From: a virus
Taxonomy: Duplodnaviria > Heunggongvirae > Uroviricota > Caudoviricetes
DNA length: 30,377 nt
Virus record (IMG/VR): IMGVR_UViG_2654587686_000023
Reading direction: 5' to 3' (one strand)
In this document: in pieces, positions 1-30,377 of the stretch
How the letters are laid out: the number at the start of each line of letters is the position of its first letter
How positions within the stretch are numbered: position 1 is the first letter of the stretch
Notes under the pieces: generated by a model
What the model was told of the DNA's origin: nothing
Seen by the model: only the letters and a program-made list of their open reading frames with translations
The model's database searches: none
Position numbers and translations under genes: made by a program

Positions 1-1254
1 ATGCTGGAACAAATGGGCATTGCCGCGAAGCAAGCCTCGTATAAATTAGCGCAACTCTCCAGCCGCGAAAAAAATCGTGTGCTGGAAAAAATCGCCGATG
101 AACTGGAAGCACAAAGCGAAAGCATCCTCAACGCTAACGCACAGGATGTTGCAGACGCGCGTGCTAATGGCCTTAGCGAAGCGATGCTTGACCGTCTGGC
201 ACTGACGCCCGCACGGCTGACAGGCATTGCCGACGATGTGCGCCAGGTGTGCAATCTCGCCGATCCGGTGGGGCAGGTAATCGATGGCGGCGTACTGGAC
301 AGCGGCCTGCGTCTTGAGCGTCGTCGCGTACCGCTGGGAGTGATTGGCGTGATTTATGAAGCGCGCCCGAACGTGACGGTTGATGTTGCTTCCCTGTGCC
401 TGAAAACCGGTAACGCGGTGATCCTGCGCGGCGGCAAAGAAACCTGTCGCACTAACGCTGCAACGGTAGCGGTGATTCAGGACGCCCTGAAATCCTGCGG
501 CTTACCGGCGGGTGCCGTGCAGGCAATTGATAATCCTGACCGTGCGCTGGTCAGTGAAATGCTGCGTATGGATAAATACATCGACATGCTGATCCCGCGC
601 GGTGGGGCTGGTTTGCATAAACTGTGCCGCGAGCAGTCGACAATTCCGGTGATCACAGGCGGTATAGGCGTATGCCATATTTACGTTGATGAAAGCGCAG
701 AGATCGCTGAAGCCCTGAAAGTAATTGTCAACGCGAAAACTCAGCGTCCGAGCACGTGTAATACGGTAGAAACGTTGCTGGTGAATAAAAACATCGCCGA
801 TAGCTTCCTGCCCGCATTAAGCAAGCAAATGGCGGAAAGCAGCGTGACATTACACGCAGATGTAGCTGCGCTGGCGCAGTTGCAGGCAGGCCCCGCGAAG
901 GTGGTGGCTGTTAAAGCCGAAGAGTATGACGATGAGTTTCTGTCATTAGATTTGAACGTTAAAATCGTCAGCGATCTTGACGATGCCATCGCCCATATTC
1001 GTGAACACGGCACACAACACTCCGATGCGATCCTGACCCGCGATATGCGCAACGCCCAGCGTTTTGTTAACGAAGTGGATTCGTCCGCTGTTTACGTTAA
1101 CGCCTCTACGCGTTTTACCGATGGCGGCCAGTTTGGTCTGGGAGCGGAAGTGGCGGTAAGCACACAAAAACTTCACGCGCGTGGCCCGATGGGGCTGGAA
1201 GCACTGACCACTTACAAGTGGATCGGCATTGGTGATTACACCATTCGTGCGTAA
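1..1254 (+). CDS. proA: gamma-glutamyl phosphate reductase (glutamate-5-semialdehyde dehydrogenase), complete 417 aa
   Basis: Full-length ORF from the ORF track; sequence recognised as enterobacterial ProA ([16 protein letters not shown]... ending ...[11 protein letters not shown]). Recognition from memory, not a search. Confidence 0.95.
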
Positions 1255-1368
1255 ATAAAACCGGGTGATGCAAAAGTAGCCATTTGATTCACAAGGCCAT
1301 TGACGCATCGCCCGGTTAGTTTTAACCTTGTCCACCGTGATTCACGTTCGTGAACATGTCCTTTCAGG

Positions 1369-1444
1369 GCCGATATAGCTCAGTTGGTAGAGCAGCGCAT
1401 TCGTAATGCGAAGGTCGTAGGTTCGACTCCTATTATCGGCACCA
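1369..1444 (+). tRNA. thrW: tRNA-Thr, anticodon CGT (thrW-type)
   Basis: 76-nt cloverleaf-compatible sequence GCCGATATAGCTCAGTTGGTAGAGCAGCGCATTCGTAATGCGAAGGTCGTAGGTTCGACTCCTATTATCGGCACCA with T-loop GGTTCGA, anticodon loop CATTCGTAATG and genomic CCA end; lies directly downstream of proA as in E. coli. Confidence 0.93.
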
Positions 1445-1446
1445 TT
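1428..1446. repeat. attL core: 19-bp 3' end of thrW (TCCTATTATCGGCACCATT), first copy of island direct repeat
   Basis: Identical 19-mer recurs at 22304-22322; the first copy is part of the tRNA gene with an integrase gene immediately downstream. Confidence 0.85.
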
Positions 1447-1461
1447 CAAACATCTCCCCAA

Positions 1462-1547
1462 GTCTACTAAAGTCTTTCAAAACCCCTTATAATCCGCGTA
1501 TTAAAGCCCCGTTCGTCTTTTGACGTCTACTAAAGTCCCTCAAAATC
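1462..1547. repeat. Two direct copies of a 23-bp motif GTCTACTAAAGTC(T/C)(T/C)TCAAAA(C/T)C (1462-1484, 1525-1547); candidate integrase arm-type/accessory sites
   Basis: Direct repeats seen in sequence between attL core and int start; function is inferred. Confidence 0.5.
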
Positions 1548-1556
1548 TACGGTCAG

Positions 1557-1580
1557 ATGGGGGTACTTATGGGGGTATTT
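1557..1580. repeat. ATGGGGGTACTTATGGGGGTATTTG, tandem GGGGGTA motifs (inverted copy GTACCCCC at ~1600-1608); candidate integrase arm-type sites
   Basis: Near-identical ATGGGGGTACTTTTGGGGGTATC occurs at 22220-22242, just inside the other island end. Confidence 0.55.
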
Positions 1581-1609
1581 GCTGTTCGGTTTAGTGGAGG
1601 TACCCCCAA

Positions 1610-2824
1610 GTGAAACTCAATGCCCGTCAAATAGACACAGCCAAGCCAAAAGAGAAGGCTTACAAGCTGACCGATGGTGGCGGTTTGTATCTCTTGGTAA
1701 AACCTAATGGAGGTAAATACTGGCGACTTAAATATCGTGTAGCTGGTAAAGAGAAGCTATTGGCACTAGGTGTGTATCCTGAGGTTACTCTAGCCGATGC
1801 TCGGGCAAAACGTGAAGATGCGAAAAGAGGTATCGCTGGTGGTATCGATCCGATGGAAGCGAAACGAGAGGAAAAGATTGCCCGGGAAACGCAGTTAAAC
1901 AACACCTTCAAAGATATTGCCCTTGAGTGGCACAGCAGCAAATTAAAAAAATGGTCTGATGGTTATGCTTCAGACATCCTCGAAGCCTTCAACAAAGATG
2001 TGTTCCCTTACATTGGCAAAAAACCCATCGCCGAAATCAAACCACTTGAACTTCTGAATGTGCTGCGTCGCATCGAGGGGCGCGGTGCTACAGAAAAAGC
2101 CAAAAAAGTGAGGCAACGGTGCGGGGAAGTTTTCCGCTATGCAATAGTCACTGGTCGCGCAGAGTATAACCCTGCACCAGACCTTACTAGCGCGATGCAA
2201 GGCCATGAATCTAATCATTACCCTTTCCTTACAGCCAAAGAATTACCTGATTTTTTCAAGGCATTGTCCAGTTACTCAGGAAGCGCATTGGTTGTTATGG
2301 CGGCTCGTCTACTGATTATCACCGGCTTGCGGACTGGCGAACTACGTGGCGCATTATGGGATGAAATTGATTTCAACAAGGCTATCTGGGAGATACCCGC
2401 TTCACGTATGAAAATGCGGCGGCCTCATATTGTGCCATTGTCTGAGCAGGCTCTTTCGCTTATTGGGAAGATTAGAGAAATAACAGGCAATTACCCTCTT
2501 ATGTTTCCCGGGCGCAATGATCCAAGGAAAACAATGAGCGAGGCCAGCATAAACCAAGTGTTTAAGCGCATTGGCTACGCTGGACGTGTAACTGGTCATG
2601 GGTTCCGGCACACTATGAGTACGATTTTGCATGAGCAGGGCTATAACACCGCGTGGATAGAAACGCAGCTCGCTCACGTTGATAAGAACTCAATTCGTGG
2701 CACATACAACCATGCGCAATATCTGGATGGAAGGCGGGAGATGCTTCAATGGTATGCCGACTATATGGATTCTCTCGAGCATGGCGGAAATGTGGTGCAT
2801 ATGGTGTTTGAAAAACACGCATGA
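1610..2824 (+). CDS. int: P4-family tyrosine integrase (GTG start)
   Basis: 404-aa ORF adjacent to the tRNA; N-terminal arm-binding-like region (KLTDGGGLYLLVKPNGGKYWRLKYR) and C-terminal catalytic region with HGFRHT and RGTYNHAQY motifs typical of P4-like integrases; GGAGG 9 nt upstream of GTG. Confidence 0.9.
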   Translation: MKLNARQIDTAKPKEKAYKLTDGGGLYLLVKPNGGKYWRLKYRVAGKEKLLALGVYPEVTLADARAKREDAKRGIAGGIDPMEAKREEKIARETQLNNTFKDIALEWHSSKLKKWSDGYASDILEAFNKDVFPYIGKKPIAEIKPLELLNVLRRIEGRGATEKAKKVRQRCGEVFRYAIVTGRAEYNPAPDLTSAMQGHESNHYPFLTAKELPDFFKALSSYSGSALVVMAARLLIITGLRTGELRGALWDEIDFNKAIWEIPASRMKMRRPHIVPLSEQALSLIGKIREITGNYPLMFPGRNDPRKTMSEASINQVFKRIGYAGRVTGHGFRHTMSTILHEQGYNTAWIETQLAHVDKNSIRGTYNHAQYLDGRREMLQWYADYMDSLEHGGNVVHMVFEKHA

Positions 2825-3215
2825 AACAACTGGACAAGTATACAGAGGTTTACTAAAGTATAGGGGAGTAGATTGATAAAAACTCACAGAGGATTGCTAT
2901 TTAACAGTTAGCCCTGGAGAAGGGCAATCGCTCTTTTATAAACGAAGGTGTATTGAGCCTTCTACGTCGCTGACAAAGCGGAATGTTCTTTAAAACTACT
3001 GGATGTCACGCCTAATAGCGTGATCCTGCCGAAATGCAGGGTAGCTCTACCCTTGTGGAGCAAACAAACCAAAACAATCTGACTATCTTTTATAAAAGAC
3101 CGCAATATGTTTTTCATATTGTGGTCTTTGGCGTATTCGACATTTGACGCAAATAAAACTCTCGCCATTCGTTGCAGGAGGGGGTTATTGCGTCATTAGT
3201 ACAGGATATTAATAA

Positions 3216-3419
3216 ATGGCTAATTACAATTCATTAATTCGTCTCTCTGAAGTTCAAAGGCGAACTGGTTATAGCAAAGCATGGATTTATCGTCTTATTA
3301 GTCAGGGGAGGTTCCCTAAACAGGTAAAAATTGGAAGTCGGGCAATTGCTTTTGTTGAGTCTGAAATAGATGAATGGATTGAGAAGTGTATATTAGAATC
3401 TAGAGACGAGGTGGCCTGA
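3216..3419 (+). CDS. alpA: AlpA-family phage transcriptional regulator (small HTH, excisionase-like)
   Basis: 67-aa ORF, sequence pattern LIRLSEVQRRTGYSKAWIYRLISQGRFPKQVKIG characteristic of the AlpA/prophage regulatory protein family; position right after int as usual in P4-like islands. Confidence 0.8.
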   Translation: MANYNSLIRLSEVQRRTGYSKAWIYRLISQGRFPKQVKIGSRAIAFVESEIDEWIEKCILESRDEVA

Positions 3420-3850
3420 TGGAAAAGAAAAACCGCCCATTACAGGCGGCTAATTCAGATATTCGTGTATCTGATGTTACGCCCCTTACAAAATCCCTTC
3501 AAGCACCAAAGCGTACACCGAAAAAGCATCGTGCCAGAGTCTATATGCTGCGTACTGGTATAGAGGGATGGACAGAAAATGACATTCTTCGCTACTGCCG
3601 TCTGTCTTCTGGTCGTAACTATGCAACAGAGTTAGAACGCCAGCTTGGAATCACTCTGGAGCGTATCGACGAAAAGAATCCTGATGGTATCGGAACACAC
3701 CTTCGCTACCGTTTCTCCTGCCGTGGTGATGTTCTGAAAGTGATCACTCATATTAACCATCTTGCGAACATAAATGATCACAACGGACTTTCTCAGCAGG
3801 AAATTGCCGACATTCTGAAACTCTACCCGGACGCGTTTAACGCCGCCTAA
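3419..3850 (+). CDS. hypothetical protein (143 aa), basic N-terminus
   Basis: ORF overlapping alpA stop (ATG within TGATGG), SD-like GAGGTGG upstream; no family recognised. Confidence 0.6.
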   Translation: MEKKNRPLQAANSDIRVSDVTPLTKSLQAPKRTPKKHRARVYMLRTGIEGWTENDILRYCRLSSGRNYATELERQLGITLERIDEKNPDGIGTHLRYRFSCRGDVLKVITHINHLANINDHNGLSQQEIADILKLYPDAFNAA

Positions 3851-3862
3851 CGGAGACTGAAA

Positions 3863-4696
3863 ATGAACATCGAAAAAAGCAGATTAATTTCTGAGGCTGC
3901 CCCTCATCTGAACGCCTCTCTGGGCACAATTAACGGTAATGAATTTGCCGCAATTGTCCCGGTTATTCCTGGTCATATCGGTGGGCGTGAAACCAATATT
4001 GTTAGCGCAAAAGCGTTACACAAAGCGTTGGGCGTGGGAAAAGACTTCTCTACATGGATCACTGATCGCATCTCTGAATATGACTTCACCATTGGGCACG
4101 ATTACTCAGTCCATAAAACAATTTCCCCAAATTTGGGGAAAAGCCCGAATGGCGCGGCTTACAGCAAGATTAAGCAGTCTGGCAGACCCGGCAAAGACTA
4201 TCTGTTAAGTGTCGGAATGGCGAAAGAACTGGCAATGATCGAACGCAATGATCAGGGTCGCGCTATCCGTCGTTATTTCATCCAGTGCGAGGAAGAATTA
4301 CAGCGTAGCGTGCCTGAAATCGCCGCCCGCTATCGTCGCCAGCTAAAAGCCCGTATTAGTGCCGCAAACAACTTTAAGCCAATGTGCGATGCGCTGAATA
4401 TGGCCCGTGCCGAGCAGGGGAAAACGACGCAGCAACACCACTACACAAACGAGAGCAATATGATTTCTCGTATCGTTCTTGGTGGGCTAACTGCTAAGCA
4501 GTGGGCGCGGATAAATGGCTATTCTGGCGAACCTCGCGACCATATGAACGCAGAACAGCTTGAGCACCTCTCATATCTCGAAAGCACCAATATCACGTTA
4601 ATTGATATGGGCATGGAATATGAGCAGCGCAAAGGAGAACTCACCCGCCTGTCGCAACGCTGGCTCGCCAAGCGTCTGGAGGCGGTCCATGTTTAA
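3863..4696 (+). CDS. phage antirepressor-like protein (AntA/KilAC-type domain)
   Basis: 277-aa ORF with GGAG SD; N-terminal and central regions resemble antirepressor/KilAC domain proteins of prophages; call from recalled family features. Confidence 0.65.
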   Translation: MNIEKSRLISEAAPHLNASLGTINGNEFAAIVPVIPGHIGGRETNIVSAKALHKALGVGKDFSTWITDRISEYDFTIGHDYSVHKTISPNLGKSPNGAAYSKIKQSGRPGKDYLLSVGMAKELAMIERNDQGRAIRRYFIQCEEELQRSVPEIAARYRRQLKARISAANNFKPMCDALNMARAEQGKTTQQHHYTNESNMISRIVLGGLTAKQWARINGYSGEPRDHMNAEQLEHLSYLESTNITLIDMGMEYEQRKGELTRLSQRWLAKRLEAVHV

Positions 4697-4871
4697 GCCG
4701 ACAGGAACACCACAACCCCAAAAACGCTACAAAGATGCCCACGGAGCACTCGTTACTGTCGAAAGCGTGTCTCACAACCGAGTGACGTTTTATCGCGACG
4801 GGTATCAATCGCCATGCGTACAACTGCTGGCGCGCTTCATGAAGGAGTTCGCGGAGGTTAACAAATGCTAA
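4689..4871 (+). CDS. small hypothetical protein (~60 aa), start overlapping upstream stop
   Basis: In-frame ATG at 4689 inside ORF 4602..4871, overlapping the stop of the antirepressor gene (translational coupling pattern). Confidence 0.4.
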   Translation: MFKPTGTPQPQKRYKDAHGALVTVESVSHNRVTFYRDGYQSPCVQLLARFMKEFAEVNKC

Positions 4872-5302
4872 CCGTCCAGAAGAAGATATTTTCACTGGCT
4901 GGTATGTCGCCAAAATCCAGCAATATGACAGCAAAGTCTGGCATTAATACAGCATATACAAGCAAAGTTTATCATTTTCTGGTGGTAGGAGCGGATGCCT
5001 TAACTATGTCAGAAATTACGGTCGATGGTGTTAGCGTTGAGAAGGTCGGCGGCTGCGCCAGAGAATTTCTGGTCGTAGATGGCTTTCTCTGCTCGCGTAG
5101 TGACTCCACAAAAACCTTCGTCCACACGCGCGACGTTAACGAAATGAGCGCGATGTATTGTGCATCTGGTGCTTCCAATAGTGAGTTTTCGGAGTCCATA
5201 AAAAAGAGCTTGCCGTTATGCGGCAACACGGTTTATGGTTATAAGGCACCTCATAAAACGGGTGCCGGGATTGGCGTCCTGAAAATTCTGAAGGCGACAT
5301 AT

Positions 5303-5324
5303 GACGCGCCGAGCGTCTTTTTTT
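5303..5324 (+). terminator. Rho-independent terminator (GACGC-GCCGA-GCGTC followed by T7)
   Basis: Perfect 5-bp stem with 5-nt loop followed by seven T residues. Confidence 0.6.
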
Positions 5325-5362
5325 ATGTCGTAGGTCTGACTCACCCATTTTTTGGGCGTTGG

Positions 5363-5370
5363 TGTATAAT
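5363..5370 (+). promoter_or_regulatory. Extended -10 promoter element TGTATAAT
   Basis: TGnTATAAT match ~160 nt upstream of the 5527 gene, just downstream of the terminator; the leader contains a UUCG-tetraloop hairpin (5408-5421) and an 8-bp stem hairpin (5463-5496). Confidence 0.45.
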
Positions 5371-5526
5371 CCAGCGCCTTTGTCAATCAATGGTGGCTCA
5401 GGCGGGGGCTTCTTCGGAAGCGCCGGTATCCTTCAGAGCCGGTTACGCCAACCCTGTCTGGGCTACCACCAGCGAAATTGGCGTTTCCGGTGGTAGCGTA
5501 ACCTGCTATCTGAAGGAGGCTGCCAC

Positions 5527-5721
5527 ATGCTGGCTACTACCCCTACCCAAAAACCGCAATTTATCTGGATTATCGCCGCAGTTCGCCGCGATTGCCCGAC
5601 AATTACCGCCAAAATTCATCATATTGCTGCCGAGTCTGAACGCGATGCTCGCCGTTCTCTGGTGCGCGATCACGTCTGCTTTTTTGCTGGTCGTATCCGC
5701 ATGGAGGTGGCACATGATTAA
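5527..5721 (+). CDS. small hypothetical protein (64 aa); possibly Icd-like small prophage protein
   Basis: ORF with strong SD (AAGGAGG) upstream; Icd-like assignment is only a weak recollection. Confidence 0.55.
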   Translation: MLATTPTQKPQFIWIIAAVRRDCPTITAKIHHIAAESERDARRSLVRDHVCFFAGRIRMEVAHD

Positions 5722-5932
5722 AACCTACGATGTGCATATGGATCCCCTCGAACGCACAAGCCAGATCATCACACTGACAGAAGTGATTAACGACATTCTG
5801 GTGAGCAACTCTCCCTCACGAGACGAAAGACTGAAGGCGTTACTCGCGATATTGGATCTCGCCGTTCGTGACGTTCATTTCCTGCTGGAAGGTGGCGAAA
5901 TGCCAGGAAAAACGGGGGCAACCAATGAATAA
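5714..5932 (+). CDS. small hypothetical protein (72 aa)
   Basis: ATG at 5714 preceded by GGAGGTGG; overlaps the previous gene by 8 nt; this is the credible 3' part of the long 4865..5932 track ORF. Confidence 0.55.
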   Translation: MIKTYDVHMDPLERTSQIITLTEVINDILVSNSPSRDERLKALLAILDLAVRDVHFLLEGGEMPGKTGATNE

Positions 5933-6119
5933 CTCAATTAATGCCCCTCGACTTACGTCCGCACTTCAATTAATCGAGCAAGCAGCGGCTGTCCTGGTTG
6001 CTGTCAGTCTTTCGGCTGAAGAAATGGACGCTGCTGATGTCGTGGATGCGATTAAAGCGTGCTCATCTTTGGTTAACGATGCCCGTGCAGAGCTGGTAAT
6101 TCTTGGGGGTGAAAAATGA
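5925..6119 (+). CDS. small hypothetical protein (64 aa)
   Basis: Internal ATG of ORF 5868..6119 overlapping the upstream stop; typical P4-like small-gene string. Confidence 0.5.
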   Translation: MNNSINAPRLTSALQLIEQAAAVLVAVSLSAEEMDAADVVDAIKACSSLVNDARAELVILGGEK

Positions 6120-6379
6120 ATATCAACTTAATTTATCGTCATCCGTGTGAGCTGGAAATTGAATCATTGCTGGGGCGTGAAGAGCCATATCCAGACACAT
6201 TCACTCCCGCAGATTGCGCGACTGAACGGCTTACCAGAGCGCGCACAGGTCTGGTTCATGTGATGAATGAGATTATTCCCTCGGTGGGAGGGGAACAGGC
6301 GACAGTAATCAATAGCTGGCTACAAAAAGTTACCTCCCTGATAGATATCAGTTTAATCGATGTGGAGAGTGCGAAATGA
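6116..6379 (+). CDS. hypothetical protein (87 aa)
   Basis: ORF with start overlapping upstream stop (ATGA), SD-like GGGGGTGA upstream. Confidence 0.55.
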   Translation: MNINLIYRHPCELEIESLLGREEPYPDTFTPADCATERLTRARTGLVHVMNEIIPSVGGEQATVINSWLQKVTSLIDISLIDVESAK

Positions 6380-6597
6380 CCAACATCCAGCTCATTGAAG
6401 CGCAATGTCGCATCGAACAGGTTCAGACTGTTTTAGGGTTCTGGCTTGAAGGGGCCAGCCCCAGCAACAGAGACAAGTTAATGATTGGCGCGGTTATGTC
6501 ACTGCTCAATGGCGTACCAGAAGCTATTCAGGAAGCAGACGAATTGTTGGGCAAATATGAGTTACAGAATCATTCAGGCGAGGCGAAACATGAATAA
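6376..6597 (+). CDS. hypothetical protein (73 aa)
   Basis: ORF with ATGA overlap to upstream gene and GGAGAG SD. Confidence 0.55.
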   Translation: MTNIQLIEAQCRIEQVQTVLGFWLEGASPSNRDKLMIGAVMSLLNGVPEAIQEADELLGKYELQNHSGEAKHE

Positions 6598-7192
6598 TTT
6601 CTTAACCTTCCATGCAGAAGCAACGCCTGACGGCGTAAACATCATGTACCGCAGCAACGATGGCATGACAGAACGCGTTGAGGCCGTTTCATATATTGAT
6701 GCCGTAAATCGTCTGGATGCCGGGGATTATGACGATAAACCAGATGAAGGTATGTCAATACATCTTGCTATTGCCGATGGCGGCAACCAGGGATATTTCG
6801 ATTACACATCACAGCATAACGTCATTATGTGGAGATGGCTGATCGCAACAGTATTCATGCTGGAAATGAGAGAGGAAAACGGCACTGTCAGCATCATTGA
6901 TGATACTGGCAATCCTTCCGAAGTGGCTGTTTATTCCAACGGCATCGTCGCCATGCCGCTGTATCCAGTAGCAGAGCGCCTCGCTATGGCAAACAACATT
7001 GAGGGCGCGATGATAGAACGTTTTGGCATCGAGTCTGGCACAGAACGCGCCATCATTTTCTACAGAGCCATGATGGATGTGGAACAAGGAGCACTGACTC
7101 CATTTGGTCGTGAAACGCTTGCTGAACTTCACAACAGCTTTATAGCTGAACTGAATGAAAACGGCATGCCAGCGGAACCAGTGACGCACTGA
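6590..7192 (+). CDS. hypothetical protein (200 aa)
   Basis: In-frame ATG at 6590 (MNNFLTFHAE...) overlapping the upstream stop; the longer 6485 start would overlap the previous gene extensively. Confidence 0.55.
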   Translation: MNNFLTFHAEATPDGVNIMYRSNDGMTERVEAVSYIDAVNRLDAGDYDDKPDEGMSIHLAIADGGNQGYFDYTSQHNVIMWRWLIATVFMLEMREENGTVSIIDDTGNPSEVAVYSNGIVAMPLYPVAERLAMANNIEGAMIERFGIESGTERAIIFYRAMMDVEQGALTPFGRETLAELHNSFIAELNENGMPAEPVTH

Positions 7193-7202
7193 GGATGGAG
7201 CC

Positions 7203-7544
7203 ATGATTACTAAAAATTTCCGACTGAATGCGCTGGCAAATAAGTATGCGTCGGCACTGTATAACCACATTACCTCCACCAGCGGCGGGGACTATTTCAT
7301 GGTTCATGCGGACGACAAGGCCGTACGTGTGGAAATCGTCAATGGAGTAAAAGGCGTTCGCAGCCTGATCGATAGCTACACACTGGCTGCCATGAAAGTG
7401 TTCTACCCGCAGTGGGAAACCGTGGGGATCGAGCTTCTTGATCGTTGCGTCACTAAGGACGGATTGACTGACGTCGGGCGTGAGATATGGCAAAGCATGG
7501 TTAATGACATGGGCGCAACTGTAGCGGGAGGTTCTCATGCGTGA
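7203..7544 (+). CDS. hypothetical protein (113 aa)
   Basis: ORF with GGAG SD upstream. Confidence 0.55.
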   Translation: MITKNFRLNALANKYASALYNHITSTSGGDYFMVHADDKAVRVEIVNGVKGVRSLIDSYTLAAMKVFYPQWETVGIELLDRCVTKDGLTDVGREIWQSMVNDMGATVAGGSHA

Positions 7545-7908
7545 AAATGCAGAAATGGCGCTTAGCTCCGCAATCGGAGAGCAGGTGGCAAAGATTGCTG
7601 GTGCTGTGTGGATTCATAACCTTCATTCTACTGGTGAAGAGAAAATGGCAATTCAGACGCCAGAGGGACGCACCATTACTACATCTCTGAAGCCGTCAGA
7701 TGTTTGTGATCTGATTTGCGCATTCATGTACCCAGCAATGAGGACTGTCCACGGCGATAAGTGGAAACTTGCGACAACCGCTGAATTTGATATGTGGCTA
7801 AACAATGATGGCATGCTGACTGATTACGGAATAACCAAGTGGCAGATGCTGGTTAGCCATATCGCAAACGCTATAGACCACGTGGGGTACGGTGATGCGA
7901 AACATTGA
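7537..7908 (+). CDS. hypothetical protein (123 aa)
   Basis: ORF with GGAGG SD, overlapping neighbours at both ends. Confidence 0.55.
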   Translation: MRENAEMALSSAIGEQVAKIAGAVWIHNLHSTGEEKMAIQTPEGRTITTSLKPSDVCDLICAFMYPAMRTVHGDKWKLATTAEFDMWLNNDGMLTDYGITKWQMLVSHIANAIDHVGYGDAKH

Positions 7909-10651
7909 TCTTATCCGTCAGGTTATCAGTGCGTCTGAAAACAACTGGCCTCATGTGCTGGGCTGCCTGAACATAAATGTCCCTGACTCTCCGCGCCGTC
8001 ATGCTCCCTGCCCTGCATGTGGGGGCAAAGATCGATTCCGGTTCGATGACAACGGGCGCGGTAGCTTCATCTGTAATCAGTGCGGCGCTGGTGATGGGCT
8101 GGATTTAATTAAACGCGTAAATAACTGCGACACAACAGAGGCGGCGCTTCTTGCCGCTGATGTTCTGGGTATTGATTACCGGACAACGGAAACACCAGAA
8201 GCCACCAGCCAGAAACGGGAACAACTGGAAACCGAGCGCCAGCGACGCGAACAGGAGCGCCTGAAAAGGGCAGAGAAGGACGAACAACAAAGACGGGATA
8301 CGTTTTCCCGTCAGTTTGATGACATGCGCAGAAAGGCTGTAAACGGCAAATCTGATTATCTGGTTGCGAAAGGGGTAGGTGATTTTACATTCCCCGTGTT
8401 GCCCGATGGATCTCTGTTGCTGGCGCTGGTGGATAAATCCGGCGCAGTCACAGCAGCACAGACTATTACCTCACATGGTGAAAAAAGACTCCTGACAGGT
8501 TCAGCAAAGCGGGGGGCATATCACGCCATAAACGCACCAGAAACAACACAGAGCATCTTAATCGCAGAAGGGCTGGCAACGGCATTATCTGCCCATTTAA
8601 TTCGTCCAGAGGCGCTGACAGTGGCGGCGATTGATGCCGGGAACCTGTTATATGTCGCCCAGGTACTGCGGGATAAATATCCATCAGCACAAATCATCAT
8701 TGCTGCGGATAACGACCACAGCGAAGGAAGACAAAACACGGGGAGAATAGCAGCAGAAAAAGCAGCTTTATCTGTTTCTGGATGGGTGGCATTACCCCCG
8801 ACAGATCACAAAGCAGACTGGAATGATTACCACCAAAAACACGGCATTAAATGCGCCACAGAAGCGTTCAATAAGTCAATGTACCAACCACAGGGTAATG
8901 GCGTGAAACAGGAGCCACAGACCATTGAGGGAAGCGATTTTAAGGTTATGGATACCGACCCACTGAAACCAAGAATAGAAAGCCGCGAGGATGGTATTTA
9001 TTGGGTATCTCCGAGAGCTGACAGCCAGAGTGGAGAAATCATCAATAACGAAAGCTGGTTATGTTCTCCGTTAAGCGTTATCGGTACTGGCAGAGACGAT
9101 AAAGACCAGTATCTCATTCTTCGCTGGCTGTCGTTTGGTTCTGAAACGCCGACAACCGCTGCCATTCCACTGGCTGATATTGGTGAACGTGAAGGATGGC
9201 GCACACTTAAAGCTGGTGGGGTAAATGTCACGACCAAAAGCAGCCTCAGAGCAATACTGGCAGACTGGCTACAACGCAGTGGCTCTCGTGAATTGTGGCG
9301 TGTTGCTCATGCCACTGGCTGGCAATGCGGAGCGTACATCATGCCTGATGGGGAAATCATCGGAACACCTGAAAATCCTGTGCTGTTCAGCGGGAGAAGC
9401 TCAGCCGCAGCCGGATATACCGTCTCAGGGAGCGCGAAAAGCTGGCGTGATAACGTGGCGCGTCTGGCCTTTGGTAACTATTCAATGATGACCGGGATCG
9501 GCGCAGCACTGGCAGCGCCATTGATTGGGCTGGTGGGCGCTGACGGGTTCGGCATTCATTTCTATGAGCAGTCGAGCGCAGGTAAGACCACCACGGCAAA
9601 CGTGGCGAGCAGCTTATACGGCAACCCTGATTTACTGCGGCTGACGTGGTACGGAACCGCGCTGGGGCTGGCAAATGAAGCCGCCGCCCACAATGACGGA
9701 CTAATGCCGCTTGATGAAGTTGGTCAGGGCGCTGATCCTGTCAGTGTTTCACAGTCTGCCTATGCGTTATTTAACGGTGTAGGGAAACTGCAAGGCGCTA
9801 AAGATGGTGGAAACCGGGATCTAAAACGCTGGCGTACAGTGGCAATCAGCACTGGAGAAATGGATTTAGAAACATTTATCGCTACTTCCGGGCGAAAAAC
9901 CAAAGCCGGGCAACTGGTGCGACTGCTGAATATTCCGTTGAGTAAAGCAGTACGCTTTCACGATTACCAGAACGGAAAACAGCACGCAGACGCACTGAAA
10001 GACGCTTACCAGCATCACCACGGCGCAGCCGGGCGTGAGTGGATTAAATGGCTGGCAGACCACCAGCAACAGGCAATTAAAACTGTTCGTGACTGCGAAA
10101 GCAGATGGAGAAGTCTGATCCCATCCGATTATGGTGAGCAGGTTCACCGTGTAGCCGCGCGATTTGCCATTCTGGAGGCCGCATTGCTGTTAGGCGAGGT
10201 TGTAACAGGCTGGGATGCTCAGACATGCCGTGATGCGATACAGCACAGCTATAACGCATGGTTGCGCGAGTTCGGCACAGGTAACAAAGAACATCAGCAG
10301 ATTATTGAACAAACGGAGGCATTTCTTAATGCCTATGGGCTTAGCCGTTTTGCACCATTTCCATACAGCCCGGCAGATTTGCCCATCAAAGATTTGGCCG
10401 GATACCGTCAGCGTGGAGAACATGACGAAAGCCCAATGATTTTCTACACATTCCCGGCCACATTTGAAAAGGAGATCGCATGTGGTTTCAACGCAAAACA
10501 GTTTGCTGAAGTGTTGAAAAAAGCCGGGATGCTAACCCCACCAAACAGCGGTCGTGGATACCAAAGAAAATCACCACGTATTCAGGGACGACAAATAAAC
10601 GTTTATGTACTCAATTACCAGCCAGGAGATTATAACTCATCTGAAGAATGA
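7892..10651 (+). CDS. P4 alpha-like primase-helicase (zinc-binding primase domain + TOPRIM-like region + D5/DUF927-type NTPase)
   Basis: 919-aa ORF; N-terminal CPACGG...CNQCG zinc-ribbon typical of P4 alpha/bacteriophage primases; Walker A-like SSAGKTT in the C-terminal half; size and position typical for P4-like islands. Confidence 0.85.
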   Translation: MMRNIDLIRQVISASENNWPHVLGCLNINVPDSPRRHAPCPACGGKDRFRFDDNGRGSFICNQCGAGDGLDLIKRVNNCDTTEAALLAADVLGIDYRTTETPEATSQKREQLETERQRREQERLKRAEKDEQQRRDTFSRQFDDMRRKAVNGKSDYLVAKGVGDFTFPVLPDGSLLLALVDKSGAVTAAQTITSHGEKRLLTGSAKRGAYHAINAPETTQSILIAEGLATALSAHLIRPEALTVAAIDAGNLLYVAQVLRDKYPSAQIIIAADNDHSEGRQNTGRIAAEKAALSVSGWVALPPTDHKADWNDYHQKHGIKCATEAFNKSMYQPQGNGVKQEPQTIEGSDFKVMDTDPLKPRIESREDGIYWVSPRADSQSGEIINNESWLCSPLSVIGTGRDDKDQYLILRWLSFGSETPTTAAIPLADIGEREGWRTLKAGGVNVTTKSSLRAILADWLQRSGSRELWRVAHATGWQCGAYIMPDGEIIGTPENPVLFSGRSSAAAGYTVSGSAKSWRDNVARLAFGNYSMMTGIGAALAAPLIGLVGADGFGIHFYEQSSAGKTTTANVASSLYGNPDLLRLTWYGTALGLANEAAAHNDGLMPLDEVGQGADPVSVSQSAYALFNGVGKLQGAKDGGNRDLKRWRTVAISTGEMDLETFIATSGRKTKAGQLVRLLNIPLSKAVRFHDYQNGKQHADALKDAYQHHHGAAGREWIKWLADHQQQAIKTVRDCESRWRSLIPSDYGEQVHRVAARFAILEAALLLGEVVTGWDAQTCRDAIQHSYNAWLREFGTGNKEHQQIIEQTEAFLNAYGLSRFAPFPYSPADLPIKDLAGYRQRGEHDESPMIFYTFPATFEKEIACGFNAKQFAEVLKKAGMLTPPNSGRGYQRKSPRIQGRQINVYVLNYQPGDYNSSEE

Positions 10652-10670
10652 GCTTCTTCATGTGCGTAGA

Positions 10671-10798
10671 AAAGGTGTTGGTTCAGTTGGTTCAGTTGGT
10701 TCAGTTGGTTCAATTTGTAAAGAGTATTGTTTTATAAGGATTTTATTCTTTTTATTGAACCAACACTGAACCAACAACACGGTATTTTGAACCAACAC
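10671..10798. repeat. Iteron cluster A: four tandem GGTTCAGTT units (10680-10715) followed by three inverted TGAACCAACA copies (10756-10798); candidate alpha-binding crr/ori-type site
   Basis: Directly visible tandem and inverted repeats immediately 3' of the primase gene; by analogy with P4 alpha binding short iterons in ori and crr (established for P4, inferred here). Confidence 0.6.
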
Positions 10799-11117
10799 AA
10801 TGTGACTGAATTGATGCGCACAACACCTGGCTGGCATCAGAGAGTGTTTTACGAGACTTTCGTAAAATCCTGTGTACAAGGGCGTGACGTTTTTGAAAGT
10901 GAGCACTACGAAATTTTCGTAGTTCAAAAAACAGCCTCTGAGAAGTTGTTATGCCTGTTCAGCAAACCATCCGCATAGCTGATCGCGAATCAAATTACCA
11001 ATGGAGCCAGAAGCAAGGGCAGAACTGAAAAGTGCCTGCCGTGAAGAGTAATGCGACACCATAAATATAGTTTTTAGAGTCCATAAAAAACCAGTCAAAA
11101 CCTGACACACAGAACGA

Positions 11118-11149
11118 TGCCACCAGCTACTGAGCGGTGGCATTTTTTT
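11118..11149 (+). terminator. Rho-independent terminator (TGCCACC-loop-GGTGGCA + T7)
   Basis: 7-bp GC-rich stem, 11-nt loop, followed by TTTTTTT. Confidence 0.6.
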
Positions 11150-11244
11150 GTGCTATTTGTTTCATATTTTGCAATTACGATGATGAATATTGCGATTTAT
11201 GAAACTATAATAACTGTTGTTTTATACAGTTCTAAGGGGGCGTT

Positions 11245-11406
11245 ATGGCTATTTCAGTAAAGCCGGTATTGATAAGTGAGAAGCAAATGGAAGCGATAAA
11301 GAAAATTCAGGAAGAGCAGCGTAAAAAATCAGGAATTGGAGTAGCGCCAACTCTGCATGAAATTGCTCGAGGGTTAATAGATAAGGCGCTGGCAGGCTGT
11401 ATGTGA
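11245..11406 (+). CDS. small ribbon-helix-helix-like DNA-binding protein (53 aa)
   Basis: Short ORF below the 60-aa track cutoff, strong SD (AAGGGGG) 5 nt upstream of ATG; beta-strand then two helices pattern (ISEKQMEAIKKIQ...LHEIARGLIDKAL) typical of CopG/Arc-type proteins. Confidence 0.5.
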   Translation: MAISVKPVLISEKQMEAIKKIQEEQRKKSGIGVAPTLHEIARGLIDKALAGCM

Positions 11407-11422
11407 AAATGGATGGCATCGC

Positions 11423-11884
11423 ATGGAACTAAAATTTATTGATAACCCTGTGCGATTACAGGCCTTTCTTAACGATCCTGGCAATACCGAAAATATTGTT
11501 GAGCCGGGGCACACGTACTACATCAAGCCTGATGCGGTATATCTCGGCATCTACGAAGGATTGGTGCTGGCTGGCGTTCATGAAGTGCGTAACTTCTGGC
11601 ATAGCGTTGTTGAATGCCATGCGGTGTATGACCCCGGATTCCGTGGTGAATATGCACTGCAAGGGCATCGACTATTCTGCAAATGGCTTCTCGAAAACTC
11701 ACCATTCCTTAACAGCATCACTATGGTTCCTGACACCACGAAATACGGACGGGCAATTATCCGTTTGCTTGGCGCTACCCGTGTTGGTCACCTTGATGAT
11801 GCTTATATCAGATGTGGTAAACCCGTCGGCGTAACGCTTTATCAGTTAACTCGGCAACAATATAAGGAATTCAGCGAATGTTAA
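11423..11884 (+). CDS. hypothetical protein (153 aa), first gene of a coupled 4-gene operon
   Basis: ORF; stop overlaps the next start. No family recognised. Confidence 0.6.
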   Translation: MELKFIDNPVRLQAFLNDPGNTENIVEPGHTYYIKPDAVYLGIYEGLVLAGVHEVRNFWHSVVECHAVYDPGFRGEYALQGHRLFCKWLLENSPFLNSITMVPDTTKYGRAIIRLLGATRVGHLDDAYIRCGKPVGVTLYQLTRQQYKEFSEC

Positions 11885-12555
11885 TTACCCATATAGCTCA
11901 TAAACATCTCAATCGTGCCGTATACGAAAAAGGCGGTGATGGTGGTGCCTCTAAAGCTCAGGCGAAGGCCCAGCAGCAGGCAATTGATTTGCAGCGCGAG
12001 CAGTGGAATACGGTGATGAATAATCTCAAGCCGTATGCAGAAGTCGGATTGCCTGCTTTACAACAACTACAAGGACTGATGACTCTGGAAGGGCAGAATA
12101 AAGCCGCGAATGATTTCTTTGGTTCTGGTTTATATAAAACACAGGCAGATCAGGCCCGTTATCAGAACCTTGTCTCAGCAGAAGCTACCGGGGGGCTTGG
12201 CTCAACAGCTACCAGTAACCAGTTATCTTCCATTGCGCCCATGCTTTATAACAATTGGCTTAGTGGGCAAATGCAAAATTATGGAAACCTGCTAAATGTC
12301 GGGATGAATGCGGCATCAGGGCAGGCAACGGCAGGGCAAAACTACGCCAATAATACCGGACAACTCTTGCAGGGGCTTGGCGCTATTCGTGCAGGTCAGG
12401 CGCAGCAGCCATCCAGTCTTGCGCGTGGTATTGGTGGGGCAGCATCAGGCGCTTTAGCGGGTGCGCAACTTGGTTCCGTTGTTCCTGGAATAGGTACTGC
12501 GGCAGGCGCTATTGGTGGTGGGCTTATTGGTCTTGTTGGGGGGCTTGGATTCTAA
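11878..12555 (+). CDS. hypothetical protein (225 aa) with Gly/Ala-rich glycine-zipper-like C-terminus; phage ejection/internal-protein-like
   Basis: ORF with low-complexity C-terminal GxxxG-rich hydrophobic segment (GIGGAASGALAGAQLG...GGLIGLVGGLGF); start overlaps upstream stop. Confidence 0.6.
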   Translation: MLITHIAHKHLNRAVYEKGGDGGASKAQAKAQQQAIDLQREQWNTVMNNLKPYAEVGLPALQQLQGLMTLEGQNKAANDFFGSGLYKTQADQARYQNLVSAEATGGLGSTATSNQLSSIAPMLYNNWLSGQMQNYGNLLNVGMNAASGQATAGQNYANNTGQLLQGLGAIRAGQAQQPSSLARGIGGAASGALAGAQLGSVVPGIGTAAGAIGGGLIGLVGGLGF

Positions 12556-13874
12556 TGGCGACATGGCAACTTGGCGGGCTGCCTAGCATGGCACCGCAAA
12601 ATGATAATGCTCCTCGTTCTTCCGTTCCTCAGCCTGTGCAGTATCAGCAGCAGCCAAACGTAGGTTTAATGGCGCTACAGGGGCTAAGAGGCGTTGCTGA
12701 GATTAATCAGCAGGCGCAAATTTCCCAGCAGCTAAAAGAATATCAGGCACAGTTGGGTAGTGCGGTAGCTAATAATGATCGTGTTGGCGTGCAGAAGTTA
12801 ATGGCCCAGTATCCCCAGTTTATGGCTGATTCTCAAAAACAGATGGGATTCATTGATGCTGAGCAAAATCGGCAGACCGCTGACGCTGCCATGAATCTGC
12901 GTCTTGCGTCACAAACTGGAGATCCACTGACCATGCAGAAGGCCATTCAGCAGGCAAATCCAGTATTACAGCGATTTGGTCTTCCTGCTGAAGAGGTTTA
13001 TCAGTCTTGGCAGAATGACCCACAGGAATTCAACAGAATCACTGACCTCATCCACCTCCATGCTGATCCAAATAGTTACTTTAGTGTTCAAGAGAAGCAG
13101 CAAGGGCAGAGTATTGCACAGCAGAACGCAGATACATCTGCATATAATGCTCAGGTTAATGCGGAACAGGGTAATCGGCGTCTCGATATGGAGCAGTTCA
13201 AAGTCCTATCCGATAACCAGCTACGCACGAGAGAAATGGTTCTGAAAGCACGACTTGGACGTGCTCAAAATGACATCGAGAGAGACAAGCTCAATGCTGA
13301 ACTGAGCAAGGTACAGCAGGCGAAAGTGGAGAAGATGAACGATAAAATTAATACTGTTGCAGGTAACATCGACTCCTTGAACTCTGCGCTTGAAGTGGGT
13401 CATGAACTGGCGGGAATTGTAGGGAAACATCCTTCGGCCGTTACCCGTTCGCAGAACTATAACCCCCTGACGCTGGGGTTTGGATTCCTTCCTGATGTAG
13501 CAGAAGACACACGAAGCCTACGCGCCAAAGCTGATGAATACAACCTAAAGGTTATTCTGCCTAGCCTCAAAGGGACTTTTGGCTCTAACCCAACCGAAGG
13601 GGAAAGGGCTGCCCTTATGCAATCTCAAAATGGCATTAAGTCAGCAACCAGCAATGAGGCATTTTTGCGAGAGTTGAATAAAGCGCAGGACGTAATTATT
13701 CGAATGCAGAAACGACAGATTGCCGGGCTCGGTATTCCTGTAACCAAATCTAAGGACGAAGAAACTGATACTAAAATGCTGTTGCAGGATCCTTCTCTGG
13801 TTAAGGATTATGTGACCGCACATGGCTATCTGCCGGAAAGTTACTATCAGGCAAAACTTAAGGGATGGCAATGA
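12555..13874 (+). CDS. hypothetical Gln-rich, probably coiled-coil protein (439 aa); phage ejection/internal-protein-like
   Basis: ORF whose ATG overlaps the previous stop (TAATGG); Q-rich heptad-like sequence. Confidence 0.6.
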   Translation: MATWQLGGLPSMAPQNDNAPRSSVPQPVQYQQQPNVGLMALQGLRGVAEINQQAQISQQLKEYQAQLGSAVANNDRVGVQKLMAQYPQFMADSQKQMGFIDAEQNRQTADAAMNLRLASQTGDPLTMQKAIQQANPVLQRFGLPAEEVYQSWQNDPQEFNRITDLIHLHADPNSYFSVQEKQQGQSIAQQNADTSAYNAQVNAEQGNRRLDMEQFKVLSDNQLRTREMVLKARLGRAQNDIERDKLNAELSKVQQAKVEKMNDKINTVAGNIDSLNSALEVGHELAGIVGKHPSAVTRSQNYNPLTLGFGFLPDVAEDTRSLRAKADEYNLKVILPSLKGTFGSNPTEGERAALMQSQNGIKSATSNEAFLRELNKAQDVIIRMQKRQIAGLGIPVTKSKDEETDTKMLLQDPSLVKDYVTAHGYLPESYYQAKLKGWQ

Positions 13875-16591
13875 TGGCACAACTGACAGAAAAACAGAAA
13901 GCCTATTCCCGTCATCTCGATGAAAAATATGGTTTCCCATCAGGGACGATGGAAACATTAGTTGGCAATGAATCTAGTGGTAACGGAAGTGCCGAGTCAC
14001 CGAAAGGAGCTAGAGGATTTGCTCAACTGATGCCCTCAGTAATGAGTGATGCTGGTTATCGTGGAACAGATCCGCGCTCACTGCCATTTGAAAAGCAAAT
14101 GGATATCGCAGCAAACCATCTCAATAAAGGAATGAAGCGATTTGGTGATATAGGTATGGCATTGGCTGGGTATAATTCTGGCTATGCTCGTATTAATGCC
14201 GTAAGAAACGGTAAATCTACACTGCCAGATGAAACGGCTAATTACGTAAGTAAATTTGCAGATGCCGGAATAATCCCTGATGACAGTGAAATCTTGCAGT
14301 TTGCACAAACCAGTCAACATCGCAATCTTCAGCAGCCTGACTACTCAGAGCTTGATAAAGAAATCTCTCAGGTGGGAGATATTTCTGCATGGGAAGCAAA
14401 ACGTCAGCAATTTAAGAACATAGAAGCAGGACTACCAACAGCCAGTTCATGGGAGCAGAAAAGAGCTCATTTTCTCGCCGATGAAAATGCCGGGGAACCG
14501 CAGCAGCAAGTAGCCAAGTCTAACCTTAATCCTGAGATGGAATATCTTTCGCCAGGACTGAAAGCTGCGCCAGAGCAGATGGCCAGAGGGATTGCTAATA
14601 TACCGTTTGATGTAATGGACGCAGGCGTGGGGGTAGTCAATGCGGCGCAATCAGCCGGAGCATGGGCAGCTCAGAAGCTTGGTGTGGGTGATGGTACATA
14701 CACGCCCATATCACCTGTCTTTCGCCCAGTAGACCAACCTACAGATCCATACGCGCAGGCTGGTGAGCAGCTAGCACCTTACCTTATTACAGGATTAGGT
14801 GCAGGAAAGGCAGCTACCGCAGCTTCTTCAGTTGCCAACGCTCCACGTGCTGAACGTGCGGCCACAAAGGTGGCTAGTATGTTGGCAGAAAACCTGCCAG
14901 GTACATTGGTGAACGCCCAAAAGAACGGGCAGATCAGCCCAGAAGACCTAGCAAAAGAGACAGGTATTGGCCTAGCAGGATCGCTAGGAGCACGCGCTTT
15001 AATAAAGAGCGGACAGACAGCCAGTGACGTAATGCGAGATGTATTGCGGAGTAATACAAATCAATCAAGCTATGTGTTAGGGGCAGCAAATACTCTGGAA
15101 ACCGCCAATGATGTATCGAAAGCAGCGCGTTCTGCCGTAGGCCGAGAGCATATCGCATCGCAGGCATCAAACGTCAGAGATGATGTCGCTAAGGCGGCGA
15201 AAATCACTGGTATTAATATCAACACCCTGACGCCTGGAATGCGCTCAGGTAGTCGTGGAATTGCCCAAGCAGAAGGTGTTCTGGCATCAACTCCTGGGAA
15301 TGTTCAGGATGCTCACCTTACGGCCTTCAATGAAATATCCTCAAAGTTGAATAAGCAGTTGTCTGATTTCGGTGCTGAGTCTGGAAGCGCATCAGAAAAA
15401 AGCGCAGCAATTAAAGAGCGCATCATCGCGAGCCTCAGTGATATGAAAACAGCAGAGAATATGGCATGGGCAGAACTGCGAAGCACGATGCCACGCGAAA
15501 GGATGAAAATGAGTAATGGGATGGCTGTCGTCCAAGCAGAAAAAGCAGCCAATGTTCCACTCAGCCCGGAGATGAAACAGTTTCAGGCTGCCAATAACCA
15601 AGGTGGCGGCATAACCTTCGACGGGATGAAGGCATGGCGTGCTAAGTTTGCTGATGCTGAACAAGCAAACACCCGGGCAGGTAAGGCCAATGCCGCCCGG
15701 GTTGCCGGAGAAATGCGCAGAGCTATCACTGATGACATGCGCATCATGGCTGAAAAAGGAAACTTCCTCACAGAATGGCAGAAAGCTAACGATCTCTCTA
15801 AAAGTTACATTATCGCCAAACAAAATGCCGAATCTGTTTTTGGTCGAGATCTCGCATCAGACGCTATGGTAAGAAAAGGTGCCGATACGCTTAAGGCATC
15901 CGCAAACACTGGAACGGGAGCTTTTCACCGTCTTATCTCCGCGCTGCCGGAAGCAGAACGCCAACCAGCAATAGCATCTATTCTTCAGCATGCTGTGGCG
16001 CAGGGAGAGAAGGGAGGAATCGGTGAAGAGTCTGGTATCCAGTATTTTGCCAAGCTCATGACCCAGCAGAATGTAAACGCCATCAGTCGTCATGCGCCAG
16101 ATCTCGGTAGAATGATGAAAGAGTTCGGTGTACTCGCTAAAGCCAGCACCAGACCGCAGCGATACGTAGAGCGCACGGGAAGAACAACTGAGGCTCTCAA
16201 AACGCTCGATTCAGGCCTTCCAAAGATCGTCGGCGTGATTATGAACGGAGTTCAACAGTCAGGTGCGATCGCTGGAGGCTTTGGCGGTGGTGTAATTGGT
16301 TCGATTAGTGGTTTGGTTGCTGGTGGCGCGCTGAGAAATACTGTGGCTAAGATTGGGGCGACAAGAAGTGGTCGATATGCGATAGAGAAAGCCGTTCAGG
16401 AAGCTACAAAAGCAGTGCGCGCAGGGGCATCACCAGCAGCGATCGCCGCAGCAGAGAAACGATTTTCGGCCAATAAAATTGCCATGAAAGCAATTCGTGA
16501 TGCCGTTGGGGCTGAAGAATTCGTGAAACTGACAAGGGCCGGGATTGTAGCTACCCTCAGTGGCATGAAAGATGTTAGCGAATGGGAATAG
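13865..16591 (+). CDS. large protein (908 aa) with N-terminal lytic transglycosylase (SLT) motif; phage internal-virion/ejection-protein-like
   Basis: N-terminal ES...GARGFAQLMPS...AGYNSGY pattern matches the catalytic Glu-Ser and G-L-M-Q/AYN-G signatures of family-1 lytic transglycosylases; rest is Ala-rich low complexity; start overlaps upstream stop. Confidence 0.7.
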   Translation: MAMMAQLTEKQKAYSRHLDEKYGFPSGTMETLVGNESSGNGSAESPKGARGFAQLMPSVMSDAGYRGTDPRSLPFEKQMDIAANHLNKGMKRFGDIGMALAGYNSGYARINAVRNGKSTLPDETANYVSKFADAGIIPDDSEILQFAQTSQHRNLQQPDYSELDKEISQVGDISAWEAKRQQFKNIEAGLPTASSWEQKRAHFLADENAGEPQQQVAKSNLNPEMEYLSPGLKAAPEQMARGIANIPFDVMDAGVGVVNAAQSAGAWAAQKLGVGDGTYTPISPVFRPVDQPTDPYAQAGEQLAPYLITGLGAGKAATAASSVANAPRAERAATKVASMLAENLPGTLVNAQKNGQISPEDLAKETGIGLAGSLGARALIKSGQTASDVMRDVLRSNTNQSSYVLGAANTLETANDVSKAARSAVGREHIASQASNVRDDVAKAAKITGININTLTPGMRSGSRGIAQAEGVLASTPGNVQDAHLTAFNEISSKLNKQLSDFGAESGSASEKSAAIKERIIASLSDMKTAENMAWAELRSTMPRERMKMSNGMAVVQAEKAANVPLSPEMKQFQAANNQGGGITFDGMKAWRAKFADAEQANTRAGKANAARVAGEMRRAITDDMRIMAEKGNFLTEWQKANDLSKSYIIAKQNAESVFGRDLASDAMVRKGADTLKASANTGTGAFHRLISALPEAERQPAIASILQHAVAQGEKGGIGEESGIQYFAKLMTQQNVNAISRHAPDLGRMMKEFGVLAKASTRPQRYVERTGRTTEALKTLDSGLPKIVGVIMNGVQQSGAIAGGFGGGVIGSISGLVAGGALRNTVAKIGATRSGRYAIEKAVQEATKAVRAGASPAAIAAAEKRFSANKIAMKAIRDAVGAEEFVKLTRAGIVATLSGMKDVSEWE

Positions 16592-16741
16592 ACGCTCTAA
16601 CTAACAAAACCATAATAGCCAAGGACGGCATACTGATATTGAGCCAACTATCAAAATTCCATATCACATTACGAGCCTGTGGCTTACATTCGCTTACAGT
16701 GATGATAATTTATAACCACGCAATTCTTAGGTGAGATTATC

Positions 16742-17440
16742 ATGATTAAAAATCTTCTTTTAATATTATCCCTGTCATTATTGGCTGGATGCGTACAAAA
16801 ACCGTTAGTAACGGTCAATGCTTTATCTTCCGGGCAATCTGTCGGTAAGAAGTTCTTGATCATCCCCGCAAGCCAAGAACTTTGGAACACCAAACAGATT
16901 GAATACACTCAAATAGCTACGGTAGTAGCCGCCAGTTTATCAAGCCAAGGATATACACAAGTTAAAGATGAAAAATTGGCTGACCAGGTAATTCTCTTGA
17001 ACTTTTTGAGAAGCGGGGCCATTTCAAATACTCGTAATGTAACCATCCCAATATACGGGCAAACTGGTGTGAGCTCAGCAACAACGTACGGAAACTCGAA
17101 CACCACGTTCAATAGTTATGGTGGTGGCTACGGTACAGCTAATACCACTGGAACGGCAACAACAGTTTATACGCCTACTTATGGAATTACTGGCGCGTAT
17201 AACACAACTGTGACGGACACGTTCTACGGCGCAGGGGTGATACTCCAGTCGTTTGATGCCAAGGCCTATCTCAATAATAGGCAGATTAATATGTTATGGA
17301 AAGTTGGTAGCTCAGTCGTCTCGCAACAGTCTGATGGAATTGCTGATTACAAGGGGTTGGCGAGAATAGCCGCTAGCTATGCCGGGAAAAATACAGAAGG
17401 TGATATAACTTTTAATGTTGACCCTAAAGCACCAAATTAA
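16742..17440 (+). CDS. putative lipoprotein (232 aa), Thr/Gly/Tyr-rich
   Basis: N-terminal signal peptide with lipobox LLAGC (Cys at position 17); followed by a hairpin terminator. Confidence 0.7.
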   Translation: MIKNLLLILSLSLLAGCVQKPLVTVNALSSGQSVGKKFLIIPASQELWNTKQIEYTQIATVVAASLSSQGYTQVKDEKLADQVILLNFLRSGAISNTRNVTIPIYGQTGVSSATTYGNSNTTFNSYGGGYGTANTTGTATTVYTPTYGITGAYNTTVTDTFYGAGVILQSFDAKAYLNNRQINMLWKVGSSVVSQQSDGIADYKGLARIAASYAGKNTEGDITFNVDPKAPN

Positions 17441-17447
17441 CTAATAA

Positions 17448-17476
17448 GCCCGGTACGCCGGGCATTTTGCCCCCTA
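17448..17476 (+). terminator. Rho-independent terminator after lipoprotein gene (GCCCGG-TACG-CCGGGC + ATTTT)
   Basis: 6-bp GC stem/4-nt loop followed by T-rich tract 8 nt after the stop codon. Confidence 0.55.
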
Positions 17477-17624
17477 TTATTCATGAATCGCTTTTTCTAG
17501 AAGGTATGCGACAAACGTTAAGTGACATTGCCTACACATTCGGGGCGGGATTTCAAATCCGCTCCCAGTTGATGGGGCCGTTACAGTACGCGCATATCCG
17601 CTTTATGTGAAACAGGAAGATTTT

Positions 17625-17676
17625 TCTGATATCACTGCCACAGCAAAACACCAATTTCGAGACAAGTACGCGCGCG
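17625..17676. repeat. Repeat copy A: TCTGATAT...ACAAGTACGCGCGCG, (CG)n palindrome
   Basis: 15-mer ACAAGTACGCGCGCG at 17662-17676; same 15-mer also at 17948-17962 and 20654-20668. Confidence 0.7.
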
Positions 17677-17933
17677 AGGGGTATCAGTTGCAAAAAATTT
17701 TGCAACTACGTCCGACCAATACACACACGATGGCGGGGGATACCATAAAACTGTTCTCTACATGAGACAGAGTGGTGGTGATGTGTTGATTATCGGCCTA
17801 TATGCGCACAGGACGCGCTATGACAATGTTTTATGCGGGTACACCAATCACATGTATCTGGTGTGATAAATCGCGTTACATGACCTCTCATGTTGTGCTG
17901 GTGGTTATCACGACGTTCTGAATCTGGCTTTTG

Positions 17934-17962
17934 TCTGATATTTTGCGACAAGTACGCGCGCG
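17934..17962. repeat. Repeat copy B: TCTGATATTTTGCGACAAGTACGCGCGCG (contains 12-bp palindrome TACGCGCGCGTA)
   Basis: Seen in sequence; 29-bp unit shares about 24 positions with copy C. Confidence 0.7.
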
Positions 17963-18299
17963 TAACATCGAAATTATCGGATGGCGTATGTTGGTGGCAA
18001 GATAAAGTCGGCGTAATACAAAGGCGTTACTTGATAGCAGCAAGATTACAACAATGGTTGTTGAATTTGAGCGATGTAAGGAATTGATTTAGGGAGGCGC
18101 TGATGGCTAAAAAGTTCCACTACCAGCGGATGAATGCGCCAGCGATGGCCGTTTGGTAGTAAAAGAGGAGCCATTCCTCAATCAGTTGAATACATTATGC
18201 CAACTAAATGGGTGGGGGCACTGTGTGGGTATTCAGCGGTGACGGTATTTTTTAAGCCAAGGACTATCCGTAGCAGGGGGACTCATTTTGAAATATTTA

Positions 18300-18737
18300 T
18301 CATATGTAACTTATTATTTTAGATAAAGATTTCCAGTTAAAGAAAAAAGTTATCATTGATATAATCAAATATGCCCCTGCGAGTAGCAGGGCATAATAAT
18401 CCAGAGGCAGATTGCTGACAACAGGGGCAAACATCGAGATCATTGCTAATAGGCAGGCTGTGATCAGCGTAGTTCCTGTATCAAAAAGCCCCTCAATAAT
18501 GCCTTTTAGTACTCCGTTACTTTTTAGAGCGCCTACAATTCCCTTTGAACTATCAAAGCTACTTAGCATGGTGACTGATGCCAAAACAAAACCAAAGAGA
18601 ACTCCAGAAATAGTTGAAAGAGCACCAGCAGCCGAAATGACAGCATTGTGATCTAGGTCGTGTAAAAAATGGGCACCAGCAATAGCCATAGCTAGAGCAA
18701 ACAATGACTTGGCAGCAAACAATTTCCGAGAACTCAT
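18300..18737 (-). CDS. small integral membrane protein (145 aa, about four predicted TM helices); candidate effector of a two-gene defence/abortive-infection module
   Basis: ORF with AGGA SD 8 nt upstream; four hydrophobic segments by eye (approx. residues 7-27, 32-60, 87-107, 114-134); 12-bp gap to the upstream gene. Confidence 0.7.
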   Translation of the reverse strand: MSSRKLFAAKSLFALAMAIAGAHFLHDLDHNAVISAAGALSTISGVLFGFVLASVTMLSSFDSSKGIVGALKSNGVLKGIIEGLFDTGTTLITACLLAMISMFAPVVSNLPLDYYALLLAGAYLIISMITFFFNWKSLSKIISYI

Positions 18738-18749
18738 AATGTATTCCTG

Positions 18750-19835
18750 TTACGTTTGACTAACCAAATAGTACTGGGTTAGATACCTAAGGTTGTCATT
18801 CTTTGCTTGTAGCATAGCATTTTTAACGTCAGTATCGGTCGGATACCCATCTGCTTGGATAGGCACCATCTTCTTTACCGTAAGAACTTCGTCTACAAGA
18901 CTTTTCTTCTTTTTATCGCCCTGAGCAACAACATTTGCTTTCTCAAAAGTTAAACGACCATCACCACCAGGGAACTTTTCTAGCATCTCCTTAAGGCTTT
19001 TTTTAACGTCATCCTCAAGCCATCCCTTTGCTTTTCTTTTTAATGGAGAATGTCCGCGTAACGAAATAGTCAGGTGGCTTGAACTGGTGCCTCTGATCAT
19101 CTCAATCATCTGATTCGCGAACATTCCATCGAGTTGATACTGTGCGGCATTGAAGTTTCTTGGGATGGCCACAGAAATCTCGCAGCTTCTTAGATTGGAT
19201 CCAGTTTCGAGTAGTTCTTTGATGCTTTCTTCTTTCCAAATGGCTTCAAAAGAAACAGGGACTCCGCGATCACTGGAGTTGAAAAGAAGGAAGGCTAAGT
19301 CACTATGGCGTGGACCTAAATGATTTAAAGACAATACTAGAATGTCTGTCTGAGGATAATAAATAAAGTATGTACGTTCTGAAAGAGTCTTTGCCCCGGC
19401 TAGAGGGATTTTCTCTTCCACCCACTCTTTATCTGTAATATATGCCAGTGTTGCGCTTTTTCTTCTTCGAGACATGAATCCGAAGTAGGAGCCATCCTCG
19501 GGTGAGATGTCTAGAAAATGAATTTTAAGTTCTCTTTCACCAAAGTCTGCATAGTGGGTCATCTTGAAGTCTTTAGAACACCGATCATAGAGATTTTTAA
19601 AGGCCTCTGCGGTTAACCCCTTGTTACTAGTGCGAATATTCTCAGAGCTTGTGTAAAAGCCCACCCTTACAGATTTCAAACTTTGATCTTTTGGTGCCAC
19701 AGTCATTTGAGCTCCATTGTACTCTGCGATAGTTTTTGCACACCTTGAAATCAAAATCTCCATGTCAGTCACGAGAAAATAACTATGGATGAAACCCATC
19801 AAAGGCATTGAATACAGGTGGCTTTTGAGAATCAT
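18750..19835 (-). CDS. hypothetical soluble protein (361 aa as drawn; alternative start at MTVAPKD... about 43 codons downstream has a better SD)
   Basis: Long ORF on minus strand immediately upstream of the membrane-protein gene; no recognisable catalytic motif. Confidence 0.7.
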   Translation of the reverse strand: MILKSHLYSMPLMGFIHSYFLVTDMEILISRCAKTIAEYNGAQMTVAPKDQSLKSVRVGFYTSSENIRTSNKGLTAEAFKNLYDRCSKDFKMTHYADFGERELKIHFLDISPEDGSYFGFMSRRRKSATLAYITDKEWVEEKIPLAGAKTLSERTYFIYYPQTDILVLSLNHLGPRHSDLAFLLFNSSDRGVPVSFEAIWKEESIKELLETGSNLRSCEISVAIPRNFNAAQYQLDGMFANQMIEMIRGTSSSHLTISLRGHSPLKRKAKGWLEDDVKKSLKEMLEKFPGGDGRLTFEKANVVAQGDKKKKSLVDEVLTVKKMVPIQADGYPTDTDVKNAMLQAKNDNLRYLTQYYLVSQT

Positions 19836-20186
19836 CCTAACCTGGTGACGGTGGTTCGCATATCCTGATGGATGATCAGTGATTAATCAATGCGCCAAGC
19901 AGATGTGTCTATGTGTTTGTTAATCATTGCATGACAGTAGATCGACATGGGAGATCACGTTATATAGTTGAATTGTTAGGATATCCATGCACCGATCAAC
20001 TGACTAGGCTGATGTGCTTTTTAGCAGGTGCCATATAGTAGTTAGGCGGTTCTGTGAAATGATTACTGTTCCAGCATAACTGCGGCATAAAGCGGTGCTA
20101 TATAAGCTATTTGCTGGCGGATTTAGTCTTCACCGTTCATATATGTAGTGACTATTTGACAGAGTGTTAGTTCACGGACACTTTTT

Positions 20187-20293
20187 GTTGGTTCAAAATG
20201 AGTTGATGTTGGTTCAATATTTTAGAAAAAACACAATAAAAACAACGCTCTTTACAAATTGAACCAACTGAACCAACTGAACCAACACCTTTT
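20187..20293. repeat. Iteron cluster B: two TGTTGGTTCA copies (20187-20216) plus three inverted AACTGAACC-type units (20258-20284); inverted partner of cluster A
   Basis: 20248-20293 is the reverse complement of 10671-10724 apart from one 9-bp unit (both arms include AAAGGTGTT and CAATTTGTAAAGAG). Confidence 0.7.
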
Positions 20294-20322
20294 TGCTTAT
20301 CTATATAATCTGAGAGGCAGAA

Positions 20323-20604
20323 ATGATAAGGGACAGGAAAGCTGAAGAGCTGGAGTCAAAAGGGCTATACCGGAGAGCTGCCGCACGATGGATGGAAGTC
20401 ATGCTGTTATGCAGCGAGGACGATGATCGGGAATGGATAAAGCGCCGCCGTGAAACGTGTCTGGAGAACGTGAAGCGCCCGCCCGTGAAGGTTGAGGAAT
20501 TTGGCGACCTGCATAAAGCTGTTACCGAAACGCAACACCGCATGGGGATAGCGCAACCGAACGGTAACGCCTTCCGGTTAAATGGCGGCAAGAGGCAAAG
20601 GTAG
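20323..20604 (+). CDS. PerC-family transcriptional activator-like protein (93 aa)
   Basis: N-terminal KAEELESKGLYRRAAARWMEVM and REWIKRRRETC pattern resembles PerC/Pch-family proteins common in P4-like islands (recalled similarity). Confidence 0.65.
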   Translation: MIRDRKAEELESKGLYRRAAARWMEVMLLCSEDDDREWIKRRRETCLENVKRPPVKVEEFGDLHKAVTETQHRMGIAQPNGNAFRLNGGKRQR

Positions 20605-20639
20605 ACCACCAGAGGGAAATCATCCTCTGGCTGGCGGTT

Positions 20640-20668
20640 TCTGGTATTTCGGAACAAGTACGCGCGCG
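20640..20668. repeat. Repeat copy C: TCTGGTATTTCGGAACAAGTACGCGCGCG (14-bp palindrome TACGCGCGCGCGTA)
   Basis: Third copy of the ACAAGTACGCGCGCG 15-mer. Confidence 0.7.
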
Positions 20669-20901
20669 CGTAGCACCCAATCGGTGAGGAAATAGCGGCG
20701 ACCTGAATGGTCAAAATCACAACGCAGCTATCCCCGTAAGCAGCGCTTAACGGAATAGCAGTAACCTGAATCCAGTGGGGAGGGGGTAGTCAAATCTCTA
20801 CAGCCCTGACTATCCGGGACTGCCCGCCCCATCGTTTTTTTATACCCGCGAAAAATGAAATTTAATCCGGGCGTGTTTCATCCTTCCAGAGGGTATGACG
20901 T

Positions 20902-21087
20902 ATGACACCACGCGAAATAGCCTTATTGACCATCGCCAAACTTGAGCACGGAGGCCACCAGCTTACACAGGCAGATCAACGGGAGATAGAACGATCAGTT
21001 AATGCCGATATAGCCCGGCGCGACAGGTTCCGCGAAATGATGCGAGCACCTGCCTACCAGTGGAAGAAGCCAGCGCCGCGCAGGTAG
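20902..21087 (+). CDS. small hypothetical protein (61 aa)
   Basis: ORF with AGAGGG SD-like sequence upstream. Confidence 0.45.
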   Translation: MTPREIALLTIAKLEHGGHQLTQADQREIERSVNADIARRDRFREMMRAPAYQWKKPAPRR

Positions 21088-21207
21088 ATATGGGATTATT
21101 CCACATGTAACTTATGCGTATTAAGCAAATTTCCTTTATTCACCTTTACAGAATTGTGAGTACGTCAGTATCGTTATCCTTCCGATTCGCATTTATTCAG
21201 GATTTGC

Positions 21208-21750
21208 ATGTACCAGCTAAAGATAACCATCCGAGACAGCAAACCACCTATATGGCGGCGTGTGCTGGTTCCAGAGCAAATCCCCTTTAGTAAACTTCAT
21301 GCCGTGATCCAGTTAGCTTTTGGCTGGAATGACGAACACCTGTATATGTTCGAGAAAGGGCGTAAAGGTGATCCAGGTAGCGAGTATCGCGTATGGGGTG
21401 AGGATGAAAGCATGGGTAACGCGGCAATCACGCCACTATGGGCGGCGCTCCAGAATGAGGGTGACAAGCTGGTTTACACGTATGACTTTGGCGACTGGTG
21501 GGATTGCGTCATTGTGCTGGAGAAGCAAACACACGATACGAGTAATCAGCCCATTAGCTGCCTGCGTGGGAAAGGCACCACCCCGGCGGAAAACTCAGGC
21601 GGCTTGCATGGTTACAATGAATTGCTATTACAGGCCAGAGAGTCTGATAATCCTGAGCAGGCCGAGATCCACAATTTCCTGATGCTGGATATTGAACGCC
21701 GGGTTTACGACCTGAGCCGCATCAACGACAGATTGCAGGCTATTAACTGA
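21208..21750 (+). CDS. pRiA4b ORF-3-like family protein (180 aa)
   Basis: N-terminal YQLKITIRDSKPPIWRRVLVP...LHAVIQLAFGW...HLYMF pattern matches the plasmid pRiA4b ORF-3-like domain (recalled). Confidence 0.65.
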   Translation: MYQLKITIRDSKPPIWRRVLVPEQIPFSKLHAVIQLAFGWNDEHLYMFEKGRKGDPGSEYRVWGEDESMGNAAITPLWAALQNEGDKLVYTYDFGDWWDCVIVLEKQTHDTSNQPISCLRGKGTTPAENSGGLHGYNELLLQARESDNPEQAEIHNFLMLDIERRVYDLSRINDRLQAIN

Positions 21751-22102
21751 CCCGCATGTATTCACCTGATATTGCGTTGTCAGCGCCGCCAGTATCGCGC
21801 ATAACAGCGCACTGACCGGGTAAACCGTAGCGCACGACCGTTGCGTTAGTATCACCGCCGCGCCGTATCTGGCGCGATTCATACACTGTCACCCGCTCAA
21901 GCAGTCCACCAGCAACCATGCTTTCCAGTGTGCGCCGGGTTGATTCGAGCTGGTGACGCTTATCGAACGACACCATGCCATGAAGCAGGTAGGCCACACC
22001 CGACACATCGAACGGCGGCGCACCAATCTCACCAGTCACCCATTCGAGGTTATCCGGTTCAAAGTAGCTAAGTATCTCTTTTTTGCGACTGGTCATTCTC
22101 AT
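21743..22102 (-). CDS. hypothetical protein (119 aa)
   Basis: ORF on minus strand, overlaps 3' end of the preceding gene by 8 nt. Confidence 0.45.
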   Translation of the reverse strand: MRMTSRKKEILSYFEPDNLEWVTGEIGAPPFDVSGVAYLLHGMVSFDKRHQLESTRRTLESMVAGGLLERVTVYESRQIRRGGDTNATVVRYGLPGQCAVMRDTGGADNAISGEYMRVS

Positions 22103-22219
22103 GGCTGGCTGATTCCTTATTGTGGGATAGCACTATCATACAATAAGTGGGTTAAAGGGAGAGCGTTACCGCCTGATATGCTGTATGAATAACAACCAAA
22201 TTTCAGGGGCGGAAAAAGA

Positions 22220-22242
22220 TATGGGGGTACTTTTGGGGGTAT
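22220..22242. repeat. ATGGGGGTACTTTTGGGGGTATC, right-end copy of the GGGGGTA arm-type motif
   Basis: Near-identical to 1557-1580. Confidence 0.55.
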
Positions 22243-22303
22243 CTATAAAAAATGAACAATAAAAAAGGCAACAAAAACAAAGCTTATCGCCTATGTGTAT
22301 TGT

Positions 22304-22322
22304 TCCTATTATCGGCACCATT
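22304..22322. repeat. attR core: second copy of TCCTATTATCGGCACCATT
   Basis: Exact 19-bp repeat of the thrW 3' end (1428-1446). Confidence 0.85.
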
Positions 22323-22925
22323 AAGAAAATCAATAACTTAGCTTAACTTCTCTAAGAAATTGTATCTTCTGTTATCACTTACAAACGCCTATACGTTGTT
22401 ATGGGCTTTGGTAGTGTAACACGTATGGGCGAGTAGTTCCCAGGCTCAACCTCGTAACAAGTTCCTTTGAAGCTGGAAGACGTGCCACCGTCTCTAAACC
22501 TTCTACCAAAACTCTTAGCAAGATGTTCCACACCTGGCGCGGTGTCCAATGATGCCACACGTCGTGAGACGTTGCAGAGGATAAACAGGCTAAATGATGG
22601 GAAGAGTTTTAAGTGCAATAGTGGATTAAAGCCCACCTCTTCAAAACCTAACTTGATCGGGAAAGAATCAAGCTCTAGCACGGTTTCGTCCACCGGAGTA
22701 CAACGGGTGCCTGATAAGAGAAGAACTGCTAAGACTTCATAGCTTTTGTGAAAAAGCCCTTTTTAGTGGATACGCCTACGGCGCTTATTTTTTGGTATAA
22801 CCATCAAAGGCGCTTTATGGCTCCTATTGTCTTGAAAATGTATCTTTACTTGTATTGTGTTTTATGCGTAGTCTCCCTGTGTAGTATGTAACTTGTTAAT
22901 TTTCATATGAATACAGAGGCACACG

Positions 22926-23084
22926 ATGAAAAACATTGCAGCTATAAAACGTAATAACCGCAAGATTCACGCTCGTAAGTTCCTGTCTACGCCAGAAGGA
23001 AAAGCCTGGTTAGAGCGTAAACAGAGAGAGAACGAAGAAAGAAAACTCCTTAGTGAGTTGAAATGGCTTAGAGAGGATTTCTGA
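22926..23084 (+). CDS. small basic hypothetical protein (52 aa)
   Basis: Short ORF below track cutoff with GAGG 7 nt upstream of ATG; Lys/Arg-rich. Confidence 0.3.
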   Translation: MKNIAAIKRNNRKIHARKFLSTPEGKAWLERKQRENEERKLLSELKWLREDF

Positions 23085-23380
23085 AAATCTCCAGAACGCA
23101 ACAGGACGCATTCTAACGCTGTTTTCATTGCTTGGTATAGGGATGTATAGGTGATGTGTGTTTAATGCGTCTGTGAGCTTGTTTTGTGCCTTATTTTGCA
23201 TTTTCATAATGCAGAAGAGAACACGGAAAGCCTTAAAATTAATTATTGGGGTATTTAAGGCTATTTTTAGGGTATTTAAGGGTATTAAACTTGATTTAAT
23301 TGATTAAAATATAAACAGATAGTTCTGTATCTTATTGATTTATAAGGTTATTTTTAAATAAAGATAAATAAAAAATAAAT

Positions 23381-23430
23381 AGCCATAAATAGCCATAAAT
23401 AGCTATAAATACATCTAAATACATATGAAT
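23381..23430. repeat. Five tandem 10-bp units (AGCCATAAAT x2, AGCTATAAAT, ACATCTAAAT, ACATATGAAT)
   Basis: Helical-period (10 bp) direct repeats visible in sequence; further GGTATTTAAGG-like repeats at about 23245-23300. Confidence 0.6.
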
Positions 23431-23525
23431 CCCCTCCCTTATGGCTAGATTGCGAGAGGTGCTTAACGCGATTTTCAGCGCCCCCCGATCTGGAAAATCC
23501 AGAATCCCCAAATATCAAGGAGGCA

Positions 23526-24065
23526 TTACGCCTCCTCTTCTTCCTTCTTAATTCGCTGTACCGTTGAAGGAGCAACATTAAAGCTCTCGGCGGTTTTACG
23601 CACTGACAGGCCATCAGAAAGGGCTTTCTTTATACCTTCTCTATCTACTGCTTTTCCATTACCACGCTTTGTAGGATTGACGGCTTGCGCTTCTCGTTTA
23701 CGCTCTAACATCAGTTCACGTTCACACGTTGCAACTGCCGACAACATCGTAAGCATCATTTTTCCCATCGCGCTTGTAATGTCTGCAATGATCCCTTCTT
23801 TATGAAATCGAACAATTACACCTCGATTATTAAGTTGTTCCACTAAGGCAAGAATGTCTAAGGTGTTACGCCCTAAACGGTCGAGAGAGTGCACGTGTAA
23901 GGTGTCGCCTTCTCTCAGATAGGATAAACACGCCTGCAATCCTGGACGGTTAGTGTCTTTACCTGACAGCTTATCTTCAAAGACTTTATCAAGCGTTACT
24001 CCTGCAAGCTGGCGATCAGTGTTCTGATCTACAGTGCTCACACGCTTATAACCGATATTGCTCAT
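23526..24065 (-). CDS. small serine recombinase (resolvase/invertase family, 179 aa)
   Basis: N-terminal IGYKRVSTVDQNTDRQ with the catalytic-serine context typical of resolvase/invertase-type serine recombinases; short C-terminal DNA-binding region; size matches small resolvases. Confidence 0.85.
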   Translation of the reverse strand: MSNIGYKRVSTVDQNTDRQLAGVTLDKVFEDKLSGKDTNRPGLQACLSYLREGDTLHVHSLDRLGRNTLDILALVEQLNNRGVIVRFHKEGIIADITSAMGKMMLTMLSAVATCERELMLERKREAQAVNPTKRGNGKAVDREGIKKALSDGLSVRKTAESFNVAPSTVQRIKKEEEEA

Positions 24066-24079
24066 AAAATCCCCTTAAT

Positions 24080-24190
24080 GTATCGATTTGGCACTACTCC
24101 AATGCAAATGAGTATATCGTATTCATTTGGTCTGTTTCAAGCCTTATAGGTACGGAATATTACACGATTTAGATGTATTCATTTGGTATG
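24080..24190. promoter_or_regulatory. Repeat cluster upstream of recombinase gene: GTATTCATTTGGT at 24119-24131 and 24176-24188 plus related GTATCGATTTGGC at 24080-24092; candidate res/operator
   Basis: Three related 13-bp motifs directly 5' of the recombinase start codon; resolvases usually act at multi-subsite res sites next to their gene. Confidence 0.4.
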
Positions 24191-24674
24191 CCTAATGGAT
24201 ACACAGGGGAATAGATTAAATAGTGTTCTGTTTATACAGGTTTATTTGTTAGATCAACAATTTGGCATTTCTAAACAGATGTTTGAACGTTGCCAAATGT
24301 CTTGACAACACAAGAAAAGGGCTTGCTATGCCACGCATTACACGAAATAAGGCTGTAAAAACAAAATAAATTTTAAAATTTGCACAAACGAGAAAACTCA
24401 TTCAGAAACAAGCAGAACAATTTTTAGCCAACAATTTCTGATGGTGCTCTGTAAGCCGCACTACACAAGGCTTTGCGAAAGTGATGTAAAAGTGAAGAAA
24501 GTAAGAATTGCACTTTTAAGCTACTTTTCATTGAATTTTTAGTATGGAATTACACAGGAATAAGTTAGGGATATTCTATGATTTACACAGGGAATATAGG
24601 GGATTATGGCACACACATAGAAAGGCATTACACAGAGTGCTATGTGATGATTGGTAGTAACGGTAGTTCACTAT

Positions 24675-24784
24675 GAGCTAGGGGGTAGTTCACTATGAGC
24701 TAGGGGGTAGGTCATAGTGAGCTAGGGGGTAGGTCACTGTGAGCTAGGGGGTAGGTCATAGTGAGCTAGGGGGTAGGTCACTGT
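24675..24784. repeat. Five tandem 22-bp iterons GAGCTAGGGGGTAG(G/T)TCA(C/T)(T/A)GT with a partial leading copy from about 24655; candidate plasmid/phage replication origin
   Basis: Contiguous 22-bp direct repeats without spacers, immediately followed by an extremely AT-rich stretch (24795-24880, including (TA)n). Confidence 0.75.
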
Positions 24785-24794
24785 GAACTACAAT

Positions 24795-24880
24795 AAGACT
24801 ATTAATAAAACTATATTAGATTATTAATTAGATCATAATAATAATATTCTTTATATCTATATATATATATGATCTTTTGC
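24795..24880. other. AT-rich putative DNA unwinding element adjacent to the iterons
   Basis: Nearly pure A/T run with TATATATATATA; iteron + AT-rich arrangement is standard for theta-type origins. Confidence 0.5.
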
Positions 24881-25868
24881 CTTCCGGCGTTAGCTTCACT
24901 CTCTGGCAAGCAGCCTTACTCCGCTACCTTTGGGCTTCGTGGCTGGCCCGTTCCGCTCACACCGAAAGCAAAGCGTTACTTTCTTCGTGTAACTTCGTTG
25001 GCGATAACGCCCACGAAGAAATCTATTGCGCTGTGCGCAGAAGAGTAATCACCTAACCAATCATACTGATTGCTTATGTGTTAACTCTAACTCTTAATTC
25101 CACTTCTACATTCTGTAGTTGTGTAATTACTCGAAGAGAGAGCGGCTAAAGCTCAATTACACTCTGCTTTCCTCGTGTAATTTCACTAAGCCTCAATACA
25201 ATTCCACTTTCTACATTTAATAACTCTCGTTATTCTCTGTAGTTGTGTAATTGTTTTCGGTGGAAAAGCCAGAGGCGACACCGAAAGAGAATTCTGATCT
25301 TATTAATCTTATCTATCTTAGTTATCTTACTTATCTACTTTATTATTAATAATAGCTTTATAAGCTCTGTGTAGCTCTTTGACGCAAGAAACAGCATTCA
25401 GGAAGGGAATCACCTTAGAAAAGTGTTCTTTGCGTCATAATGTGTTTTATGAAGGATTCAGAGGTGTTTCATAACAGGAATGTATAGAGGATACTTTAAT
25501 TAATTAAAAATAAGGGGTCTAAATGCTTCTCTAATAGCATTAAGCAGGGTAGGGAATGGAAACGCATTGCCTACATATAATAAACTCACTACAGGGCTTT
25601 ACAGGGCGTTTTATAAAGTGACTCTCTATCTTATATCTACCATTACCTTTTCATATACCTAACAAATACAAAATAAGCCCCTTAAATAAGCCTCTGGCGA
25701 GCTAAACAGCCATTACATAAGGGAATGTATTGCTTTTATCAAAACCTCGTTAGAACGCGTTTTAGAGCGTTTTAGCGGATAATGAAGAATAGCACCACAC
25801 AGGAGAGCACGAATTGCTAAGAAAAAATGTAAGTGCATGAAAAAGATCGGATTTTTTGTGAAAAGGTA

Positions 25869-25896
25869 TTGACAAATGTTTCTTTATATGTAATAA
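25869..25896 (+). promoter_or_regulatory. sigma70-like promoter (TTGACA - 16 bp - TAATAA)
   Basis: Consensus -35 and near-consensus -10 about 110 nt upstream of the 26008 gene. Confidence 0.5.
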
Positions 25897-26007
25897 TAGG
25901 TATTAGAGGGACAGAAAACATTCTTCTCTAAATAATCAAAATCAATGCACTTTGAAGCCGTCAGGCTTGCAAGGTGTTTTTTCTTTTAACTGAATAAGGA
26001 GTTTTTT

Positions 26008-26196
26008 ATGAAATGGTTTACACCGAAACACGTCGTAGAGGCATTTAAAAAAGGTGAGCTTACACGCCATCAAGTAGTAATGAATCGTAATATGGCAAGG
26101 AGTCGAGGTTATCCAGAGCGAGCAGCTTGCTTCAATGAAGCACTCAAGATTATTGATGAACTAAGAAAAAATGAAAAAGAATCTGAAACAGAGTAA
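26008..26196 (+). CDS. small hypothetical protein (62 aa)
   Basis: ORF with AAGGAG SD. Confidence 0.55.
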   Translation: MKWFTPKHVVEAFKKGELTRHQVVMNRNMARSRGYPERAACFNEALKIIDELRKNEKESETE

Positions 26197-26215
26197 AGAA
26201 TAGAAGGAGAAAACT

Positions 26216-26383
26216 ATGAGCGAAACTAAGAAACCAATTCCGCGCACTTACCTACACGTTGACCCTGAAATCTTCAAGGTTTTATTTGCTGAAGCCAAGA
26301 AAAGGCAAATTATGGTCAGTGATTTGATGTTAGAAATCATTACTGAAGCAGCAGAGAACATCAAACAAAAAAAGGGTAAGTGA
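26216..26383 (+). CDS. ribbon-helix-helix-like DNA-binding protein (55 aa; CopG/ParG-like)
   Basis: Short ORF below track cutoff, AAGGAGA SD; TYLHVDPEIFKVLFAEAKKRQIMVSDLMLEII fits beta-alpha-alpha RHH pattern. Confidence 0.5.
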   Translation: MSETKKPIPRTYLHVDPEIFKVLFAEAKKRQIMVSDLMLEIITEAAENIKQKKGK

Positions 26384-26434
26384 TCCTCATTCACTTTAGT
26401 AGCGCATTAAGCGTGATTTATAAGGAGATTTTTA

Positions 26435-27124
26435 ATGATTAATCAACTAACTTTTACAAAACACTATGACACGTTTGATAATGTATCAAAGATTTATTCT
26501 GATAAATTCCCTCAAGGAAAAGATTTAGATCTATTACATATTGTGCTTTATTTTCGATTCCTTAGTTATCAGGAAAACAACCTTAATTGTTATGAAAGTC
26601 ACGAAACATTAGCTAAGATTTTTAAGTCTTCAGCGTCAACAATTAAACGTAAGATAAACGATCTTAAAGAGATGGGATTATTAGAAACATCCCCACATCC
26701 TGATCCGTATATTTCATCTTTGATTTACAATGCTCTCCCTCTCACAGATGCACATATTACTCCCCCAGGAGAATCATCACTCTCTGATCTTTCTGAGGCA
26801 GAAGAAGCACAGGAACAACCTAAAGGCCATAAACAGCCTTCTTTTGATGTTCTTGATGATTGGGATGCGCCTTTGCCGTGGGAGACGGAAGAAACACCTG
26901 TTTCATCAAGTGAAAAGGTAGCTAATGATAATGAGGAGGATGTGTTAGAGAATTTTGCATCTCTTATTATCAAGCAGAAGAATACCAGAACAGGAGGAGC
27001 ATCATTTATAGAATTTGCAACATCGTTAGCCTATAAGCACAGGTTAAAGCTACCAAATGGTATTGAGGCATATTTTTCTAAGAATTACCCAAATGTGTAT
27101 GATGACTTTGATATTCCATTTTAA
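26435..27124 (+). CDS. winged-helix DNA-binding protein with acidic central region (229 aa); candidate replication initiator/primosomal-type protein
   Basis: AAGGAG SD; N-terminal HTH (ETLAKIFKSSASTIKRKINDLKEMGLLE); lies about 1.6 kb from the iterons. Function inferred. Confidence 0.55.
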   Translation: MINQLTFTKHYDTFDNVSKIYSDKFPQGKDLDLLHIVLYFRFLSYQENNLNCYESHETLAKIFKSSASTIKRKINDLKEMGLLETSPHPDPYISSLIYNALPLTDAHITPPGESSLSDLSEAEEAQEQPKGHKQPSFDVLDDWDAPLPWETEETPVSSSEKVANDNEEDVLENFASLIIKQKNTRTGGASFIEFATSLAYKHRLKLPNGIEAYFSKNYPNVYDDFDIPF

Positions 27125-27135
27125 TAAGGAGGGTT

Positions 27136-27414
27136 ATGATTCAATATTTAGTAAAAAATCAAGTAGACAGAATTCAGTGTAATGACACAGGAAAACGCAT
27201 CTACGAAACACTTGCTTACCTCTATAAAGGAAAGCCAACACCGCTAAAATATAGCGATGTGTTACATCGAGCAGGGTGCTCTGAAGATGGTTTAAAATTC
27301 TGGCTTAAACAGCTATCAAACTTCGGTGTTATAGAAATTAAAGAATTATCTTTCTCTACATTCAATCTCAAAAGACTAGATAAAGAAATAGAATTCATCT
27401 ATTCCACTCTCTAA
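27136..27414 (+). CDS. small winged-helix-like DNA-binding protein (92 aa)
   Basis: AAGGAGG SD; putative HTH YSDVLHRAGCSEDGLKFWLKQLSNFGVIE. Confidence 0.55.
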   Translation: MIQYLVKNQVDRIQCNDTGKRIYETLAYLYKGKPTPLKYSDVLHRAGCSEDGLKFWLKQLSNFGVIEIKELSFSTFNLKRLDKEIEFIYSTL

Positions 27415-27543
27415 AATCTCTCTATGTAATTAAAATATAAAAGGAAAACATTATTATGATAGTAGCTATGTATTGGTTATTGTTCTTTCTCACGTTAGAA
27501 ACATATTTCGGGGTGTTTTCCTTTAAAAGAAAAGGAAAAATAA

Positions 27544-27954
27544 ATGGCAAAAAGAAAAAACAATGTTGTTAAGAAGATCGGTGATTCAGCTTCTCTTCTA
27601 AGTAAACCTAAATCTATTCTAAGACGTAAAGACTTTAAAGAGCTAGTTACGCTCACCAAGCATAATAGCGCCCCTGGCGAATGGAAAACAGAGATCATAG
27701 AACATTCTCCCTCTGTGCCTTGTGGAGATGAATATATCGCATTACAAGAAATCTTATCTTCAACACCTGGCGTATTCTGGAAACCTAGAAAAAGAAAAGA
27801 GTATATTGTTGATAGCTCTGATTTACGCAAATACCAGATTTTAGGATTTGAAGATTATAATCACTACGTTGGTTATCTCGCCACCAATGGCCTAAATAAT
27901 TTAGTTCCTGAATTCCAGATTCTGGATAATGTTGATCACTATGGAGACTTTTAA
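27544..27954 (+). CDS. hypothetical protein (136 aa), basic N-terminus
   Basis: ORF with AAGGA SD. Confidence 0.55.
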   Translation: MAKRKNNVVKKIGDSASLLSKPKSILRRKDFKELVTLTKHNSAPGEWKTEIIEHSPSVPCGDEYIALQEILSSTPGVFWKPRKRKEYIVDSSDLRKYQILGFEDYNHYVGYLATNGLNNLVPEFQILDNVDHYGDF

Positions 27955-27955
27955 T

Positions 27956-28294
27956 ATGAACAAAAACACGTATGACACAATTTACTCACTAATTAATTAT
28001 TATGAGGATGATTACCTCCTGCCTTTAAACCGTGCTGAACTTGAAGCATACAAAGAAAACACGCCAGCGGCACTAAATGAGGCGTTTAAACACTGGGATT
28101 TAGCTGTGAATGCCTTTGAGATGCTCTGTAAGCGTGTAGAGATGCTCTGTAAGAGTGAGAACGCATATCTGACAGCGGATCAGATATGGGAGCTATCAAA
28201 CTGGATAGAAGGTATTTACTCGGACGTTCGCTATGTAGGAGACGGACTTGTTGAACTAGCTCAACGCTTAGGCGCTGCTATCACAGAAGAATAA
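27956..28294 (+). CDS. hypothetical protein (112 aa from ATG 27956; track ORF starts 27929)
   Basis: ATG at 27956 has GGAG 9 nt upstream and begins 1 nt after the previous stop; contains an in-frame 21-bp tandem duplication (EMLCKRV/EMLCKSE). Confidence 0.5.
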   Translation: MNKNTYDTIYSLINYYEDDYLLPLNRAELEAYKENTPAALNEAFKHWDLAVNAFEMLCKRVEMLCKSENAYLTADQIWELSNWIEGIYSDVRYVGDGLVELAQRLGAAITEE

Positions 28295-28323
28295 AAAAAG
28301 CAACAAAAAAGTTGTAAAATATC

Positions 28324-28352
28324 TTGACATTTCATCTATTGTATGTTAATAT
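28324..28352 (+). promoter_or_regulatory. Strong sigma70 promoter (TTGACA - 17 bp - TAATAT)
   Basis: Consensus -35 and 5/6 -10 with optimal spacing in the intergenic region upstream of the head-gene block. Confidence 0.6.
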
Positions 28353-28484
28353 AATTATATAGGGTGATTATTTTTCCTTTGTTGGTTCGATATTAAAAAT
28401 TCTTCCTGTCATTAAAGGGGAGTAAAATCTCCGCTCCCCGCTTCTCCTCCTCCTTAAGTGTCATTATTACCTCTTTTTTCCTTT

Positions 28485-28514
28485 GTTATGCATACATCTT
28501 GGAGTATGCATAAC
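28485..28514. promoter_or_regulatory. Perfect 10-bp inverted repeat GTTATGCATA-N10-TATGCATAAC; candidate operator or RNA hairpin
   Basis: Seen in sequence within the leader between promoter and terminator. Confidence 0.45.
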
Positions 28515-28543
28515 ATAGGGTAATTACATAGGTATGAGTTAAT

Positions 28544-28576
28544 AAAAGGCGGCTTTAAATGCTGCCTTTTATTTTG
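28544..28576 (+). terminator. Intrinsic terminator-like hairpin (AAAAGGCGGC-TTTAAAT-GCTGCCTTTT + ATTTTG)
   Basis: About 10-bp stem with one mismatch, flanked by A-run and T-run, about 215 nt downstream of the strong promoter and about 60 nt upstream of the next gene. Confidence 0.5.
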
Positions 28577-28637
28577 CCCGTTATGCAACTTAAAAGTTGT
28601 ATTTCTTACTTTAAACAAGGTAACAAGGTTTATATAA

Positions 28638-28850
28638 ATGTTGTTCTTAAATGATAAAGAGCAAATCATCAAGTATAAAGATGAAATGCTGAAAATTAAT
28701 CCACAAATTACCGAAATGGTAGCTAAATACGCTGGGTGTTCTGTAGAGGAAGTAGAAAGATGTGTTGAAAAATATTTTTCTCCTTCTTCTCCGTCTACAC
28801 CTTCCCTTAATGAATTAATCAAATTAAAAGCTAAGGAGATTACTAAATGA
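28638..28850 (+). CDS. small hypothetical protein (70 aa)
   Basis: ORF; weak SD; stop overlaps next start (ATGA). Confidence 0.45.
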   Translation: MLFLNDKEQIIKYKDEMLKINPQITEMVAKYAGCSVEEVERCVEKYFSPSSPSTPSLNELIKLKAKEITK

Positions 28851-29209
28851 TTATTGATTTAGACGCTCTTTTTCCAAGTCGAAAGACGTTTACAGATCTG
28901 GTGGCTTATTGTACTGATCCGTTTGCCTCTGTAGAAAGCAAGGTTTTTGCTTCTCTTCCTGCTGATGTTGAATGCGGAGACTTGATCACCAGCACTGGCG
29001 CTAAATATGAATCAGGAGATGATATCTATGTTGTTATGAGTGAATTTGTAACGGCTGGAGACAACAAGCCTGTAGATGTGCTACGTAGCAATGCTGGGCT
29101 TGTATGCATCAAAGCTGATGCCCTGAATGCTGTAAGTGAAGCAGCAAAAACAGCATTAATTAAAAAAGGCTTCCAGCTTGAAGGCTTTAATACGGTTTTC
29201 ACTTCTTAA
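28847..29209 (+). CDS. possible head decoration protein (lambda gpD-like position and size, 120 aa)
   Basis: AAGGAG SD; about 110-120 aa protein immediately upstream of a gpE-like capsid gene, as in lambda D-E; assignment by synteny and size only. Confidence 0.5.
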   Translation: MIIDLDALFPSRKTFTDLVAYCTDPFASVESKVFASLPADVECGDLITSTGAKYESGDDIYVVMSEFVTAGDNKPVDVLRSNAGLVCIKADALNAVSEAAKTALIKKGFQLEGFNTVFTS

Positions 29210-29227
29210 TAAAAGGAATAATAATAA

Positions 29228-30256
29228 ATGATTCTAGGTAATGATTACGTTGATTTAGCCCCTTTGTTCTCTGCGCATAGCACTAGAAACTATCTGCTCT
29301 CTACCCTCGACTTCACTGATCCGGTGGGCGTTAGTTCTCATAAAGTAGCTGTTTCCCAGCTTGTCGAAAGCAACGAATCTCTGTTCAACAAAGAAACCTC
29401 TCGTTTCTCTTCTGAACACAATGTTACTAAGCGAGAACAAGGTAAAGAATGGCTGATTGAAATCCCGTATTTTCTTCGTGAAGATGTGATCCGTCCTTCT
29501 GATGTTCAAGGCAAACGTAAGCCAGGCACTGATTTTCAGGAAACACTCACTGATATCTATGCTGACTATGTTGCTAAACACCACGTAGCGTATCAGCGTA
29601 CAAAAGAGAGCGTGTTGGCTGCATCTCTGTTTAGCGGTAAAACTTACACGCCTAAAACTGATGATGTTCTTATCGAATGGGGCAAGCTGTTTAACGTATC
29701 AGCTATGAAAGCCACTGTGAACGCTTCCAGCACTGACACCACGAAGATTTTTAAAGAATTTGATCAGATTGCTACTGACATTATCGAAAAAGCACAAAGC
29801 CAGGCGGCTGCTGTAGAGCGTATTGTTGTTTTCTGTAAGCCGGAAGCCTTCTCTGCAATTCGATTCTCTGCTGGTATGGCAAACGCATTCCAGTATGTAA
29901 GCCCACTGGAAGAGGGAAACGTTGTGTATCAGCGTCGTGACCTGCTACCGGGGGTGACAGCGTTCACTATTCCAGGAACTAACATTGATGTTATTAAACT
30001 GGTAGATCCGCTACACCTTGCACATATGACCGCTGACGCTGTAGCCGTGCCTAAATTCGCTAAAGGCTCTAACGTCTACCAGGCCATCTATGGGGCGGCT
30101 TCCAGCACTTTTGAACTGATTAATACCGCTCCTGCTGAGGTGTACAGCTACAGCTATGAATCTTCTCGTGGTGATGCTGTTAACGTTGTTACAGAGAATA
30201 GCCAGATGGTTGTAAACCACGGTGTAGGCTTCTCCGTTCAAATCACTGTTAAATAA
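29228..30256 (+). CDS. probable major capsid protein, lambda gpE-like (342 aa)
   Basis: AAGGA SD; length almost identical to lambda gpE (341 aa); recalled local similarity (RIVVFCKPEAFSAIRFS vs gpE NIIVFDPKGWALFRSF; C-terminal GFSVQITVK vs gpE EFVSVQLA). Confidence 0.55.
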   Translation: MILGNDYVDLAPLFSAHSTRNYLLSTLDFTDPVGVSSHKVAVSQLVESNESLFNKETSRFSSEHNVTKREQGKEWLIEIPYFLREDVIRPSDVQGKRKPGTDFQETLTDIYADYVAKHHVAYQRTKESVLAASLFSGKTYTPKTDDVLIEWGKLFNVSAMKATVNASSTDTTKIFKEFDQIATDIIEKAQSQAAAVERIVVFCKPEAFSAIRFSAGMANAFQYVSPLEEGNVVYQRRDLLPGVTAFTIPGTNIDVIKLVDPLHLAHMTADAVAVPKFAKGSNVYQAIYGAASSTFELINTAPAEVYSYSYESSRGDAVNVVTENSQMVVNHGVGFSVQITVK

Positions 30257-30377
30257 TATTTTAACGTGTAATAGAGGCGTGGCGCTGATGAATCCCCTAA
30301 TGATTTTGGTAAAAATCATTAAGTTAAGGTGGATACACATCTTGTCATATGATCAAATGGTTTCGCGAAAAATCAAT

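Follow-up and report, generated by a model that had tools for sequence, protein, structure and literature searches.

Tandem occupancy of thrW in Escherichia coli by an EcCIMP1-type island and an unrelated second island, possibly a satellite of phi92-like phages

The thrW locus of Escherichia coli is well known as a hotspot for tandem islands. In Vibrio cholerae the virulent myovirus ICP1 is exploited by a satellite, the PLE; this compact island of the chromosome brings an integrase and a replication module of its own, and some cis sequences are common to it and ICP1. The capsid-forming PICIs (cfPICIs) combine a full head module (portal, protease, connectors and small terminase) with AlpA and Pri-Rep, and their helpers are temperate. 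At thrW itself, EcCIMP1 has been published as a phage-inducible chromosomal island (PICI) with the P22-like phage Kapi1 as helper; its excision on Kapi1 induction and its transfer were shown experimentally, and the excision needs both Int and AlpA (PMC11773190, ISME J 2025). The “thrW pathogenicity island” of APEC O1 (VAT-PAI or PAI-APECO1-thrW) is around 20 kb long with 41% GC (Parreira & Gyles 2003, as cited in PMC6956023 and PMC7545054); in these papers it is treated as one pathogenicity island, with neither a separate core-bounded mobile element nor a link to phages.

The stretch of DNA analysed here, referred to as the window, is 30,377 nucleotides long. It opens on the plus strand with proA (1-1254; Pfam Aldedh), whose 5' end is cut by the window start and which belongs to the conserved chromosomal flank; 5380 genomes have an E. 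coli proA ~98% identical to it. The sole tRNA called by ARAGORN in the window is an intact plus-strand tRNA-Thr(CGU) at 1369-1444 (Rfam tRNA, 71.8 bits), which lies downstream of proA and is thrW. The 19-bp core from the 3' end of this gene, TCCTATTATCGGCACCATT, occurs on the plus strand exactly twice, at 1428-1446 and 22304-22322; there are no further copies in the window even at up to 3 mismatches, and in 100 shuffled sequences the average was 0.00 copies. The first-pass annotation, which had an island delimited by exact repeats of the tRNA 3' end with more AT-rich sequence beyond attR, is correct on both counts: the proA-thrW flank has a GC of 0.539, against 0.475 for 1447-22303 and 0.383 for 22323-30285, the fall to 0.383 coming at the second core. 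The first core is attL of the island between the repeats (element 1). At the middle core homology to element 1 stops, and homology to a second element (element 2) begins exactly at 22323; since the two homologies meet there, this copy is both attR of element 1 and attL of element 2. On the strength of these sequence comparisons the region is probably, with a probability of roughly 0.85, a tandem array that arose when two elements integrated separately and site-specifically at the 3' end of thrW.

Element 1 (1447-22303, plus strand, 20.9 kb) is a variant of the PICI EcCIMP1, judged from its identity to the island of E. coli MP1. The two are 98.1-98.8% identical over window positions 1-18007 and 20164-22322, agree in their gene order (int, alpA, antA, ash, primase, P22-like ejection genes, perC and pRiA4 ORF3) and lie at the same site (proA-thrW...yagU); in MP1, likewise, EcCIMP1 is in tandem with a second island, vat. 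Several features by which a PICI is recognised are present: a tyrosine integrase at one end, direct core repeats, AlpA downstream and a primase module. The integrase is of P4 type (1610-2824, plus; Pfam Arm-DNA-bind_3, Phage_int_M and Phage_integrase) and is followed by the AlpA regulator/excisionase (3216-3419, plus; Pfam Phage_AlpA, E 7e-20). The annotated relatives CB209, CUWW11 and MP1 have WP_000035054.1 at the AlpA position, and the MP1 copy is the alpA of EcCIMP1. Also between the repeats are AntA and Ash, the latter identified by Pfam, and inside the ash region lie isrK (5246-5323; Rfam RF01394, 67.8 bits) and a C4-type antisense RNA resembling P4 CI (5386-5473, plus; Rfam RF01695, 79.9 bits). 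The primase-helicase follows at 7892-10651 (plus; Pfam Zn_Ribbon_Prim, Toprim_3 and DUF927). Homologues of the P22 proteins gp14, gp7, gp20 and gp16 (ejection protein) occupy 11423-16591 (plus; Pfam DUF2824, P22_gp7, Inj_translocase and SLT; “DNA transfer protein” in PHROG), and the same genes are found in EcCIMP1.

Element 1 differs from EcCIMP1 in a minus-strand cargo cassette (18008-20163), which does not align to MP1 and replaces the alpA_1 region; its two ORFs (18300-18737 and 18750-19835) match phrog_8552 and phrog_7651, PHROG families of unknown function, and PADLOC returned no match on it. The downstream neighbour also differs, being element 2 here and the vat island in MP1. Copies 100% identical to element 1 sit at thrW in CB209, KP63 and FDAARGOS_1259. 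The description of this island as “P4-like” holds only loosely. The P4-type integrase, Ash, the alpha-like primase and the C4/CI-type antisense RNA are indeed shared with satellite P4, but a non-exhaustive Pfam/PHROG scan of 29 selected ORFs (53-919 aa) of 1447-22303 found no Sid, Psu or Delta, the identity to a PICI is ~98%, no link to a P2-type helper was detected, and the ejection-protein genes point instead to a P22-like helper. With element 2, satellite P4 has nothing in common.

It is in element 2 that the novelty of the locus lies, tandem occupancy of thrW being already well known. The window holds the left ~8 kb (22323-30284, plus) of an integrative island of ~12.6 kb, which has chromosomal counterparts of 94-96% identity in 179 complete E. 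coli genomes; with 179 carriers among 5426 genomes, it is not conserved core chromosome. Full copies (MS15052, CUWW11, APEC O1 and five IMG/VR loci) have thrW cores at both ends and a tyrosine integrase at the far end. In the window only the left core of element 2 is visible, its right end lying beyond 30377, and this accounts for the lack of any tyrosine integrase in view past 22322, as the first-pass annotation had remarked; the only recombinase there is a small serine recombinase of the invertase/resolvase type (23526-24065, minus, 179 aa; Pfam Resolvase, E 1e-33; PHROG DNA invertase), in a cassette (23517-24193) which is absent or replaced in other copies. By comparison with its 94-96% identical relatives, element 2 should likewise carry at its far end, past the window, a tyrosine integrase with a DUF6538 N-terminus, and a third core would be expected ~4.3 kb plus one IS10 length past the window end. 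The known copies have exact core repeats and an intact integrase with 97-99% conservation; this integrase shares 24% identity with the element 1 integrase, in the catalytic domain only, and would recombine at the same 19-bp core. Homology to element 2 stops at 30284, just after the capsid gene, where the end of an IS10 copy begins (30285-30377, plus, running off the window; 100% match to the IS end) with its RNA-OUT at 30330-30377 (minus; Rfam). The window ends inside IS10, so element 2 is both cut by the window and interrupted by the IS, and in this genome it may be disabled.

Element 2 has a putative replication origin made up of six 22-bp iterons and, after them, an AT-rich stretch (24662-24790, plus). 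No primase was found in element 2; there is instead, in addition to the iterons, a replication-initiator-like protein (26435-27124, plus; Pfam HTH_36; PHROG replication initiation families), 32% identical to inny_184 of phage inny. A patch of ~240 bp (26204-26445) with sharp alignment borders is 99.2% identical to phage muut; the 55-aa gene within it (26216-26383, plus) lies in DNA shared with phages inny and muut, and its protein is identical to inny_185 at 53/53 positions. The major capsid protein (29228-30256, plus; Pfam Phage_cap_E, E 5e-15) has the HK97 fold and belongs to the lambda gpE family; it matches phi92 gp124 in the PDB over its full length (E 2e-7) at an identity of only ~22%. 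Two further proteins resemble those of phi92-like phages: a Dit-like tube initiator is 59-62% identical to phi92 gp135, and a 609-aa protein is 34-36% identical to their tape-measure proteins. Directly upstream of the capsid gene, in an adjacency kept in Klebsiella and Serratia relatives, is a 120-aa protein (28847-29209, plus) which is a possible candidate for a decoration protein; its AF2 model has a pLDDT of 62, and the top fold matches, ~123-aa chains of the Sf14 and Bas63 capsid entries, are not significant (E 0.12). No head-module gene besides the capsid was found, the other ORFs being 52-136 aa and without family matches. Pfam and PHROG detected no portal, terminase, protease, excisionase or AlpA in element 2, nor any partition or transfer gene, and there was no match to a PADLOC family.

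A further link to phi92 is found at 23450-23489 (plus), where a 40-bp block matches phi92 and VEcB at 40/40 bp and straddles the inner edge of the 343-bp terminal repeat of phi92. Other copies of element 2 carry a second allele of this block that matches the ends of Phapecoctavirus genomes. It is a single boundary of the terminal repeat that is mimicked, not both, and in the phage the block could be a regulatory or micro-ORF part rather than a packaging site. This terminus mimicry, the structural homologues and the patch of DNA common to phages lend indirect support to the reading that virulent phi92-like myoviruses (Stephanstirmvirinae) are exploited by element 2 as a satellite or, at the least, as a dedicated parasite, a reading which also leans on the iterons and Rep-like protein and on a layout that recurs in Klebsiella and Serratia; from sequence comparison we would give this reading about an even chance. 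The element would excise, replicate from its iteron origin with the Rep-like protein, provide capsid, tape-measure and tail-tube-initiator proteins of its own, and be recognised by the packaging or regulatory machinery of the helper via the copied terminal-repeat boundary. Against this reading count the low identity of the capsid protein to that of phi92, the mimicry of a single boundary, the other possible roles of the block in the phage and the failure to detect a portal, terminase, protease, excisionase or AlpA. Likewise, sequence searches for the excised attP junction returned no circular form, and no virome or particle-derived contig of element 2 was found.

Among described systems the PLE is proposed as the functional analogue of element 2; the likeness is one of function only, with no PLE-specific family among the Pfam/PHROG matches of element 2 and no relationship detected in sequence. 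The two differ in integrase type and host, and element 2 has capsid, tape-measure and tube-initiator genes of its own. With the cfPICIs element 2 has in common that it is an integrative island of similar size with its own HK97-fold capsid protein, but of their head module it shows only the capsid, and it has tail-core genes instead; assignment as a cfPICI or PICI fails for want of a complete head module, AlpA and a Pri-Rep primase. The APEC O1 pathogenicity island consists of element 2, from thrW to the integrase, plus the vat island of ~7 kb, and the DNA of element 2 is therefore already in the literature as part of that island. With odds a shade below even, element 2 might found an undescribed satellite family of Enterobacterales, hidden in the “VAT-PAI/thrW island” and parasitising Stephanstirmvirinae, which would use terminal-repeat boundaries specific to the helper genus, replace the capsid, tape measure and tube initiator, and be the E. 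coli counterpart of the PLE-ICP1 pair.

Alternatively, element 2 may serve chiefly to protect against phi92-like phages, as a decoy or defence island that is itself not transduced; its diverged capsid, tape-measure and tube-initiator proteins and its terminus mimic would poison the assembly or packaging of the helper. This overlaps in part with the satellite reading, because the PLE does both. The structural homologues are indeed a selective subset rather than a full module, with no portal or terminase detected, and no particle-derived sequence was found. The complete integration and replication modules, however, together with the occurrence of the element in many lineages and, flanked by intact att repeats, at several integration sites, imply repeated horizontal transfer, and the absence of a PADLOC match also counts against a defence island; we consider this alternative unlikely, though it is the best of the rivals.

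The phage-like structural genes, the low GC and the IS10 of this copy would also suit a decayed, immobile prophage remnant that adjoins element 1 by chance. This is improbable, as the nearest phage relatives are virulent and do not integrate, the known copies keep an intact integrase and exact core repeats, and the size of 12-13 kb and the gene order are kept across E. coli, Klebsiella and Serratia, the last two having the compact layout at other chromosomal sites. Furthermore, within E. coli the element is found at no fewer than two sites (thrW and srsR), and at both of them the target duplications are clean.

The alternative to a tandem hotspot offered in the first-pass annotation was that element 2 came from a plasmid or phage-plasmid through recombination and not through the action of an integrase at thrW, and the iterons, Rep-like protein and resolvase-type recombinase do resemble a plasmid backbone. 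Such an arrival is very improbable: the junction falls exactly at the 19-bp core, full copies are flanked by cores and carry a tyrosine integrase, and partial matches occur in only 3 plasmid records, one with 14% coverage, the others ~4.8-4.9 Mb in length and, by their size, suggestive of chromosomes filed as plasmids. With these three matches and no partition or transfer genes, element 2 also fails as a phage-plasmid or integrated plasmid.

The hotspot alternative, by contrast, is upheld by the wider comparison of thrW regions. The site is empty in 948/5426 complete genomes, and full copies of element 2 are bounded by cores. Two unrelated elements do stand in tandem here, as had been proposed, and each occurs independently of the other. 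In CB209 element 1 is followed by a dnd/dpt island; in APEC O1 thrW leads directly into element 2 and then the vat island; in L021 the order is reversed, element 2 preceding an element-1-type left end; and in L031 a prophage precedes element 2. In CUWW11 there are three cores, and from thrW onward a variant of element 1 comes first and a variant of element 2 second. As the elements are found singly, in both orders and next to other islands, thrW is a tandem hotspot, and two unrelated mobile islands in tandem are an ordinary arrangement there. That both are instead one composite island of ~33 kb which moves as a unit, its internal core a relic, is scarcely credible: their junction recurs in 9 complete genomes and the outer cores could in principle recombine and release both at once, but each occurs alone, with other partners and in reverse order, CUWW11 pairs different variants of each, and the two differ sharply in GC and gene content.

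At the start of the window lies proA (1-1254), and after it comes the only tRNA gene, thrW, a tRNA-Thr(CGU) gene at 1369-1444; this proA-thrW locus is around 98% identical in 5380 complete E. coli genomes, and few tDNA sites in E. coli are used as often as thrW (PMC7545054). The 19-mer TCCTATTATCGGCACCATT spans the 3' end of the tRNA and is present in two exact copies, 1428-1446 and 22304-22322; no further copy was found in the window, even with 3 mismatches, and there were 0 in 100 shuffles. GC content falls from 0.539 in the flank to 0.475 between the repeats, and again to 0.383 past the second repeat. After 22322 the window encodes one recombinase, which is of the serine type and 179 aa long; a tyrosine integrase was not found there. 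Repeat search, base composition and domain scan were in agreement with the first-pass annotation, which had described exact 19-bp repeats, a fall in GC and no tyrosine integrase in view.

The same annotation had proposed that two unrelated elements lie in tandem at thrW, and that alignment with other thrW regions should reveal the empty site. This was borne out: the reconstructed empty site, in which the thrW core is followed by AAAATCAAAGAG, is present in 948 of 5426 genomes with identity up to 100%, and each element occurs in other combinations. Element 1 (1447-22303) precedes a dnd/dpt island in CB209, and EcCIMP1 precedes the vat island in MP1; APEC O1 carries thrW, element 2 (22323 onward in the window) and the vat island in that order, in MS15052 element 2 again lies before the vat island and is itself preceded by prophage-type genes and other material, and at a further locus (L031) a prophage is followed by element 2. 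One locus (L021) has the reverse order, element 2 and then an element-1-type left end. At a threshold of at least 80% coverage, element 1 is present in 48 genomes and the 8-kb part of element 2 contained in the window in 179; the junction between them is found as in the window in 9 complete genomes, and the window in full is matched by none of the complete E. coli genomes. The integrases of the two elements share 24% identity, and this in the catalytic domain only. Because the arrangements vary, an empty site exists and the integrases are unrelated, the region, as judged from sequence, is a tandem array produced by two unrelated integrases sharing one core. Arrival of element 2 by plasmid recombination, which had been offered as another route, found no support. 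Two orders of arrival would give this array: element 2 may have been resident first, with element 1 then entering the intact tRNA on its left, or element 1 may have come first, with its attR core serving as the target of element 2.

Two islands in tandem at thrW are nothing unusual, and EcCIMP1 too had already been reported beside a second island at this site. The VAT-PAI of APEC lies between proA and yagU and was described with 33 ORFs, of which vat is ORF27 (PMC6956023), and the thrW PAI of APEC O1 is listed as a 20-kb island of 41% GC (PMC7545054). The APEC O1 region 295,044-314,967 ('PAI-APECO1-thrW / VAT-PAI') consists of two units: element 2 (12.6 kb), bounded by cores and with its own integrase, and a separate vat-vatX island of around 7 kb with a truncated P4-type integrase. 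The classical 'VAT-PAI' therefore splits into two independent elements, and element 2 DNA has been in the databases since the VAT-PAI was sequenced.

Homology of element 2 to related islands starts at 22323, directly after the core. In MS15052 the element is 12,557 bp long with a thrW core on each side, and at its far end, on the opposite strand, lies a gene for a 425-aa tyrosine integrase with DUF6538, SAM-like and catalytic domains. Both cores are also seen in five IMG/VR loci bearing element 2, and CUWW11 has three, with variants first of element 1 and then of element 2 lying between thrW and the chromosome beyond. The integrase is absent from the window because, as its location in these relatives indicates, it lies past the window end. 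The last nucleotides, 30285-30377, are the outside end of an IS10 copy (CTGATGAATCCCC...), with an Rfam match to RNA-OUT at 30330-30377 on the minus strand; this insertion is 28 bp past the stop codon of the capsid gene, and so the copy of element 2 present here is IS-interrupted.

Insertion is not confined to thrW. In NCTC10973, element 2 lies inside the srsR gene with a 52-bp srsR duplication on both sides. The integrases of this srsR copy (L001, 30935-32387) and of the thrW copies (L002, 31135-32576) are 97-99% identical, and 10 of the 13 srsR-specific substitutions are clustered at residues 161-209; around 50-70 bp of attP beside the core are wholly different, with the 52-bp srsR repeat in one case and the 19-bp thrW core in the other. 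This looks like recent retargeting of the integrase. At thrW, the sequence GTGTTTTAC directly before the core is common to element 2 (L002, 32530-32576) and to an unrelated lysis-module prophage (L031, 6646-6730), which hints that the attP core region is shared or exchanged among elements that integrate at thrW.

The window and MS15052 combined give the gene content of element 2. A replaceable serine recombinase cassette (window 23517-24193) is followed by six 22-bp iterons and an AT-rich stretch, a 55-aa gene and a gene for an HTH_36 replication-initiator-like protein, several small ORFs lacking family matches, genes for a 120-aa protein and a lambda gpE-family capsid protein, a 67-aa ORF, a gene for a 609-aa tape-measure-like protein and one for a 237-aa Dit-like protein, and then the integrase. 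No portal, terminase, protease or excisionase was detected in element 2, and it fails the marker sets tested for cfPICI, PICI and plasmid. In K. pneumoniae and Serratia, at other chromosomal sites, the small recombinase, Rep-like protein, ~120-aa protein, capsid protein, ~62-aa ORF, ~620-aa protein and integrase are again present; since the layout recurs in these genera, element 2 belongs to a conserved family of 12-13-kb islands and is not debris. Around 3% of complete E. coli genomes carry it, and it has relatives in Klebsiella, Citrobacter, Enterobacter and Serratia. The Klebsiella and Serratia relatives (L025 at ~5923-5957 and L027 at ~5130-5197) both have a GCGTTACAGGAGGTTTTAGG-like motif in common with one locus of phage VEcB at ~104,499-104,566 (E ~0.001-0.004), and a related CTGTAAGCG repeat is present at 28118-28157 in the window; this weak but recurrent signal could be a shared operator or RBS region.

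Five independent observations tie element 2 to the phi92-like group of virulent myoviruses. A block at 23450-23489 is identical at 40/40 positions to DNA of phi92 and VEcB, and in phi92 it lies across the inner boundary of the annotated left terminal repeat of 343 bp, with 26 bp of it within the repeat and 14 bp outside. The block is conserved in the same near-end position in related Klebsiella and Citrobacter phages. Some copies of the island (L012, L018) lack the phi92-type block and have instead another version, with 24 consecutive identical bases and 81.5% identity over 81 bp relative to the corresponding locus of the sister genus Phapecoctavirus, where, among the records searched, the match usually lies at most a few hundred bases from a record end; the allele of the island thus follows the genus of the phage. 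The Dit-like protein is 59-62% identical to phi92 gp135, the annotated tail tube initiator, and the 609-aa protein has 34-36% identity to phage tape-measure proteins, rising to 53% over the first 66 residues; the order of these two genes, tape measure and then Dit-like, is that of gp134 and gp135 in phi92. The capsid protein gives a full-length match to the solved phi92 gp124 (E 2e-7, identity ~22%). Furthermore, a sharply bordered patch of ~240 bp, which runs from one RBS through the 55-aa gene to the next RBS, shares 99% identity with phages inny and muut, and an HTH_36 paralogue follows it in island and phage alike; VEcB lacks the 55-aa gene. This patch looks like the product of a recent exchange between island and phage within one cell. 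The 120-aa protein has no sequence similarity to phi92 gp123, its AF2 model has a pLDDT of 62 and its fold matches to capsid accessory chains are not significant, and there is only a hint that it could be a candidate decoration protein.

When element 2 was compared by a sensitive method with 1.8 kb around the VEcB terminus, the 40-bp block was the only match, with no second terminal-repeat boundary. The block can be read as a micro-ORF in element 2, phi92 and FKP3, but the Phapecoctavirus locus has an in-frame stop and the substitutions are non-periodic, which argue for a cis element, the micro-ORF being the less favoured of the two readings. The recombinase segment beside the block is absent, swapped or IS-disrupted in other copies: it is replaced by ~385 bp in L013, L017, L019, L022 and L023, an additional IS3-family insertion is present in the cassette region of L014, and no recombinase is annotated there in APEC O1. 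In L017 (and L014) the replacement joins the block into a longer ORF, of 127 aa in L017. Short inverted repeats (23405-23420 and 24167-24182) flank the recombinase and the block, but an invertible switch was rejected, with 0 inversions in 15 related copies.

Taken together, the links to phi92-like phages suggest a role for element 2 as a satellite of Stephanstirmvirinae or, if not that, as a dedicated parasite of them. Such an element would excise via its own integrase, replicate from the iteron origin, supply its own capsid and tail-core proteins and be recognised by the helper machinery through its mimic of the phage terminus. With a genome of 12.6 kb and a capsid protein of its own, it would suit a small capsid like that known from P4. 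The closest functional resemblance, in function alone, may be to PLE with its phage ICP1. An exact-pattern search for the excised attP junction gave 0 matches in metagenome contigs and one in viral contigs, which was rejected as a circle since it is a lysis-module prophage beside element 2 at thrW, another tandem array. Matches to the capsid protein in IMG/VR were likewise rejected as evidence of packaging, because they carry IMG genome-style UViG names and were apparently predicted from isolate genomes; no particle-derived element 2 sequence was found among these matches or in the metagenome and viral contigs. Alternatively, element 2 could be a defence or decoy island, a live possibility that is compatible with a satellite role; PADLOC gave no matches for the cargo ORFs of either element.

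In openly searchable, as opposed to subscription-only, papers, neither a satellite of phi92-like or rV5-like phages nor element 2 as a distinct island was found. The tandem array being routine, the main value here lies in element 2, a self-contained island linked to phages, and in the testable hypothesis that it is a parasite of phi92-like phages. Large virulent myoviruses of the phi92-like and rV5-like types are isolated for phage therapy and biocontrol of pathogenic E. coli; should element 2 mimic the phage terminus and make competing structural proteins, it could change which hosts a phage can infect and how therapy turns out. It could, in addition, provide a new path for gene transfer.

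Element 1 encodes a P4-type integrase, AlpA, AntA and Ash, an isrK RNA and a C4-type antisense RNA, a Toprim/DUF927 primase, full-length homologues of P22 gp14, gp7, gp20 and gp16 (transglycosylase-like) at 11423-16591, a PerC-like regulator and a pRiA4 ORF3 protein. Its earlier description as P4-like holds for the integrase, primase and RNA module; as a class, an EcCIMP1-type PICI is the better assignment, and Sid, Psu and Delta were not found in the element. EcCIMP1, which lies between proA and yagU in E. coli MP1, was published as a PICI in 2025; its excision requires its own Int and AlpA and occurs upon induction of the P22-like phage Kapi1 (PMC11773190). It has the same gene order as element 1 and is 98.1-98.3% identical to the window over 1-18007 and 98.8% over 20164-22322; by this comparison, element 1 counts as a new EcCIMP1 variant, the sole differing stretch being 18008-20163. 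Copies 100% identical to element 1 are present at thrW in other strains. The P22-type ejection genes fit a P22-like helper; the variant island of CUWW11 likewise has ejection-protein genes.

The differing stretch of 2.2 kb contains two minus-strand ORFs of 145 and 361 aa (phrog_8552 and phrog_7651). An Abi-family gene lies upstream of perC in the CUWW11 variant, roughly where element 1 has this cargo, and the region may therefore be a hotspot for defence cargo. Arrays of the 9-mer GTTGGTTCA at 10670-10733 and 20239-20293 are inverted relative to each other (48 nt, 96% complementary) and lie on either side of the module of ejection-protein and cargo genes; they are present too in EcCIMP1 of MP1 and may be binding sites for a regulator. 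Just within both ends of element 1 are the motifs GTCTACTAAAGTC... (1462-1482 and 1525-1545) and ATGGGGGTACTTATGGGGGTAT (1557-1578 and 22221-22242), which are probably arm-type binding sites of the integrase.

Follow-up and report, generated by a model that had tools for sequence, protein, structure and literature searches.

The immunity region of phage P4 is composed of the PLE promoter, seqA, the cI/CI RNA, seqC, the nested eta/kil genes and the Rho-dependent timm. In both P4 and P1, transcripts that start at the promoter upstream of IsrK/seqA and read through are the source from which the C4/CI RNA is processed. In P4-like prophages, IsrK and C4 were described as structural homologues of P4 seqA and CI (PMC3632133, PMC4825925), and in Gifsy-1 the C4-equivalent RNA was found to come from read-through of the isrK promoter (PMC4825925). 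According to PMC10111431, termination in P4 is controlled by the translation of eta/kil (citing Forti 1999), eta is translated across the RNA genes, and this translation prevents termination.

The window analyzed here is a stretch of viral DNA of 30,377 nt. Judged from sequence homology, its segment 5210-5526 is very probably (about 85%) the RNA-based immunity, or lysogeny-maintenance, region of a satellite prophage of about 20.9 kb, and it is homologous to the seqA-cI-seqC region of P4 and the immI a1b1-c4-a2b2 region of P1. An antisense-RNA immunity switch of the P4/P1 type is of an already known kind, and the finding is real but ordinary. The shared order of promoter, IsrK, C4, target sites, Shine-Dalgarno sequence (SD) and kil/icd-like gene was also observed in P4, a P1-like phage, SfV and 49 enterobacterial loci. 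The initial annotation, made from the letters alone, had suggested small regulatory RNAs of the P4/P1 immunity type. This was borne out by homology, the C4 scan of Rfam that it proposed was positive, and all five features that it described exist in the sequence where it placed them, at a level well above what chance would give. Its arrangement of terminator, new promoter and leader was not supported, the conserved promoter being located at 5210-5239, upstream of IsrK. It had also missed this promoter, both hairpins at the 5' end of IsrK, and the 17-bp basal stem and second hairpin of C4. The elements of the RNA part of the locus are as follows.

5210-5239, plus strand: PLE/P51b-like predicted sigma-70 promoter (-35 TTGCCG 5210-5215, 18-nt spacer, -10 TATGGT 5234-5239)
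5246-5323, plus strand: IsrK / P4 seqA-like RNA (Rfam RF01394), with two 5' hairpins, a1, b1 and an intrinsic terminator at 5303-5323
5271-5277, plus strand: target site a1, TTGGCGT, in the loop of IsrK hairpin 2
5287-5294, plus strand: target site b1, TCTGAAGG, in the IsrK-like RNA, complementary to C4
5354-5379, plus strand: conserved spacer hairpin (arm GGGCGTTGG 5354-5362, loop TGTATAAT 5363-5370, arm CCAGCGCCT 5371-5379)
5386-5473, plus strand: C4 / P4 CI-like antisense RNA (Rfam RF01695, full length)
5391-5407 with 5452-5468, plus strand: basal stem of C4, 17 bp
5408-5421, plus strand: C4 hairpin P2 with UUCG loop (GCTTC-TTCG-GAAGC)
5422-5443, plus strand: C4 hairpin P3, whose loop carries b' TCCTTCAGA (5429-5437)
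5445-5451, plus strand: C4 junction segment a', ACGCCAA
5463-5496, plus strand: seqC hairpin with 8-bp stem (CTACCACC 5463-5470 paired with GGTGGTAG 5489-5496), whose loop displays a2
5478-5484, plus strand: target site a2, TTGGCGT, complementary to a' of C4
5509-5517, plus strand: target site b2, TCTGAAGGA, overlapping the SD AGGAGG (5514-5519) of the kil/icd-like gene

The isrK and C4 matches in Rfam were both full length and on the same strand, the C4 match beginning 62 nt past the end of the IsrK match. The isrK model (RF01394) was matched with 67.8 bits against a gathering score of 50 (E 1e-12, model positions 1-77 of 77), and the C4 model (RF01695) with 79.9 bits against a gathering score of 45 (E 2.3e-14, model positions 1-87 of 87). 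The succession of an isrK and then a C4 match to Rfam was found again in P4 and SfV, and also in the P1-like phage RCS47, where the pair sits between pacB and ant. The intrinsic terminator noted initially at 5303-5324 (GACGC-GCCGA-GCGTC and a T-run), which was also called by the terminator scan, is the terminator of the IsrK-like RNA, with its stem at 5303-5317 followed by the T-run. The c4-a1b1 motif RF03163 reached 19.1 bits at 5233-5285, below its gathering score of 46.7, and P4 was likewise sub-threshold for this model (44.1 bits); the a1 and b1 sites are present, but the isrK model describes them better than RF03163. The promoter upstream of IsrK was aligned with the annotated P4 -10 TATAGT and TTGCCT at the same 18-nt spacing, and the pattern TTGC(C/G)N...TAT(A/G)NT was kept upstream of IsrK in nearly all of the 49 loci. 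Its predicted start is at about 5246, and the TATGGT ends 7 nt ahead of position 1 of the isrK match. At 11069-11090, 22 nt of the sequence upstream of the promoter are repeated; this was treated as chance, no similar promoter being found after the repeat.

The fold and the pairing sites of C4 were then compared across related loci. The GCTTC-UUCG-GAAGC hairpin at 5408-5421, first taken as part of a structured leader, was identified as the first inner hairpin of C4 (P2). The 27 pairs of the C4 fold were paired at 99.4% in 45 distinct loci and 14 of them were changed on both sides, while slid controls were only 33-48% paired. A CCA-like 3' tail at 5469-5471 follows the basal stem, which is compatible with C4-type release by RNase P of a mature RNA of about 77-79 nt. 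The 8-bp stem hairpin at 5463-5496, which had also been picked out from the letters, has been preserved by compensatory changes among related loci: in the 45 distinct loci, 97% of cells were paired, five of the eight pairs were changed on both sides, and its score was reached by none of 500 shuffles. Six bases of its CTACCACC arm also belong to the 3' arm of the basal stem of C4, so that the seqC and C4 helices are mutually exclusive. A small third hairpin at 5494-5508 was only 69% paired in the alignment.

The b' segment is exactly complementary to b1 over 8 nt and to b2 over 9 contiguous nt, and a' is exactly complementary to a1 and a2 over 7 nt each. Both triplets, a'/a1/a2 with six types and b'/b1/b2 with at least nine, co-varied across the 49 loci, and the a and b sites were internally cognate in nearly every one of them. 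Two E. coli relatives carried a different, internally consistent cassette within near-identical flanks. The placement of a2 at GCGTAACC (5496-5503) was rejected, the four-way alignment and the 49-locus table putting it at 5478-5484. RNAduplex energies between the entire C4 and IsrK did not discriminate, as an unfolded GC-rich C4 pairs with anything and 97 of 500 shuffles performed equally well; pairing was judged by exact complementarity and co-variation instead.

Between the terminator and C4, the initial annotation had placed an extended -10 element at 5363-5370. The TGTATAAT is present there, with the hexamer TATAAT at 5365-5370; its TG lies at -14/-13 and not at -15/-14 as in TGnTATAAT, directly abutting the hexamer in GGTGTATAAT, which is not the spacing of an extended -10. 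No -35 was found for this hexamer within a spacer of 16-18 nt, and the promoter scan made no call there. The TGTATAAT is the loop of the conserved spacer hairpin, whose stem was formed in each of the 17 loci whose spacer measures 139-140 nt (mean 8 bp, counted by a script since the gapless alignment mixes two loop registers). In these loci, several pair types were seen at each of the stem positions 3-8, numbered from the loop, and sliding the 3' arm as a control collapsed the stem length. The TATAAT occurs in 8 of the 17 loci of the same spacer class, always in the hairpin loop, and is lacking in P4, in SfV and in the P1-like and short-spacer loci.

These data bear on the possibility that the terminator at 5303-5324 ends an upstream unit and that TATAAT is an independent promoter, starting near 5377, whose leader is or contains C4 and runs into the kil operon. 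This possibility would be favored by a perfect -10 hexamer located between the terminator and C4, by its retention in nearly half of the same-spacer-class loci, a heteroimmune E. coli allele among them, and by the plausible RNase P leader that would result from a start 14 nt ahead of the basal stem of C4. It is nevertheless unlikely, given the misplaced TG, the lacking -35, the silent promoter scan and the narrow distribution of the hexamer. The stem around the hexamer covaries, which indicates selection on an RNA transcribed from upstream, while the loop is freely replaced in close relatives, such as two Leclercia loci with CTATACT and AAGCATT. As C4/CI RNA in P4, P1 and Gifsy-1 is processed from read-through of the IsrK/seqA promoter, no start near 5377 is needed for the RNA reading. 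Moreover, the C4-equivalent STnc1160 of Gifsy-1 was lost upon deletion of the isrK promoter (PMC4825925).

The coding features around the RNAs are as follows.

4853-4857, plus strand: SD GGAGG, 7 nt before ATG 4865 of the long ORF
4865-5932, plus strand: long ORF of 355 aa, 'ash family protein' in PGAP, its middle part the P4 eta homologue
5527-5721, plus strand: kil/icd-like gene of 64 aa, the first translated gene after the RNAs (NCBIfam NF033153, Icd-like, E 3.7e-20)
5714-5932, plus strand: small gene of 72 aa, its start overlapping the kil stop, a separate gene in PGAP in a 99.3%-identical relative

The short genes with strong SDs proposed at 5527 and 5714 were confirmed in the sequence, AGGAGG (5514-5519) lying 7 nt before ATG 5527 and GGAGG 8 nt before ATG 5714. 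The coding score favored the kil frame over 5527-5721, and the kil-like product showed 44% identity to P4 Kil and 27% to Icd of the P1-like phage RCS47. No family match was found for the gene at 5714-5932. The 5' half of kil is C-rich and G-poor, with a GC skew down to -0.40 at 5500-5660, the lowest in 5200-6200, which is suggestive at most of timm. From 5527, co-oriented and tightly packed genes continue to the primase at 7892-10651 (Zn-ribbon, Toprim, DUF927), with iterons at 10677-10721, and the immunity region probably controls this downstream primase operon. On the other side of the RNAs, the upstream genes overlap head to tail, and an AntA-family gene is located at 3863-4696. A P22-type pac-site fragment was also observed in antisense orientation at 5013-5119, with the pac core at 5098-5119.

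A working model of the switch can be drawn by analogy with P4, P1 and Gifsy-1, from which promoter activity, RNA processing, translation block, Rho termination and bypass by translation are taken. The constitutive promoter at 5210-5239 would start transcription at about 5246, most transcripts would end at the terminator 5303-5323 as a short IsrK/seqA-like RNA, and the read-through transcripts would carry the C4/CI-like RNA 5386-5473. As in P1 and P4, C4 would be cut out by RNase P with 3' trimming and then accumulate. Through the b' segment of its P3 loop and the a' segment of its junction, C4 may bind b2 and a2 on newly made transcripts as well as b1 and a1 within the IsrK part. Kil would then be left untranslated because b2 overlaps the SD of the kil/icd-like gene, Rho would terminate on the naked C-rich kil RNA, and the downstream operon, comprising the small genes, the TOPRIM/DUF927 primase and the origin iterons, would be held off. 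When the upstream operon (AlpA-like, AntA, DUF4222) is transcribed, ribosomes would enter the eta-like ORF at 4865, and their crossing of IsrK, C4 and seqC would prevent RNA folding, pairing and Rho loading, by which the switch would be bypassed.

Compared with P4, the locus showed the same order and spacing logic of promoter, IsrK/seqA, spacer, C4/CI, seqC, SD and kil, and the same promoter geometry (TTGCCN, 18 nt, TATNGT). The long ORF crosses the RNAs in the homologous frame with 39% amino acid identity to P4 eta, Kil is 44% identical, a primase operon follows downstream and an AlpA/Vis-like gene lies upstream. The specificity is different, b being TCTGAAGG and a being TTGGCGT here, whereas they are TTCACAGG and GTGAGAA in P4. 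In addition, the spacer is shorter than that of P4 by 45 nt, the long ORF begins 381 nt ahead of IsrK instead of about 75 nt, the upstream operon contains AntA and DUF4222 genes, and the island carries P22-type, not P2-type, helper-related sequences. The eta-kil nesting of P4 is not reproduced: the long ORF is out of frame with kil, with an SD-to-ATG spacer 1 nt shorter, and extends to the stop of the next gene.

The likeness to P1/P7 immI, an operon made up of P51b, a1 b1, c4, a2 b2, icd and ant, lies in the same RNA families, the two-site antisense logic, the b2 site at the icd ribosome-binding site and an Icd-like first gene after the RNAs. The Gifsy-1 isrK-orf45-anrP region of Salmonella is similar in an IsrK with its own promoter and leaky terminator, short and read-through isoforms, a C4-like RNA (STnc1160) from the read-through transcript, and control of the RBS of a small downstream ORF by alternative RNA structures; in Gifsy-1, however, the cargo is an antirepressor and IsrK is a trans-activator of translation. 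A strict P1-type immI, in which C4 would only repress the translation of icd and a coupled antirepressor and in which neither termination nor the long ORF would play a role, is suggested by the overlap of b2 with the SD of the Icd-like gene and by the same IsrK-C4-icd order in RCS47. It is very improbable here, as no antirepressor is found downstream of kil/icd, the AntA-family gene being upstream, and the operon leads to a primase as in P4. Moreover, the long ORF is common to this locus and P4 and missing in P1-like loci, which have no ORF across the RNAs and a spacer of 123 nt, and the Kil-like protein is closer to P4 Kil than to the Icd of RCS47.

The long ORF had been judged initially to be regulatory or non-coding DNA rather than one long protein. 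That it is not one coherent protein was supported, since its Pfam-matched middle is the DNA of the RNAs and 5525-5713 is read out of frame over the kil/icd-like gene. The choice itself proved a false one: P4 eta, its homologue, is translated across the RNA genes, and translation of the ORF here would therefore not count against the RNA reading. The ATG 4865 overlaps the stop of the DUF4222 gene (TAA 4869-4871), a layout typical of translational coupling, and the final 72 codons of the ORF are also those of the gene at 5714-5932. The frame was open across the RNAs in 25 of 26 P4-like modules, compared with about 7% expected from shuffled sequence, and module lengths of 269-326 nt preserve it. 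Among 25 related modules, the long ORF and kil were in frame in 19 and out of frame in 6, this locus included, and the same frame offset recurred in several genera. The frame kept open in relatives fits translation without protein function.

The frame shift of the long ORF relative to P4 eta-kil, the pseudogene marks given to relatives by PGAP, and the IS10 and second element adjoining the island could be taken as signs of a decayed, non-functional immunity relic in a defective island. The chance of this is slight. The promoter, terminator, C4 fold, a/b sites, SD and kil ORF are all intact and mutually cognate, and the recurrence of the frame offset in several genera also argues against decay. 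The satellite prophage, which is integrated at the E. coli tRNA-Thr(CGU)/thrW, has an intact integrase, primase and both att repeats. The module was at least 99% identical in 20 complete E. coli genomes and was present in 1376 of 5426, about a quarter.

The different parts of the long ORF showed different properties. Its first 123 aa, which include an antisense terminase-gene fragment, were matched by close relatives only (49-100% identity over the aligned part), with neither distant homologues nor a family match found. The coding signature of the 5' third was weak, with a score of 0.12 compared with 0.34 +/- 0.07 for real genes, a score which is partly trivial because any open frame beats frames with stops, the ORF being intermediate. 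GC was flat across the codon positions of this third, dN/dS was 0.37-0.52 (21-35 substitutions), and differences fell mainly at codon positions 1 and 3, a result compatible with coding as well as with non-coding DNA. The only Pfam match of the ORF was Phage_ASH (PF10554; 117.5 bits against a gathering score of 26, E 5e-34), whose model was matched over its full length by aa 124-232 (nt 5234-5560). These residues are the translation of the IsrK-C4-seqC DNA, and their conservation is probably due to the covarying RNA pairs; the Phage_ASH family thus tracks an RNA locus together with the eta-like frame superimposed on it. Residues 221-283, out of frame over kil, had a coding score of -0.21 compared with +0.27 to +0.34 for the kil frame, and PHROG 6928 matched the long ORF and Kil in two different frames. 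The end of the ORF was called differently in close relatives, with products of 68 to 216 aa, and the P4 record labels the homologous place 'put. ash gene' or 'cI gene product'. The view that the ORF codes for a real regulatory protein of the 'Ash family', as it is named by PGAP in identical genomes and by Pfam, and that the RNA-like structures are incidental, is thus hardly credible in spite of 1068 open nt, a good SD (GGAGG, 7 nt, ATG), the Phage_ASH score and matches to PHROG 'transcriptional repressor' families, as the Pfam and PHROG matches are confined to precisely the IsrK, C4 and seqC DNA (nt 5234-5560), the founding P4 'ash/cI' ORF is the CI RNA locus (PMC3632133), the covariation of RNA pairs is not explained by protein coding, and the N-terminal 123 aa, the residues over kil and the two-frame match to PHROG 6928 are as described above.

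The antisense-RNA immunity reading has consequences for annotation and for the satellite. RefSeq/PGAP labels the locus differently among E. coli genomes: in some it is an 'ash family protein' of 355 aa, and in near-identical ones either a pseudogene together with an Icd-like gene or an Icd-like pseudogene with a frameshift; none of these records annotates the two RNA genes which define the locus. More tentatively, the segment of about 660 bp might serve as a control-and-packaging hub of a satellite parasitizing P22-like (pac-type) phages, in which the kil-uncoupled eta-like ORF only carries ribosomes across the switch and the antisense pac fragment, located in the 5' third of that ORF, is captured from a helper. 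If true, the 20.9-kb island would be packaged by a P22-type terminase and silenced by a P4-type RNA immunity. The module sets the immunity specificity of the satellite, and the a/b types could be used for typing heteroimmune lineages because cassette swaps are visible between otherwise identical islands. Nothing new is added to the P4/P1 paradigm beyond one recurrent variation, namely that the read-across ORF and kil lie in different frames.

The whole window was scanned against Rfam at gathering thresholds, and two of the four matches fell in the segment where the initial annotation had listed a terminator, a promoter, a UUCG leader and strong Shine-Dalgarno (SD) sequences. One was isrK (RF01394; 67.8 bits), which includes the terminator; the other was the C4 antisense RNA (RF01695; 79.9 bits, 87/87 model positions), for which that annotation had proposed the scan. 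The terminator, the UUCG hairpin, the 8-bp hairpin and the SDs were all present in the sequence as listed, and the map below was derived from an alignment with P4, P1-like phage RCS47, lambdoid phage SfV and 49 loci, the last taken from a pattern scan in which each species was represented by one genome, together with the annotated phage records.

Features of the RNA region and downstream genes (coordinates on the given strand)
5210-5215, TTGCCG, -35 element of the predicted promoter; 18-nt geometry as in P4 PLE
5234-5239, TATGGT, -10 element of the same promoter, upstream of the IsrK-like RNA
5246-5323, isrK match
5271-5277, target site a1, hairpin loop of the IsrK-like RNA
5287-5294, target site b1, in the IsrK-like RNA
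5303-5324, terminator GACGC-GCCGA-GCGTC, then a T-run (sequence and terminator scan)
5354-5379, spacer hairpin, between the IsrK-like and C4-like RNAs
5363-5370, TGTATAAT, apical loop of the spacer hairpin
5386-5473, C4 match
5408-5421, UUCG hairpin GCTTC-TTCG-GAAGC, first inner hairpin of C4
5429-5437, b', loop of C4 hairpin P3
5445-5451, a', in the C4-like RNA
5463-5496, seqC hairpin (the 8-bp hairpin), CTACCACC (5463-5470) paired with GGTGGTAG (5489-5496)
5478-5484, target site a2, displayed by the seqC hairpin
5509-5517, target site b2, overlapping the kil SD
5514-5519, strong SD of the kil/icd-like gene
5527, ATG of the kil/icd-like gene
5714, ATG of the next small gene, preceded by a strong SD
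7892-10651, primase gene (Zn-ribbon/Toprim/DUF927), downstream of small genes and followed by iterons

Judged by sequence, the locus belongs to both RNA families, C4 and isrK, because every feature of these families that could be sought in sequence was found. When the region was compared by BLAST with phage records, phage P4 was matched, in its 1984 record as 'put. ash gene (aa 1-137)' and in later ones as 'cI gene product'. Rfam placed isrK and then C4, in the same order, in P4, RCS47 and SfV; in RCS47 the pair sits in the immI region, flanked by pacB and ant. The seqA and CI RNAs of P4 have been equated with IsrK and C4 in P4-like satellite prophages (PMC3632133; PMC4825925), and both families have been noted in Gram-negative PICI satellites (PMC10111431). 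The earlier guess of a likeness to the RNA-based immunity of P4 and P1 was therefore correct, and the relation is one of homology rather than analogy. The region is not new in kind.

Complementarity of the C4 segment b' extended over 8 nt with b1 and 9 nt with b2; for a' it was 7 nt with each of a1 and a2. Across the 49 loci at least nine b-types and six a-types were found in various combinations, with the three copies agreeing in almost every locus; this agreement is the signature of a putative antisense specificity determinant. In E. coli 2273-PO3 and Z1323CEC0005 the flanking genes were 0-2% divergent from the window and the cassette at 5270-5513 was different, with 92 of 315 positions (29%) changed in 5210-5524 and no indel. 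The a, b and stem positions changed together, giving a distinct a/b set. As a cassette with its own internally consistent set between near-identical flanks, it is a predicted heteroimmune allele, swapped by recombination.

When 45 distinct loci were aligned, the C4 fold was 99.4% paired, compared with 33-48% in slid controls, and 14 of its pairs had changed on both sides. In these loci the seqC hairpin was 97% paired, and five of its eight pairs were changed on both sides. Its 5' arm shares six bases with the 3' arm of the C4 basal stem, so the two helices are mutually exclusive, suggesting a conformational choice in the unprocessed transcript. A small hairpin between a2 and b2 (TAGC, 5494-5497, with GCTA, 5505-5508) overlaps the seqC 3' arm and was only 69% paired in the alignment of these 45 loci, although in a different register many loci have an equivalent stem.

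The spacer hairpin formed in 17/17 loci of the 139-140-nt spacer class with varied pair types, and its loop holds the sequence TGTATAAT that had been read as an extended -10 element. An independent promoter at this position is unlikely. TATAAT is kept in 8 of the 17 loci of the class and is absent elsewhere, the TG abuts the hexamer (-14/-13), a -35 element is lacking and no promoter was called there by the scan. The stem enclosing the hexamer covaries, which argues for transcription from upstream. In P1, C4 arises by processing of P51b transcripts, and in P4, CI arises in this way from PLE transcripts. The C4-equivalent RNA of Gifsy-1 needs the isrK promoter (PMC4825925). An inverted repeat, TTGCCGTTATGCGGCAA (5210-5226), overlaps the -35 element of the upstream promoter and on the minus strand is followed by a T-run and called terminator-like by the scan; this hairpin was not conserved among related loci.

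The initial annotation had doubted the 355-aa ORF at 4865-5932 and favored RNA over protein. The frame was confirmed as open, with GGAGG 7 nt 5' of its ATG, which overlaps the DUF4222 stop; that it is not one coherent protein was upheld. Its only Pfam match, Phage_ASH (aa 124-232, nt 5234-5560), covers exactly the RNA module. The first 123 aa had flat codon-position GC, contained part of a P22-type small-terminase gene in antisense, matched no family and had close relatives only. The coding score favored the kil frame over 5525-5713 (+0.27 to +0.34 versus -0.21 for the out-of-frame long ORF). ORF 5527-5721 matched the NCBIfam 'host cell division inhibitor Icd-like' (E 3.7e-20), and PHROG 6928 was matched by the long ORF and by Kil in two different frames.

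The choice between RNA and protein does not hold, and several observations indicate that the frame matters. It was open all the way between the start of IsrK and the ATG of kil in 25 of 26 distinct P4-like modules versus about 7% expected in shuffled sequence, and module lengths (269, 281, 287 and 326 nt) all differed by multiples of three. The frame in the window is homologous to the P4 eta frame (39% aa identity), which was open at 2801-3455 in phase with kil, as was SfV orf37. According to the statements in PMC10111431 that cite Forti 1999, eta, which starts 5' of PLE and has kil as its end, is translated solely on transcripts from the upstream promoter, and termination is prevented by this translation. 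The long ORF is most likely a translated read-across frame whose amino-acid sequence is of little importance. The window belongs to a minority of 6/25 modules, from several genera, in which this frame is out of phase with kil because the SD-to-ATG spacer is 1 nt shorter. The shorter spacer (column 146 of locus alignment A3) was seen in the window and related loci L092, L049, L078, L025, L029, L067 and L047, also of several genera; the long ORF stayed open 172-586 nt past the kil ATG in six shorter-spacer loci, with L092 not tabulated and L067 having no open frame.

By analogy with P4, P1 and Gifsy-1, the promoter upstream of IsrK would be active, termination at the end of the IsrK-like RNA would be leaky and the C4-like RNA would be processed by RNase P. 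Pairing of b' with b2 would block kil translation, and Rho-dependent polarity would act, in keeping with a 5' half of kil that is rich in C and poor in G. Ribosomes entering from the upstream operon would bypass the switch. The locus, in which this work found the parts, complementarities, co-variation and the conservation of the structures and the open frame, would resemble the P4 immunity region in how it works. Since the long ORF and kil lie in different frames, it is not a strict P4 eta/kil nest, and since there is no antirepressor downstream, it is not a P1 immI operon either.

At the start of the window lie proA and tRNA-Thr(CGU). An island of ~20.9 kb, roughly half the size of a P22 genome, is bounded by a direct repeat of 19 bp from the 3' end of this tRNA, TCCTATTATCGGCACCATT (1428-1446 and 22304-22322). 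Another repeat pair just inside its ends, ATGGGGGTACTT(A/T)TGGGGGTAT (1557-1578 and 22221-22242), may be an integrase arm site. The island carries an integrase and an AlpA/excisionase-like HTH gene, and an upstream operon ending in AntA and DUF4222 leads to the RNA region, the kil/icd-like gene, a series of small genes and the primase gene. This order is collinear with that of the P4 left operon (orf88/vis, immunity region, epsilon ... alpha). Immediately 3' of the primase gene, four tandem GTTGGTTCA repeats and then inverted copies (GAACCAACA), at 10677-10721 and 10758-10800, are probably the satellite's replication origin. Downstream of the primase, P22-type genes (11423-16591) encode DUF2824, gp7, gp20 (Inj_translocase) and a 908-aa SLT-domain protein, presumably gp16-like; these are phage ejection proteins on a satellite-like island. 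Within the long ORF, 5013-5119 (107 nt) shared 85-88% identity with gene 3 (small terminase) of P22-like phages, read on its antisense strand, and the similarity stops precisely on the 22-bp pac site annotated in P22. The pac equivalent (5098-5119, minus strand; GAAGGTTTTTGTGGAGTCACTA versus P22 GAAGATTTATCTGAAGTCGTTA) agreed at 16/22 positions, its 12-bp core at 11/12 with a P22-like prophage of E. coli W, and one of its positions departs from the published pseudo-pac pattern. The segment may plausibly be a packaging site that was captured and would serve a P22-like helper. Past the right att repeat, 22323-30377 is apparently a second element, with about seven 22-bp iterons (24640-24812), an HTH_36 protein (26435-27124), a major capsid protein E homologue (29228-30256) and the end of IS10, truncated where the window stops, with RNA-OUT (30330-30377).

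The 1.6-kb segment around the RNA region was found in 1376 of 5426 complete E. coli genomes, with twenty records at ≥99% identity. In genomes 91-100% identical (loci L001, L002, L090 and L092), PGAP annotated the same frame in three ways, as a 355-aa 'ash family protein', as a partial ash pseudogene with an Icd-like and a hypothetical gene, or as a frameshifted Icd-like pseudogene, and none of these four RefSeq records annotated the isrK or C4 RNA gene. The useful by-product of this work is one of annotation: the label 'ash family protein' covers two RNA genes that have no annotation, and among near-identical genomes it alternates with calls of a pseudogene.

Follow-up and report, generated by a model that had tools for sequence, protein, structure and literature searches.

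What is the role of two inverted arrays of short repeats that lie on either side of a 9.4-kb block of genes in a phage satellite? The window (the whole stretch of DNA that was analysed, 30,377 nucleotides) carries, at tRNA-Thr, an EcCIMP1-like phage-inducible chromosomal island (PICI), that is, a phage satellite of E. coli. EcCIMP1 of E. coli MP1 matched positions 7800–21000 of the window at 98.8% identity over 84%, and both islands have the thrW site and the gene order integrase, primase, 'DNA transfer' genes and perC. They differ in the variable region, where the window island has two unknown genes and EcCIMP1 has alpA_1, as well as in the number of tandem iterons in the left array, which is four in the window island and three in EcCIMP1; three units are also found in most other E. 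coli copies. Islands of this type occur in about 520 of 5426 complete E. coli genomes, i.e. in roughly a tenth of them. The helper of EcCIMP1 is the P22-like phage Kapi1, and the paper describing this relationship makes no mention of an origin or of iterons (Pick, Stadel and Raivio 2025, PMC11773190). Nucleotide comparison of the right-hand element of the window with EcCICFT073 revealed no similarity. We consider it quite probable that the two arrays represent the arms of the replication-origin region of the island, which has been split by inserted genes.

The preliminary description of this DNA had reported inverted iteron arrays bracketing about 9.5 kb. The repeat search confirmed this, recovering inverted arms at 10686–10733 and 20239–20286 (48 nt, 96% complementary) and at 10670–10709 and 20254–20293 (40 nt, 95%). 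The additional inverted half-sites that had been noted nearby are also real, three on either side, and the inverted similarity consequently extends over about 135 bp, with 79% column identity, so that the two modules span 10670–10805 and 20160–20293 (Table 1). The left array had been parsed as four units of GGTTCAGTT, which is shifted by one register, the fourth unit being GGTTCAATT. Chance can be rejected as the source of the arrays: the 12 exact copies of the motif in the window, against 0.23 expected, all fall within the two clusters, and with up to one mismatch 18 copies were found where 6.45 were expected, a number that none of 100 shuffles reached. Both spacers are exactly equal in length and much richer in AT than the window as a whole (55%). 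The left one, in which the ATTTGTAAAGA and TTTATAAGG motifs are conserved in relatives, is presumably the site of DNA melting. The left array starts 26 bp past the primase stop codon (10649–10651), and over 49 loci this distance ranges from 24 to 48 bp, being about 25–30 bp in most. On the other side of the left module, the inserted genes of the window island begin just 3′ of CTGGCTGGCA.

Table 1. Features of the origin region of the window island and of the genes within and around it
Feature	Position	Strand	Remarks
Primase-helicase, 919 aa	7892–10651	+	Zinc ribbon, Toprim primase, DUF927 helicase, C-terminal winged-helix-like domain
Left arm, four tandem 9-bp repeats GTTGGTTCA	10677–10712	+	Followed by ATTTGTAAAGAG
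Left arm, 43-bp AT-rich spacer	10713–10755		84% AT; ATTTGTAAAGA and TTTATAAGG motifs
Left arm, three spaced opposite-strand repeats	10756–10796	−	Starts 10756, 10767 and 10788 (11 and 21 bp apart)
CTGGCTGGCA	10827–10836		Marks the origin centre in relatives with adjacent arms
Small ORF and P22 ejection-protein homologues	11245–16591	+	Conserved cargo; Pfam, RefSeq annotation
DUF2824/gp14-like ejection protein	11423–11884	+	
gp7-like ejection protein	11878–12555	+	
gp20-like ejection protein	12555–13874	+	25–28% identical to phage gp20 only
gp16-like ejection protein	13865–16591	+	SLT domain
Hypothetical protein, 232 aa	16742–17440	+	No Pfam or PADLOC match
Variable accessory region adjoining the right arm	17441–20159	−	Two genes, 18300–18737 and 18750–19835
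Right arm, three spaced repeats	20166–20216	+	Starts 20166 (GTTAGTTCA), 20187 and 20208; 21 bp apart
Right arm, 43-bp AT-rich spacer	20217–20259		79% AT; ends in CTCTTTACAAAT
Right arm, three tandem repeats TGAACCAAC	20260–20286	−	Preceded by CTCTTTACAAAT
Outer flank of the right arm	20287–20322	+	Conserved ACCTTTTTGCTTATCTATATAAT; leads into perC
perC-family regulator	20323–20604	+	First gene downstream of the right arm; Pfam PerC, E 1e-30

The arrangement of the arms was surveyed in 50 related Enterobacterales primase loci with at least 150 bp of sequence past the stop codon. The module lies directly past the stop in 49 of them, the single exception (L063) having no repeats after the primase stop. 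In a slightly different set of 50 loci, from which L063 was omitted and to which L046 was added, the arms are adjacent in 26 cases and form one dyad-symmetric origin of roughly 300 bp; in nine they are split, 0.4–9 kb apart and always inverted; ten loci with full 10-kb flanks have a single arm within that distance, and in the remaining five the flank is too short to judge. The ten one-arm relatives imply that not every island requires the second arm, unless it is more distant in them. Where spacing was compared (11 loci from eight genera), the first arm reads 9, 9, 52, 11, 21 in all but one locus, L040, which has 9, 9, 62, 11, 21; the second arm reads 21 (22), 21, 52, 9, 9, with L040 again departing in one spacing. 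The inner spacing thus differs consistently between the first arm (11, 21) and the second (21, 21), which argues that the arms are not interchangeable copies.

Six iteron sequence types were distinguished in these loci (GTTGGTTCA, GTTGTCTCA, ACGGGTTA, GTCGGTTCA, GGTCGGTT and GTCGGGTA), and at every two-arm locus the type is identical in both arms. It is tracked by the last ~80 residues of the primase, in its C-terminal domain. When C-terminal identity was regressed on core identity over pairs of primases, the residual amounted to +0.09 for same-type and −0.06 for different-type pairs (Mann–Whitney p = 7e-31; the pairs are not independent and the shift is partly confounded by shared ancestry), while the N-terminal control shifted slightly and in the opposite direction. 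For example, the change from GTTGGTTCA to GTTGTCTCA goes together with a change from RKSPRIQ to GRV-RED in the primase C-terminus. Islands into which a DUF5906 replicase has been swapped carry, in place of the left arm, the iterons of that replicase (CCTRTACCA), and here too there are two clusters with genes between them. Since there are six types, since the arms of a locus share their type, since this type follows the primase C-terminus and since the geometry is conserved, the arms are, as judged from sequence, most likely bound by the replicase of the island itself.

The features of the primase-helicase are consistent with such a role. Besides Pfam matches to Zn_Ribbon_Prim, Toprim_3 and DUF927, the protein is 33% identical to the primase domain of P4 alpha over residues 8–362, and residues 403–814 match the SaPI Rep structure 8tch (E 1e-11). 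A search of the PDB with a sequence profile of the C-terminus gave no match. A first structure model of this part, built for 159 residues from fragment homologues, reached a pLDDT of 45.6 and was discarded; a model of a longer segment based on 40 homologues (pLDDT 85–96) matched the self-loading helicase Cch (Foldseek E 7e-5) and, with a probability of 0.99 and a target TM-score of 0.63, the DNA-bound winged-helix protein TcpK. We infer that the primase-helicase is most likely the iteron-binding replicase, acting through its C-terminal winged-helix-like domain.

SaPI replication origins have reportedly been described by Ubeda and Novick, and E. coli PICIs such as EcCICFT073 by Fillol-Salom et al. 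in 2018. Both SaPI Rep and the EcCICFT073 primase–origin pair combine iteron recognition, melting, helicase self-loading and priming. PICI origins lie directly 3′ of the initiator gene and consist of two opposed iteron sets around an AT-rich region (PMC9371898, PMC6092414), and the primase of EcCICFT073 together with its origin has been found experimentally to drive plasmid replication (PMC6092414). In the window, opposed iteron sets surround an AT-rich region in both arms. The position directly 3′ of the pri-rep gene is occupied by the left arm and not by the right arm on its own, but 26 relatives have the right arm adjacent to the left one. PICI and SaPI initiators are self-loading helicases with a C-terminal winged helix, and the DUF927 part of the window protein is homologous to SaPI Rep. 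The EcCICFT073 origin has the same dyad layout with outer inverted tandem arrays, but a different primase and different iterons. Each arm would accordingly amount to a complete PICI-type origin unit, in which a 43-bp AT-rich stretch separates three or four tandem 9-bp iterons from three opposed ones. The primase-helicase would recognize the iterons through its winged-helix-like domain, then melt the AT-rich stretch, load itself as a helicase and prime synthesis. In most relatives the arms abut, and the undivided origin separates the primase gene from the operon that follows. In the lineage of the window, as in several other genera, genes would have been inserted at the origin centre, thereby splitting the origin and leaving its arms to bracket helper-exploitation genes and an accessory hotspot. 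In the window island the second, inverted unit is 9.4 kb away; a split origin with an ejection module and an accessory hotspot between its arms is not described in the PICI and EcCIMP1 literature cited here.

Replication would be initiated at the left arm. The right arm may also initiate, may act in the manner of P4 crr or P1 incA (looping, copy control) or may control the flanking promoters. A related explanation would be that the left arm alone is the origin, the same replicase binding the right arm for purposes of control, be it through titration or 'handcuffing' as for P1 incA or F incC, through looping as for P4 crr, or as an operator for divergent perC and accessory promoters; taken jointly, these variants appear possible but rather unlikely. 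They would account for the divergent transcription of the genes on either side of the right arm in every E. coli variant with both, for the apparent ability of some relatives to manage with one arm and for the distinct inner spacing of the second arm. They would also fit the TTTTGCTTATATATA-like sequence conserved at the same position past the tandem end in most relatives (Leclercia L060 being without it). A sigma-70 consensus scan around both arms, including the 20287–20322 flank, found no promoter, so that reading this flank as a promoter remains a guess. Also at odds with a purely regulatory role is the anatomy of the right arm, which is that of a full origin unit, AT-rich spacer included, its 52-bp span being equal to that of the left arm.

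The preliminary description had compared the arrays with the ori and crr sites to which P4 alpha binds. In outline the comparison holds: iterons of the same type in both arms track the replicase C-terminus, and in P4, as in the window, two separate cis sites share a short iteron that occurs in mixed orientation, one site being directly past the replicase gene and the other kilobases away. In P4 both sites are needed for replication, and alpha has been proposed to loop them. The system is, however, not that of P4 proper. The protein encoded by the replicase gene is homologous to alpha in the N-terminal primase domain, whereas the helicase and DNA-binding parts are unrelated; alpha-type proteins join a C-terminal iteron-binding domain to a primase and a helicase of the D5/DUF5906 type, while the helicase part of the window protein is DUF927, as in SaPI Rep and Cch. 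Comparison of the iterons themselves also spoke against P4, GTTGGTTCA being absent from the P4 genome, whose type I iteron is TGTTCACC. Finally, P4 crr, which lies 46 bp past the alpha stop (GenBank annotation), consists of two direct 120-bp repeats, in contrast to the single inverted units of the window. P4 ori is located upstream of the alpha operon. In P1 (incA), F (incC) and R6K (alpha/beta/gamma), extra arrays of initiator sites act by titration, handcuffing or looping. Like the right arm, these arrays are found away from the melting site, but they are direct repeats that flank rep and have no AT-rich unit of their own, whereas the second site of the window is a full inverted origin unit beyond the cargo.

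One might also regard the right arm as a remnant without function, left behind by an earlier duplication or by recombination between two islands. This possibility draws on the behaviour of the arm in islands that have no matching primase. Of six E. coli islands whose replicase is of the unrelated DUF5906 type, four have an intact GTTGGTTCA right arm; it is lost or truncated in two, and in two others the tandem array is down to two units; the arm is also retained in a decayed island without a primase. It can thus persist without its presumed binding protein. Its persistence beside the DUF5906 replicase fits a recent swap and would also fit a non-replication role, and the comparison with TOPRIM islands, in which it is intact in five out of five, involves too few islands to show relaxed selection. 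That the right arm is without function is nevertheless very unlikely, given that its iterons are conserved across genera while its spacers diverge (52/54 against 24/67 invariant columns; Fisher p = 6e-13), that the geometry is identical in eight genera and that the iteron type equals that of the first arm in all six specificity groups.

Inversion or exchange of the segment between the arrays had been proposed as well. Crossover sites of a Hin/Gin-type cassette, invertible or exchangeable by site-specific recombination, would explain why the repeats are inverted and 96% identical over 48 nt, and there is a serine recombinase gene (23526–24065) 3.2 kb to the right. Yet this recombinase is part of a neighbouring element, other two-arm islands lack it, and the repeats co-vary with the replicase and with no recombinase. 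Hin, Gin and Cin segments occur in both orientations and are linked to a dedicated serine invertase. A synthetic inverted junction was found in none of 526 E. coli genomes, although it is only for the few with the variable region of the window that this search has real power; collinearity was seen in all 53 near-full-length copies and in all ten annotated E. coli islands with a retained replicase gene, and the cargo is co-oriented with the primase in seven of seven annotated split loci from other genera. Inversion is thereby largely refuted and such a cassette highly improbable. The part of the proposal that concerned exchange is partly supported, as cargo between the same arms differs among isolates and genera, there is a variable hotspot, and the right arm is mosaic, which implies crossovers inside it. 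That the arrays are terminal inverted repeats of a transposon-like element inserted beside the primase gene is extremely improbable: a 9.4-kb gene block is indeed bracketed by inverted repeats, but the eight cargo ORFs scanned include no transposase, no direct repeat is visible just outside the arms, the arms are adjacent with nothing between them in 26 relatives, and instead of the varied sites and target-site duplications of such transposons the arms are always beside the replicase gene, the left one at a fixed distance past its stop.

The segment had been described as cargo throughout. The term is apt in part: among E. coli isolates only the last 1–3 kb vary, and here others carry an Abi, ImmA/IrrE or HTH gene (alpA_1), whereas most of the segment is a conserved ejection module. 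The 232-aa protein is present in E. coli islands with an ejection set of the window type (L001–L003, L006 and L085) and absent from those carrying the other set. A PADLOC scan of the two variable-region genes and the other unknown cargo proteins yielded no match. In other genera, the same slot contains tape measure proteins (Chimaeribacter and Leclercia) or Dit, hub and spike proteins (Serratia), and defence genes are found as well. It is possible, though less likely than not, that the origin centre is a dedicated slot for virion DNA-delivery genes that match the tail type of the helper, the arms serving as recombination anchors for the exchange of modules across genera. If this were true, exchange of the cargo would retarget the satellite to a new type of helper, or would admit satellite DNA to cells from which the ejection machinery of the helper itself is excluded.

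PICI origins have so far been treated as one compact site beside the replicase gene. In the family to which the window island belongs, the same origin can apparently be pulled into two inverted arms kilobases apart, and the analysis supplies a probable location for the unannotated origin of EcCIMP1-like islands. As a naturally occurring variant, the split origin lends itself to asking what portion of a PICI origin is required, where replication starts and whether a satellite replicase loops distant sites; it also bears on how accessory and helper-exploitation genes reach a fixed position in the island. Finally, the correspondence between primase C-terminal residues and iteron sequence constitutes a readable code from which orthogonal conditional replicons could be designed, resembling those already employed for payloads delivered by phages.

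From position 7800 to 21000 the window is 100% identical to E. coli CB209 and, across 84% of this stretch, 98.8% identical to E. coli MP1, whose EcCIMP1 is a phage-inducible chromosomal island (PICI) mobilised by the P22-like phage Kapi1 (PMC11773190). The EcCIMP1 paper makes no mention of an origin or of iterons (PMC11773190). Two Rfam matches within the Ash-family ORF, to isrK and to C4 antisense RNA, point to an RNA immunity element of the P4/P1 type in this island.

The repeat arrays bracketing the ejection genes had been reported with the correct sequence, albeit with the repeat unit parsed one register off. In a repeat search of the window the inverted arms were complementary at 96% over 48 nt and at 95% over 40 nt, and alignment of the full left and right modules gave a column identity of 79%. 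The two clusters account for all 12 exact copies of the motif, against an expectation of 0.23; with at most one mismatch, the window holds 18 copies as compared with 6.45 expected, a number reached in none of 100 shuffles.

Features of the island, of the adjoining element and of related loci (positions refer to the window unless preceded by an L-number, which denotes an E. coli island or a related primase locus of other Enterobacterales; arm 1 is the left module, arm 2 the right)
Feature	Position	Strand	Remarks
proA	start of window		
tRNA-Thr	1369-1444		after proA
Tyrosine integrase, AntA-family and Ash-family genes	between tRNA-Thr and primase		in this order
isrK RNA	5246-5323		67.8 bits; within Ash-family ORF 4865-5932
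C4 antisense RNA	5386-5473		79.9 bits; within the same ORF
Primase-helicase	7892-10651	+	919 residues; zinc-ribbon, Toprim and DUF927 domains
Left tandem iterons	10677-10712		4x GTTGGTTCA
Left AT-rich stretch	directly after tandem units		43 bp, 84% AT, contains ATTTGTAAAGAG
Left opposed copies of the 9-mer (3)	starts 10756, 10767, 10788	other strand relative to tandem units	
CTGGCTGG(CA) motif	10827-10836; L005:11500-11600; L040, L042, L046, L048, L064		just after arm 1 in the last five
DUF2824, gp7, gp20 and gp16-like proteins	between modules		P22 ejection-protein homologues; gp16-like protein of 908 residues with SLT domain
DNA-delivery/tail-tip cargo	11423-16591; L025:14632-18042; L060:16228-18912; L040:13002-16125; L026:14448-16250; L065:16258-18012		
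One conserved hypothetical gene, two hypothetical genes	after ejection genes, before right module	- (the latter two)	
Variable accessory hotspot	17441-20159		adjoins arm 2; same position in L002, L003, L005-L007, L086, L088, L089
Right module	20160-20293		mirror image of left
Right spaced copies (3)	starts 20166, 20187, 20208		
Right AT-rich stretch	between spaced and tandem copies		43 bp, 79% AT, CTCTTTACAAAT at end
Right tandem units	20260-20286		3x TGAACCAAC
perC, then pRiA4b ORF-3 family gene	beyond right module		
CCTRTACCA clusters	L005:11383-11485 and 12492-12596		around two small genes; likewise in L006, L086-L089
Short tandem repeats	23242-23283 and 23375-23414		
Serine recombinase	23526-24065	-	
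HTH_36 protein	26435-27124		
Capsid E-family protein	29228-30256		
RNA-OUT of IS10	end of window		

A search with the primase protein against one genome per species yielded 77 loci, 50 of which extend at least 150 bp past the primase stop. An iteron module begins about 25 bp past the stop in 49 of these 50; in the sole exception, locus L063, repeats are absent after the stop. The plan of the module is invariant (three tandem 9-bp units, an AT-rich stretch and three opposed units), while its units belong to six lineage-specific types: GTTGGTTCA, GTTGTCTCA, ACGGGTTA, GTCGGTTCA, GGTCGGTT and GTCGGGTA. The 50 loci over which architecture was tallied were not quite the same ones, L063 being left out and L046 included. 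The arms are adjacent in 26, forming a cluster of 250-400 bp, and split by 0.4-9 kb in nine, the second arm being inverted in all of them (Lonsdalea, Chimaeribacter, Rosenbergiella, Pantoea, Serratia, Limnobaculum, Leclercia and Cedecea); ten loci have only one arm within the full 10-kb flank, and in five the flank is too short to classify. Base by base, the adjacent loci read module 1, a central CTGGCTGGCA-like motif and inverted module 2, with cacTTTTGCTTATATATA directly after the tandem end of the latter. The flank past the right module of the window, ACCTTTTTGCTTATCTATATAAT, is close to this cacTTTTGCTTATATATA. Since the three forms (adjacent, split and one-armed) are intermixed on the primase tree, either several independent splits or else frequent recombination of modules would have to be assumed.

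The CTGGCTGG(CA) motif forms the centre of the adjacent-arm origin, and two further copies follow the unrelated DUF5906 origin. In five relatives it takes the form of the Chi sequence, GCTGGTGG; it may serve in priming or as a hotspot of recombination. Just inside arm 2, on the cargo side, a direct-repeat pair, GTAAGACA-N2-3-GTAAGACA, is conserved in five genera (L018, L025, L026, L031 and L065), and may be a site for another protein or the remnant of a different iteron type. The Yersinia pekkanenii locus (L039) has three copies of the adjacent-arm origin, at 8155-8413, 12737-12995 and 13918-14206, and a stretched primase match (10001-13866), which suggests a duplication or an insertion inside the replicon.

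At every two-armed locus the iteron type is identical in both arms; both arms of Limnobaculum, for instance, carry GGTCGGTT, unlike the units of all other loci. The type is tracked by the last ~80 residues of the primase. At comparable core identity, C-terminal identity is 9-16 points higher for same-type than for different-type pairs (Mann-Whitney p = 7e-31 for the residual difference, the pairs not being independent), whereas in the N-terminal control the shift is slight and in the opposite direction. The change is local: GTTGTCTCA-type primases have GRV-RED where GTTGGTTCA-type primases have RKSPRIQ, in near-identical surroundings. A structure model of the last 279 residues, obtained with 40 homologues, has a pLDDT of 85-96 across the C-terminal 110 residues, arranged as strands, two helices and strands. 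In Foldseek it matched the self-loading helicase Cch of SCCmec (E 7e-5) as well as TcpK (probability 0.99, target TM-score 0.63), a winged-helix protein whose structure was determined on oriT DNA. Elsewhere in the protein, residues 403-814 match the SaPI Rep structure 8tch (E 1e-11) and residues 8-362 share 33% identity with the primase domain of P4 alpha. Start-to-start spacings, compared at 11 loci from eight genera, are 9,9,52,11,21 in arm 1 and 21(22),21,52,9,9 in arm 2, L040 alone deviating by one spacing per arm; the arms are thus mirror-like yet non-identical, and the difference is itself conserved. When right arms were aligned (seven, from four genera), 52 columns out of 54 proved invariant in the iterons and 24 out of 67 in the spacers (Fisher p = 6e-13), which we ascribe to selection on the iterons.

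Shared type, C-terminal co-variation, predicted fold, homology, geometry and iteron conservation together argue that both arms serve the replicase, and we consider it likely that both are replicase-binding origin elements. Homology and co-variation suggest initiation at the left arm: the C-terminal domain of the primase-helicase, at about residues 815-919, would bind the iterons, the protein would open the 43-bp AT-rich stretch, and it would then load as a helicase and prime. The right arm probably binds the same protein, because its anatomy is that of the left arm. It may fire, loop to the left arm, titrate the replicase or control the surrounding divergent promoters, and the chances that it contributes to replication in this island appear about even.

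The PICI origin lies immediately 3' of rep, with opposed iteron sets around an AT-rich region, and is recognised by a self-loading helicase through its winged-helix C-terminal domain (PMC9371898; PMC6092414). Both arms show the sequence features of such an origin, and the left arm shows its position as well. The EcCICFT073 primase and origin replicate a plasmid (PMC6092414); this origin has the same dyad layout as the family of the window, with outer inverted tandem arrays, TGTCTACC, 190 bp apart. The preliminary description had likened the arrays to the ori and crr sites of P4, which was right in outline. P4 offers a good functional analogy, its crr lying 46 bp past alpha and its ori, with the same iterons, 4.5 kb away, but iteron sequence, crr structure and helicase family set this system apart from P4. 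It had also been suggested that the arrays might permit rearrangement of a cargo cassette; they are real, but a split PICI origin describes the segment better than a cassette with recombination ends does. While this origin type is itself known, a split and inverted form of it, with intervening genes, appears to be undescribed in the papers cited here.

Some E. coli islands encode a DUF5906 replicase instead of the Toprim-DUF927 protein. In these islands the left module has been exchanged for other iterons, CCTRTACCA, which argues that a replicase and its adjoining iterons move as one cassette, and the two-site layout recurs with the unrelated replicase. The GTTGGTTCA right arm is left as an orphan, intact in four of the six islands, truncated in one and deleted together with perC in another; it is also kept in an island that lost its primase by deletion. 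Among complete E. coli genomes, about 514 have the intact junction of right arm and perC and about 526 the 3' end of the Toprim-DUF927 primase gene. The persistence of orphan arms is the main caution against the right arm being required for replication, although it may merely reflect recent swaps.

Exchange of the segment between the repeats, one of two rearrangements proposed earlier, is plausible through ordinary homologous recombination. The right arm of the window is a mosaic, its outer spacer resembling those of MP1 and Leclercia and its inner part those of Abi-carrying islands; the MP1-type right arm is similar to the Leclercia arm, and the cargo is wholly different among genera. The other proposal, inversion, finds no support, since a synthetic inverted-state junction had no match among 526 genomes with partial hits (with power only for the few sharing the variable region) and the cargo is collinear in 53 of 53 near-full-length genome copies, in all ten annotated E. 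coli islands retaining the replicase gene and in all seven split loci of other genera with annotated cargo. The serine recombinase, considered as an inversion enzyme, is encoded by a further mobile element after the island (22700-30377) and is absent from other two-armed islands. This element has no nucleotide similarity to EcCICFT073, and ORFs of at least 80 aa are absent from its stretch 24065-26435. Beyond the right arm, the pRiA4b ORF-3 family protein and a 119-residue unknown protein are 95-96% identical between Lonsdalea britannica and E. coli (L018:19414-20356 against window 21208-22102), whereas the primases are just 78% identical, which suggests a recent exchange of the right end of the island with a breakpoint near the arm.

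The ejection module is stable in the island, with two alternative gene sets among annotated copies from other E. coli strains, and annotated E. coli copies vary only in the final 1-3 kb preceding the right module. This hotspot holds Abi, ImmA/IrrE, an HTH gene (alpA_1), IS elements or unknown genes; its two genes in the window (145 and 361 aa) have no match in Pfam or PADLOC. In most islands the arm-adjacent gene lies on the minus strand and is transcribed divergently from perC. From genus to genus the genes between the arms differ, and yet virion DNA-delivery or tail-tip proteins are recognisable in six lineages out of eight examined: E. coli has P22-like ejection proteins, Chimaeribacter and Leclercia have tape measure proteins, Serratia has Dit/hub/gpV spike proteins, and Rosenbergiella and Cedecea have SLT proteins of 584-600 residues. 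The cargo proteins of Lonsdalea (L018) and Pantoea (L031) have no match in Pfam. The E. coli gp20-like protein is just 25-28% identical to phage gp20, so its gene is not a recent prophage fragment. DNA-delivery genes putatively matched to the helper and housed in this slot are, in our view, a more intriguing lead than the split origin.

Follow-up and report, generated by a model that had tools for sequence, protein, structure and literature searches.

The island at positions 1428-22322 of the Escherichia coli window IMGVR_UViG_2654587686_000023 (the window being the whole 30,377-nt stretch of DNA analysed) carries at thrW four translationally coupled genes which are homologues of P22 gp14, gp7, gp20 and gp16, the last of these fused to an SLT domain. 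This 20.9-kb element is probably an integrative satellite of P22-like (Lederbergvirus-type) podophages which has its own ejection proteins (E-proteins), pac mimicry and SOS-responsive control. What the sequence data show directly are the gene identities, the conservation and purifying selection of the genes, the pac homology and pac-like arrays, a LexA-box motif, the att sites and a circularly permuted assembly. No description of such a satellite family was found in the searchable literature.

Identification of the ejection-protein operon

The ORFs described in the earlier note were located at 11245-17440, with stop/start overlaps of 7, 1 and 10 nt between the four coupled genes, all on the plus strand. 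The 153-aa product of the first coupled gene (11423..11884) matched DUF2824 (E 5e-62, 208.8 bits against a gathering cut-off of 25) and corresponds to P22 gp14, a head-morphogenesis or E-protein assembly factor. It was followed by homologues of the ejection proteins gp7 (11878..12555, 225 aa; P22_gp7, E 7e-73, 245.8 bits against 28) and gp20 (12555..13874, 439 aa; Inj_translocase, E 4e-22, 79.5 bits against 29.7). The fourth product (13865..16591, 908 aa) contained an SLT domain at residues 17-119 (nt 13913-14221; PF01464, E 1e-12, 48 bits against a cut-off of 21.3) and matched the gp16 family phrog_770 ("DNA transfer protein") over residues 182-864 (E 2e-120), and PF26808 is annotated on its close homologues. 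The SLT motifs were intact in the translation (NES...SPKGARGFAQLMP...AGYNSG), including the catalytic Glu-Ser.

These Pfam and PHROG matches, which lie far beyond chance, bear out the resemblance to the P22 gp14-gp7-gp20 ejection set that had been suggested from gene sizes, and add gp16 to it. The lytic-transglycosylase N-terminus proposed for the 908-aa protein was likewise recovered by profile search, and the translations display the glycine-rich C-terminus (described as glycine-zipper-like) of the 225-aa protein and the glutamine-rich character of the 439-aa protein. The proposed likeness to T7 gp16 held for the SLT domain only, the remainder falling in P22 families; T7-type internal core proteins (gp14/gp15/gp16) were rejected as candidates since only the SLT region (residues 9-217) matched phrog_342, "internal virion protein with endolysin domain". 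Resemblance of the island gp20 to phage gp20 was confined to the N-terminal third, and identity between the island proteins and the phage or prophage copies compared did not exceed 36% for gp20 and 54% for gp16.

Downstream of gp16 lies a gene for a 232-aa lipoprotein, a candidate DUF4136/TraT-like protein (16742..17440, plus strand) with the lipobox LLAGC, which occupies the place of sieA in a real P22-like prophage and is 88-89% conserved 3' of gp16 in Citrobacter-like islands. Pfam matches were below threshold (E 0.06 and 0.09), distant homologues bear PF13590, and Foldseek returned 4f54 and TraT (9fsm/9fs5) at E 2e-3 to 5e-3 with low TM-scores (0.26-0.44). The suggestion that this protein is a superinfection-exclusion factor agrees with the sieA-equivalent position of its gene and, weakly, with the structural likeness to TraT.

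Island boundaries, backbone and related islands

The island is bounded by a perfect 19-nt direct repeat made up of the attL core (1428..1446, plus strand) at the 3' end of the tRNA-Thr gene thrW (tRNA-Thr(CGT), 1369-1444) and the identical attR core (22304..22322, plus strand) at its right end, with arm-type repeats at 1557-1578 and 22221-22242. The claim that podophage ejection proteins reside within a satellite-like thrW island was upheld. The backbone encodes a tyrosine integrase of P4-family architecture (1610..2824, plus strand; Arm-DNA-bind_3, Phage_int_M and Phage_integrase in Pfam), an AlpA-type HTH excisionase/regulator (3216..3419, plus strand; PHROG excisionase/transcriptional regulator, homologues bearing PF05930 Phage_AlpA), an Ash-family ORF (4865-5932) and a primase/replicase with Zn-ribbon, Toprim and DUF927 regions (7895..10651, plus strand; Pfam and RefSeq annotation). 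A putative replication origin at 10677..10796 consists of four direct GTTGGTTCA iterons, an AT-rich spacer and three inverted copies. A unit-length circular permutation was present in IMG/VR as contig UViG_2617270975_000009 (21,415 bp), which contained one attP core at a junction joining the right and left ends of the island; a tandem duplication that collapsed in the assembly could, however, have given the same contig in place of a free circle.

The element belongs to a family of 17-21 kb islands with integrase, AlpA, AntA/Bro, Ash, primase with iteron origin and the ejection-protein module (E-module), found in E. coli, Citrobacter-like, Leclercia and Serratia genomes at two attachment sites and with two primase types. 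The order primase, putative RHH gene, E genes was found in E. coli at thrW and also at a yicC/dinD site, where the integrase is a different one and the primase is of the DUF5906 type, and the same order recurred in the Serratia, Citrobacter-like and Leclercia genomes. Virion genes from terS to needle were absent at the island loci and present at prophage loci. The island E-genes had dN/dS of 0.06-0.08 at dS of 1-2 with unchanged lengths, and the gp20/gp16 genes occurred as at least four allele pairs in which the two genes always travelled together, in agreement with experiments in which gp16 and gp20 had to be matched to each other (PMC10461980).

A survey of 5,426 complete genomes of E. coli found gp14-gp7 of the island type in approximately 253 and a complete P22-type terS in 258. 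Only about 22 of the 5,426 had gp14-gp7 in two places, that is, a detectable second P22-like copy. This tells against the satellite reading, since in many cells SOS-timed expression of the module would find no helper in residence.

The earlier note regarded the block as cargo, possibly a captured podophage remnant, and named as contrary evidence a block missing from all related islands and confined to a podoprophage; the opposite was found, with the block present in related islands. A decayed P22-like prophage at thrW that left its ejection genes as a non-functional passenger beside an unrelated P4-integrase island would explain why the block, including the lipoprotein gene, follows P22-like late-operon gene order at the site where P22 itself integrates. 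We give this account almost no credence, since the same putative RHH gene and primase precede the block in four genera and also where the island, with a different integrase, occupies the other attachment site, and all the genes are intact and under the purifying selection described above. A conserved promoter with a LexA box belongs to the block itself, and perfect att repeats enclose the whole as a single element. In O157:H7 a true remnant looks different, its genes being truncated, and the dS of 1-2 excludes the multi-genus islands being recent copies of a single event. The cargo reading was therefore given up; the E-module persists in different genera, at both attachment sites and with either primase type, is under strong purifying selection and is linked to pac mimics and a LexA-box promoter, and so looks like a core module for helper exploitation.

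The leader gene and the operon control region

The operon is headed by an island-specific gene for a 53-aa protein (11245..11406, plus strand), an RHH-like candidate with homologues in Citrobacter, Serratia, Klebsiella and Salmonella. It had no match in Pfam, PHROG or PDB sequences and the gene was absent from 50,697 phage records. Its AlphaFold model (pLDDT 75) consisted of an extended N-terminus and two helices, so that the topology fits the RHH label given earlier; neither a profile nor a significant Foldseek match accompanied it.

Upstream of this gene, a hairpin with a T-run resembling an intrinsic terminator (11108..11152, plus strand) is predicted to insulate the E-operon from upstream transcription. 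It is followed by the inverted repeat TTTCA-N5-TGCAAT-N13-ATTGC-N5-TGAAAC (11159..11205), a putative operator kept in five genera, which abuts a perfect TATAAT -10 element (11206-11211). Three nucleotides past the TATAAT is the LexA-box core CTGT-N8-ACAG (11214-11229; the two motifs span 11206..11229, plus strand). This core occurred once in the 30-kb window. Its combination with TATAAT was in the identical position in every E-gene island, across four genera, and dinD boxes were recovered as internal controls. Judging from these motifs, LexA may bind here and place the E-operon promoter under SOS control.

P22-type pac mimics in the islands

Two pac-like sites were located in the island. Pac site A (5013..5119, minus strand) is a 107-nt fragment derived from terS which lies antisense within the Ash-family ORF and is 86.9% identical to nt 4-110 of P22 (NC_002371.2), in which the pac site is annotated at nt 4-25, so that the homology starts at pac base 1. 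Its 22-mer GAAGGTTTTTGTGGAGTCACTA matched P22 pac at 16 of 22 positions and had one mismatch to a regular expression for functional pseudo-pac sites taken from PMC11226127. The same fragment, always terS nt 268-374, was present in approximately 440 of the 5,426 complete E. coli genomes; its core was degenerate in two E. coli islands. Pac site B, GAAGATTTTTCTGATATCACTG (17616..17637, plus strand), matched 11 of 12 positions of the P22 pac core and 16 of 22 of the full site, again with one mismatch to the regular expression, and recurred 3' of the E-module, with 97-100% conservation, in each of the five islands compared from E. coli.

Islands outside E. coli had two to six same-strand pac-like sites within about 500 bp or less 3' of the E-module (Poisson P 1e-7 to 1e-14), some with no mismatch to the regular expression and one with 19 of 22 positions identical to P22 pac. 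Two scanned phage or prophage loci with P22-type terS each contained a single pac-like site, within terS, and the scan returned no pac-like sites in Klebsiella michiganensis islands devoid of E genes. Presence of the E-module thus co-varied with P22-type pac sites, and as judged from sequence the packaging specificity of the island appears to be borrowed via a copy of the helper pac site. The arrays could also bind something besides terminase.

These data bear on the idea that the E-proteins now serve the cell in a way unrelated to virions, such as an SOS-induced envelope channel or peptidoglycan remodelling for DNA release, uptake or lysis, with the pac-like repeats being regulatory. Host responses to damage are typically under LexA, and an SLT domain together with membrane-active gp7 and gp20 could work on the envelope. 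A signal peptide was visible in none of the four translations, however, gp14 is a virion-assembly factor, and neither a terS homology of 107 nt beginning at pac base 1, which lacks a regulatory rationale, nor the co-variation just described fits such a role, which we consider very unlikely.

Proposed satellite cycle

If the island is a satellite of P22-like podophages, the operon of putative RHH gene, gp14, gp7, gp20, gp16(SLT) and lipoprotein gene would be held off at thrW by LexA and probably by a second repressor on the adjacent inverted repeat. DNA damage, which likewise induces P22-type prophages, would derepress the operon; the integrase and AlpA would excise the island and it would replicate from the iteron origin beside its primase. 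A helper small terminase with P22-type pac specificity would then recognise the pac mimics, and island concatemers would be packaged by the headful mechanism into helper-built procapsids. Island gp7, gp20 and gp16, assisted by gp14, may be recruited to these procapsids via their conserved N-terminal parts, in keeping with the entry of E-proteins through N-terminal regions that touch the scaffold (PMC8402733), and in the next cell they would form a channel across the envelope through which island DNA passes. P22 virions accept E-proteins of foreign origin, and escape from SieA is possible through E-protein changes. A matched gp20/gp16 pair of its own would probably free island entry from the helper E-protein type, and the island could then bypass blocks to entry that act on particular E-proteins, as SieA does in lysogens of the helper. 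Packaging by a helper, loading of the island E-proteins into virions and a selective benefit are what we infer here. Because E-proteins load into procapsids ahead of DNA, those of the island cannot target island-filled heads specifically, and mismatched pairs may spoil helper virions too.

That last effect might be the main function. The E-module would then be chiefly anti-phage, with mismatched E-proteins made on SOS induction or infection rendering the virions of an invader non-infectious, pac arrays titrating or misdirecting its terminase, and transfer of the island incidental or absent. P22 in which just one of gp16 and gp20 is foreign yields non-infectious particles, E-proteins that load before DNA would enter helper heads as well, a co-resident P22-like prophage is mostly missing from island genomes, defence-type genes (Abi_2, RnlAB) are neighbouring cargo in related islands, and multi-site pac arrays resemble decoys. 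Interference alone, on the other hand, would not need a complete matched set with the assembly factor gp14, all under strong purifying selection. The retained integrase, AlpA, primase, origin and intact att sites, the spread over several genera and sites and the attP-form circular assembly also indicate active transfer. As known satellites do both, interference may be a second function rather than an alternative, and as the main function we consider it unlikely, though worth keeping in mind.

Returning to the satellite reading, we suggest only tentatively, and with the balance somewhat against so broad a claim, that these islands form an unrecognised and abundant satellite family specialised on P22-like podoviruses. 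Their new strategy might be to copy the helper pac and replace the helper ejection machinery with a matched set of their own, thereby entering cells that block helper E-proteins (SieA-expressing helper lysogens) and spoiling helper particles, all timed by SOS.

Comparison with known satellites and phages

The island shares with Gram-negative PICIs such as EcCICFT073 (approximately 10-20 kb) an integrase by a tRNA or att site, AlpA, a primase/replicase with iteron origin, flanking att sites, the size class, a distal stretch of accessory or defence genes and, by inference, dependence on helper packaging. The described PICIs are by definition without virion genes, whereas this island has gp7, gp20 and gp16 homologues plus gp14, and members of the family have three virion-associated genes, the E-proteins, or four where gp14 is included. 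PICIs described from E. coli have cos-type siphophage helpers whose packaging is redirected by Rpp; the present family instead has P22-type podophage pac mimicry and a LexA-box module, and no Rpp, Ppi or TerS homologue and no capsid-size or terminase-redirecting function was identified in the island.

With P4 and P4-like elements it has in common the P4-family integrase architecture, an AlpA/Vis-type HTH protein, an Ash-family protein and a large primase, as well as integration at tRNA genes in enterobacterial hosts. When the backbone ORFs were scanned against Pfam and PHROG, Psu, Sid and Delta/Ogr were not found, so that, contrary to the earlier assumption, the island falls outside the P4-like satellites strictly defined. 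Its helper would be a P22-like podophage with headful pac packaging, unlike the cos-type P2 myophage helper of P4, and P4 is not known to encode ejection proteins.

The gp14-gp7-gp20-gp16-sieA module of P22-like phages agrees with the island set in families, order, translational coupling, paired gp20/gp16, mosaic alleles and an exclusion-type gene after gp16, and SLT-gp16 fusions also occur in phages Dewey and Huey. The island set differs in being detached from all other virion genes and headed by the 53-aa gene and a LexA-box promoter rather than belonging to a phage late operon. Pac-type SaPIs and cfPICIs, like the island, are satellites supplying part of the particle or packaging machinery, SaPIs bringing TerS and cfPICIs bringing capsid and packaging genes. 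A further resemblance to SaPIs is that the interval from pac to the end of the island holds accessory genes (PMC12829572). SaPIs and cfPICIs thus supply packaging specificity or capsids, whereas this island supplies injection machinery.

Organization of the thrW island

The window holds E. coli DNA in the order proA - tRNA-Thr(CGT) thrW - island. The 20.9-kb island is bounded by a perfect 19-nt repeat (1428-1446 and 22304-22322) and repeated arm-type sites. Its left part encodes a P4-family integrase, an AlpA-type HTH protein, an AntA antirepressor-like protein and an Ash-family protein, followed by several small proteins without assigned family and a Zn-ribbon/Toprim/DUF927 primase. An origin-like iteron cluster, with four direct and three inverted GTTGGTTCA repeats flanking an AT-rich spacer, precedes a terminator and then the operon of "RHH" leader, ejection-protein (E) genes and lipoprotein gene (E-operon, 11245-17440). 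Approximately 5 kb of cargo, a PerC-family regulator included, makes up the right end. Psu, Sid and Delta were not found among the backbone ORFs, so canonical P4 was ruled out and the island is not the P4-like satellite, in the strict sense, that an earlier note had taken it for.

PADLOC analysis of the cargo, the lipoprotein and the backbone unknowns returned zero known defence systems. A minus-strand two-gene cassette in the cargo (18300-19706; 145 aa, phrog_8552, and 318 aa, phrog_7651), likewise with no PADLOC match, may constitute a mobile accessory or defence pair; a minus-strand gene pair of equal size occurs at another place in Klebsiella michiganensis islands (L008:7228-8634). A second element, low in GC and about 22 kb long, lies in tandem at the regenerated thrW core (window 22323-30377, continuing to about position 44033 of the fetched locus L001). 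It carries 22-bp iterons (24640-24812) and encodes a resolvase, its own integrase, a replication-initiator-like HTH protein, a major-head-protein homologue (29228-30256) and proteins resembling tape-measure and tail-fibre proteins. It may represent a mini-phage or a further satellite.

The E-operon encodes a P22-type ejection set

Six ORFs were confirmed at exactly the positions the earlier note had read from the sequence, with the stop/start overlaps present. Profile searches assigned the 153-aa protein to DUF2824, the P22 gp14 family (E 5e-62), the 225-aa protein to P22_gp7 (E 7e-73) and the 439-aa protein to Inj_translocase, the P22 gp20 family (E 4e-22). The 908-aa protein combines an SLT domain (aa 17-119, E 1e-12), whose catalytic motifs are unbroken, with a 'DNA transfer protein' region of the gp16 family (aa 182-864, E 2e-120). 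Judged by these matches, the four coupled genes are the P22 gp14-gp7-gp20-gp16 set. The ejection-type assignment of the earlier note thus stands in its P22 form; T7-type core proteins were ruled out, the likeness to T7 gp16 being confined to the SLT (muralytic) domain. SLT-gp16 fusions also occur in true P22-like phages, Dewey and Huey matching aa 21-903 at 46.5% identity. Compared with sequenced phages, the island gp16 alleles reach at most 52% and 67% identity.

Mosaicism was observed in gp20/gp16 (window 13200-14900) on comparison with a Serratia island (L005). The window and the Serratia islands have in common a single contiguous DNA block that covers the gp20 C-terminal half (59-79% identity) and, with SLT, the N-terminal third of gp16 (62-67%); the parts flanking it reach just 18-36% identity. 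The C-terminal half of gp16 is nearer the phage copies (55-71%). This pattern suggests that gp20-C and gp16-N co-evolve.

For the 53-aa leader, the RHH reading is compatible with the topology of an AlphaFold model, but Pfam, PDB profile and Foldseek searches gave no family or structure match to support it.

The 232-aa lipoprotein has distant homologues which carry DUF4136, and its model (pLDDT 82) contains an LptE/DUF4136-like domain with a very long beta-hairpin. Foldseek matched it to DUF4136 and to the decameric TraT surface-exclusion lipoprotein. A true Serratia P22-like prophage has a 62% identical copy flanked by gp16(SLT) and arc/tailspike, where P22 has sieA, and in three Citrobacter-like islands the lipoprotein follows gp16 (88-89% identity). 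The exclusion role first proposed for it is a plausible candidate function, given this sieA-like position; the Foldseek TM-scores are low.

Recurrence and conservation of the module

It had been suggested that the E genes are a podophage remnant captured as cargo. The order primase - RHH - E genes, however, recurs in other E. coli thrW islands and also at yicC/dinD, where the integrase differs and the primase is of the DUF5906 type. Citrobacter-like and Leclercia islands carry RHH-gp14-gp7-gp20-gp16SLT and Serratia islands RHH-gp20-gp16SLT. A wider gp7-based sampling of species gave at least 14 loci. In a marker-protein map of all fetched loci, terS, terL, portal, coat, gp4, gp10 and needle were found in no island locus and in all prophage loci. 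The RHH leader had no match among 50,697 phage records. Between E. coli and Citrobacter/Leclercia islands the four E genes keep their lengths, with a purifying dN/dS of 0.06-0.08 at dS 1-2.

At least four highly divergent gp20/gp16 allele pairs were found in E. coli islands, the pair never being split, and gp14 and gp7 are either both there or both missing. By experiment, gp16 and gp20 need a matched pair while gp7 is interchangeable (PMC10461980), a requirement which the constant pairing in the islands mirrors. Even L034, an E. coli same-backbone island chosen as an E-less negative control, has a fourth gp20/gp16 allele pair. A true P22-like remnant, that of O157:H7 at argW, looks different, with truncated needle and gp20 genes and no gp16. 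Recurrence, marker split, dN/dS, allele pairing and the differing true remnant together led us to reject the captured-remnant reading. Roughly 5-8% of complete E. coli genomes carry the island family. The argW/intS remnant (L015), found in O157:H7 and O55:H7 genomes, keeps gp14 and gp7 and explains most 'phage-type' gp14 matches in E. coli.

Relatives without E genes were found only in K. michiganensis; these islands share the backbone and RHH gene, have a different virion-type protein and have no pac-like site. Their RHH-led slot (10001-13800 in L008-L010) is occupied by a 605-aa protein with C-terminal matches to the 'tail injection transglycosylase', tape-measure and endolysin families, followed by a 168-aa protein with a small-terminase-like HTH, which among the islands is found in this variant only. 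The slot may serve helper exploitation in general, with its content adapted to the type of helper.

Predicted regulation of the E-operon

Five genera share a conserved 90-bp stretch directly ahead of the RHH start codon, which contains, in this order, an inverted repeat (TTTCA-N5-TGCAAT-N13-ATTGC-N5-TGAAAC), a perfect TATAAT and the LexA-box core CTGT-N8-ACAG. This core is the only one in the 30-kb window and occurs at the identical place in every E-gene island; other LexA boxes of the island loci lie only ahead of dinD, a classic SOS gene. A sigma-70 consensus scan ahead of the RHH gene gave no canonical promoter and the perfect -10 has no -35, so the promoter call rests on conservation. Because TATAAT and LexA box are both conserved, the operon is predicted to be SOS-inducible, and its induction, if true, would coincide with that of P22-type prophages.

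The motif AGTTTT(C/T)(G/A)GAGTCCATAAAAAA occurs at 5184-5205 (beside the terS/pac fragment at 5013-5119), at 10912-10933 and at 11069-11090 (just 5' of the E-operon terminator), and GAGTCCATAAAAA is conserved, sometimes twice, in Citrobacter and Leclercia islands. It is possibly a shared regulatory site.

Putative pac-like packaging sites

Unexpectedly, the small terminase gene (terS) of phage Louie matched the island. Window 5013-5119 (-), site A, is 85-87% identical to nt 268-374 of Louie terS and to P22 nt 4-110; the annotated P22 pac site is nt 4-25, and the homology starts at the first base of pac with none upstream. Site B, at 17617 (+) directly after the lipoprotein gene, has 11/12 of the pac core AAGATTTATCTG and is 97-100% conserved in all five E. 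coli islands examined; it had no nucleotide match in phages that would indicate its origin. Both window sites are imperfect. Complete P22-type terS was present in 258 of 5,426 complete E. coli genomes, and approximately 440 more had the 107-nt fragment alone, always nt 268-374 and within island 'ash family' genes.

Non-E. coli islands contain two to six pac-like sites within ~500 bp immediately 3' of the E-module, all on the operon strand (Poisson P 1e-7 to 1e-14). With 0 mismatches, several of them match the pseudo-pac regex derived from experiments (PMC11226127), and a Serratia island site is identical to P22 pac at 19 of 22 positions. The scanned phage and prophage loci with P22-type terS (Louie and L018; n=2) had one site each, inside terS. 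The pac orientation would direct packaging from the E-module via the cargo to attR, and since the pac sites point outward, neighbouring chromosomal DNA could be moved too.

The Ash-family ORF (4865-5932, 355 aa) holds the terS/pac fragment antisense within an N-terminal extension which the Ash proteins of other genera (177-295 aa) lack; either the annotated start lies too far 5' or an in-frame insertion introduced the fragment. A repeat that ends in ACAAGTACGCGCGCG was also observed three times (17648-17676, 17934-17962 and 20640-20668). The first copy is part of the terS-like fragment of site B, and the others, apparent shortened derivatives, lie on either side of the variable cargo. They could be further terminase/regulator sites or recombination scars.

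Evidence for mobility

IMG/VR contig UViG_2617270975_000009 matches the attP junction (island right end, core, left end) exactly over 40 nt; metagenome contigs gave no exact match to this junction. The two pieces of the contig sum to 21,415 bp, its full length, and in a homologous contig its last base is followed by its own first bases. The contig covers the whole backbone and RHH-gp14-gp7-gp20-gp16, and has the LexA box, pac site B and a single att core. As its end joins its own start and there is one att core, the contig is a unit-length circular permutation, which is what an excised circle or tandem dimer would give; a tandem duplication could also be the source. It also has a perfect 391-bp tandem duplication between primase and RHH gene (L054/L035 junction, ~8928-9709), which may be real or an assembly artefact.

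Proposed mechanism and comparison with known satellites

From its sequence, the island is most likely an SOS-responsive satellite of P22-like podophages. Mimicry of pac would have it packaged by a P22-like helper, and it would load its own E-proteins into helper procapsids. E-proteins reach procapsids via their N-terminal parts, by scaffold contact (PMC8402733), and island gp20 is like phage gp20 in the N-terminal third only. We infer that an own matched gp20/gp16 pair could give the satellite access to helper lysogens protected by SieA, could poison helper particles, or could do both. Three points speak against this reading: co-residence of island and P22-like prophage was rare, and a link was not supported at the sensitivity used; the pac sites of the window are imperfect; and a tandem duplication may have produced the circular contig.

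P22 is a classic model of transduction, capsid assembly and genome ejection. If the proposal is true, the islands would offer a natural system on the purpose of E-protein diversity and SieA-type exclusion, and headful packaging may let them carry along defence and virulence-linked cargo. Matches to gp14, gp7, gp20 and gp16 would then be unreliable markers for P22-like prophages in annotation.

Satellites are not known to code for DNA-ejection proteins of their own. We found no mention of satellites with ejection proteins or P22-like helpers in full-text literature that covers few subscription journals, nor in a satellite census (PMC10085698), P4-like surveys, an E-protein review and the SieA paper. 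Phage satellites as such are already known; new here are the pac-like sites in the island and the predicted LexA-box promoter of the E-operon. Ejection proteins would, if the proposal is true, be a third kind of satellite contribution to the particle, beside capsid remodelling and packaging redirection. No small terminase, Rpp or Ppi encoded by the island was found in the window. The architecture of the island is PICI-like, and its pac - cargo - attR layout is like that of SaPIs, for which the same pac-to-end layout has been reported (PMC12829572).

Follow-up and report, generated by a model that had tools for sequence, protein, structure and literature searches.

A candidate Rex-type gene pair, remotely similar to lambda RexA/RexB, in the variable cargo of a satellite-like island of Escherichia coli

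Introduction

What is the role of two adjacent minus-strand genes that stand, between stretches of DNA free of long ORFs, in an integrated element of E. coli? The pair occurs in a sequence of 30,377 nucleotides, analysed here over its whole length (IMG/VR record IMGVR_UViG_2654587686_000023; hereafter the window). The upstream gene, A, has a maximal ORF of 361 aa (18750-19835) and the downstream gene, B, an ORF of 145 aa (18300-18737). An earlier note, made from the letters alone, had proposed the two as a defence system, with lambda RexAB and Kiwa as possible models. RexAB was the first abortive-infection system discovered, and to our knowledge its trigger and activation mechanism are still unsolved. 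By early 2026 only five Rex-like systems had been described, according to Rosendahl et al. 2026 (PMC12894663). The same source gives the membrane protein as the effector in four of the five, describes a reversed logic with a toxic cytoplasmic protein for gp30/gp31 of mycobacteriophage Butters, and identifies RexABpp of Pseudomonas putida prophage P1 as PP_5643/PP_5644.

Results

Gene models and flanking DNA

Judged by conservation, A and B are real genes: their homologs are conserved across Enterobacterales and Vibrio, and both belong to PHROG families. The arrangement described in the earlier note held up on measurement. The two genes oppose the island's remaining long ORFs, all of which are on the plus strand, the gap between them is 12 nt, and the flanks, put at about 850 and 460 bp, measure 859 bp (17441-18299) and 487 bp (19836-20322), with short overlapping ORFs only. 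The size given for the upstream protein needed revision, in that 361 aa is the length of the maximal ORF but not of the product. On sequence criteria, translation of A almost certainly starts at M44 (window position 19706), because RefSeq places the start there (318 aa), because homologs in 64 clusters have lengths of 309-323 aa, ORF-extended ones excepted, and because GGAG lies 5 nt 5' of the M44 ATG, while no Shine-Dalgarno sequence stands at a suitable distance from the ATG at 19835. The 43 additional codons are probably an untranslated leader. The Shine-Dalgarno sequence of B, AGGA, lies within the spacer, 7 nt before its ATG. Feature coordinates are collected in Table 1.

Table 1. Features of the A-B module and their positions in the window
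Feature	Position	Strand	Description
Gene A, putative RexA-like cytoplasmic component	18750..19706	-	318 aa; WP_001528727.1; phrog_7651; divergent DUF6731 superfamily member
Gene B, putative RexB-like four-helix inner-membrane effector	18300..18737	-	145 aa; WP_000098670.1; phrog_8552
A ORF 5' extension	19707..19835	-	in-frame, 43 codons; missing from RefSeq models and homologs
A-B spacer	18738..18749	-	12 nt, CAGGAATACATT; from TAA of A to ATG of B
Intergenic region upstream of A	19836..20322	-	has to contain the operon promoter
Terminator-like hairpin, then T-run	18165..18179	-	about 120 nt 3' of the B stop codon; from consensus scan and sequence

No sigma-70-like site was found on the minus strand in 19836-20322, and the count of sites from the promoter scan was not above that in shuffled sequence. 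The hairpin downstream of B is a possible operon terminator, held at low confidence, the count of terminator-like sites in the consensus scan being likewise not above shuffles. An Rfam scan of the ORF-free flanks matched no family.

The flanks hold several repeats. Six copies of the 9-mer TGAACCAAC/GTTGGTTCA, three of them in tandem at 9-nt spacing and others inverted, occur at 20186-20287, a short way 5' of perC and some 500 nt before the start of gene A; this array may be an operator or an iteron array. The ORF-free DNA downstream of B contains four copies of AGTACGCGC(GCG) at 17585-17964, among them the inverted pair TACGCGCGCG/CGCGCGCGTA with 278 nt between its members. A perfect palindrome, AGTTGCAAAA-N2-TTTTGCAACT, lies at 17686-17707.

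Protein A and the DUF6731 superfamily

The earlier note saw no recognisable motif in the upstream protein, and indeed neither A nor B obtained a significant match in Pfam, NCBIfam or PADLOC-DB v2. No nuclease or other enzymatic motif was recognised in A by these scans; marginal matches to TubZ-like_C and DUF2649 were set aside as noise. Both proteins match PHROG families of unknown function, A at E 4e-139 and B at E 4e-54. Our literature search for DUF6731, both WP accessions and both PHROGs found no paper mentioning them.

Homologs of A fall into 64 clusters, from 99% down to 31% identity, from Enterobacterales and metagenomes. A itself gives no match at E<=1 to PF20505, the Pfam model for DUF6731; homologs at 41-49% identity to A carry that domain, a profile of the A family detects DUF6731 proteins about 290 aa long with E-values between 1e-27 and 1e-7, and PF20505 matches 39 of the 54 members of the A superfamily alignment (best E 8e-20). 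Through homologs and profile, that is indirectly, A belongs to the DUF6731 superfamily, in a divergent enterobacterial/Vibrio subclade whose members have about 310-320 aa, compared to about 290 aa for typical DUF6731 proteins. A profile search of 1.8 billion representatives returned 250 clusters, mostly of proteins of about 290 aa. Twenty-eight positions in A are invariant, and conserved residues include F17, E110, Y116/Y117, D121, N128, G131-P132 and P182-R183. The computed pI is 8.9 for A and 8.6 for RexA.

Run against PDB sequences, the A superfamily profile did not recover RexA and gave weak matches to eIF2-alpha only. The match, to the S1/helical region of eIF2-alpha (E 0.009; profile 212-290, about 230-310 of A), in which 'IDL..R' and a helical segment are shared, was judged chance. 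The A homolog of phage vB_EcoS-733R5 (ON470608; 5001-5942 of locus L004) is labelled 'portal (connector) protein', almost certainly a misannotation; phage cdtI labels the same gene 'hypothetical protein'.

Protein B, a predicted four-helix membrane protein

The earlier description of B as having about four hydrophobic helices is borne out by hydropathy, with four segments at residues 6-24, 40-58, 89-107 and 115-133, and by the AF2 model, with four long helices. Charges of +3 at the N-terminus, +3 in the central loop and +2 at the C-terminus contrast with no positive charges in the outer loops. Because this distribution follows the positive-inside pattern, B is predicted to be a small four-TM protein of the inner membrane whose N-terminus, central loop and C-terminus all face the cytoplasm. 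Mean column identity in the B family is 82%, and invariant residues are concentrated in TM2 and the central loop, those of the loop including D62, K65, G66 and N74. A role for B as holin or antiholin was considered and rejected: holin families gave no significant match, and in lambdoid prophages Q and the lysis genes are encoded on the other strand from the pair. The window island lacks a lysis cassette.

Remote similarity to RexA and RexB

A has the RexA fold, comprising a split globular domain, a dimerisation domain and a kinked C-terminal helix. In a structure search, A matched RexA far above background and reproduced RexA's own list of neighbours. For the B model, which is of modest quality, lambda RexB was outside the best 50 BFVD matches, and the second-best match was a 165-aa Sbash protein (E 0.04).

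Pfam models for the Rex proteins are nearly silent. None of the 54 members of the A superfamily matched Pfam RexA (PF15969) at E<=10, and B itself did not match Pfam RexB (PF15968); two of six distant B partners gave sub-threshold matches to the latter, at E 0.039 (near full-length) and 0.13. Alignment by hhalign of the two family profiles to the single lambda sequences was not significant (E 0.12 and 0.32). The comparison was therefore made with profiles from varied Rex sequences and judged against empirical nulls, setting 25 diverse RexA sequences against the 54-sequence A superfamily alignment, and six RexB sequences (lambda plus those from loci of divergent RexA homologs) against 39 non-identical B family sequences.

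The A superfamily and RexA align collinearly over 253 columns (A 14-313, RexA 2-271; P 0.0026), at low hhalign probabilities. The score of 29.4 compares with a mean of 18.0 (sd 2.5, maximum 25.9) for 60 block-shuffled targets and with 17.6 for the reversed sequence. Paired in this alignment are the conserved N-terminal GFY strand, L102/L82, G131-P132/G109-P110, D136-L137/D114-L115 and the FEAIW/IEPLM strand. In the alignment of the B family to RexB, TM1, TM2 and the central loop of the two are in register (P 5.7e-5, probability 66%), and its score of 34.4 was reached by none of 100 block shuffles (mean 15.1, sd 2.4, maximum 25.0; reversed 13.4). The distant partners bridge B and RexB by eye, as in TLTSVAATLLGFLIAALALLAS compared to TLSSYAGTMIAILIAALTFLIG of RexB and RRLIQKMKEYGHY compared to RRLAKIREYGYM. 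By this remote similarity, A and B are probably very distant relatives of lambda RexA and RexB. The earlier note's reading of the pair as a candidate defence system gains support from the RexA fold of A, the four-TM form of B, and profile similarity above the nulls for both.

Linkage of A and B

Through viral contigs and exact-protein lookups, 86 loci were gathered from phages, IMG/VR prophages and genomes; a narrow peptide-pattern scan of genome contigs yielded 3 loci only. A B homolog lies directly downstream of A on the same strand in all 86. The gap between the two is -20 to +28 nt in 84, and the exceptions are two loci with a disrupted A. Phages cdtI and vB_EcoS-733R5 encode a 147-aa protein that starts 3 nt after the A homolog, and an autolykivirus-like (tectivirus-like) prophage of Vibrio has the same A-then-partner arrangement adjoining its integrase; the partners in these three have the motifs of B and four hydrophobic segments. 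Distant DUF6731 genes, at about 20% identity to A, also precede a 4-TM partner of 134-170 aa. In two metagenome contigs, a B-like 4-TM ORF was left uncalled or an ORF was called on the wrong strand (L112, 5963-6406; L117, 1447-1896), and co-occurrence counts from called genes would therefore underestimate the pairing.

At the loci examined the pair is always on mobile elements. It sits in the moron slot between Q/DUF968 and endolysin, on the opposite strand, in 68 of the 86 loci; 5 are in perC islands like that of the window, and 12 elsewhere or on short contigs. One locus, in a prophage (L023), has the layout of the lambda immunity region: A and B come directly after a cI-type repressor and share its strand. 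This repressor has HTH_3 and Peptidase_S24 domains and is 60% identical to lambda cI by tblastn. The window copy adjoins perC and has no neighbouring repressor.

The island and its cargo slot

The window is E. coli DNA in which proA is followed by tRNA-Thr(CGU) (thrW) and then by the integrated island. The island encodes an integrase of the P4 type (Arm-DNA-bind_3, Phage_int_M), a small HTH protein, an antirepressor and a Zn-ribbon/Toprim/DUF927 primase, and it has an 'ash' gene that overlaps isrK and C4 antisense RNAs. DUF2824 and homologs of the P22 ejection proteins gp7, gp20 (Inj_translocase) and gp16-like SLT are encoded at 11423-16591, followed in order by genes for a 232-aa lipoprotein, B, A, perC and PRiA4_ORF3. 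The label of P4-like satellite applied earlier fits the integrase, C4/isrK and the DUF927 primase, but not the P22-type ejection proteins or the lack of any recognisable P4 capsid-size or psu genes. Since it pairs such ejection genes with no recognisable capsid-size or psu genes, the island is, by gene content, satellite-like rather than canonical P4.

Podovirus ejection proteins encoded by a satellite-like element itself are unusual. Rfam places isrK (67.8 bits, 5246-5323, plus strand) and C4 antisense RNA (79.9 bits, 5386-5473, plus strand) within an ORF of 355 aa (4865-5932) whose annotation is 'ash family protein'; together the two RNAs are an antisense immunity RNA module of the P1/P7/P4 type. 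Beyond perC/PRiA4, GC falls to 0.31-0.40 over 22000-29500, with a resolvase gene at 23526-24065 (minus strand); this is probably a separate, foreign segment. A match to RNA-OUT, the IS10/Tn10 antisense RNA, at 30330-30377 (minus strand) runs off the end of the window, which puts the start of an IS10-type element there. A search of the window for an attR copy of the 3' end of tRNA-Thr found none.

Positions 17400-20400 are covered to at least 80% in 41 of 5426 complete E. coli genomes. The flanks alone match in many more, and there the interval from the ejection-protein gene to perC is filled differently: some genomes have an Abi family protein, which in one strain is a pseudogene, others a pair with an ImmA/IrrE metallopeptidase, and others pairs of an HTH protein and a small protein. 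The slot, 17542-20406, is a variable-cargo hotspot because genomes sharing its flanks carry differing cargo, as the earlier note had supposed of this position. One relative has a Doc-family toxin just past perC.

Discussion

A Rex-type reading and the known systems

We judge it likely that A and B form a two-gene Rex-type phage-exclusion or abortive-infection operon, carried as accessory cargo of an integrated satellite-like island. The reading is based on the fold of A, the topology and conservation of B, strict linkage, remote profile similarity, synteny, and residence in accessory DNA and a hotspot.

Lambda rexA encodes 279 aa and is followed, after a 15-nt spacer, by rexB with 144 aa; A-B has the same gene order, tight linkage and comparable dimensions (318 aa, 12 nt, 145 aa), and in B as in RexB the positive charges lie at the N-terminus, central loop and C-terminus. 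The pair differs from lambda RexA/RexB (PF15969, PF15968; 8TWQ) in its low identity, about 15%, in the extra 40 or so residues of A, and in that A falls in the DUF6731 superfamily instead of matching a Pfam Rex model. It differs also in location, the window copy being in a cargo hotspot by perC and most relatives in the Q/lysis moron slot, not in the immunity region. Kiwa, too, is an anti-phage combination of a membrane protein and a soluble partner. In Kiwa the membrane protein KwaA comes first, the reverse of the A-B order; neither A nor B matched the KwaA/KwaB models of PADLOC-DB v2 at E<=1, and the fold of A resembles RexA, not KwaB/DUF4868. A Kiwa-type reading was dropped on these grounds.

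Similar in form are Sbash gp30/gp31 and CarolAnn gp44/gp43, each a soluble RexA-like protein with a 4-TM RexB-like protein (PMC6426596, PMC6426606). These are lysogenically expressed, abortive-type defences that cannot do without the membrane protein's central cytoplasmic loop (PMC6426596, PMC6426606), and Sbash gp31 is inactivated by R70A and D73A (PMC6426596). The invariant TM2/central-loop region of B corresponds to the region of these two substitutions. The Sbash and CarolAnn soluble proteins are longer (about 370 aa) and have a DUF4747 motif, and no sequence similarity to A and B was detectable. RexABpp differs in its host and in its genomic setting, downstream of a CI-like repressor.

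Proposed mechanism and alternatives

In the Rex-type mechanism we propose, A would be a basic cytoplasmic protein with the RexA fold, presumed dimeric, that acts as the infection sensor; what it recognises would probably be a phage protein, phage DNA or DNA-protein intermediates. Judged from lambda RexA, its mycobacteriophage homologs and P. putida RexApp, A is probably a dimer that binds DNA. B would be the effector; activated by A, it would oligomerise or open in the inner membrane, dissipating ATP and membrane potential or integrity, so that the infected cell is arrested and phage growth aborted. From the Rex comparison we infer the DNA binding, the activation of B by A, the depolarisation, and the anti-phage phenotype with its targets.

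The roles could be exchanged, as in the Butters system, one of the five described Rex-like systems (PMC12894663): A would then be the toxic effector, sequestered or neutralised by B until infection releases it. Strict co-occurrence suits a toxin/antidote pair equally well, and A is strongly conserved, with its 28 invariant positions. B, however, is conserved at least as strongly (82%, with invariant TM2 and loop), as an effector should be. Scans of A recognised neither a nuclease motif nor that of any other enzyme, and in the other four systems the membrane protein is the effector (PMC12894663). We consider a Butters-type division of roles unlikely, and a toxin-antitoxin reading of the pair, which was also weighed, was down-weighted with it. 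The resemblance to RexAB might itself be convergence or a modelling artefact; A would then be some alpha/beta protein without relation to RexA, and B a small membrane protein of no particular kind. Identity is about 15%, the Pfam Rex models are silent, hhalign probabilities are low, and helical membrane proteins produce many spurious matches. Against this, the structure match is far above background and reproduces the RexA neighbour list, A and B each beat composition-preserving nulls against the cognate Rex partner, gene order is identical with similar sizes and spacing, one locus has cI-A-B synteny, and distant partners supply bridging motifs; convergence or artefact is very improbable.

Lambda RexA biases the cI/Cro switch, and RexB inhibits ClpXP-mediated turnover. 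A-B might similarly modulate the life cycle or lysis timing of its carrier element and not serve primarily in defence. The location of 68 of the 86 loci between Q and the lysis cassette, and of one after cI, would suit such a role, as would the action of lambda RexA on the bistable switch independently of RexB, reported in PMC11077077. But in the Q/lysis slot the pair opposes the late operon in strand, the classic position of a lysogen-expressed moron, and it is also found where no lysis cassette or cI is nearby, in the window island and in the autolykivirus-like prophage of Vibrio. The same island slot has Abi-type cargo in other strains, and B lacks a significant holin family match. A role chiefly in the life cycle is, to our mind, quite unlikely.

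Implications

If the Rex-type assignment holds, it would give a functional hypothesis for DUF6731 and its unnamed membrane partner (phrog_7651, phrog_8552), and a widespread family would join the few known Rex-like defence systems. It would also fill a gap in defence annotation, since the pair escapes PADLOC v2 and NCBIfam. Rex-type systems would then be common accessory cargo, with several divergent alleles in the Q/lysis slot of E. coli prophages, and others in satellite-like islands and in a tectivirus-like prophage of Vibrio. The conserved residues of A, and TM2 and the central loop of B, are targets for mutagenesis.

The DUF6731-type clade comprises about 250 clusters at 50% identity, from Enterobacterales, Vibrio and uncultured Pseudomonadota. 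It is conceivable, though doubtful, that DUF6731 with its 4-TM partner makes up a large, unrecognised sister clade of RexAB, maybe diversified in trigger or logic, the island copy perhaps acting against helper or competing phages rather than simply protecting the host. If so, E. coli would offer a tractable model in which to ask, across many natural alleles, how Rex systems sense infection, a question now 70 years old.

Follow-up and report, generated by a model that had tools for sequence, protein, structure and literature searches.

A putative integrative satellite of phi92/phAPEC8-type coliphages with its own capsid gene and an iteron origin

By comparison with intact copies, positions 22323-30284 of the window (the whole 30,377-nucleotide stretch analysed here, from IMG/VR record IMGVR_UViG_2654587686_000023) are the left 8 kb, about two-thirds, of an integrated element of about 12.3 kb (Table 1). 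The start proposed in the initial annotation, 22323, coincides exactly with an attL junction: the same 18 bp that form the attL core terminate the thrW gene at 1369-1444 of the window. In strain EcE.CRE.COL thrW directly adjoins the element, and in the L002 variant the core sequence occurs again at the right end. The proposed end, 30377, is the edge of the window; homology to intact copies ceases at 30284, where the terminal sequence of an IS10 begins (CTGATGAATCCCC...). This cut sits 28 bp past the capsid gene, before the 67-aa and tape-measure genes of intact copies, and the interrupted copy may be non-functional. The region has a G+C content of 38.2% against 47.5% in the neighbouring island, as the initial remark on composition had it.

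Table 1. Features of the element and its flanks (positions in the window)
Feature	Position	Strand	Basis or remark
attL core CCTATTATCGGCACCATT	22305-22322	+	copy of tRNA-Thr (thrW) 3' end, at the neighbouring island's far end
52-aa conserved ORF	22926-23084	+	annotated in RefSeq copies
Short tandem repeats 3' of recombinase gene	23242-23411		21 bp x2.2 at 23242-23287; ATAAATAGCC (10 bp) x3.7 at 23375-23411
40-bp block equal to phi92 nt 318-357	23450-23489	-	40/40 identity, E 8e-16
Small serine recombinase, resolvase/invertase type, 179 aa	23526-24065	-	PF00239 1.1e-33, HTH_7, phrog_125 'DNA invertase' 1.3e-54
Non-coding control and origin region, 1.9 kb	24066-26007		no CDS annotated there in RefSeq copies
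Iterons, 5.9 copies of 22-bp unit GGTAGGTCACTATGAGCTAGGG	24662-24790	+	TRF score 191-214
A+T-rich stretch adjoining iterons	24791-24870		composition, 11% G+C (89% A+T)
Sigma-70-like promoter ahead of rightward operon	25869-25897	+	TTGACA, 17 nt, TG-AATAAT; 11/12 consensus matches, extended -10
62-aa conserved protein	26008-26196	+	62-67% identical in divergent E. coli and Klebsiella variants
55-aa protein	26216-26383	+	gene 99.6% DNA-identical to gene of Justusliebigvirus phages muut and inny
Rep-like initiator, 229 aa	26435-27124	+	phrog_270 2.6e-9, other 'replication initiation' PHROGs, HTH_36
92-aa protein	27136-27414	+	weak matches only (ArsR, E 0.49); dN/dS 0.15
136-aa conserved protein	27544-27954	+	51% identical in Klebsiella variant; dN/dS 0.10
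111-aa conserved protein	27959-28294	+	28% identical in Klebsiella; dN/dS 0.17
Late (morphogenesis) gene leader	28324-28575	+	sigma-70-like promoter 28324-28352, ~200-nt leader, intrinsic terminator 28544-28575
70-aa protein, first gene of head module	28638-28850	+	66-74-aa gene in equivalent position in Klebsiella, Serratia and metagenome variants
120-aa protein, directly upstream of capsid gene	28847-29209	+	position and size like phi92 gp123 (130 aa, phrog_2680)
Major capsid protein, 342 aa, gpE/Phage_cap_E family	29228-30256	+	PF03864 4.9e-15, above cut-off
IS10 outside end, foreign to the element	30285-30377	-	RNA-OUT RF00240, 56.9 bits

The left part opens with a 52-aa ORF, which is 96% identical in L002 although that variant is divergent in other parts. 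The serine recombinase with adjacent repeats that had been described initially was recovered in profile and repeat searches. The enzyme (dN/dS 0.04) lies in a cassette, 23518-24192, that is exchanged as one unit between copies; in its place, Klebsiella, Serratia and one metagenome copy carry a small tyrosine recombinase. The serine recombinase probably resolves multimers of the excised replicon. The short tandem repeats are candidate binding sites for the recombinase or for a host factor.

Eight copies of the heptamer ATTACAC lie within the control and origin region, between 24159 and 25251; they are half of the 16 in the window as a whole, where 3.5 would be expected. The iterons beside an AT-rich stretch stood up as first reported, and the latter is a candidate DNA-unwinding element. 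The winged-helix protein seen at the same time is the Rep-like initiator, which matches phage replication-initiator families through its winged-helix segment; its match to Pfam HTH_36 (2.8e-5) falls slightly short of the family cut-off. All 11 contigs with a Rep N-terminal domain of 91% identity or more have at least two iteron copies, as against none of the 15 with a different N-terminal domain, and other variants of the element carry different tandem repeats where the iterons stand. The C-terminal part of Rep is swapped independently of the N-terminal domain. The co-variation indicates that the N-terminal winged-helix domain sets iteron specificity, and it strengthens the reading of this region as an iteron replicon.

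The rightward operon is preceded by what its consensus match alone predicts to be a strong sigma-70-like promoter. Its first product, the 62-aa protein, had no family match in profile searches and is a possible regulator. The 55-aa protein, whose counterpart in muut is muut_153, had been taken for a ribbon-helix-helix (RHH) protein, an assignment that found no profile or PDB support; in inny and muut the corresponding gene is followed by one for a winged-helix protein to which Rep is 27-32% identical. A winged-helix fold is possible, and unconfirmed, for the 92-aa protein. The 136-aa protein, for which no family or PDB match was obtained, may act in assembly or in hijacking. The start of the 111-aa protein is given as in RefSeq; an alternative start at 27929 would yield 121 aa.

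The late genes lie behind a leader whose intrinsic terminator directly precedes the first of them. This arrangement of promoter, leader and terminator is kept in the L002, L010 and L013 variants though the sequences are unrelated, a layout which suggests antitermination control. The 70-aa gene has a dN/dS of 0 over three synonymous changes. For the 120-aa protein, the decoration-like character initially proposed depends on its position, its size and a weak link, by way of distant relatives that match at 1.7e-5, to phrog_2680, to which the decoration protein of phi92, gp123, belongs. The protein itself gave no direct match, its comparison with the gp123 family by hhalign reached E 3e-4 with a probability of just 40%, and its AlphaFold model is unusable (pLDDT 43). 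It may be regarded as a weak candidate for a head-decoration protein.

The 342-aa protein (dN/dS 0.10), recognized at the outset as gpE-like, is a major capsid protein with the HK97 fold: among all PDB chains the family profile best matched Phi92_gp124, over the full length (2.3e-18), and every significant Foldseek match was an HK97-fold phage capsid protein. Identity to phi92 gp124 is 22% end to end. The 'lambda-like' label given to the head genes applies no further than membership of the Pfam family Phage_cap_E; the relatives are of the phi92/phAPEC8 type and not lambdoid. A piece of a lambdoid prophage was considered and rejected on the same relationships and on the complete element, which measures 12.3 kb and carries neither portal nor terminase; a conventional complete lambdoid prophage is likewise ruled out.

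At least 80% of the region is held by 179 of 5,426 complete E. coli genomes, and all 179 near-full-length copies are part of 12-kb islands; those examined are chromosomal, flanked by att repeats and equipped with a tyrosine integrase. Two chromosomal insertion sites are known for intact E. coli copies, the 3' end of the tRNA-Thr gene thrW and srsR, which in NCTC10973 is split by a 12.3-kb copy inside 52-bp direct repeats. Downstream of the capsid gene, intact copies encode the 67-aa protein, a tape-measure protein, a tail-tube initiator and the integrase. The gene order is common to Klebsiella, Serratia and E. coli variants and one metagenome scaffold. Relatives of the capsid protein, found as capsid matches only, also occur in Citrobacter, Enterobacter, Kluyvera, Buttiauxella and Scandinavium and place the predicted range of the family beyond the first three genera. 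Together with dN/dS values of 0-0.33 for the ten genes with substitutions, these findings mark the element as a discrete and mobile unit that is under selection. Its family is apparently undescribed in the searchable literature.

The virion genes of the element are limited to those for the capsid protein, the tape measure, the tube initiator and, possibly, a decoration protein; sheath, tube and lysis genes are absent. The lack of a portal, protease and scaffold block remarked on initially extends from the window to complete copies elsewhere, and terminase genes are absent from both as well.

The tube initiator of intact copies is 57-60% identical to phi92 gp135 (PDB 21vq_N, E 2.6e-77). Their tape measure hits phrog_16051 (5.6e-53) and shares 34-37% identity with its counterparts in the Stephanstirmvirinae (the phi92 gp134 family). 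The gene order of the element parallels phi92 gp123-gp124 and gp133-gp134-gp135. The 40-bp block lies across the inner edge of the 343-bp direct terminal repeat of phi92 (DTR-L annotated at nt 1-343, DTR-R ending ...GCGTTA), with the boundary between window positions 23463 and 23464; phi92 nt ~285-304 have a second, weaker counterpart at about 23505-23520. The block is kept in 62 Stephanstirmvirinae records, and its exact 37-mer core turned up in no fewer than 12 IMG/VR contigs that bear the satellite but in just two phage contigs. At the equivalent position the L002 variant carries the Phapecoctavirus form of the repeat-boundary sequence, and its tube initiator is closest to Phapecoctavirus (61-65%). 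The block is a candidate recognition or cleavage site for a helper terminase.

Taken together, the element is probably an integrative satellite of phi92/phAPEC8-type virulent coliphages. The capsid-encoding satellite proposed in the initial annotation is supported and, through these links, made more specific. The most likely helpers, judged from sequence relationships, are the phi92/phAPEC8-type phages of the Stephanstirmvirinae, virulent myoviruses of about 147 kb that form no prophages. Several observations count against the satellite reading or weaken the link: the element copies one terminal-repeat boundary and not the other, the tube initiator is absent from the Klebsiella and Serratia variants, and the capsid protein, with its 22% identity to gp124, is by tblastn nearer to Pseudomonas phages than to phi92-type phages. 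Nor did the searches for a circular contig and an attP junction, given below, yield any sign of excision, replication or packaging. The exact 37-mer, the pattern searched, is absent from three of 14 close copies (L020, L021 and L027) and from all examined copies with a more distant capsid type, and one variant repeat-boundary site has no phage match at all.

As a satellite, the element resides in the chromosome, here at the thrW 3' end and elsewhere in srsR, between att repeats and with its integrase at the far end. Infection by a helper would trigger excision; Rep would fire the iteron origin with which it co-varies, and the small serine recombinase would maintain the circles as monomers. Late genes, lying behind a constitutive-looking promoter and a terminator, would be expressed under antitermination control. 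The capsid would be built from the element's own HK97-fold protein, perhaps with the decoration protein, and a small capsid sized for 12 kb would be expected. Portal, protease and terminase are missing from the element and must therefore come from the helper, whose terminase would be recruited by the copy of the terminal-repeat edge. Intact copies encode their own homologues of gp134 and gp135, and these could replace the helper's proteins to give 'chimeric tails', by analogy with the Vibrio satellite PLE, for which such tails have been demonstrated. PLE genomes code for a tape measure, a tail assembly chaperone and a baseplate hub of their own, and the tails that PLEs form on the virulent myovirus ICP1 are chimeric (PMC12987554).

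An unlikely alternative, though the best of those weighed, is an anti-phage defence island not transmitted in particles. Diverged capsid, tape-measure and tube-initiator decoys would derail phi92-like assembly, and the terminal-repeat copy would titrate or misdirect the terminase. Such a role would suit structural homologues specific to one virulent phage group, and both satellites and defence islands aimed at tail assembly are known (PMC12987554, PMC11364771). Evidence of packaging was also not found: searches gave no circular contig of the element and no attP junction in JGI metagenomes, and the IMG/VR matches examined were larger contigs, mostly with isolate-genome-type identifiers, and not virion DNA. 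However, a full mobility kit of integrase, att sites, iteron replicon and resolvase-type recombinase would be superfluous for pure defence, known defence families gave no matches, and the 12.3-kb size and gene order are kept across genera. Helper interference and satellite transfer are compatible with each other.

Still less probable is a decayed prophage remnant, or cryptic fragment, in which some head and tail genes are left. In its favour are the integrase, the phage-type genes for capsid, tape measure and tube initiator, and the damage by IS10 to the window's copy. Against it, a layout of about 12 kb bounded by intact att repeats is seen again in several genera and at both insertion sites, and the ten genes with substitutions show the low dN/dS values given above. 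Moreover, the tail-gene relatives belong to strictly virulent phages, and the capsid family was never found in a complete phage genome, its matches lying only on bacterial or metagenome-derived contigs.

A phage-plasmid is defined by a complete phage gene set. The other half of the initial interpretation, an integrated phage-plasmid (or a small iteron plasmid), is very improbable despite the iterons, A+T-rich stretch, Rep-like protein and resolvase-type recombinase: none of 72,556 plasmids reaches 80% coverage of the region (maximum 22%), partition and transfer genes are absent from the element, 12 kb with four virion genes is far below a complete phage set, and the near-complete copies examined are chromosomal islands with att repeats and an integrase.

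The region that starts at 22323 is the left 8 kb of a 12.3-kb element, visible at full length in Escherichia coli NCTC10973. There it is an insertion splitting the LysR gene srsR, with 52-bp direct repeats at its borders, and it continues past the capsid gene with a 67-aa gene, a 609-aa tape measure gene, a gene for a 237-aa Dit-like tail protein and, at its right end and on the opposite strand, the gene of a 425-aa tyrosine integrase. The copy of strain EcE.CRE.COL sits directly on the 3' end of the tRNA-Thr gene thrW. In the window, the element comes after another thrW island, which has duplicated the tRNA 3' end; since this tRNA copy ends at 22322, the start coordinate proposed by the initial annotation coincides exactly with the attL junction. 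In the window as in L002, a divergent variant from strain FDAARGOS_1259, the element is flanked by this same 18-bp core of the thrW 3' end. The contrast in composition with the neighbouring island also holds, with 38.2% G+C for the element and 47.5% for the island to its left. The window copy is interrupted by an IS10, inserted 28 bp past the capsid stop codon, which here separates the element from its tape-measure, tube-initiator and integrase genes.

Features of the element and of its borders in the window
Feature	Position	Strand	Remarks
Duplicated thrW 3' end / attL core	22305-22322		CCTATTATCGGCACCATT
Block shared with phi92, 40 bp	23450-23489		identical 40/40 to phi92 nt 318-357
Serine recombinase, 179 aa	23526-24065	-	PF00239 1.1e-33; phrog_125 1.3e-54
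Non-coding stretch, 1.9 kb	24066-26007		contains the iterons
Iterons	24662-24790		5.9 copies of a 22-bp unit
A+T-rich stretch, 80 bp	24791-24870		11% G+C, directly after the iterons
Early-gene promoter, sigma-70-like, strong	25869-25897		consensus match
Late-gene promoter, sigma-70-like, strong	28324-28352		consensus match
Intrinsic terminator	28544-28575		directly 5' of the first head gene; ~200-nt leader between late promoter and terminator
IS10 end with RNA-OUT, outside the element	30285-30377		last 93 bases; outside end

Among 5,426 complete E. coli genomes, 179 contain at least 80% of the 8-kb region, and none of the plasmid records searched reaches that coverage. A plasmid origin was rejected, as none of these plasmids holds the element. 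The phage-plasmid suggested by the initial annotation is likewise disfavoured, because the copies examined are chromosomal and integrated and the set of virion genes is incomplete.

The 342-aa protein belongs to the Phage_cap_E (lambda gpE) family (PF03864, 4.9e-15, 55.8 bits for a curated cut-off of 22.9), in agreement with its description as a gpE-like capsid protein. Compared with all PDB chains, its family profile best matches Phi92_gp124 over the full length (2.3e-18), for a pairwise identity of only 22%. The significant Foldseek matches of its AlphaFold model (pTM 0.59) are all HK97-fold phage capsid proteins, the best being those of phiTE, ICP1, Bas63, Sf14 and lambda. The tape measure (phrog_16051, 5.6e-53) is 34-37% identical to tape-measure proteins of Stephanstirmvirinae, and the Dit-like protein (PF21821, 2.6e-29) is a tube initiator sharing 57-60% identity with phi92 gp135 and related proteins. 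Among solved structures, this initiator is closest to Phi92_gp135 (E 2.6e-77) and next to those of phiTE and Pam3. The lambda-like affiliation initially given to the head genes is not supported beyond the level of the Pfam family, the relatives of the capsid protein, tape measure and tube initiator being phi92/phAPEC8-type phages.

The 120-aa protein encoded next to the capsid protein had been called decoration-like, which is plausible but not established. Direct comparison with phi92 gp123, with the Pfam and PHROG families and with PDB chains reveals no similarity, and its AlphaFold model is unusable (pLDDT 43). An exhaustive profile search returned only 21 representative relatives, the most distant of which provide a transitive link to phrog_2680 'head decoration' (1.7e-5), a family that gp123 itself matches at 6.7e-39. 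A first hhalign run of the 120-aa protein against the gp123 family gave a probability of 1.4%; with the family and its distant relatives, the alignment reached 40% (E 3e-4, 101 columns). Both the 120-aa protein and gp123 end in VFTS (encoded at 29198-29209 and, in L003, phi92, at 10190-10201), with a final S or TS near-invariant in the two families and no other direct similarity. This shared end may be a common capsid-binding tail or a coincidence.

The virion genes of the element thereby amount to the capsid protein, the tape measure, the tube initiator and a possible decoration protein. Across the 12.3 kb, portal, protease, scaffold, terminase, sheath, tube and lysis families are without a matching ORF, and the ORFs left unassigned are all too short to encode a portal or TerL. 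The lack of a portal, protease and scaffold block upstream of the capsid gene pair, noticed in the window, is therefore also found in complete copies, and the sequence beyond their capsid gene gives no match to the terminase or portal genes that the initial annotation proposed to look for downstream.

Five independent lines, namely tube initiator, tape measure, capsid profile, gene order and shared DNA, point at the sequence level to Stephanstirmvirinae, virulent myoviruses of ~147 kb. The gene order of the element mirrors that of phi92, with decoration gp123 and capsid gp124 followed further on by gp133, tape measure gp134 and gp135. As for shared DNA, the phi92 record carries annotated direct terminal repeats of 343 bp, the right one ending in ...GCGTTA, so that the 40-bp block shared with the element straddles the inner repeat boundary, between 23463 and 23464. 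This block is conserved in 62 phage records of Stephanstirmvirinae and, in those starting at the physical end, is present in two copies and placed ~320-360 nt after the start. The FDAARGOS_1259 variant, whose tube initiator is closest to Phapecoctavirus (61-65%), harbours at the same position, just 3' of the recombinase gene, a stretch of 83 bp that shares 81% identity with Phapecoctavirus phages. Each of their records likewise contains it two times, at nt 273-357 or close to the end of the record. Two satellite lineages thus carry the repeat-boundary sequences of two helper genera at the same place. We infer that the 40-bp block copies a site recognized or cleaved by the terminase. The outer end of the phi92 terminal repeat has no match anywhere in the element.

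Of 14 close copies, 11 contain the exact 37-mer core of the block, which was the pattern used in the search; the more distant capsid types examined lack it, and the variant site of EcE.CRE.COL has no match in the phage collection. In phage Antha the helper-like block, of 46 bp, is located among tiny ORFs, which led to its being considered a tRNA fragment; this was rejected since ARAGORN finds no tRNA there. The block gives no sign of a structured RNA either (folding z = -0.7 on both strands), and Rfam gives no match in 20000-30377 except the IS10 RNA-OUT.

The element occurs in several versions. That of FDAARGOS_1259 has the same gene order and the same tandem position at thrW, for identities to the studied copy of 96% for the integrase, 63% for the recombinase, 49% for the tube initiator, 25% for the tape measure and 19% for the capsid protein. 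Capsid genes in this family evolve much faster than those of the integrase or tube initiator. The capsid gene of FDAARGOS_1259 (L002 15176-16207) has no phage match by tblastn and matches only phrog_29 (1.1e-4). The same order is also encountered in Klebsiella, in Serratia and on a metagenome scaffold. From left to right, it comprises a small recombinase, a long non-coding region with tandem repeats, small genes, a Rep-like gene and more small genes, then a ~70-aa gene, a ~120-aa gene, the capsid gene, a ~65-aa gene, a ~620-aa tape measure gene and the integrase. The Klebsiella, Serratia and metagenome copies have a small recombinase of the tyrosine type and no tube initiator. Further capsid-protein relatives, known as protein matches only, are found on bacterial or metagenome-derived contigs of Citrobacter, Enterobacter, Cronobacter, Kluyvera, Buttiauxella, Scandinavium and Sodalis. 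When the window copy is compared with that of NCTC10973, dN/dS ranges from 0 to 0.33 for every gene with substitutions (0.10 for the capsid gene). By these sequence comparisons, the element represents a family under selection and not a remnant.

Searches for an excised form brought no circular or virion-derived element sequence. The ends of a 12,325-bp metagenome scaffold do not overlap, and patterns for the attP junction gave no match in JGI metagenomes and a single one in IMG/VR; the contig concerned, 58 kb long and bearing an isolate-genome-type identifier, is probably a tandem array. In L058 (IMGVR_UViG_2778261152_000005, an isolate-genome-type identifier), a satellite right end is joined through the thrW core to a satellite left end (6655-6694), for which two satellites in tandem at thrW are the simplest reading.

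The rightward operon encodes, in order, products of 62, 55, 229, 92, 136, 111/121, 70, 120 and 342 aa. The 229-aa protein, already described as a wHTH protein, is a putative replication protein (Rep), matching phage replication-initiator families through its winged-helix segment (phrog_270, 2.6e-9). Its gene is located 1.6 kb downstream of the iterons, and the initial report of 22-bp iterons beside an A+T-rich stretch was upheld. In a comparison of 26 distinct contigs, with Rep N-domains at least 91% identical to that of the window counted as cognate, at least two copies of the 22-bp iteron were present in all 11 contigs with a cognate N-domain and in none of the 15 with a different one. Rep N-domain type and iteron type thus co-vary perfectly, other variants have different tandem repeats at the iteron position, and among copies the N-terminal part of Rep is exchanged without regard to the C-terminal part. 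Together, these sequence patterns support a cognate Rep-iteron origin. Direct repeats, an adjoining A+T-rich region and a nearby cognate Rep, by which iteron-type replicons are recognized, are all present in the sequence. Independent recombination of the two Rep parts was noted in three related loci (L022, L027 and L030): the Rep of L027 is 35% identical in its N-domain and 90% in its C-domain, that of L030 100% and 55%. The heptamer ATTACAC is enriched in the non-coding region, with eight sites within 1.1 kb, and occurs 16 times in the whole window for 3.5 expected.

The 55-, 92- and 136-aa proteins have no sequence match in Pfam, PHROGs, NCBIfam, PADLOC or PDB, and the RHH fold previously attributed to the 55-aa protein consequently finds no backing in these collections. 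The 55-aa gene (26216-26383) is 99.6% identical in DNA to a gene of the Justusliebigvirus phages muut and inny (L004 2513-2680; L005 2513-2695), and it precedes a winged-helix protein in satellite and phages alike; that of muut and inny is 27-32% identical to the Rep N-domain. This near-identity, together with the same winged-helix neighbour, implies that a regulatory or replication module was recently exchanged between satellite and phage.

The serine recombinase was confirmed by its family matches, as were the adjacent repeats, which are short tandem repeats just 3' of its gene. The gene and its flanks (23518-24192) are exchanged as a cassette among otherwise ~95% identical copies (related loci L021-L036). 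In Klebsiella, Serratia and one metagenome copy, a small tyrosine recombinase takes the place of the cassette, so the function needed at this position can evidently come from either recombinase type. Inverted repeats (23405-23420 and 24167-24182) flank the recombinase gene as in an invertible segment, yet inversion was seen in none of ~25 related loci, where the cassette is swapped instead, and this reading was abandoned.

The succession of promoter, leader and terminator ahead of the head genes is seen again in three divergent variants (L002 16806-17803, L010 8844-9412 and L013 8601-9615). The leader sequences are unrelated among variants, the layout being kept and not the sequence, and its recurrence suggests antitermination control of the late genes. 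The leader could serve either as an antitermination switch or as a small RNA.

Of the traits common to satellites, a discrete integrated form with integrase and att sites, an incomplete set of virion genes and, by gene content, an own replication module (iterons and putative Rep) are all found here. For induction, packaging and transfer by a helper, the near-identical DNA shared with Justusliebigvirus phages and the copy of the terminal-repeat boundary are indirect pointers. The capsid-forming satellite envisaged at first is supported and sharpened. A new family of integrative satellites of phi92/phAPEC8-type virulent myoviruses is the most likely explanation, and we consider it probable. Full-text literature searches on satellites of Stephanstirmvirinae, of rV5-like phages or of other virulent coliphages yielded no description of the element and nothing on satellites of Stephanstirmvirinae or other virulent coliphages.

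By analogy of gene content, the closest functional precedent appears to be PLE, the Vibrio cholerae satellite of ICP1. Both are integrated islands of 12-18 kb with a large virulent myovirus as helper (inferred for the element) and, by gene content, both have an iteron-type origin and their own initiator. Each encodes its own tape measure and a baseplate-proximal tail protein, those of the element being homologous to proteins of its presumed helper. The element has a tyrosine integrase, whereas PLE integrates by a large serine recombinase. Membership in PLE is very unlikely, since all hosts found for the element are Enterobacterales (Enterobacteriaceae in the comparison with Vibrio). PLE produces a tape measure, a tail assembly chaperone and a baseplate hub of its own and assembles chimeric tails on ICP1 (2026; PMC12987554), in which its tape measure and baseplate-proximal protein take the place of those of the helper. 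The three proteins are respectively 20%, 20% and 41% identical to those of the helper (PMC12987554); for the tape measure, 20% in PLE compares with 34-37% in the element, whose tube initiator reaches 57-60%. On another aspect, PLE remodels the helper coat protein into small capsids by means of an external scaffold (PMC12846349; title of PDB 8g1r), whereas the element has its own capsid gene.

Like the element, cfPICIs are similar-sized integrated satellites of Enterobacteriaceae with their own HK97-fold major capsid protein, and some of them are among the other satellites in which putative tape-measure genes were noted (PMC12987554, Extended Data Fig. 10). They are defined by 11 core components, among them large terminase, head-tail adaptor and connector, with terS and an HNH nuclease also named, and tail genes are 'forbidden' in their SatelliteFinder model (PMC10085698). 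Among the ORFs of the element, Pfam and PHROGs reveal no terS, terL, HNH nuclease, adaptor, connector, portal or prohead protease; unlike cfPICIs, the element thus combines an own capsid with two tail genes and lacks the terminase, adaptor and connector set. Where cfPICIs have a primase-replicase, it has a candidate iteron-binding winged-helix replication protein.

SaPIbov5, a Staphylococcus satellite of a cos-siphovirus, encodes the capsid-protein homologue Ccm without portal or terminase and would have to use the other head proteins of its helper. The element, with its single capsid homologue, would need its helper in the same way; however, host and helper are unrelated, and SaPIbov5 has no tail genes. 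P4, an E. coli satellite of ~12 kb, has a cos site that copies that of its helper P2, whose terminase is therefore used. The element has the same host and size and a candidate copy of a helper packaging site (the 40-bp identity at the phi92 terminal-repeat boundary), but its presumed helper is virulent with direct terminal repeats in place of cos, and it has its own capsid and tail genes. Among the P4 core genes (alpha primase, sid, psu, delta, epsilon, alpA), no primase, Sid/Psu or AlpA match was obtained with Pfam, PHROGs and NCBIfam. PICIs have int, an alpA/stl regulator, a primase-replicase, a capsid-morphogenesis gene and terS, without structural genes; the element shares the integrase only, shows neither terS nor primase in the family scans, and carries capsid and tail genes.

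Going further, a more complete proposal can be formulated, which we regard as evenly balanced between right and wrong: the element would be the first virulent-phage satellite family in E. coli and other Enterobacteriaceae, and of a new design. It would supply the capsid protein, with the decoration protein, and a tail core made of the tape measure with or without the tube initiator, and would take portal, protease, terminase, sheath, tube and baseplate from a 147-kb phi92/phAPEC8-type helper. Packaging would proceed through the copy of the helper's terminal-repeat cleavage site, and satellite lineages would track different helper genera, Justusliebigvirus and Phapecoctavirus.

Phages of the phi92 and phAPEC8 types are virulent coliphages of broad host range, often picked for phage therapy and biocontrol. 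If the proposal is true, an element present in ~3% of complete E. coli genomes would be an unrecognized source of phage resistance or lower phage yield and an unrecognized route of gene transfer, with a reach to Klebsiella, Citrobacter, Enterobacter and Serratia through the capsid-protein relatives. Own-capsid and chimeric-tail strategies would then be combinable in a single 12-kb element, offering an E. coli model for the assembly of a foreign capsid protein on the helper's portal and for terminase recognition of a direct-terminal-repeat boundary. The 40-bp block provides a directly testable candidate packaging site of phi92/phAPEC8-type phages. Current satellite detectors would overlook the element because tail genes are exclusion criteria in their models.

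The thrW island to the left (1445-22304; genes at 1610-2824, 7892-10651 and 11423-16591) carries a tyrosine integrase, a TOPRIM/DUF927 primase and a block of P22-type DNA-ejection proteins, without capsid, tail or terminase gene. The block includes DUF2824, P22_gp7 (6.6e-73), a gp20-like Inj_translocase and an SLT-domain protein of 908 aa. By gene content, this island looks like a second satellite-like element carrying only podovirus DNA-delivery proteins, in parallel to the carriage of a tape measure by intact copies of the adjoining element.

Follow-up and report, generated by a model that had tools for sequence, protein, structure and literature searches.

Locus and Island Setting

The DNA analyzed here (the window, 30,377 nucleotides, a viral record) belongs, from position 22323 to its end, to an island of ~12 kb integrated at tRNA-Thr, with an att repeat (22304-22322) as the left island boundary. 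Within this island, positions 24066 to 26007 lie between the gene for a small serine recombinase and an operon whose products include a putative replication initiator. As had been noted from the sequence, this region is ORF-free: it contains no ORF of at least 60 codons, and of the 256 genomes that match it over its full length, most carry no RefSeq annotation here. Two 59-residue ORFs (starting at 24869 and 24877) were considered as hidden small genes and rejected, since they are broken by indels of 1-2 nt in relatives; an ORF across 25713-25838 was likewise rejected as a gene because a 10-bp copy-number change crosses it. The aligned pieces of the region are co-linear across 22 loci. As a whole, the region has no match to phage DNA at E<=1e-5, and Rfam finds nothing within it at gathering score; at E<=5, the only Rfam match is a chance-level one to cyano_tmRNA that lies outside the region (23731-23860).

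Of 5426 complete E. coli chromosomes, 751 (~14%, about one in seven) carry relatives of the island, and islands of identical architecture occupy four chromosomal sites. Carriers include the strains NCTC10973, O104:H4 2011C-3493, BEN2908, and NC101. A plasmid setting is not borne out. The island is bounded by an att repeat, related sequence is chromosomal in 1163 of 1165 places, and a search of 72,556 plasmid records (PLSDB) gave only 2 matches, both weak and one of them to a 4.9-Mb record; on these grounds a plasmid origin was rejected. A scan of genome contigs for relatives outside Escherichia gave one locus, that of Escherichia sp. E1V33, and in a protein search the best 120 matches listed were all from Escherichia, with 95-100% identity.

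The structural genes of the island point to phage phi92. Its tube-initiator protein is ~60% identical to phi92 gp135, its tape measure is similar to gp134, and its capsid is similar to gp124. No terminase gene was found in the island, and thus a helper must package it. These features suggest that the island is not a plasmid but a so far undescribed parasite of large lytic phages, probably a satellite of phi92-like lytic myoviruses; we infer the identity of the helper from structural-gene homology only. The literature searched contained nothing relevant on the island, on its protein accessions, or on satellites of phi92-like or T5-like phages. The island carries phi92 homologues of capsid, tape-measure, and tube-initiator genes, a combination not encountered in the satellite literature searched. 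Neither phi92 nor the terminal repeat of T5 encodes homologues of its small proteins.

The Left Flank: a Serine Recombinase and a Putative res Site

The left neighbor of the region is the gene for the recombinase (23526-24065, minus strand), a protein of 179 residues of the resolvase/invertase type. It matches Pfam Resolvase (E=1.1e-33) and HTH_7, its best PHROG is 125, 'DNA invertase' (E=1.3e-54), and its relatives are annotated as 'recombinase family protein'. Repeat analysis reveals that five half-sites of the GTATTCATTTGG type, some direct and some inverted, cluster at 24078-24203. The cluster holds a 12+2+12 palindrome, CAAATGAGTATA-TC-GTATTCATTTGG (24105-24130), and overlaps a minus-strand sequence (24140-24111) that looks like a promoter of the recombinase gene. 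In a class-B relative (L003), a different repeat, GTGTAGTGAT, is present at the equivalent place, beside a diverged recombinase.

We propose that 24078-24203 is the res site of the recombinase, at which multimers formed during replication would be resolved and the recombinase gene would be autoregulated. The arrangement resembles that of Tn3 and γδ res, where a small serine recombinase is likewise encoded directly downstream of inverted-repeat subsites that overlap the recombinase promoter; the candidate subsites of the island span ~125 bp. A res site would have two or three dimer-binding subsites within ~120 bp, and the island has five related half-sites, which include one 12+2+12 palindrome. 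Unlike the Tn3 and γδ resolvases, the island enzyme has best profile matches that name it an invertase. An invertible switch of the Hin/Gin/Cin type was rejected, as there is no second copy of the candidate sites and no inverted segment in the 22 loci. A sequence with a hix/gix-like look, TTATCAAAACCTCG, proved to be the IRD'-like element described below. The partition or centromere-like site that had been suggested for the region also finds no support: none of the ten neighboring ORFs encodes a ParA/ParM/TubZ NTPase or a centromere-binding domain, and the repeats nearest the recombinase resemble a res site.

The Right Flank: Promoter and Leader

At the other end of the region is a σ70 promoter, TTGACA-17-AATAAT, with an extended -10 TG (25869-25897, plus strand; 11/12 match). 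Class-B islands keep the -35 and the TG-extended -10; the sequence between them differs. The predicted leader folds into a first hairpin (25903-25931) and then a hairpin plus U-run that resembles an intrinsic terminator (25947-25987), 20 nt before the first ORF of the operon (RBS 25996-26001, ATG 26008). In 7 variants, the 13-bp terminator stem is invariant and its loop varies (GTCA, CAAGA, or CAACAA); because the stem never varies, covariation lends the terminator no support. The leader (25903-25987) thus has the features expected of a promoter-proximal intrinsic terminator, and these are conserved in relatives. The strong σ70 promoter would drive the operon encoding the initiator, and its transcripts would meet the leader terminator. 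With this conserved terminator in place, the operon would stay largely off until read-through, the trigger for which is presumably helper infection.

Iterons, an A+T-rich Block, and a Putative Cognate Initiator

The core of the region consists of six direct repeats of 22 bp at 24662-24790 (TRF 5.9 copies, score 191-214), which the original prediction had correctly recognized as iterons. These repeats, GGTAGGTCACTGTGAGCTAGGG, designated type T1, are all in the same orientation (plus strand), and their 22-bp period keeps them in helical register. The AT-rich stretch described earlier is also there: 81 bp at 24791-24871 are 88% A+T, with a (TA)n run and 2 GATC sites, and this block is presumed to be a DNA-unwinding element. 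In relatives, each iteron type or cassette comes with its own A+T block. Upstream of the iterons, the three TTACACAG-type motifs are found where they had been reported (24549-24637, plus strand; starts at 24549, 24582, and 24627); class-B relatives conserve just the first of them. No DnaA box (TTATNCACA, at <=1 mismatch) and no IHF consensus (WATCAANNNNTTR) is present in 24066-26007; many iteron origins, though not all, have such sites for host factors.

The likely partner of the iterons is Rep, a 229-residue, initiator-like wHTH protein (26435-27124, plus strand) with an N-domain of type R1. Rep contains a Pfam HTH_36 domain and matches PHROGs 270, 428, 391, and 678 (replication initiation or O-like; best E=2.6e-9 overall) as well as PHROG 186, a DnaD-like loader. 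These profile matches, moderate in strength, suggest that Rep is an initiator. A single-sequence AlphaFold model of Rep (pLDDT 41) was unusable. The NCBI name for the protein is 'transcriptional regulator'. Among its relatives, N- and C-domains are mosaic.

The type of iteron beside the A+T block and the type of the Rep N-domain correspond in 28/28 related islands, loci that are not phylogenetically independent. The pairing is one-to-one, five iteron types with five N-domain types, and T1, T2, T4, and T5 are each found on both of two unalignable spacer classes. In islands with two or three cassettes (L015, L017, L009, and L004), Rep matches the cassette nearest the spacer. Non-cognate iterons also occur upstream as orphan single copies, arranged in a fixed order. 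Because iteron type and DNA-binding-domain type co-vary in every case, the earlier assignment of the region as a replication origin is supported, although what the covariation itself proves is binding specificity and not replication. An origin of the iteron type would have at least three tandem repeats of 17-22 bp in helical register, an adjacent A+T element, and a matched initiator encoded in cis, all of which are present here. The distance from the iterons to the initiator gene, 1.6 kb, is unusual.

The Spacer between the Proposed Origin and the Promoter

Hairpins are found next to the A+T block, in the class-A spacer, whose first segment (24872-25085) is G+C-richer, hairpin-rich, and nearly invariant. 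It includes the hairpin at 24980-25021, the arms of which, TTTCTTCGTG (24980-24989) and CACGAAGAAA (25012-25021), form the inverted repeat that had been pointed out. This segment is near-invariant in 15 loci, and since frameshifting indels occur within this near-invariant sequence, it is non-coding. A family-wide motif, AAATCTATTGCGCTGTGCGC (25019-25038), is present in every class, in a single copy per island and always on the same strand.

GTGTAAT/ATTACAC motifs do recur downstream of the iterons, as the original prediction held, but two of the positions assigned to them, 25137 and 25168, are wrong; the copies lie at 24987 (GTGTAAC, not GTGTAAT), 25121, 25156, 25175, and 25245. ATTACAC is enriched, with 16 exact matches in the window versus 3.5 expected for the whole 30 kb, a count reached by 0/100 shuffles, and 8 of the 16 fall in 24159-25251. 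The TTACAC enrichment is confined to one backbone class and absent from class-B spacers; thus, a family-wide protein-binding array was rejected. The motifs were also rejected as DnaA boxes, there being none at <=1 mismatch.

The sequence CACCGAAAG, thought to delimit two diverged units of ~150 bp, is indeed repeated (24960-24968 and 25279-25287), but no such units exist: the copies are 319 bp apart, in the stems of different hairpins. What is present is a partial tandem duplication (25086-25252; units at about 25086-25128 and 25196-25252) that carries GTGTAAT/ATTACAC motifs. Its duplicated segment is ~40-55 nt, with 17 nt exact (25112-25128 and 25236-25252, spacing 124), and the intervening ~70 nt are not duplicated. 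Among relatives, the spacer varies by indels only at 25086-25235, and one relative (L002) has a single duplication unit. A second A+T-rich stretch (25296-25365, 80% A+T) contains 9-bp repeats, ATCTTATTT, of variable copy number.

The conservation of this non-coding DNA allows another explanation, one that is tenable but unlikely: most of the region, especially the spacer (24872-25600) and/or the conserved blocks a and b described below, would specify one or more structured ncRNAs, and the origin would occupy only ~250 bp. These could act in immunity or against the helper, or could represent a long leader that is processed as in P4. Such RNAs would account for a spacer at least as conserved as the coding flanks, yet unable to code, and for several stable hairpins with changes confined to their loops, a pattern of stem invariance and loop variation that is only suggestive of ssi or ncRNA elements. 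The promoter-leader-terminator unit would itself give an RNA of ~85 nt, and in leader hairpin 1 there is, by eye, one apparent A-U to G-C exchange. However, the leader contains no pair that RNAalifold recognizes as compensatory, the fold z-scores (-1.9, -2.6, and -0.3, the first two for the plus and minus strands of 24872-25085) are modest, no Rfam family is matched even at E<=5, and there is no consensus promoter upstream of the spacer. The two spacer classes are mutually unalignable, so that covariation provides no support for structured RNA there.

Conserved Blocks and Similarities to Phage Genome Ends

Two non-coding blocks are kept in all backbone classes. Block a (24420-24565) contains two hairpins and retains 78-92% identity where its flanks are unalignable; the changes fall in the hairpin loops. 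Block b (25596-25868) is located upstream of the main promoter. Against phage DNA, block a and the spacer gave chance-level matches only, even at relaxed thresholds.

Within block b is an IRD'-like element (25732-25775) built of 10-bp units, CGTTAGAACG / CGTTTTAGAG / CGTTTTAG. Over 45 nt, it is identical at 41/45 positions (91%) to KPN4, a T5-like phage of Klebsiella (E=5e-6 against 2.3 Gb), and at 23/28 positions to T5 9350-9377. It is matched by 320 phage records, mostly T5-like, and the matches fall in the terminal-repeat/iss region wherever the record was annotated or inspected. Thus the sole strongly significant phage DNA match is to T5-like and not phi92-like phages. Among islands the number of 10-bp units varies, and the end of the array is always 92-94 bp from the -35. 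The T5 injection-stop element is composed of IRD', a 52-bp spacer, IRC', and paired DnaA boxes (Davison 2020, bioRxiv 10.1101/866236). Like IRD' in the iss region of T5-like phages, the island element has the architecture ATCAAAAC..CGTTAGAAYGCG..TTTTAG..CGTTTTAG and long ORF-free, repeat-rich surroundings. Unlike in T5, it lies 93 bp upstream of a promoter, the similarity ends at 45 nt, and the structural genes that accompany it resemble those of phi92 rather than those of T5.

A second similarity is a weak lead. The 22-nt sequence AATTAAAAATAAGGGGTCTAAA (25502-25523), which is class-A specific, matches 21/22 positions of the ORF-free right-end region of phi92 (147334-147355), ~0.9 kb before the annotated terminal repeat, with marginal significance (E=0.004 against 98.6 kb of phi92). 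By eye, TATTGCGCT resembles the initial 30 nt of the phi92 terminal repeat over 9-11 nt, which is too short to be accepted as a helper packaging signal.

These similarities, together with the conserved blocks, bring up a further explanation that is compatible with the presence of an origin, though rather improbable: the blocks would be helper-directed cis signals from phage genome ends, either packaging/cleavage sites or sites for early helper proteins. The IRD'-like array, the phi92-like 22-mer, and the TGCGCTGTGCGC motif are the candidates. In T5-like phages, the 45-nt match falls where the iss region starts, the position that Davison describes as IRD'; the 22-mer matches an ORF-free phi92 end; one invariant 20-nt motif persists per island in spacers that are otherwise unalignable; and an island devoid of terminase requires helper packaging. 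However, IRD' has no assigned function even in T5 (bioRxiv 10.1101/866236), and the island lacks what defines the T5 element: DnaA boxes in a pair, an IRC' partner, and a spacer of 52 bp. In addition, E. coli phi92-like phages have no IRD-like element at the BLAST level, the 22-mer is limited to class A and to marginal significance, and the IRD'-like element could equally be a site for a host factor.

A more far-reaching idea, which we regard as speculative and improbable when taken as a whole, is that the region is the interface of these satellites with virulent phages. It would join an origin with swapped iterons and initiator heads to cis signals copied from the ends of lytic phages, namely the IRD'-like array, the 22-mer of the phi92 end region, and the invariant TGCGCTGTGCGC site. 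Through these signals, the island would detect early proteins of the helper and/or have its DNA cut and packaged by it.

A Probable Control Hub with an Iteron Origin at Its Core

We consider it probable that the region is the cis-acting control hub of the ~12-kb integrated island, itself probably a satellite of phi92-like myoviruses, and that an iteron origin forms its core. The lambda-O-like winged-helix Rep would bind the six iterons (24662-24790) and thereby open the adjacent 88% A+T block (24791-24871); the excised circle would then replicate theta-type, started by the host or helper replisome. Constrained non-coding DNA makes up the hairpin-rich spacer of ~0.7 kb and both conserved blocks; it may have roles in priming or replisome loading, packaging, or helper sensing. 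What the analysis shows is the anatomy of the region, its conservation, the covariation of iterons and initiator, and the phage homologies; replication as such, resolution, attenuation, and dependence on a helper are inferred.

It is very unlikely that the iterons form instead an operator or 'handcuffing' array, or a centromere-like, wHTH-bound site, concerned with repression, incompatibility, or segregation and not with initiation: the NCBI name of Rep, a covariation that demonstrates cognate binding only, and upstream orphan non-cognate iterons in a fixed order, which could titrate the proteins of co-resident islands, would fit such a site, but each array abuts its own A+T-rich block, the profile matches of Rep are to phage replication initiators and DnaD-like loaders, there is no ParA/ParB/ParM-type gene, the only strong promoter is 1.1 kb away from the array, and a centromere is unnecessary for an integrated element.

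Relation to Known Replication Modules

The ori of lambdoid phages consists of 4 iterons and an A+T-rich region, which in lambda are located inside the O gene. The N-terminal domain of lambda O sets ori specificity, and its C-terminal domain recruits the helicase loader. The proposed island origin is similar in having tandem ~20-bp iterons beside an A+T-rich block, and its initiator is likewise small, with an N-terminal wHTH, a swappable C-terminal domain, 'O-like' PHROG matches, and an N-domain type that co-varies with iteron type among relatives. Unlike in lambda, the island ori would be 1.6 kb upstream of the initiator gene, separated from it by a promoter and a conserved non-coding spacer; the island has no recognizable P-like loader; and alternative iteron cassettes, with orphan copies, are stacked in tandem.

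Replication modules of other satellites include the rep-ori of SaPIs and PICIs and the ori/crr of P4, used with the alpha protein. The Vibrio PLE has RepA and an iteron ori in a non-coding region (PMC7145576). Like these elements, the island is integrated and ~12 kb in size, encodes its own putative initiator with a matching, proposed iteron origin, and probably depends on a helper for virions. In the case of PLE, the helper is also a lytic myovirus, and the non-coding regions are large as well. Unlike these satellites, it lacks a Pri/Rep helicase, an alpha primase-helicase, and a RepA_N domain, and unlike in the SaPIs, its ori is not immediately 3' of rep. With iteron plasmids (pSC101, P1, F, and R6K), the island shares direct repeats (of 22 bp) that stay in helical phase, an A+T-rich element next to them, and, close by, a proposed function in multimer resolution; it differs from these plasmids in being chromosomally integrated and in having no DnaA boxes or IHF site, no Rep_3-type initiator, and no partition genes.

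Implications

The origin itself is of a familiar kind. The region would be where replication of the island, and probably its induction, is decided. Five iteron cassettes combined with five initiator heads, over two unrelated spacers, constitute a natural specificity experiment, and the pairs of iteron and initiator head could be put to direct use in orthogonal replicons. The IRD'-like element provides a link to the iss repeats of T5, at a fixed distance upstream of a promoter and in a small, genetically tractable context, and the function of the T5 injection-stop region has been open for decades. If the region is indeed an interface with virulent phages, the island element would offer a way to approach what the IRD/iss repeats do in T5, and a very common, previously undescribed family of E. 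coli satellites would be exploiting virulent phages.

Probable iteron origin and its predicted initiator

The region between 24066 and 26007 contains no ORF of 60 aa or more, as the original prediction held, and its 22-bp iterons are recovered by Tandem Repeats Finder as 5.9 copies at 24662-24790. Set in register, these form six iterons, GGTAG(G/T)TCA(C/T)(T/A)(G/A)TGAGCTAGGG. They directly adjoin an 81-bp A+T block (24791-24871), whose content of 88% A+T confirms the A+T-rich stretch seen earlier. The ORF-free region lacks DnaA boxes and an IHF site, and its GATC sites are not clustered. A 229-aa protein encoded at 26435-27124 (plus strand) contains an HTH_36 winged helix, and its PHROG matches (E=2.6e-9 at best) are to initiators of phage replication, O-like proteins, and DnaD-like loaders.

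Comparison of 34 related loci reveals that the array adjoining the A+T block is of five unrelated types, T1 (GGTAGGTCACTGTGAGCTAGGG), T2 (CCCCCACAGAATTCTGTTAGACA), T3 (TACCCCTATCAAnnCTGA), T4 (ACCTAGGAAATGAGTTCC), and T5 (TGTAACGAnAnGTTACA), and that the N-terminal domain of the initiator likewise falls into five unrelated types. The iteron type nearest the spacer matches the N-domain type in 28 of the 28 loci in which both could be read. The spacer of about 0.7 kb that separates iterons and gene belongs to one of two unalignable classes, A (that of the window) and B, and both classes are found with each of the iteron types T1, T2, T4, and T5. Thus, the pairing has outlived recombination of the intervening DNA, which argues for functional coupling rather than mere linkage. 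In addition, each iteron cassette comes with its own A+T block. Together, the covariation, the dedicated A+T blocks, and the phasing and orientation of the iterons towards the A+T block would be the hallmark of an iteron origin served by a lambda-O-like initiator, an assignment that is well supported. Of the "origin/partition" function originally proposed, the origin stands on comparative evidence and the partition site has no support; nor has a plasmid setting.

In some islands (such as L015 and L017), two or three complete cassettes, each of iterons plus A+T block and differing in specificity, are stacked in tandem, and in most islands non-cognate iterons survive as single orphan copies in the fixed order T5-T1-T2-T3-T4 (iteron regions of L015, L017, L002, and L009). 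Such stacks and orphans may stem from an exchange of cassettes or from cross-talk between islands resident together. The initiator-like proteins are themselves mosaics whose N-terminal DNA-binding and C-terminal domains are swapped independently; the L009 initiator is 65% identical to a protein of type T4 and 59% identical to the window protein.

Spacer and conserved blocks

In 15 class-A loci, 24880-25085 and 25236-25600 are almost invariant, and the longest ORFs of the spacer are broken by indels of 1-2 nt. The class-A spacer is therefore under constraint yet does not code for protein, and the few changes within its several stable hairpins lie in loops. Also present in the region, as originally predicted, are motifs of the TTACACAG type, the paired CACCGAAAG, and the inverted repeat formed by TTTCTTCGTG and CACGAAGAAA. 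ATTACAC is clearly enriched, with 8 of the 16 matches in the window lying inside 1.1 kb versus 3.5 expected over the whole window. The "two diverged ~150-bp units" shrink to a duplicated segment of only 40-55 nt with a spacing of 124 bp. The original observation was largely right.

The only motif common to both spacer classes, AAATAnTnTTGCGCTGTGCGC, is found as a single copy in each island, always in the same orientation (25019-25038 in the window), and two further blocks, a (24420-24565) and b (25596-25868), are kept in all classes. Rfam returned no match for the spacer, this motif, or either block. Possible roles include priming or replisome loading beside the unwinding element, packaging, regulation, or an ncRNA.

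Promoter and leader

The sole strong consensus promoter in the region, TTGACA-17-AATAAT with TG, lies at 25869-25897; its hexamers are kept in class-B islands, and the sequence between them differs. In the predicted fold of the leader, a small hairpin spans 25903-25931, and a 13-bp hairpin together with the UUUUUUCUUUU that comes after it occupies 25947-25987, 20 nt upstream of the first ORF. The terminator stem is identical in seven sequence variants with loops of varying sequence and length, and RNAalifold found no compensatory pairs in the leader. We infer that this hairpin is a promoter-proximal terminator that would hold the rep operon low until induced read-through, or else yields a short leader RNA.

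Recombinase end

From the start of the recombinase gene to 24203 there are five GTATTCATTTGG-like half-sites in both orientations, including a 12+2+12 palindrome (24105-24130), and the cluster overlaps a promoter-like site for the recombinase. Class-B islands have a diverged recombinase and another repeat in the equivalent position. The cluster resembles a resolvase res site, which would suit a replicon needing multimer resolution. An invertible switch is unlikely, since none of 22 loci contains an inverted segment.

Phage-end-like motifs

Within block b, GCTTTTATCAAAACCTCGTTAGAACGCGTTTTAGAGCGTTTTAG (25732-25775) matches 320 phage records, mostly T5-like as judged from genome size, the closest being Klebsiella phage KPN4 (41/45; E=5e-6 against 2.3 Gb). 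In these phages the element stands at the beginning of the long terminal-repeat stretch that has no ORFs. The match in phage T5 (9350-9377) is within the annotated injection-stop signal, with more copies at 6272-6291 and 5278-5299; these positions correspond to the IRD/IRD' repeats treated by Davison (bioRxiv 10.1101/866236). In the islands, the element is built of 10-bp units whose number differs, and in every case 92-94 bp separate the near end of the array from the -35 hexamer. However, the companions of IRD' in phage T5 (paired DnaA boxes, IRC', and the 52-bp spacer) are absent around the island element, which is thus a shared module and not iss. A weaker match (21/22 nt) joins 25502-25523 of the class-A spacer to phi92, in whose ORF-free right end the matching stretch lies some 0.9 kb ahead of the terminal repeat. 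Either sequence could be a target of helper proteins, a packaging signal, or a host-factor site.

By eye, the "spacer" of the T5-type IRD'spacerIRC' (T5 9411-9430; KPN4 about 2755-2775) contains a near-perfect LexA-box-like palindrome, CTGTATAAATATACAG, and the end regions of T5 and phi92 contain repeated, Fur-box-like AATGA(T/G)AATCATT motifs.

The host island

The window begins with proA and tRNA-Thr (thrW), whose 19-bp 3' end, TCCTATTATCGGCACCATT (1428-1446), has a second direct copy at 22304-22322. There are therefore two elements in tandem, a prophage-like element of about 21 kb (integrase, 1610-2824) and the island, from 22323. The first element also contains Rfam matches to isrK and C4 antisense RNA, P1/P7-type immunity RNAs (5246-5323 and 5386-5473), and perfect 9-bp tandem repeats, GTTGGTTCA (x4, 10677-10712) and its reverse complement TGAACCAAC (x2, 10756-10776, and x3, 20260-20286), in inverted arrays about 9.6 kb apart.

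Of 5426 complete E. coli genomes, 751 have related DNA in the chromosome (as do 1163 of the 1165 places in all), and such DNA is essentially absent from plasmid records and sequenced phages. A full-length copy of the region is present in 256 of the complete genomes, most of which leave it without annotation. Annotated relatives are about 12 kb long and constant in gene order: small hypothetical genes, a minus-strand serine recombinase (179-183 aa), the gene-free stretch (1.5-2 kb), two tiny ORFs, the HTH protein (about 190-240 aa), several genes of no assigned product, genes for a major capsid protein, a protein of about 610 aa and a "baseplate" protein, and, at the far end, a tyrosine integrase. 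Four chromosomal sites are used for integration: thrW, the interior of srsR, a tRNA-Gly, and the vicinity of yecR.

The product labelled "baseplate" is a tube initiator of the Dit type with about 60% identity to gp135 of phi92-like myoviruses, the 610-aa protein resembles gp134, the tape measure of phi92 (E=1.5e-22), and the capsid distantly matches phi92 gp124. Since the island (window 22323-30377; in relatives, L001 10256-22591 and L003 9870-22700) has these late genes but lacks a terminase, a portal, and a tail tube, it resembles, and probably is, a satellite of phi92/phAPEC8-like lytic myoviruses. A literature search found no account of it, and such a satellite is apparently undescribed. 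An IS10 RNA-OUT match (30330-30377) runs off the window end directly after the capsid gene; IS10 has probably split this copy or cut it short.

Overall, the ORF-free region is likely to be the cis-acting control hub of the island, combining an iteron origin, a res-like site, and a promoter with a leader terminator. Confidence is higher for the reading of the repeats as iterons bound by a cognate initiator beside an unwinding element, and lower for a role as res site or attenuator. An iteron origin plus initiator, a res site, and a regulated promoter are known kinds of elements. The novelty lies in how they are arranged and in the element that hosts them: iteron cassettes are stacked as modules, the non-coding spacer is long and constrained, and motifs resembling phage ends are present, all within an apparently undescribed satellite of lytic phages.

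Follow-up and report, generated by a model that had tools for sequence, protein, structure and literature searches.

What purpose is served by a strong promoter whose transcript seems to end some 215 nt further on, immediately before the genes of a viral capsid? This question is raised by positions 28324-28577 of the DNA analysed here, a stretch of 30,377 nt (hereafter the window; IMG/VR record IMGVR_UViG_2654587686_000023). Late control in phage lambda relies on the succession of pR', the 6S RNA and tR', with the antiterminator Q, and a preliminary description of the window had proposed the same arrangement for this locus, with a small protein encoded upstream in the role of Q.

The window corresponds to the Escherichia coli chromosome at the thrW tRNA-Thr gene (1369-1444). 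A P4-like satellite directly follows this tRNA gene and carries Rfam C4 and isrK RNAs at 5246-5473, so that a true pair of this kind is present in the window, in the island next to the one considered below. The cassette (28324-28577) belongs to a second island, which follows the P4-like satellite, is low in G+C (about 35%) and measures about 12 kb in intact copies. This second island opens with a Hin-like invertase on the minus strand (23526-24065), followed by an ORF-free stretch that holds an iteron array (24654-24780). The cassette then sits in a 343-nt intergenic region, with early genes on one side and late genes on the other:

25869-28294, plus strand: early promoter (25869-25897) and early operon, from promoter scan, ORF list and profile searches; its products are 62-aa and 55-aa ORFs, a 229-aa HTH/Rep-like protein, a 92-aa putative winged-helix protein, a conserved 136-aa protein and a 112-aa protein that is acidic, as read from its sequence.
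28638-30256, plus strand: start of the late operon, with a 70-aa ORF (28638-28850), a 120-aa ORF (28847-29209) and the major capsid protein (29228-30256).

The capsid gene announced by the preliminary description was indeed recovered through its match to PF03864 (Phage_cap_E family, E = 4.9e-15). The "decoration" label given to the 120-aa ORF was not, as profile searches returned no family match for it. This capsid is of a non-lambdoid kind: among phages, its best relatives occur in Pseudomonas myophages, at about 25% identity. In intact copies, the capsid gene is followed by a 67-aa ORF, a tape-measure-like protein and a Dit-like tail protein, and a tyrosine integrase on the minus strand marks the far end of the island. 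The copy in the window is interrupted by IS10 at 30330, just 3' of the capsid gene. The intergenic region is present in 307 of 5,426 complete E. coli genomes, O26:H11 EHEC among them, always in the chromosome and at 89-100% identity, and relatives of the island occur in Klebsiella, Enterobacter, Citrobacter, Kluyvera and Buttiauxella. Carriers of an intact copy include E. coli O26:H11 RM10386 (NZ_CP028126, at about 340.6-352.2 kb) and strain C2 (NZ_CP010117). The host element is an undescribed, integrative, phage-satellite-like island of enterobacteria that carries capsid and tail genes.

From 5' to 3', the cassette and its borders consist of the following parts:

28301-28314, no strand: palindrome O1, CAAC-AAAAAA-GTTG, found by repeat scan, 10 bp upstream of the -35 element and centred at about -52 from the start.
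28324-28352, plus strand: sigma-70 promoter P_RNA, with -35 TTGACA (28324-28329), a 17-nt spacer, TG (28344-28345) and -10 TAATAT (28347-28352).
28359-28364, plus strand: predicted transcription start and RNA 5' end, (A/U)AGGG, placed at the G-run that lies 8-10 nt past the -10 element in all leader types.
28361-28407, plus strand: 5' stem-loop SL1 of the minimum-free-energy fold, with the 5' GGG paired to UCC and GGUUCGAUAUU in the loop.
28417-28439, plus strand: stem-loop SL2, GGGGAGU/GCUCCCC, -12.2 kcal/mol, z = -2.5, invariant within type A (the leader type of the window).
28440-28479, plus strand: CU-rich single-stranded tract with the anti-Shine-Dalgarno-like (anti-SD-like) motifs CUUCUCCUCCUCCUUAAG...CCUCUUUUUUCC, unpaired in the centroid folds of the window and of one variant copy.
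28479-28520, plus strand: stem-loop SL3, -21.3 kcal/mol, z = -6.5.
28541-28577, plus strand: intrinsic terminator, a 13-bp hairpin (A-tract, GGCGGC / GCUGCC, U-tract) with the U-run UUUUAUUUU, -18.7 kcal/mol, z = -4.7.
28586-28599, no strand: palindrome O2, CAAC-TTAAAA-GTTG, starting 13 nt past the terminator hairpin (9 nt past the U-run) and ending 39 nt upstream of the ATG.
28614-28640, plus strand: translation start region of the first late gene, with AACAAGGU duplicated and the ATG at 28638; the N-terminus is conserved across types.

These parts agree well with the sequence features first described for the locus. The near-consensus promoter TTGACA-17-TAATAT was confirmed, with an extended -10 TG in addition (scan score 10/12 with TG), and the A-rich stretch around O1 could serve as an UP element. 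The inverted repeat is real, and even longer than the 10 bp claimed: it forms SL3, whose arms (28480-28495 and 28504-28519) are 16 nt long and 94% complementary, and in which an A-to-G change in relatives preserves pairing as G.U. The hairpin that had been described as flanked by polypyrimidine is SL2, with CUUCUCCUCCUCCUU directly on its 3' side. The terminator, expected about 215 nt past the promoter, was found as the hairpin 28541-28573 with a U-run to 28577, approximately 216 nt from a start near 28359-28362, and is kept in relatives. A generic terminator scan did not include 28541-28577 among its listed sites, likely because the stem extends into the U-tract. SL1 is weak in the window type (-5 kcal/mol, z = 0.2 alone, not significant). 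The whole terminated RNA (28361-28575) reaches -62 kcal/mol (z = -5.0), within a range of z = -5 to -6 for type A folds, and a variant type A copy showed the same fold behaviour. O2, if transcribed, would make an 8-bp hairpin (28583-28602) followed by a U-rich stretch. As for a coding function of the leader, its sole plus-strand ORF has 31 aa and spans the terminator, and the indels of type A (1, 9-11 and 17 nt) are not multiples of three, which rules out coding. The lack of SD-like pentamers agrees with a non-coding leader.

The position of the terminator bears directly on how the late genes are transcribed. No terminator separates the early operon from the cassette. On the plus strand, the scan listed nothing promoter-like from the terminator to the first late gene, and an intact island copy has just two strong promoters on this strand, the early one and P_RNA. 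Late transcription therefore has to cross the terminator. A further strong terminator lies 3' of the capsid gene (15985-16009 in locus L003). We therefore favour, tentatively and with a confidence that stays somewhat short of even, a reading of the sequence in which the cassette, as a termination gate, controls the late operon of the satellite-like island with its capsid and tail genes. From a mechanistic point of view, P_RNA would be a very strong sigma-70 promoter that needs no activator, given its consensus -35, 17-bp spacer, extended -10 and A-rich upstream region, and it would fire constitutively. Its product would be a folded RNA that is not translated, with a length of about 215 nt in the window and of as much as about 950 nt in relatives. 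Polymerases coming from P_RNA and from the early operon would halt at the intrinsic terminator, 60 nt upstream of the first late gene, and the late genes, devoid of their own promoter, would be expressed only once polymerase resists termination. Read-through from so strong a promoter could by itself yield basal late expression; to our knowledge, terminators are never fully efficient.

The cassette itself had to be compared with relatives of the locus, since promoter matches in the window are no commoner than in shuffled sequence (19 promoter-like sites in 10 kb, against 25.7 expected from shuffles), so that the match is not significant there and a single sequence proves little. We collected 123 loci from viral contigs, species-representative genomes and metagenomes, as relatives of the capsid protein at 40-100% identity; the cassette was compared in the 107 loci with enough flank and in 79 distinct leaders. 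A strict pattern (a -35-like hexamer, 16-18 nt, TAnnnT, 3-10 nt, T(A)RGGG) occurred at the homologous position in 99 of these 107 loci and only 16 times elsewhere in 1.92 Mb. The order of early genes, cassette, 70-aa ORF, 120-aa ORF and major capsid protein is likewise conserved (99 of 107 loci), and the cassette is kept in relatives down to 54% capsid identity. The promoter spacer measures 17 nt in 78 of the 79 distinct leaders, the -35 element reads TTGACA in 55 and TG is present in 59. A canonical terminator was found in 73 of the 79, the other six having terminator-like hairpins with long loops or a weak U-tract. The cassette is therefore a real feature, conserved far beyond chance.

Between promoter and terminator, by contrast, six types of leader (about 220-950 nt) can be distinguished, which BLAST could not align to one another: type A, that of the window, is about 220 nt long, and types B to F measure 350-950 nt. 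Common to all six are a 5' (A/G)GGG start and a 3' intrinsic terminator, which ends every type 45-70 nt before the first late gene. The longer leaders also contain one or two internal terminator-like hairpins (1781-1802 in L068, and by reading in L016 and L019). Several terminators in series, together with up to 900 nt of untranslated RNA open to Rho, point to processive antitermination, and bypass of the gate would most likely take this form and not that of a switch confined to one terminator. Conservation of the intergenic region within type A equals that of the coding flanks, with two variable spots, the CU tract and a 17-nt deletion just upstream of the terminator, and the stems are unchanged or altered to G.U. 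The CU tract is the most variable spot of the type, through repeat slippage and indels.

That the leader is a structured RNA was clearest in type D, where 20 sequences and a consensus of 20 helices were compared with two controls, slid partners and 500 shuffles. Pairing holds in 89.6% of cells in this type, a share that drops to 43-48% once partners are slid. Double-sided changes affect 40 pairs (13-20 in the controls), the covariation score stands at 0.258 (0.095 at most in the controls), and none of the 500 shuffles came up to the observed values. The leader modules are mosaic between subtypes, and the two best-conserved stem-loops of types D and E form the extreme 5' end. Types A and D, otherwise unalignable, share the promoter, the 5' UAGGGU and the 12-mer UUUUCCUUUGUU, which occurs twice in the window (28372-28383, and 28476-28487 at the start of SL3) and also in type D leaders. 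The 5' loop of type A contains UUCGA, and the loop motif GGUUCGAUAUU of SL1 resembles the invariant loop UUCGAAUCAC of type D/E leaders, a homology judged by eye; in type D, helix 1 of the consensus represents the related region. In view of these shared features, type A may be read as a reduced member of the same RNA family, homologous to the type D RNA as judged by eye.

Searches for known relatives of this RNA remained negative. With Rfam 15, at gathering and E-value thresholds, no family reached threshold in the window cassette or in five relatives; the best match, STnc250, scored 18.6 bits against a threshold of 42 and was driven by the terminator alone. The covariance models of C4 (RF01695, clan CL00128) and isrK found nothing in 28100-28800 with E <= 10 allowed. 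When the intergenic region was compared by BLAST with 50,697 phage records, only chance matches came back, and the searchable literature held nothing relevant on the satellite family, on anti-SD-mimicking phage RNAs or on the exact RNA sequence. Judging from sequence comparison, the leader would be a new RNA family, present in neither Rfam nor the searchable literature.

Covariation also bears on the idea that the cassette works as DNA, as a packaging site, an origin or a promoter switch flipped by the invertase, or else as a module akin to type III toxin-antitoxin systems, with the promoter and the terminator then looking incidental. The island does encode a Hin-like invertase, and palindromes flank the cassette. 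However, base-pair covariation in type D, with G.U pairs, argues for RNA. An invertible switch was rejected, as all 99 cassettes have the same orientation and no inverted copy was present in the 107 loci, including the eight that lack a match to the pattern; the cassette palindrome is presumably unlike hix or gix sites. The iteron array lies elsewhere (24654-24780), and the cassette was not retained as an origin. In ToxIN, a promoter, a non-coding RNA, an intrinsic terminator and a protein gene follow one another, the terminator setting the RNA-to-mRNA ratio, and the elements of the cassette come in this very order. Unlike in ToxIN, the leader has no tandem 34-36-nt repeat units, no ToxN-like protein was found, PADLOC gave no hit downstream, and the downstream genes are those of capsid and tail. 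Readings of this group are thus largely refuted, and we consider them very improbable.

A stronger challenge to the gate comes from the composition of the leaders. In one representative of each of the six types, with dinucleotide shuffles as expectation, the anti-SD-like pentamers CCUCC, CUCCU and UCCUC were counted 39 times against 12.9 expected (p < 0.001), every leader type being enriched, and the SD-like complements (GGAGG-like) were absent against 5.0 expected (p = 0.016). The CU tract accounts for 7 motifs against 1.0 expected in the window type (p = 0.001). Several copies have the form (A)CCUCCU(U)AAG and thereby resemble the 16S rRNA 3' end, and in the type D consensus 80% of the anti-SD motif bases are unpaired, against 63% of all bases. 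Such exposed motifs would be superfluous for a pure gate, and they point to a base-pairing role of the RNA. One may thus suppose that the terminated RNA is the product itself, an abundant, trans-acting riboregulator whose CU-rich motifs, similar to the 16S 3' end (CCUCCUUA), pair with Shine-Dalgarno regions and repress translation; its targets could be the early or late genes of the island, in an RNA immunity like that of P4 CI and P1 C4, or mRNAs of the helper or the host, and the terminator would merely end an RNA gene and insulate the late genes. The leader indeed diversifies much faster than the flanking genes with its architecture kept, as do specificity determinants, the 12-mer common to the otherwise unalignable types A and D speaks in favour of this reading, and a 3' hairpin with a U-tail is typical of Hfq-type sRNAs. 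Moreover, positions 28368-28380 of the RNA are a perfect 13-nt complement of 27531-27543 at the start of the 136-aa gene, complements to the rep gene start region are weaker, and the type D motif UUUUCCUUUGUUGUGU pairs with the start region of its own first late gene at -24 kcal/mol.

These complementarities nevertheless lose weight on closer comparison. For five representatives, duplex energies between leader and start regions of the same island mostly stayed at z > -2.5 relative to dinucleotide shuffles, and a matrix of leaders against first late gene start regions, in which some start codons were misassigned (L018 and L110), showed no own-type preference, type D excepted. Given the misassigned starts and the lack of diagonal dominance, type-specific pairing in cis was dropped as a claim and kept as a mere lead. 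A CU-rich RNA facing purine-rich start regions also gives generic complementarity, a length of 600-950 nt is unusual for base-pairing sRNAs, and late-gene transcription is left unexplained. The comparison with P4 CI, P1/P7 C4 and IsrK is similarly mixed: as in these systems, a satellite-like element has a constitutive promoter and an untranslated leader that ends prematurely, the RNA there pairing with transcripts of the same element, but the cassette has no Rfam match and no clear repeats of the seqA/seqB/seqC type, and its complementarities are short and AU/CU-rich. A riboregulator in place of a gate is the main rival reading, though in our opinion rather unlikely as read from the sequence. 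The two can coexist, in a gate whose RNA also masks ribosome-binding sites.

The flanking palindromes constitute the second feature that a gate has to accommodate. The motif YAAC-N6-GTTR brackets the cassette as O1 and O2 and has only two matches elsewhere in the 30-kb window, its background density being 0.118 per kb. The promoter-side copy lies at fixed offsets from the -35 element in 55 of the 79 leaders, namely -23 in 41 of them and, within the spacer, +9 to +16 in the other 14; a copy behind the terminator is present in 54 leaders, and both copies in 51. Types C and F have one-mismatch versions, or a motif of their own, GAGAGTAA, at the same two places. As the promoter-side palindrome lies outside the P_RNA transcript, a putative DNA-binding protein is the simplest reader of the motif. 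In the gate, polymerase would be modified at the cassette through the 5' part of the leader, through these palindromic DNA sites, or through both. We know of no antitermination system with a palindrome behind its terminator, and a repressor or a DNA loop would explain the second copy no less well than a gate would.

The same sites can thus be assembled into another scheme, which follows by analogy with known RNA elements. HK022 put and Tn916 canT are RNA processive antiterminators that act in cis, Tn916 having an insulating terminator in addition (PMC9378689, PMC11658703); put has about 70 nt, forms two defined stem-loops and binds the beta' zinc-binding domain (PMC9378689). P_RNA could by analogy be the true late promoter, shut in the integrated state by a palindrome-binding repressor through O1 and O2, possibly with looping as in the gal operon, and the leader would be an autonomous antiterminator RNA of this kind: every polymerase that transcribes it would pass the terminators, and those with an unfolded leader would stop. 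The palindromes lie in the spacer (centre about -18) or near -52, and their second copy follows 290-680 bp further on; these are repressor-like positions, and the repeated motifs of types C and F keep to the same two places. The folds predict two 5' stem-loops behind P_RNA, several terminators stand in series, and the best-conserved D/E stem-loops lie at the extreme 5' end, as put does behind PL (PMC9378689). As with put and canT, a mobile element would silence costly genes by terminators, and a structured RNA behind the promoter offers a possible bypass of several of them (PMC9378689, PMC11658703). On the other hand, no sequence similarity to put, for which Rfam has no family, was seen in the leader, its 5' stem-loop is weak in type A, and no repressor was identified; the winged-helix orf92 does not track operator type. 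A near-consensus promoter and terminators in every lineage, moreover, suit default termination better than default read-through. Unlike T1 of Tn916, the terminators here are located downstream of the RNA, and hence cannot insulate against transcription from outside as T1 does. A self-sufficient antiterminator RNA under a repressed promoter is, in our view, unlikely, yet still a credible alternative.

Returning to the termination gate, its antitermination factor would come from the island or from a helper phage. The small upstream protein proposed as a Q-type antiterminator did not hold up: it bears no resemblance to Q or N, and no homologue of Q, N or another antiterminator was found among the upstream proteins with Pfam, PHROGs, NCBIfam, PADLOC and PDB. 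Neither Pfam, PHROGs, NCBIfam nor PDB returned a match for the 92-, 136- and 112-aa ORFs. In its structure model (pLDDT 66), the 92-aa protein forms a generic winged helix, its best PDB matches all being winged-helix regulators, which suggests a DNA-binding fold and not the Q fold. It was rejected as the reader of the palindrome, as its variants track neither leader type nor operator type: orf92 of L110 (type F, lacking the YAAC palindrome) is 90% identical to orf92 of L019 (type D). For the conserved 136-aa protein, the PDB profile search was empty and the AlphaFold2 model, built with 23 homologues, was unusable (pLDDT 56). Signals in the nucleic acid were looked for as well. When the aligned starts were examined by eye, no conserved -10-like sigma-dependent pause element was evident in the early transcribed region, where GGG at +2 to +4 alone is conserved and no conserved TAnnnT follows. 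No boxB-type hairpin was present in any leader type and no boxA (GCUCUUUAACAA) in the window, type D alone having a boxA-like GCUUUCUAACAA with 2 mismatches, and the ops element GGCGGTAGnnTG had no match at up to 2 mismatches in any leader type.

What the analysis supports of the parallel with lambda is its architecture and logic, conserved throughout the family, whereas membership of a Q system is not supported. As with pR'-tR', an apparently activator-free strong promoter would give a short, non-coding, terminated transcript (about 200 nt in lambda), the terminator stands directly before promoterless late genes, and in several leader types a DNA site lies between -35 and -10, where the Q-binding element is located in lambda. 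Unlike in lambda, no Q homologue was found and no conserved sigma-dependent pause element is evident by eye. The RNA, moreover, is structured, covarying, modular and up to about 950 nt long, and the DNA site recurs 3' of the terminator. Q may nonetheless be supplied by a helper phage.

A promoter, leader and terminator that gate late genes are thus known in kind, and what is new here is the RNA family and the undescribed satellite-like island that carries it. A more far-reaching proposal, which we regard as unlikely on present evidence, is that the leaders constitute an undescribed family of modular, fast-diversifying structured RNAs (220-950 nt), specific to this new kind of enterobacterial satellite, whose working part would be the exposed mimics of the 16S 3' end (CCUCCUUA-like). 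Such RNAs would serve either as an RNA-only device that gates transcription and masks the Shine-Dalgarno sites of the late genes, or as a sponge for the strong ribosome-binding sites of helper-phage late mRNAs, and the leader type would then define immunity or helper specificity. If the RNA is the effector, it would represent a new class of large phage-associated RNA that acts by anti-Shine-Dalgarno mimicry. P4 times its late genes by a late activator, and SaPIs and PICIs by a repressor. If the gate model is true, the timing of capsid and tail genes in this satellite-type element would depend on antitermination, and its cassette would be a compact, portable promoter-RNA-terminator module available in six natural specificity types.

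Only one early gene of the island, that of the 136-aa protein (27544-27954), was common to all five leader types A, B, C, D and F covered by the early-gene comparison, the type E locus being too short upstream. This protein has 387 relatives, mostly in Klebsiella, which are all annotated as hypothetical and in which no Pfam domain was found, and AlphaFold2 gave no confident fold for it (pLDDT 56). Its N-terminus is basic, and a KPRKRK patch is invariant. The 5' part of the type A leader RNA of the window (28368-28380, UUAUUUUUCCUUU) is a perfect 13-nt complement of 27531-27543, the ribosome-binding region immediately 5' of the ATG of the 136-aa gene. The region before this ATG is likewise matched by the second copy of UUUUUCCUUU and by the tail of the terminator; the sequence is AU-rich, so that the complementarity may be due to chance.

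In type C leaders, GATAATGAAAATCATTTGC (~6404-6422 in the related locus L016), which shares 16 of its 19 positions with the consensus of the 19-bp Fur box, extends over the -35 hexamer of the promoter of the RNA. This arrangement hints, from sequence, that the type C leader may respond to iron. The type F leaders of L111 and L116 contain three to four short tandem repeats of TATCGTAT, the number of which differs among copies. In E. coli MLI104K2, the match to the intergenic region (H60, NZ_CP116925.1 3802180-3802456) begins at query position 67, and the portion with the promoter and the promoter-side palindrome O1 is therefore missing or replaced. This locus could be of use as a natural promoter-less variant.

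Downstream of the capsid gene, the late operon of the window strain meets an insertion sequence, detected by the following feature:

30330-30377, - strand: IS10 RNA-OUT, cut off by the window end

IS10 lies directly 3' of the capsid gene and thus cuts the late operon short in this strain, ahead of the 67-aa, tape-measure-like and Dit-like genes, which are present in the intact island copies L002 and L003. An additional signal was observed within the late operon of the latter, an intact type A copy, in the gap that separates the capsid gene from the 67-aa ORF:

L003 15985-16009: strong intrinsic terminator with a stem of 9 pairs (5 G-C) and a run of seven T

Its window equivalent would fall just past 30256. 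For the capsid protein itself (29228-30256), a set of 50,697 phage records contains no close relative, the best matches, in PB1/KIL-like Pseudomonas myophages, being ~25% identical; the helper phage of the island is therefore not obvious.

The tRNA-Thr gene is adjoined by an integrated P4-like satellite (1610-~17500), in tandem with the cassette-bearing island and comprising:

1610-2824: integrase
5246-5323: isrK (Rfam, 67.8 bits)
5386-5473: C4 antisense RNA (Rfam, 79.9 bits)
7892-10651: primase-like ORF, 919 aa

Within the cassette-bearing island, a region of ~2 kb (24066-26007) is devoid of any ORF of at least 60 aa and contains iterons:

24654-24780: five to six direct repeats of ~22 bp, GGTAGGTCAYWGTGAGCTAGGG

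On their 3' side lie an AT-rich segment and more repeats of the TTACACAG type. This region is probably the replication origin of the island, served by its HTH/Rep-like 229-aa protein.
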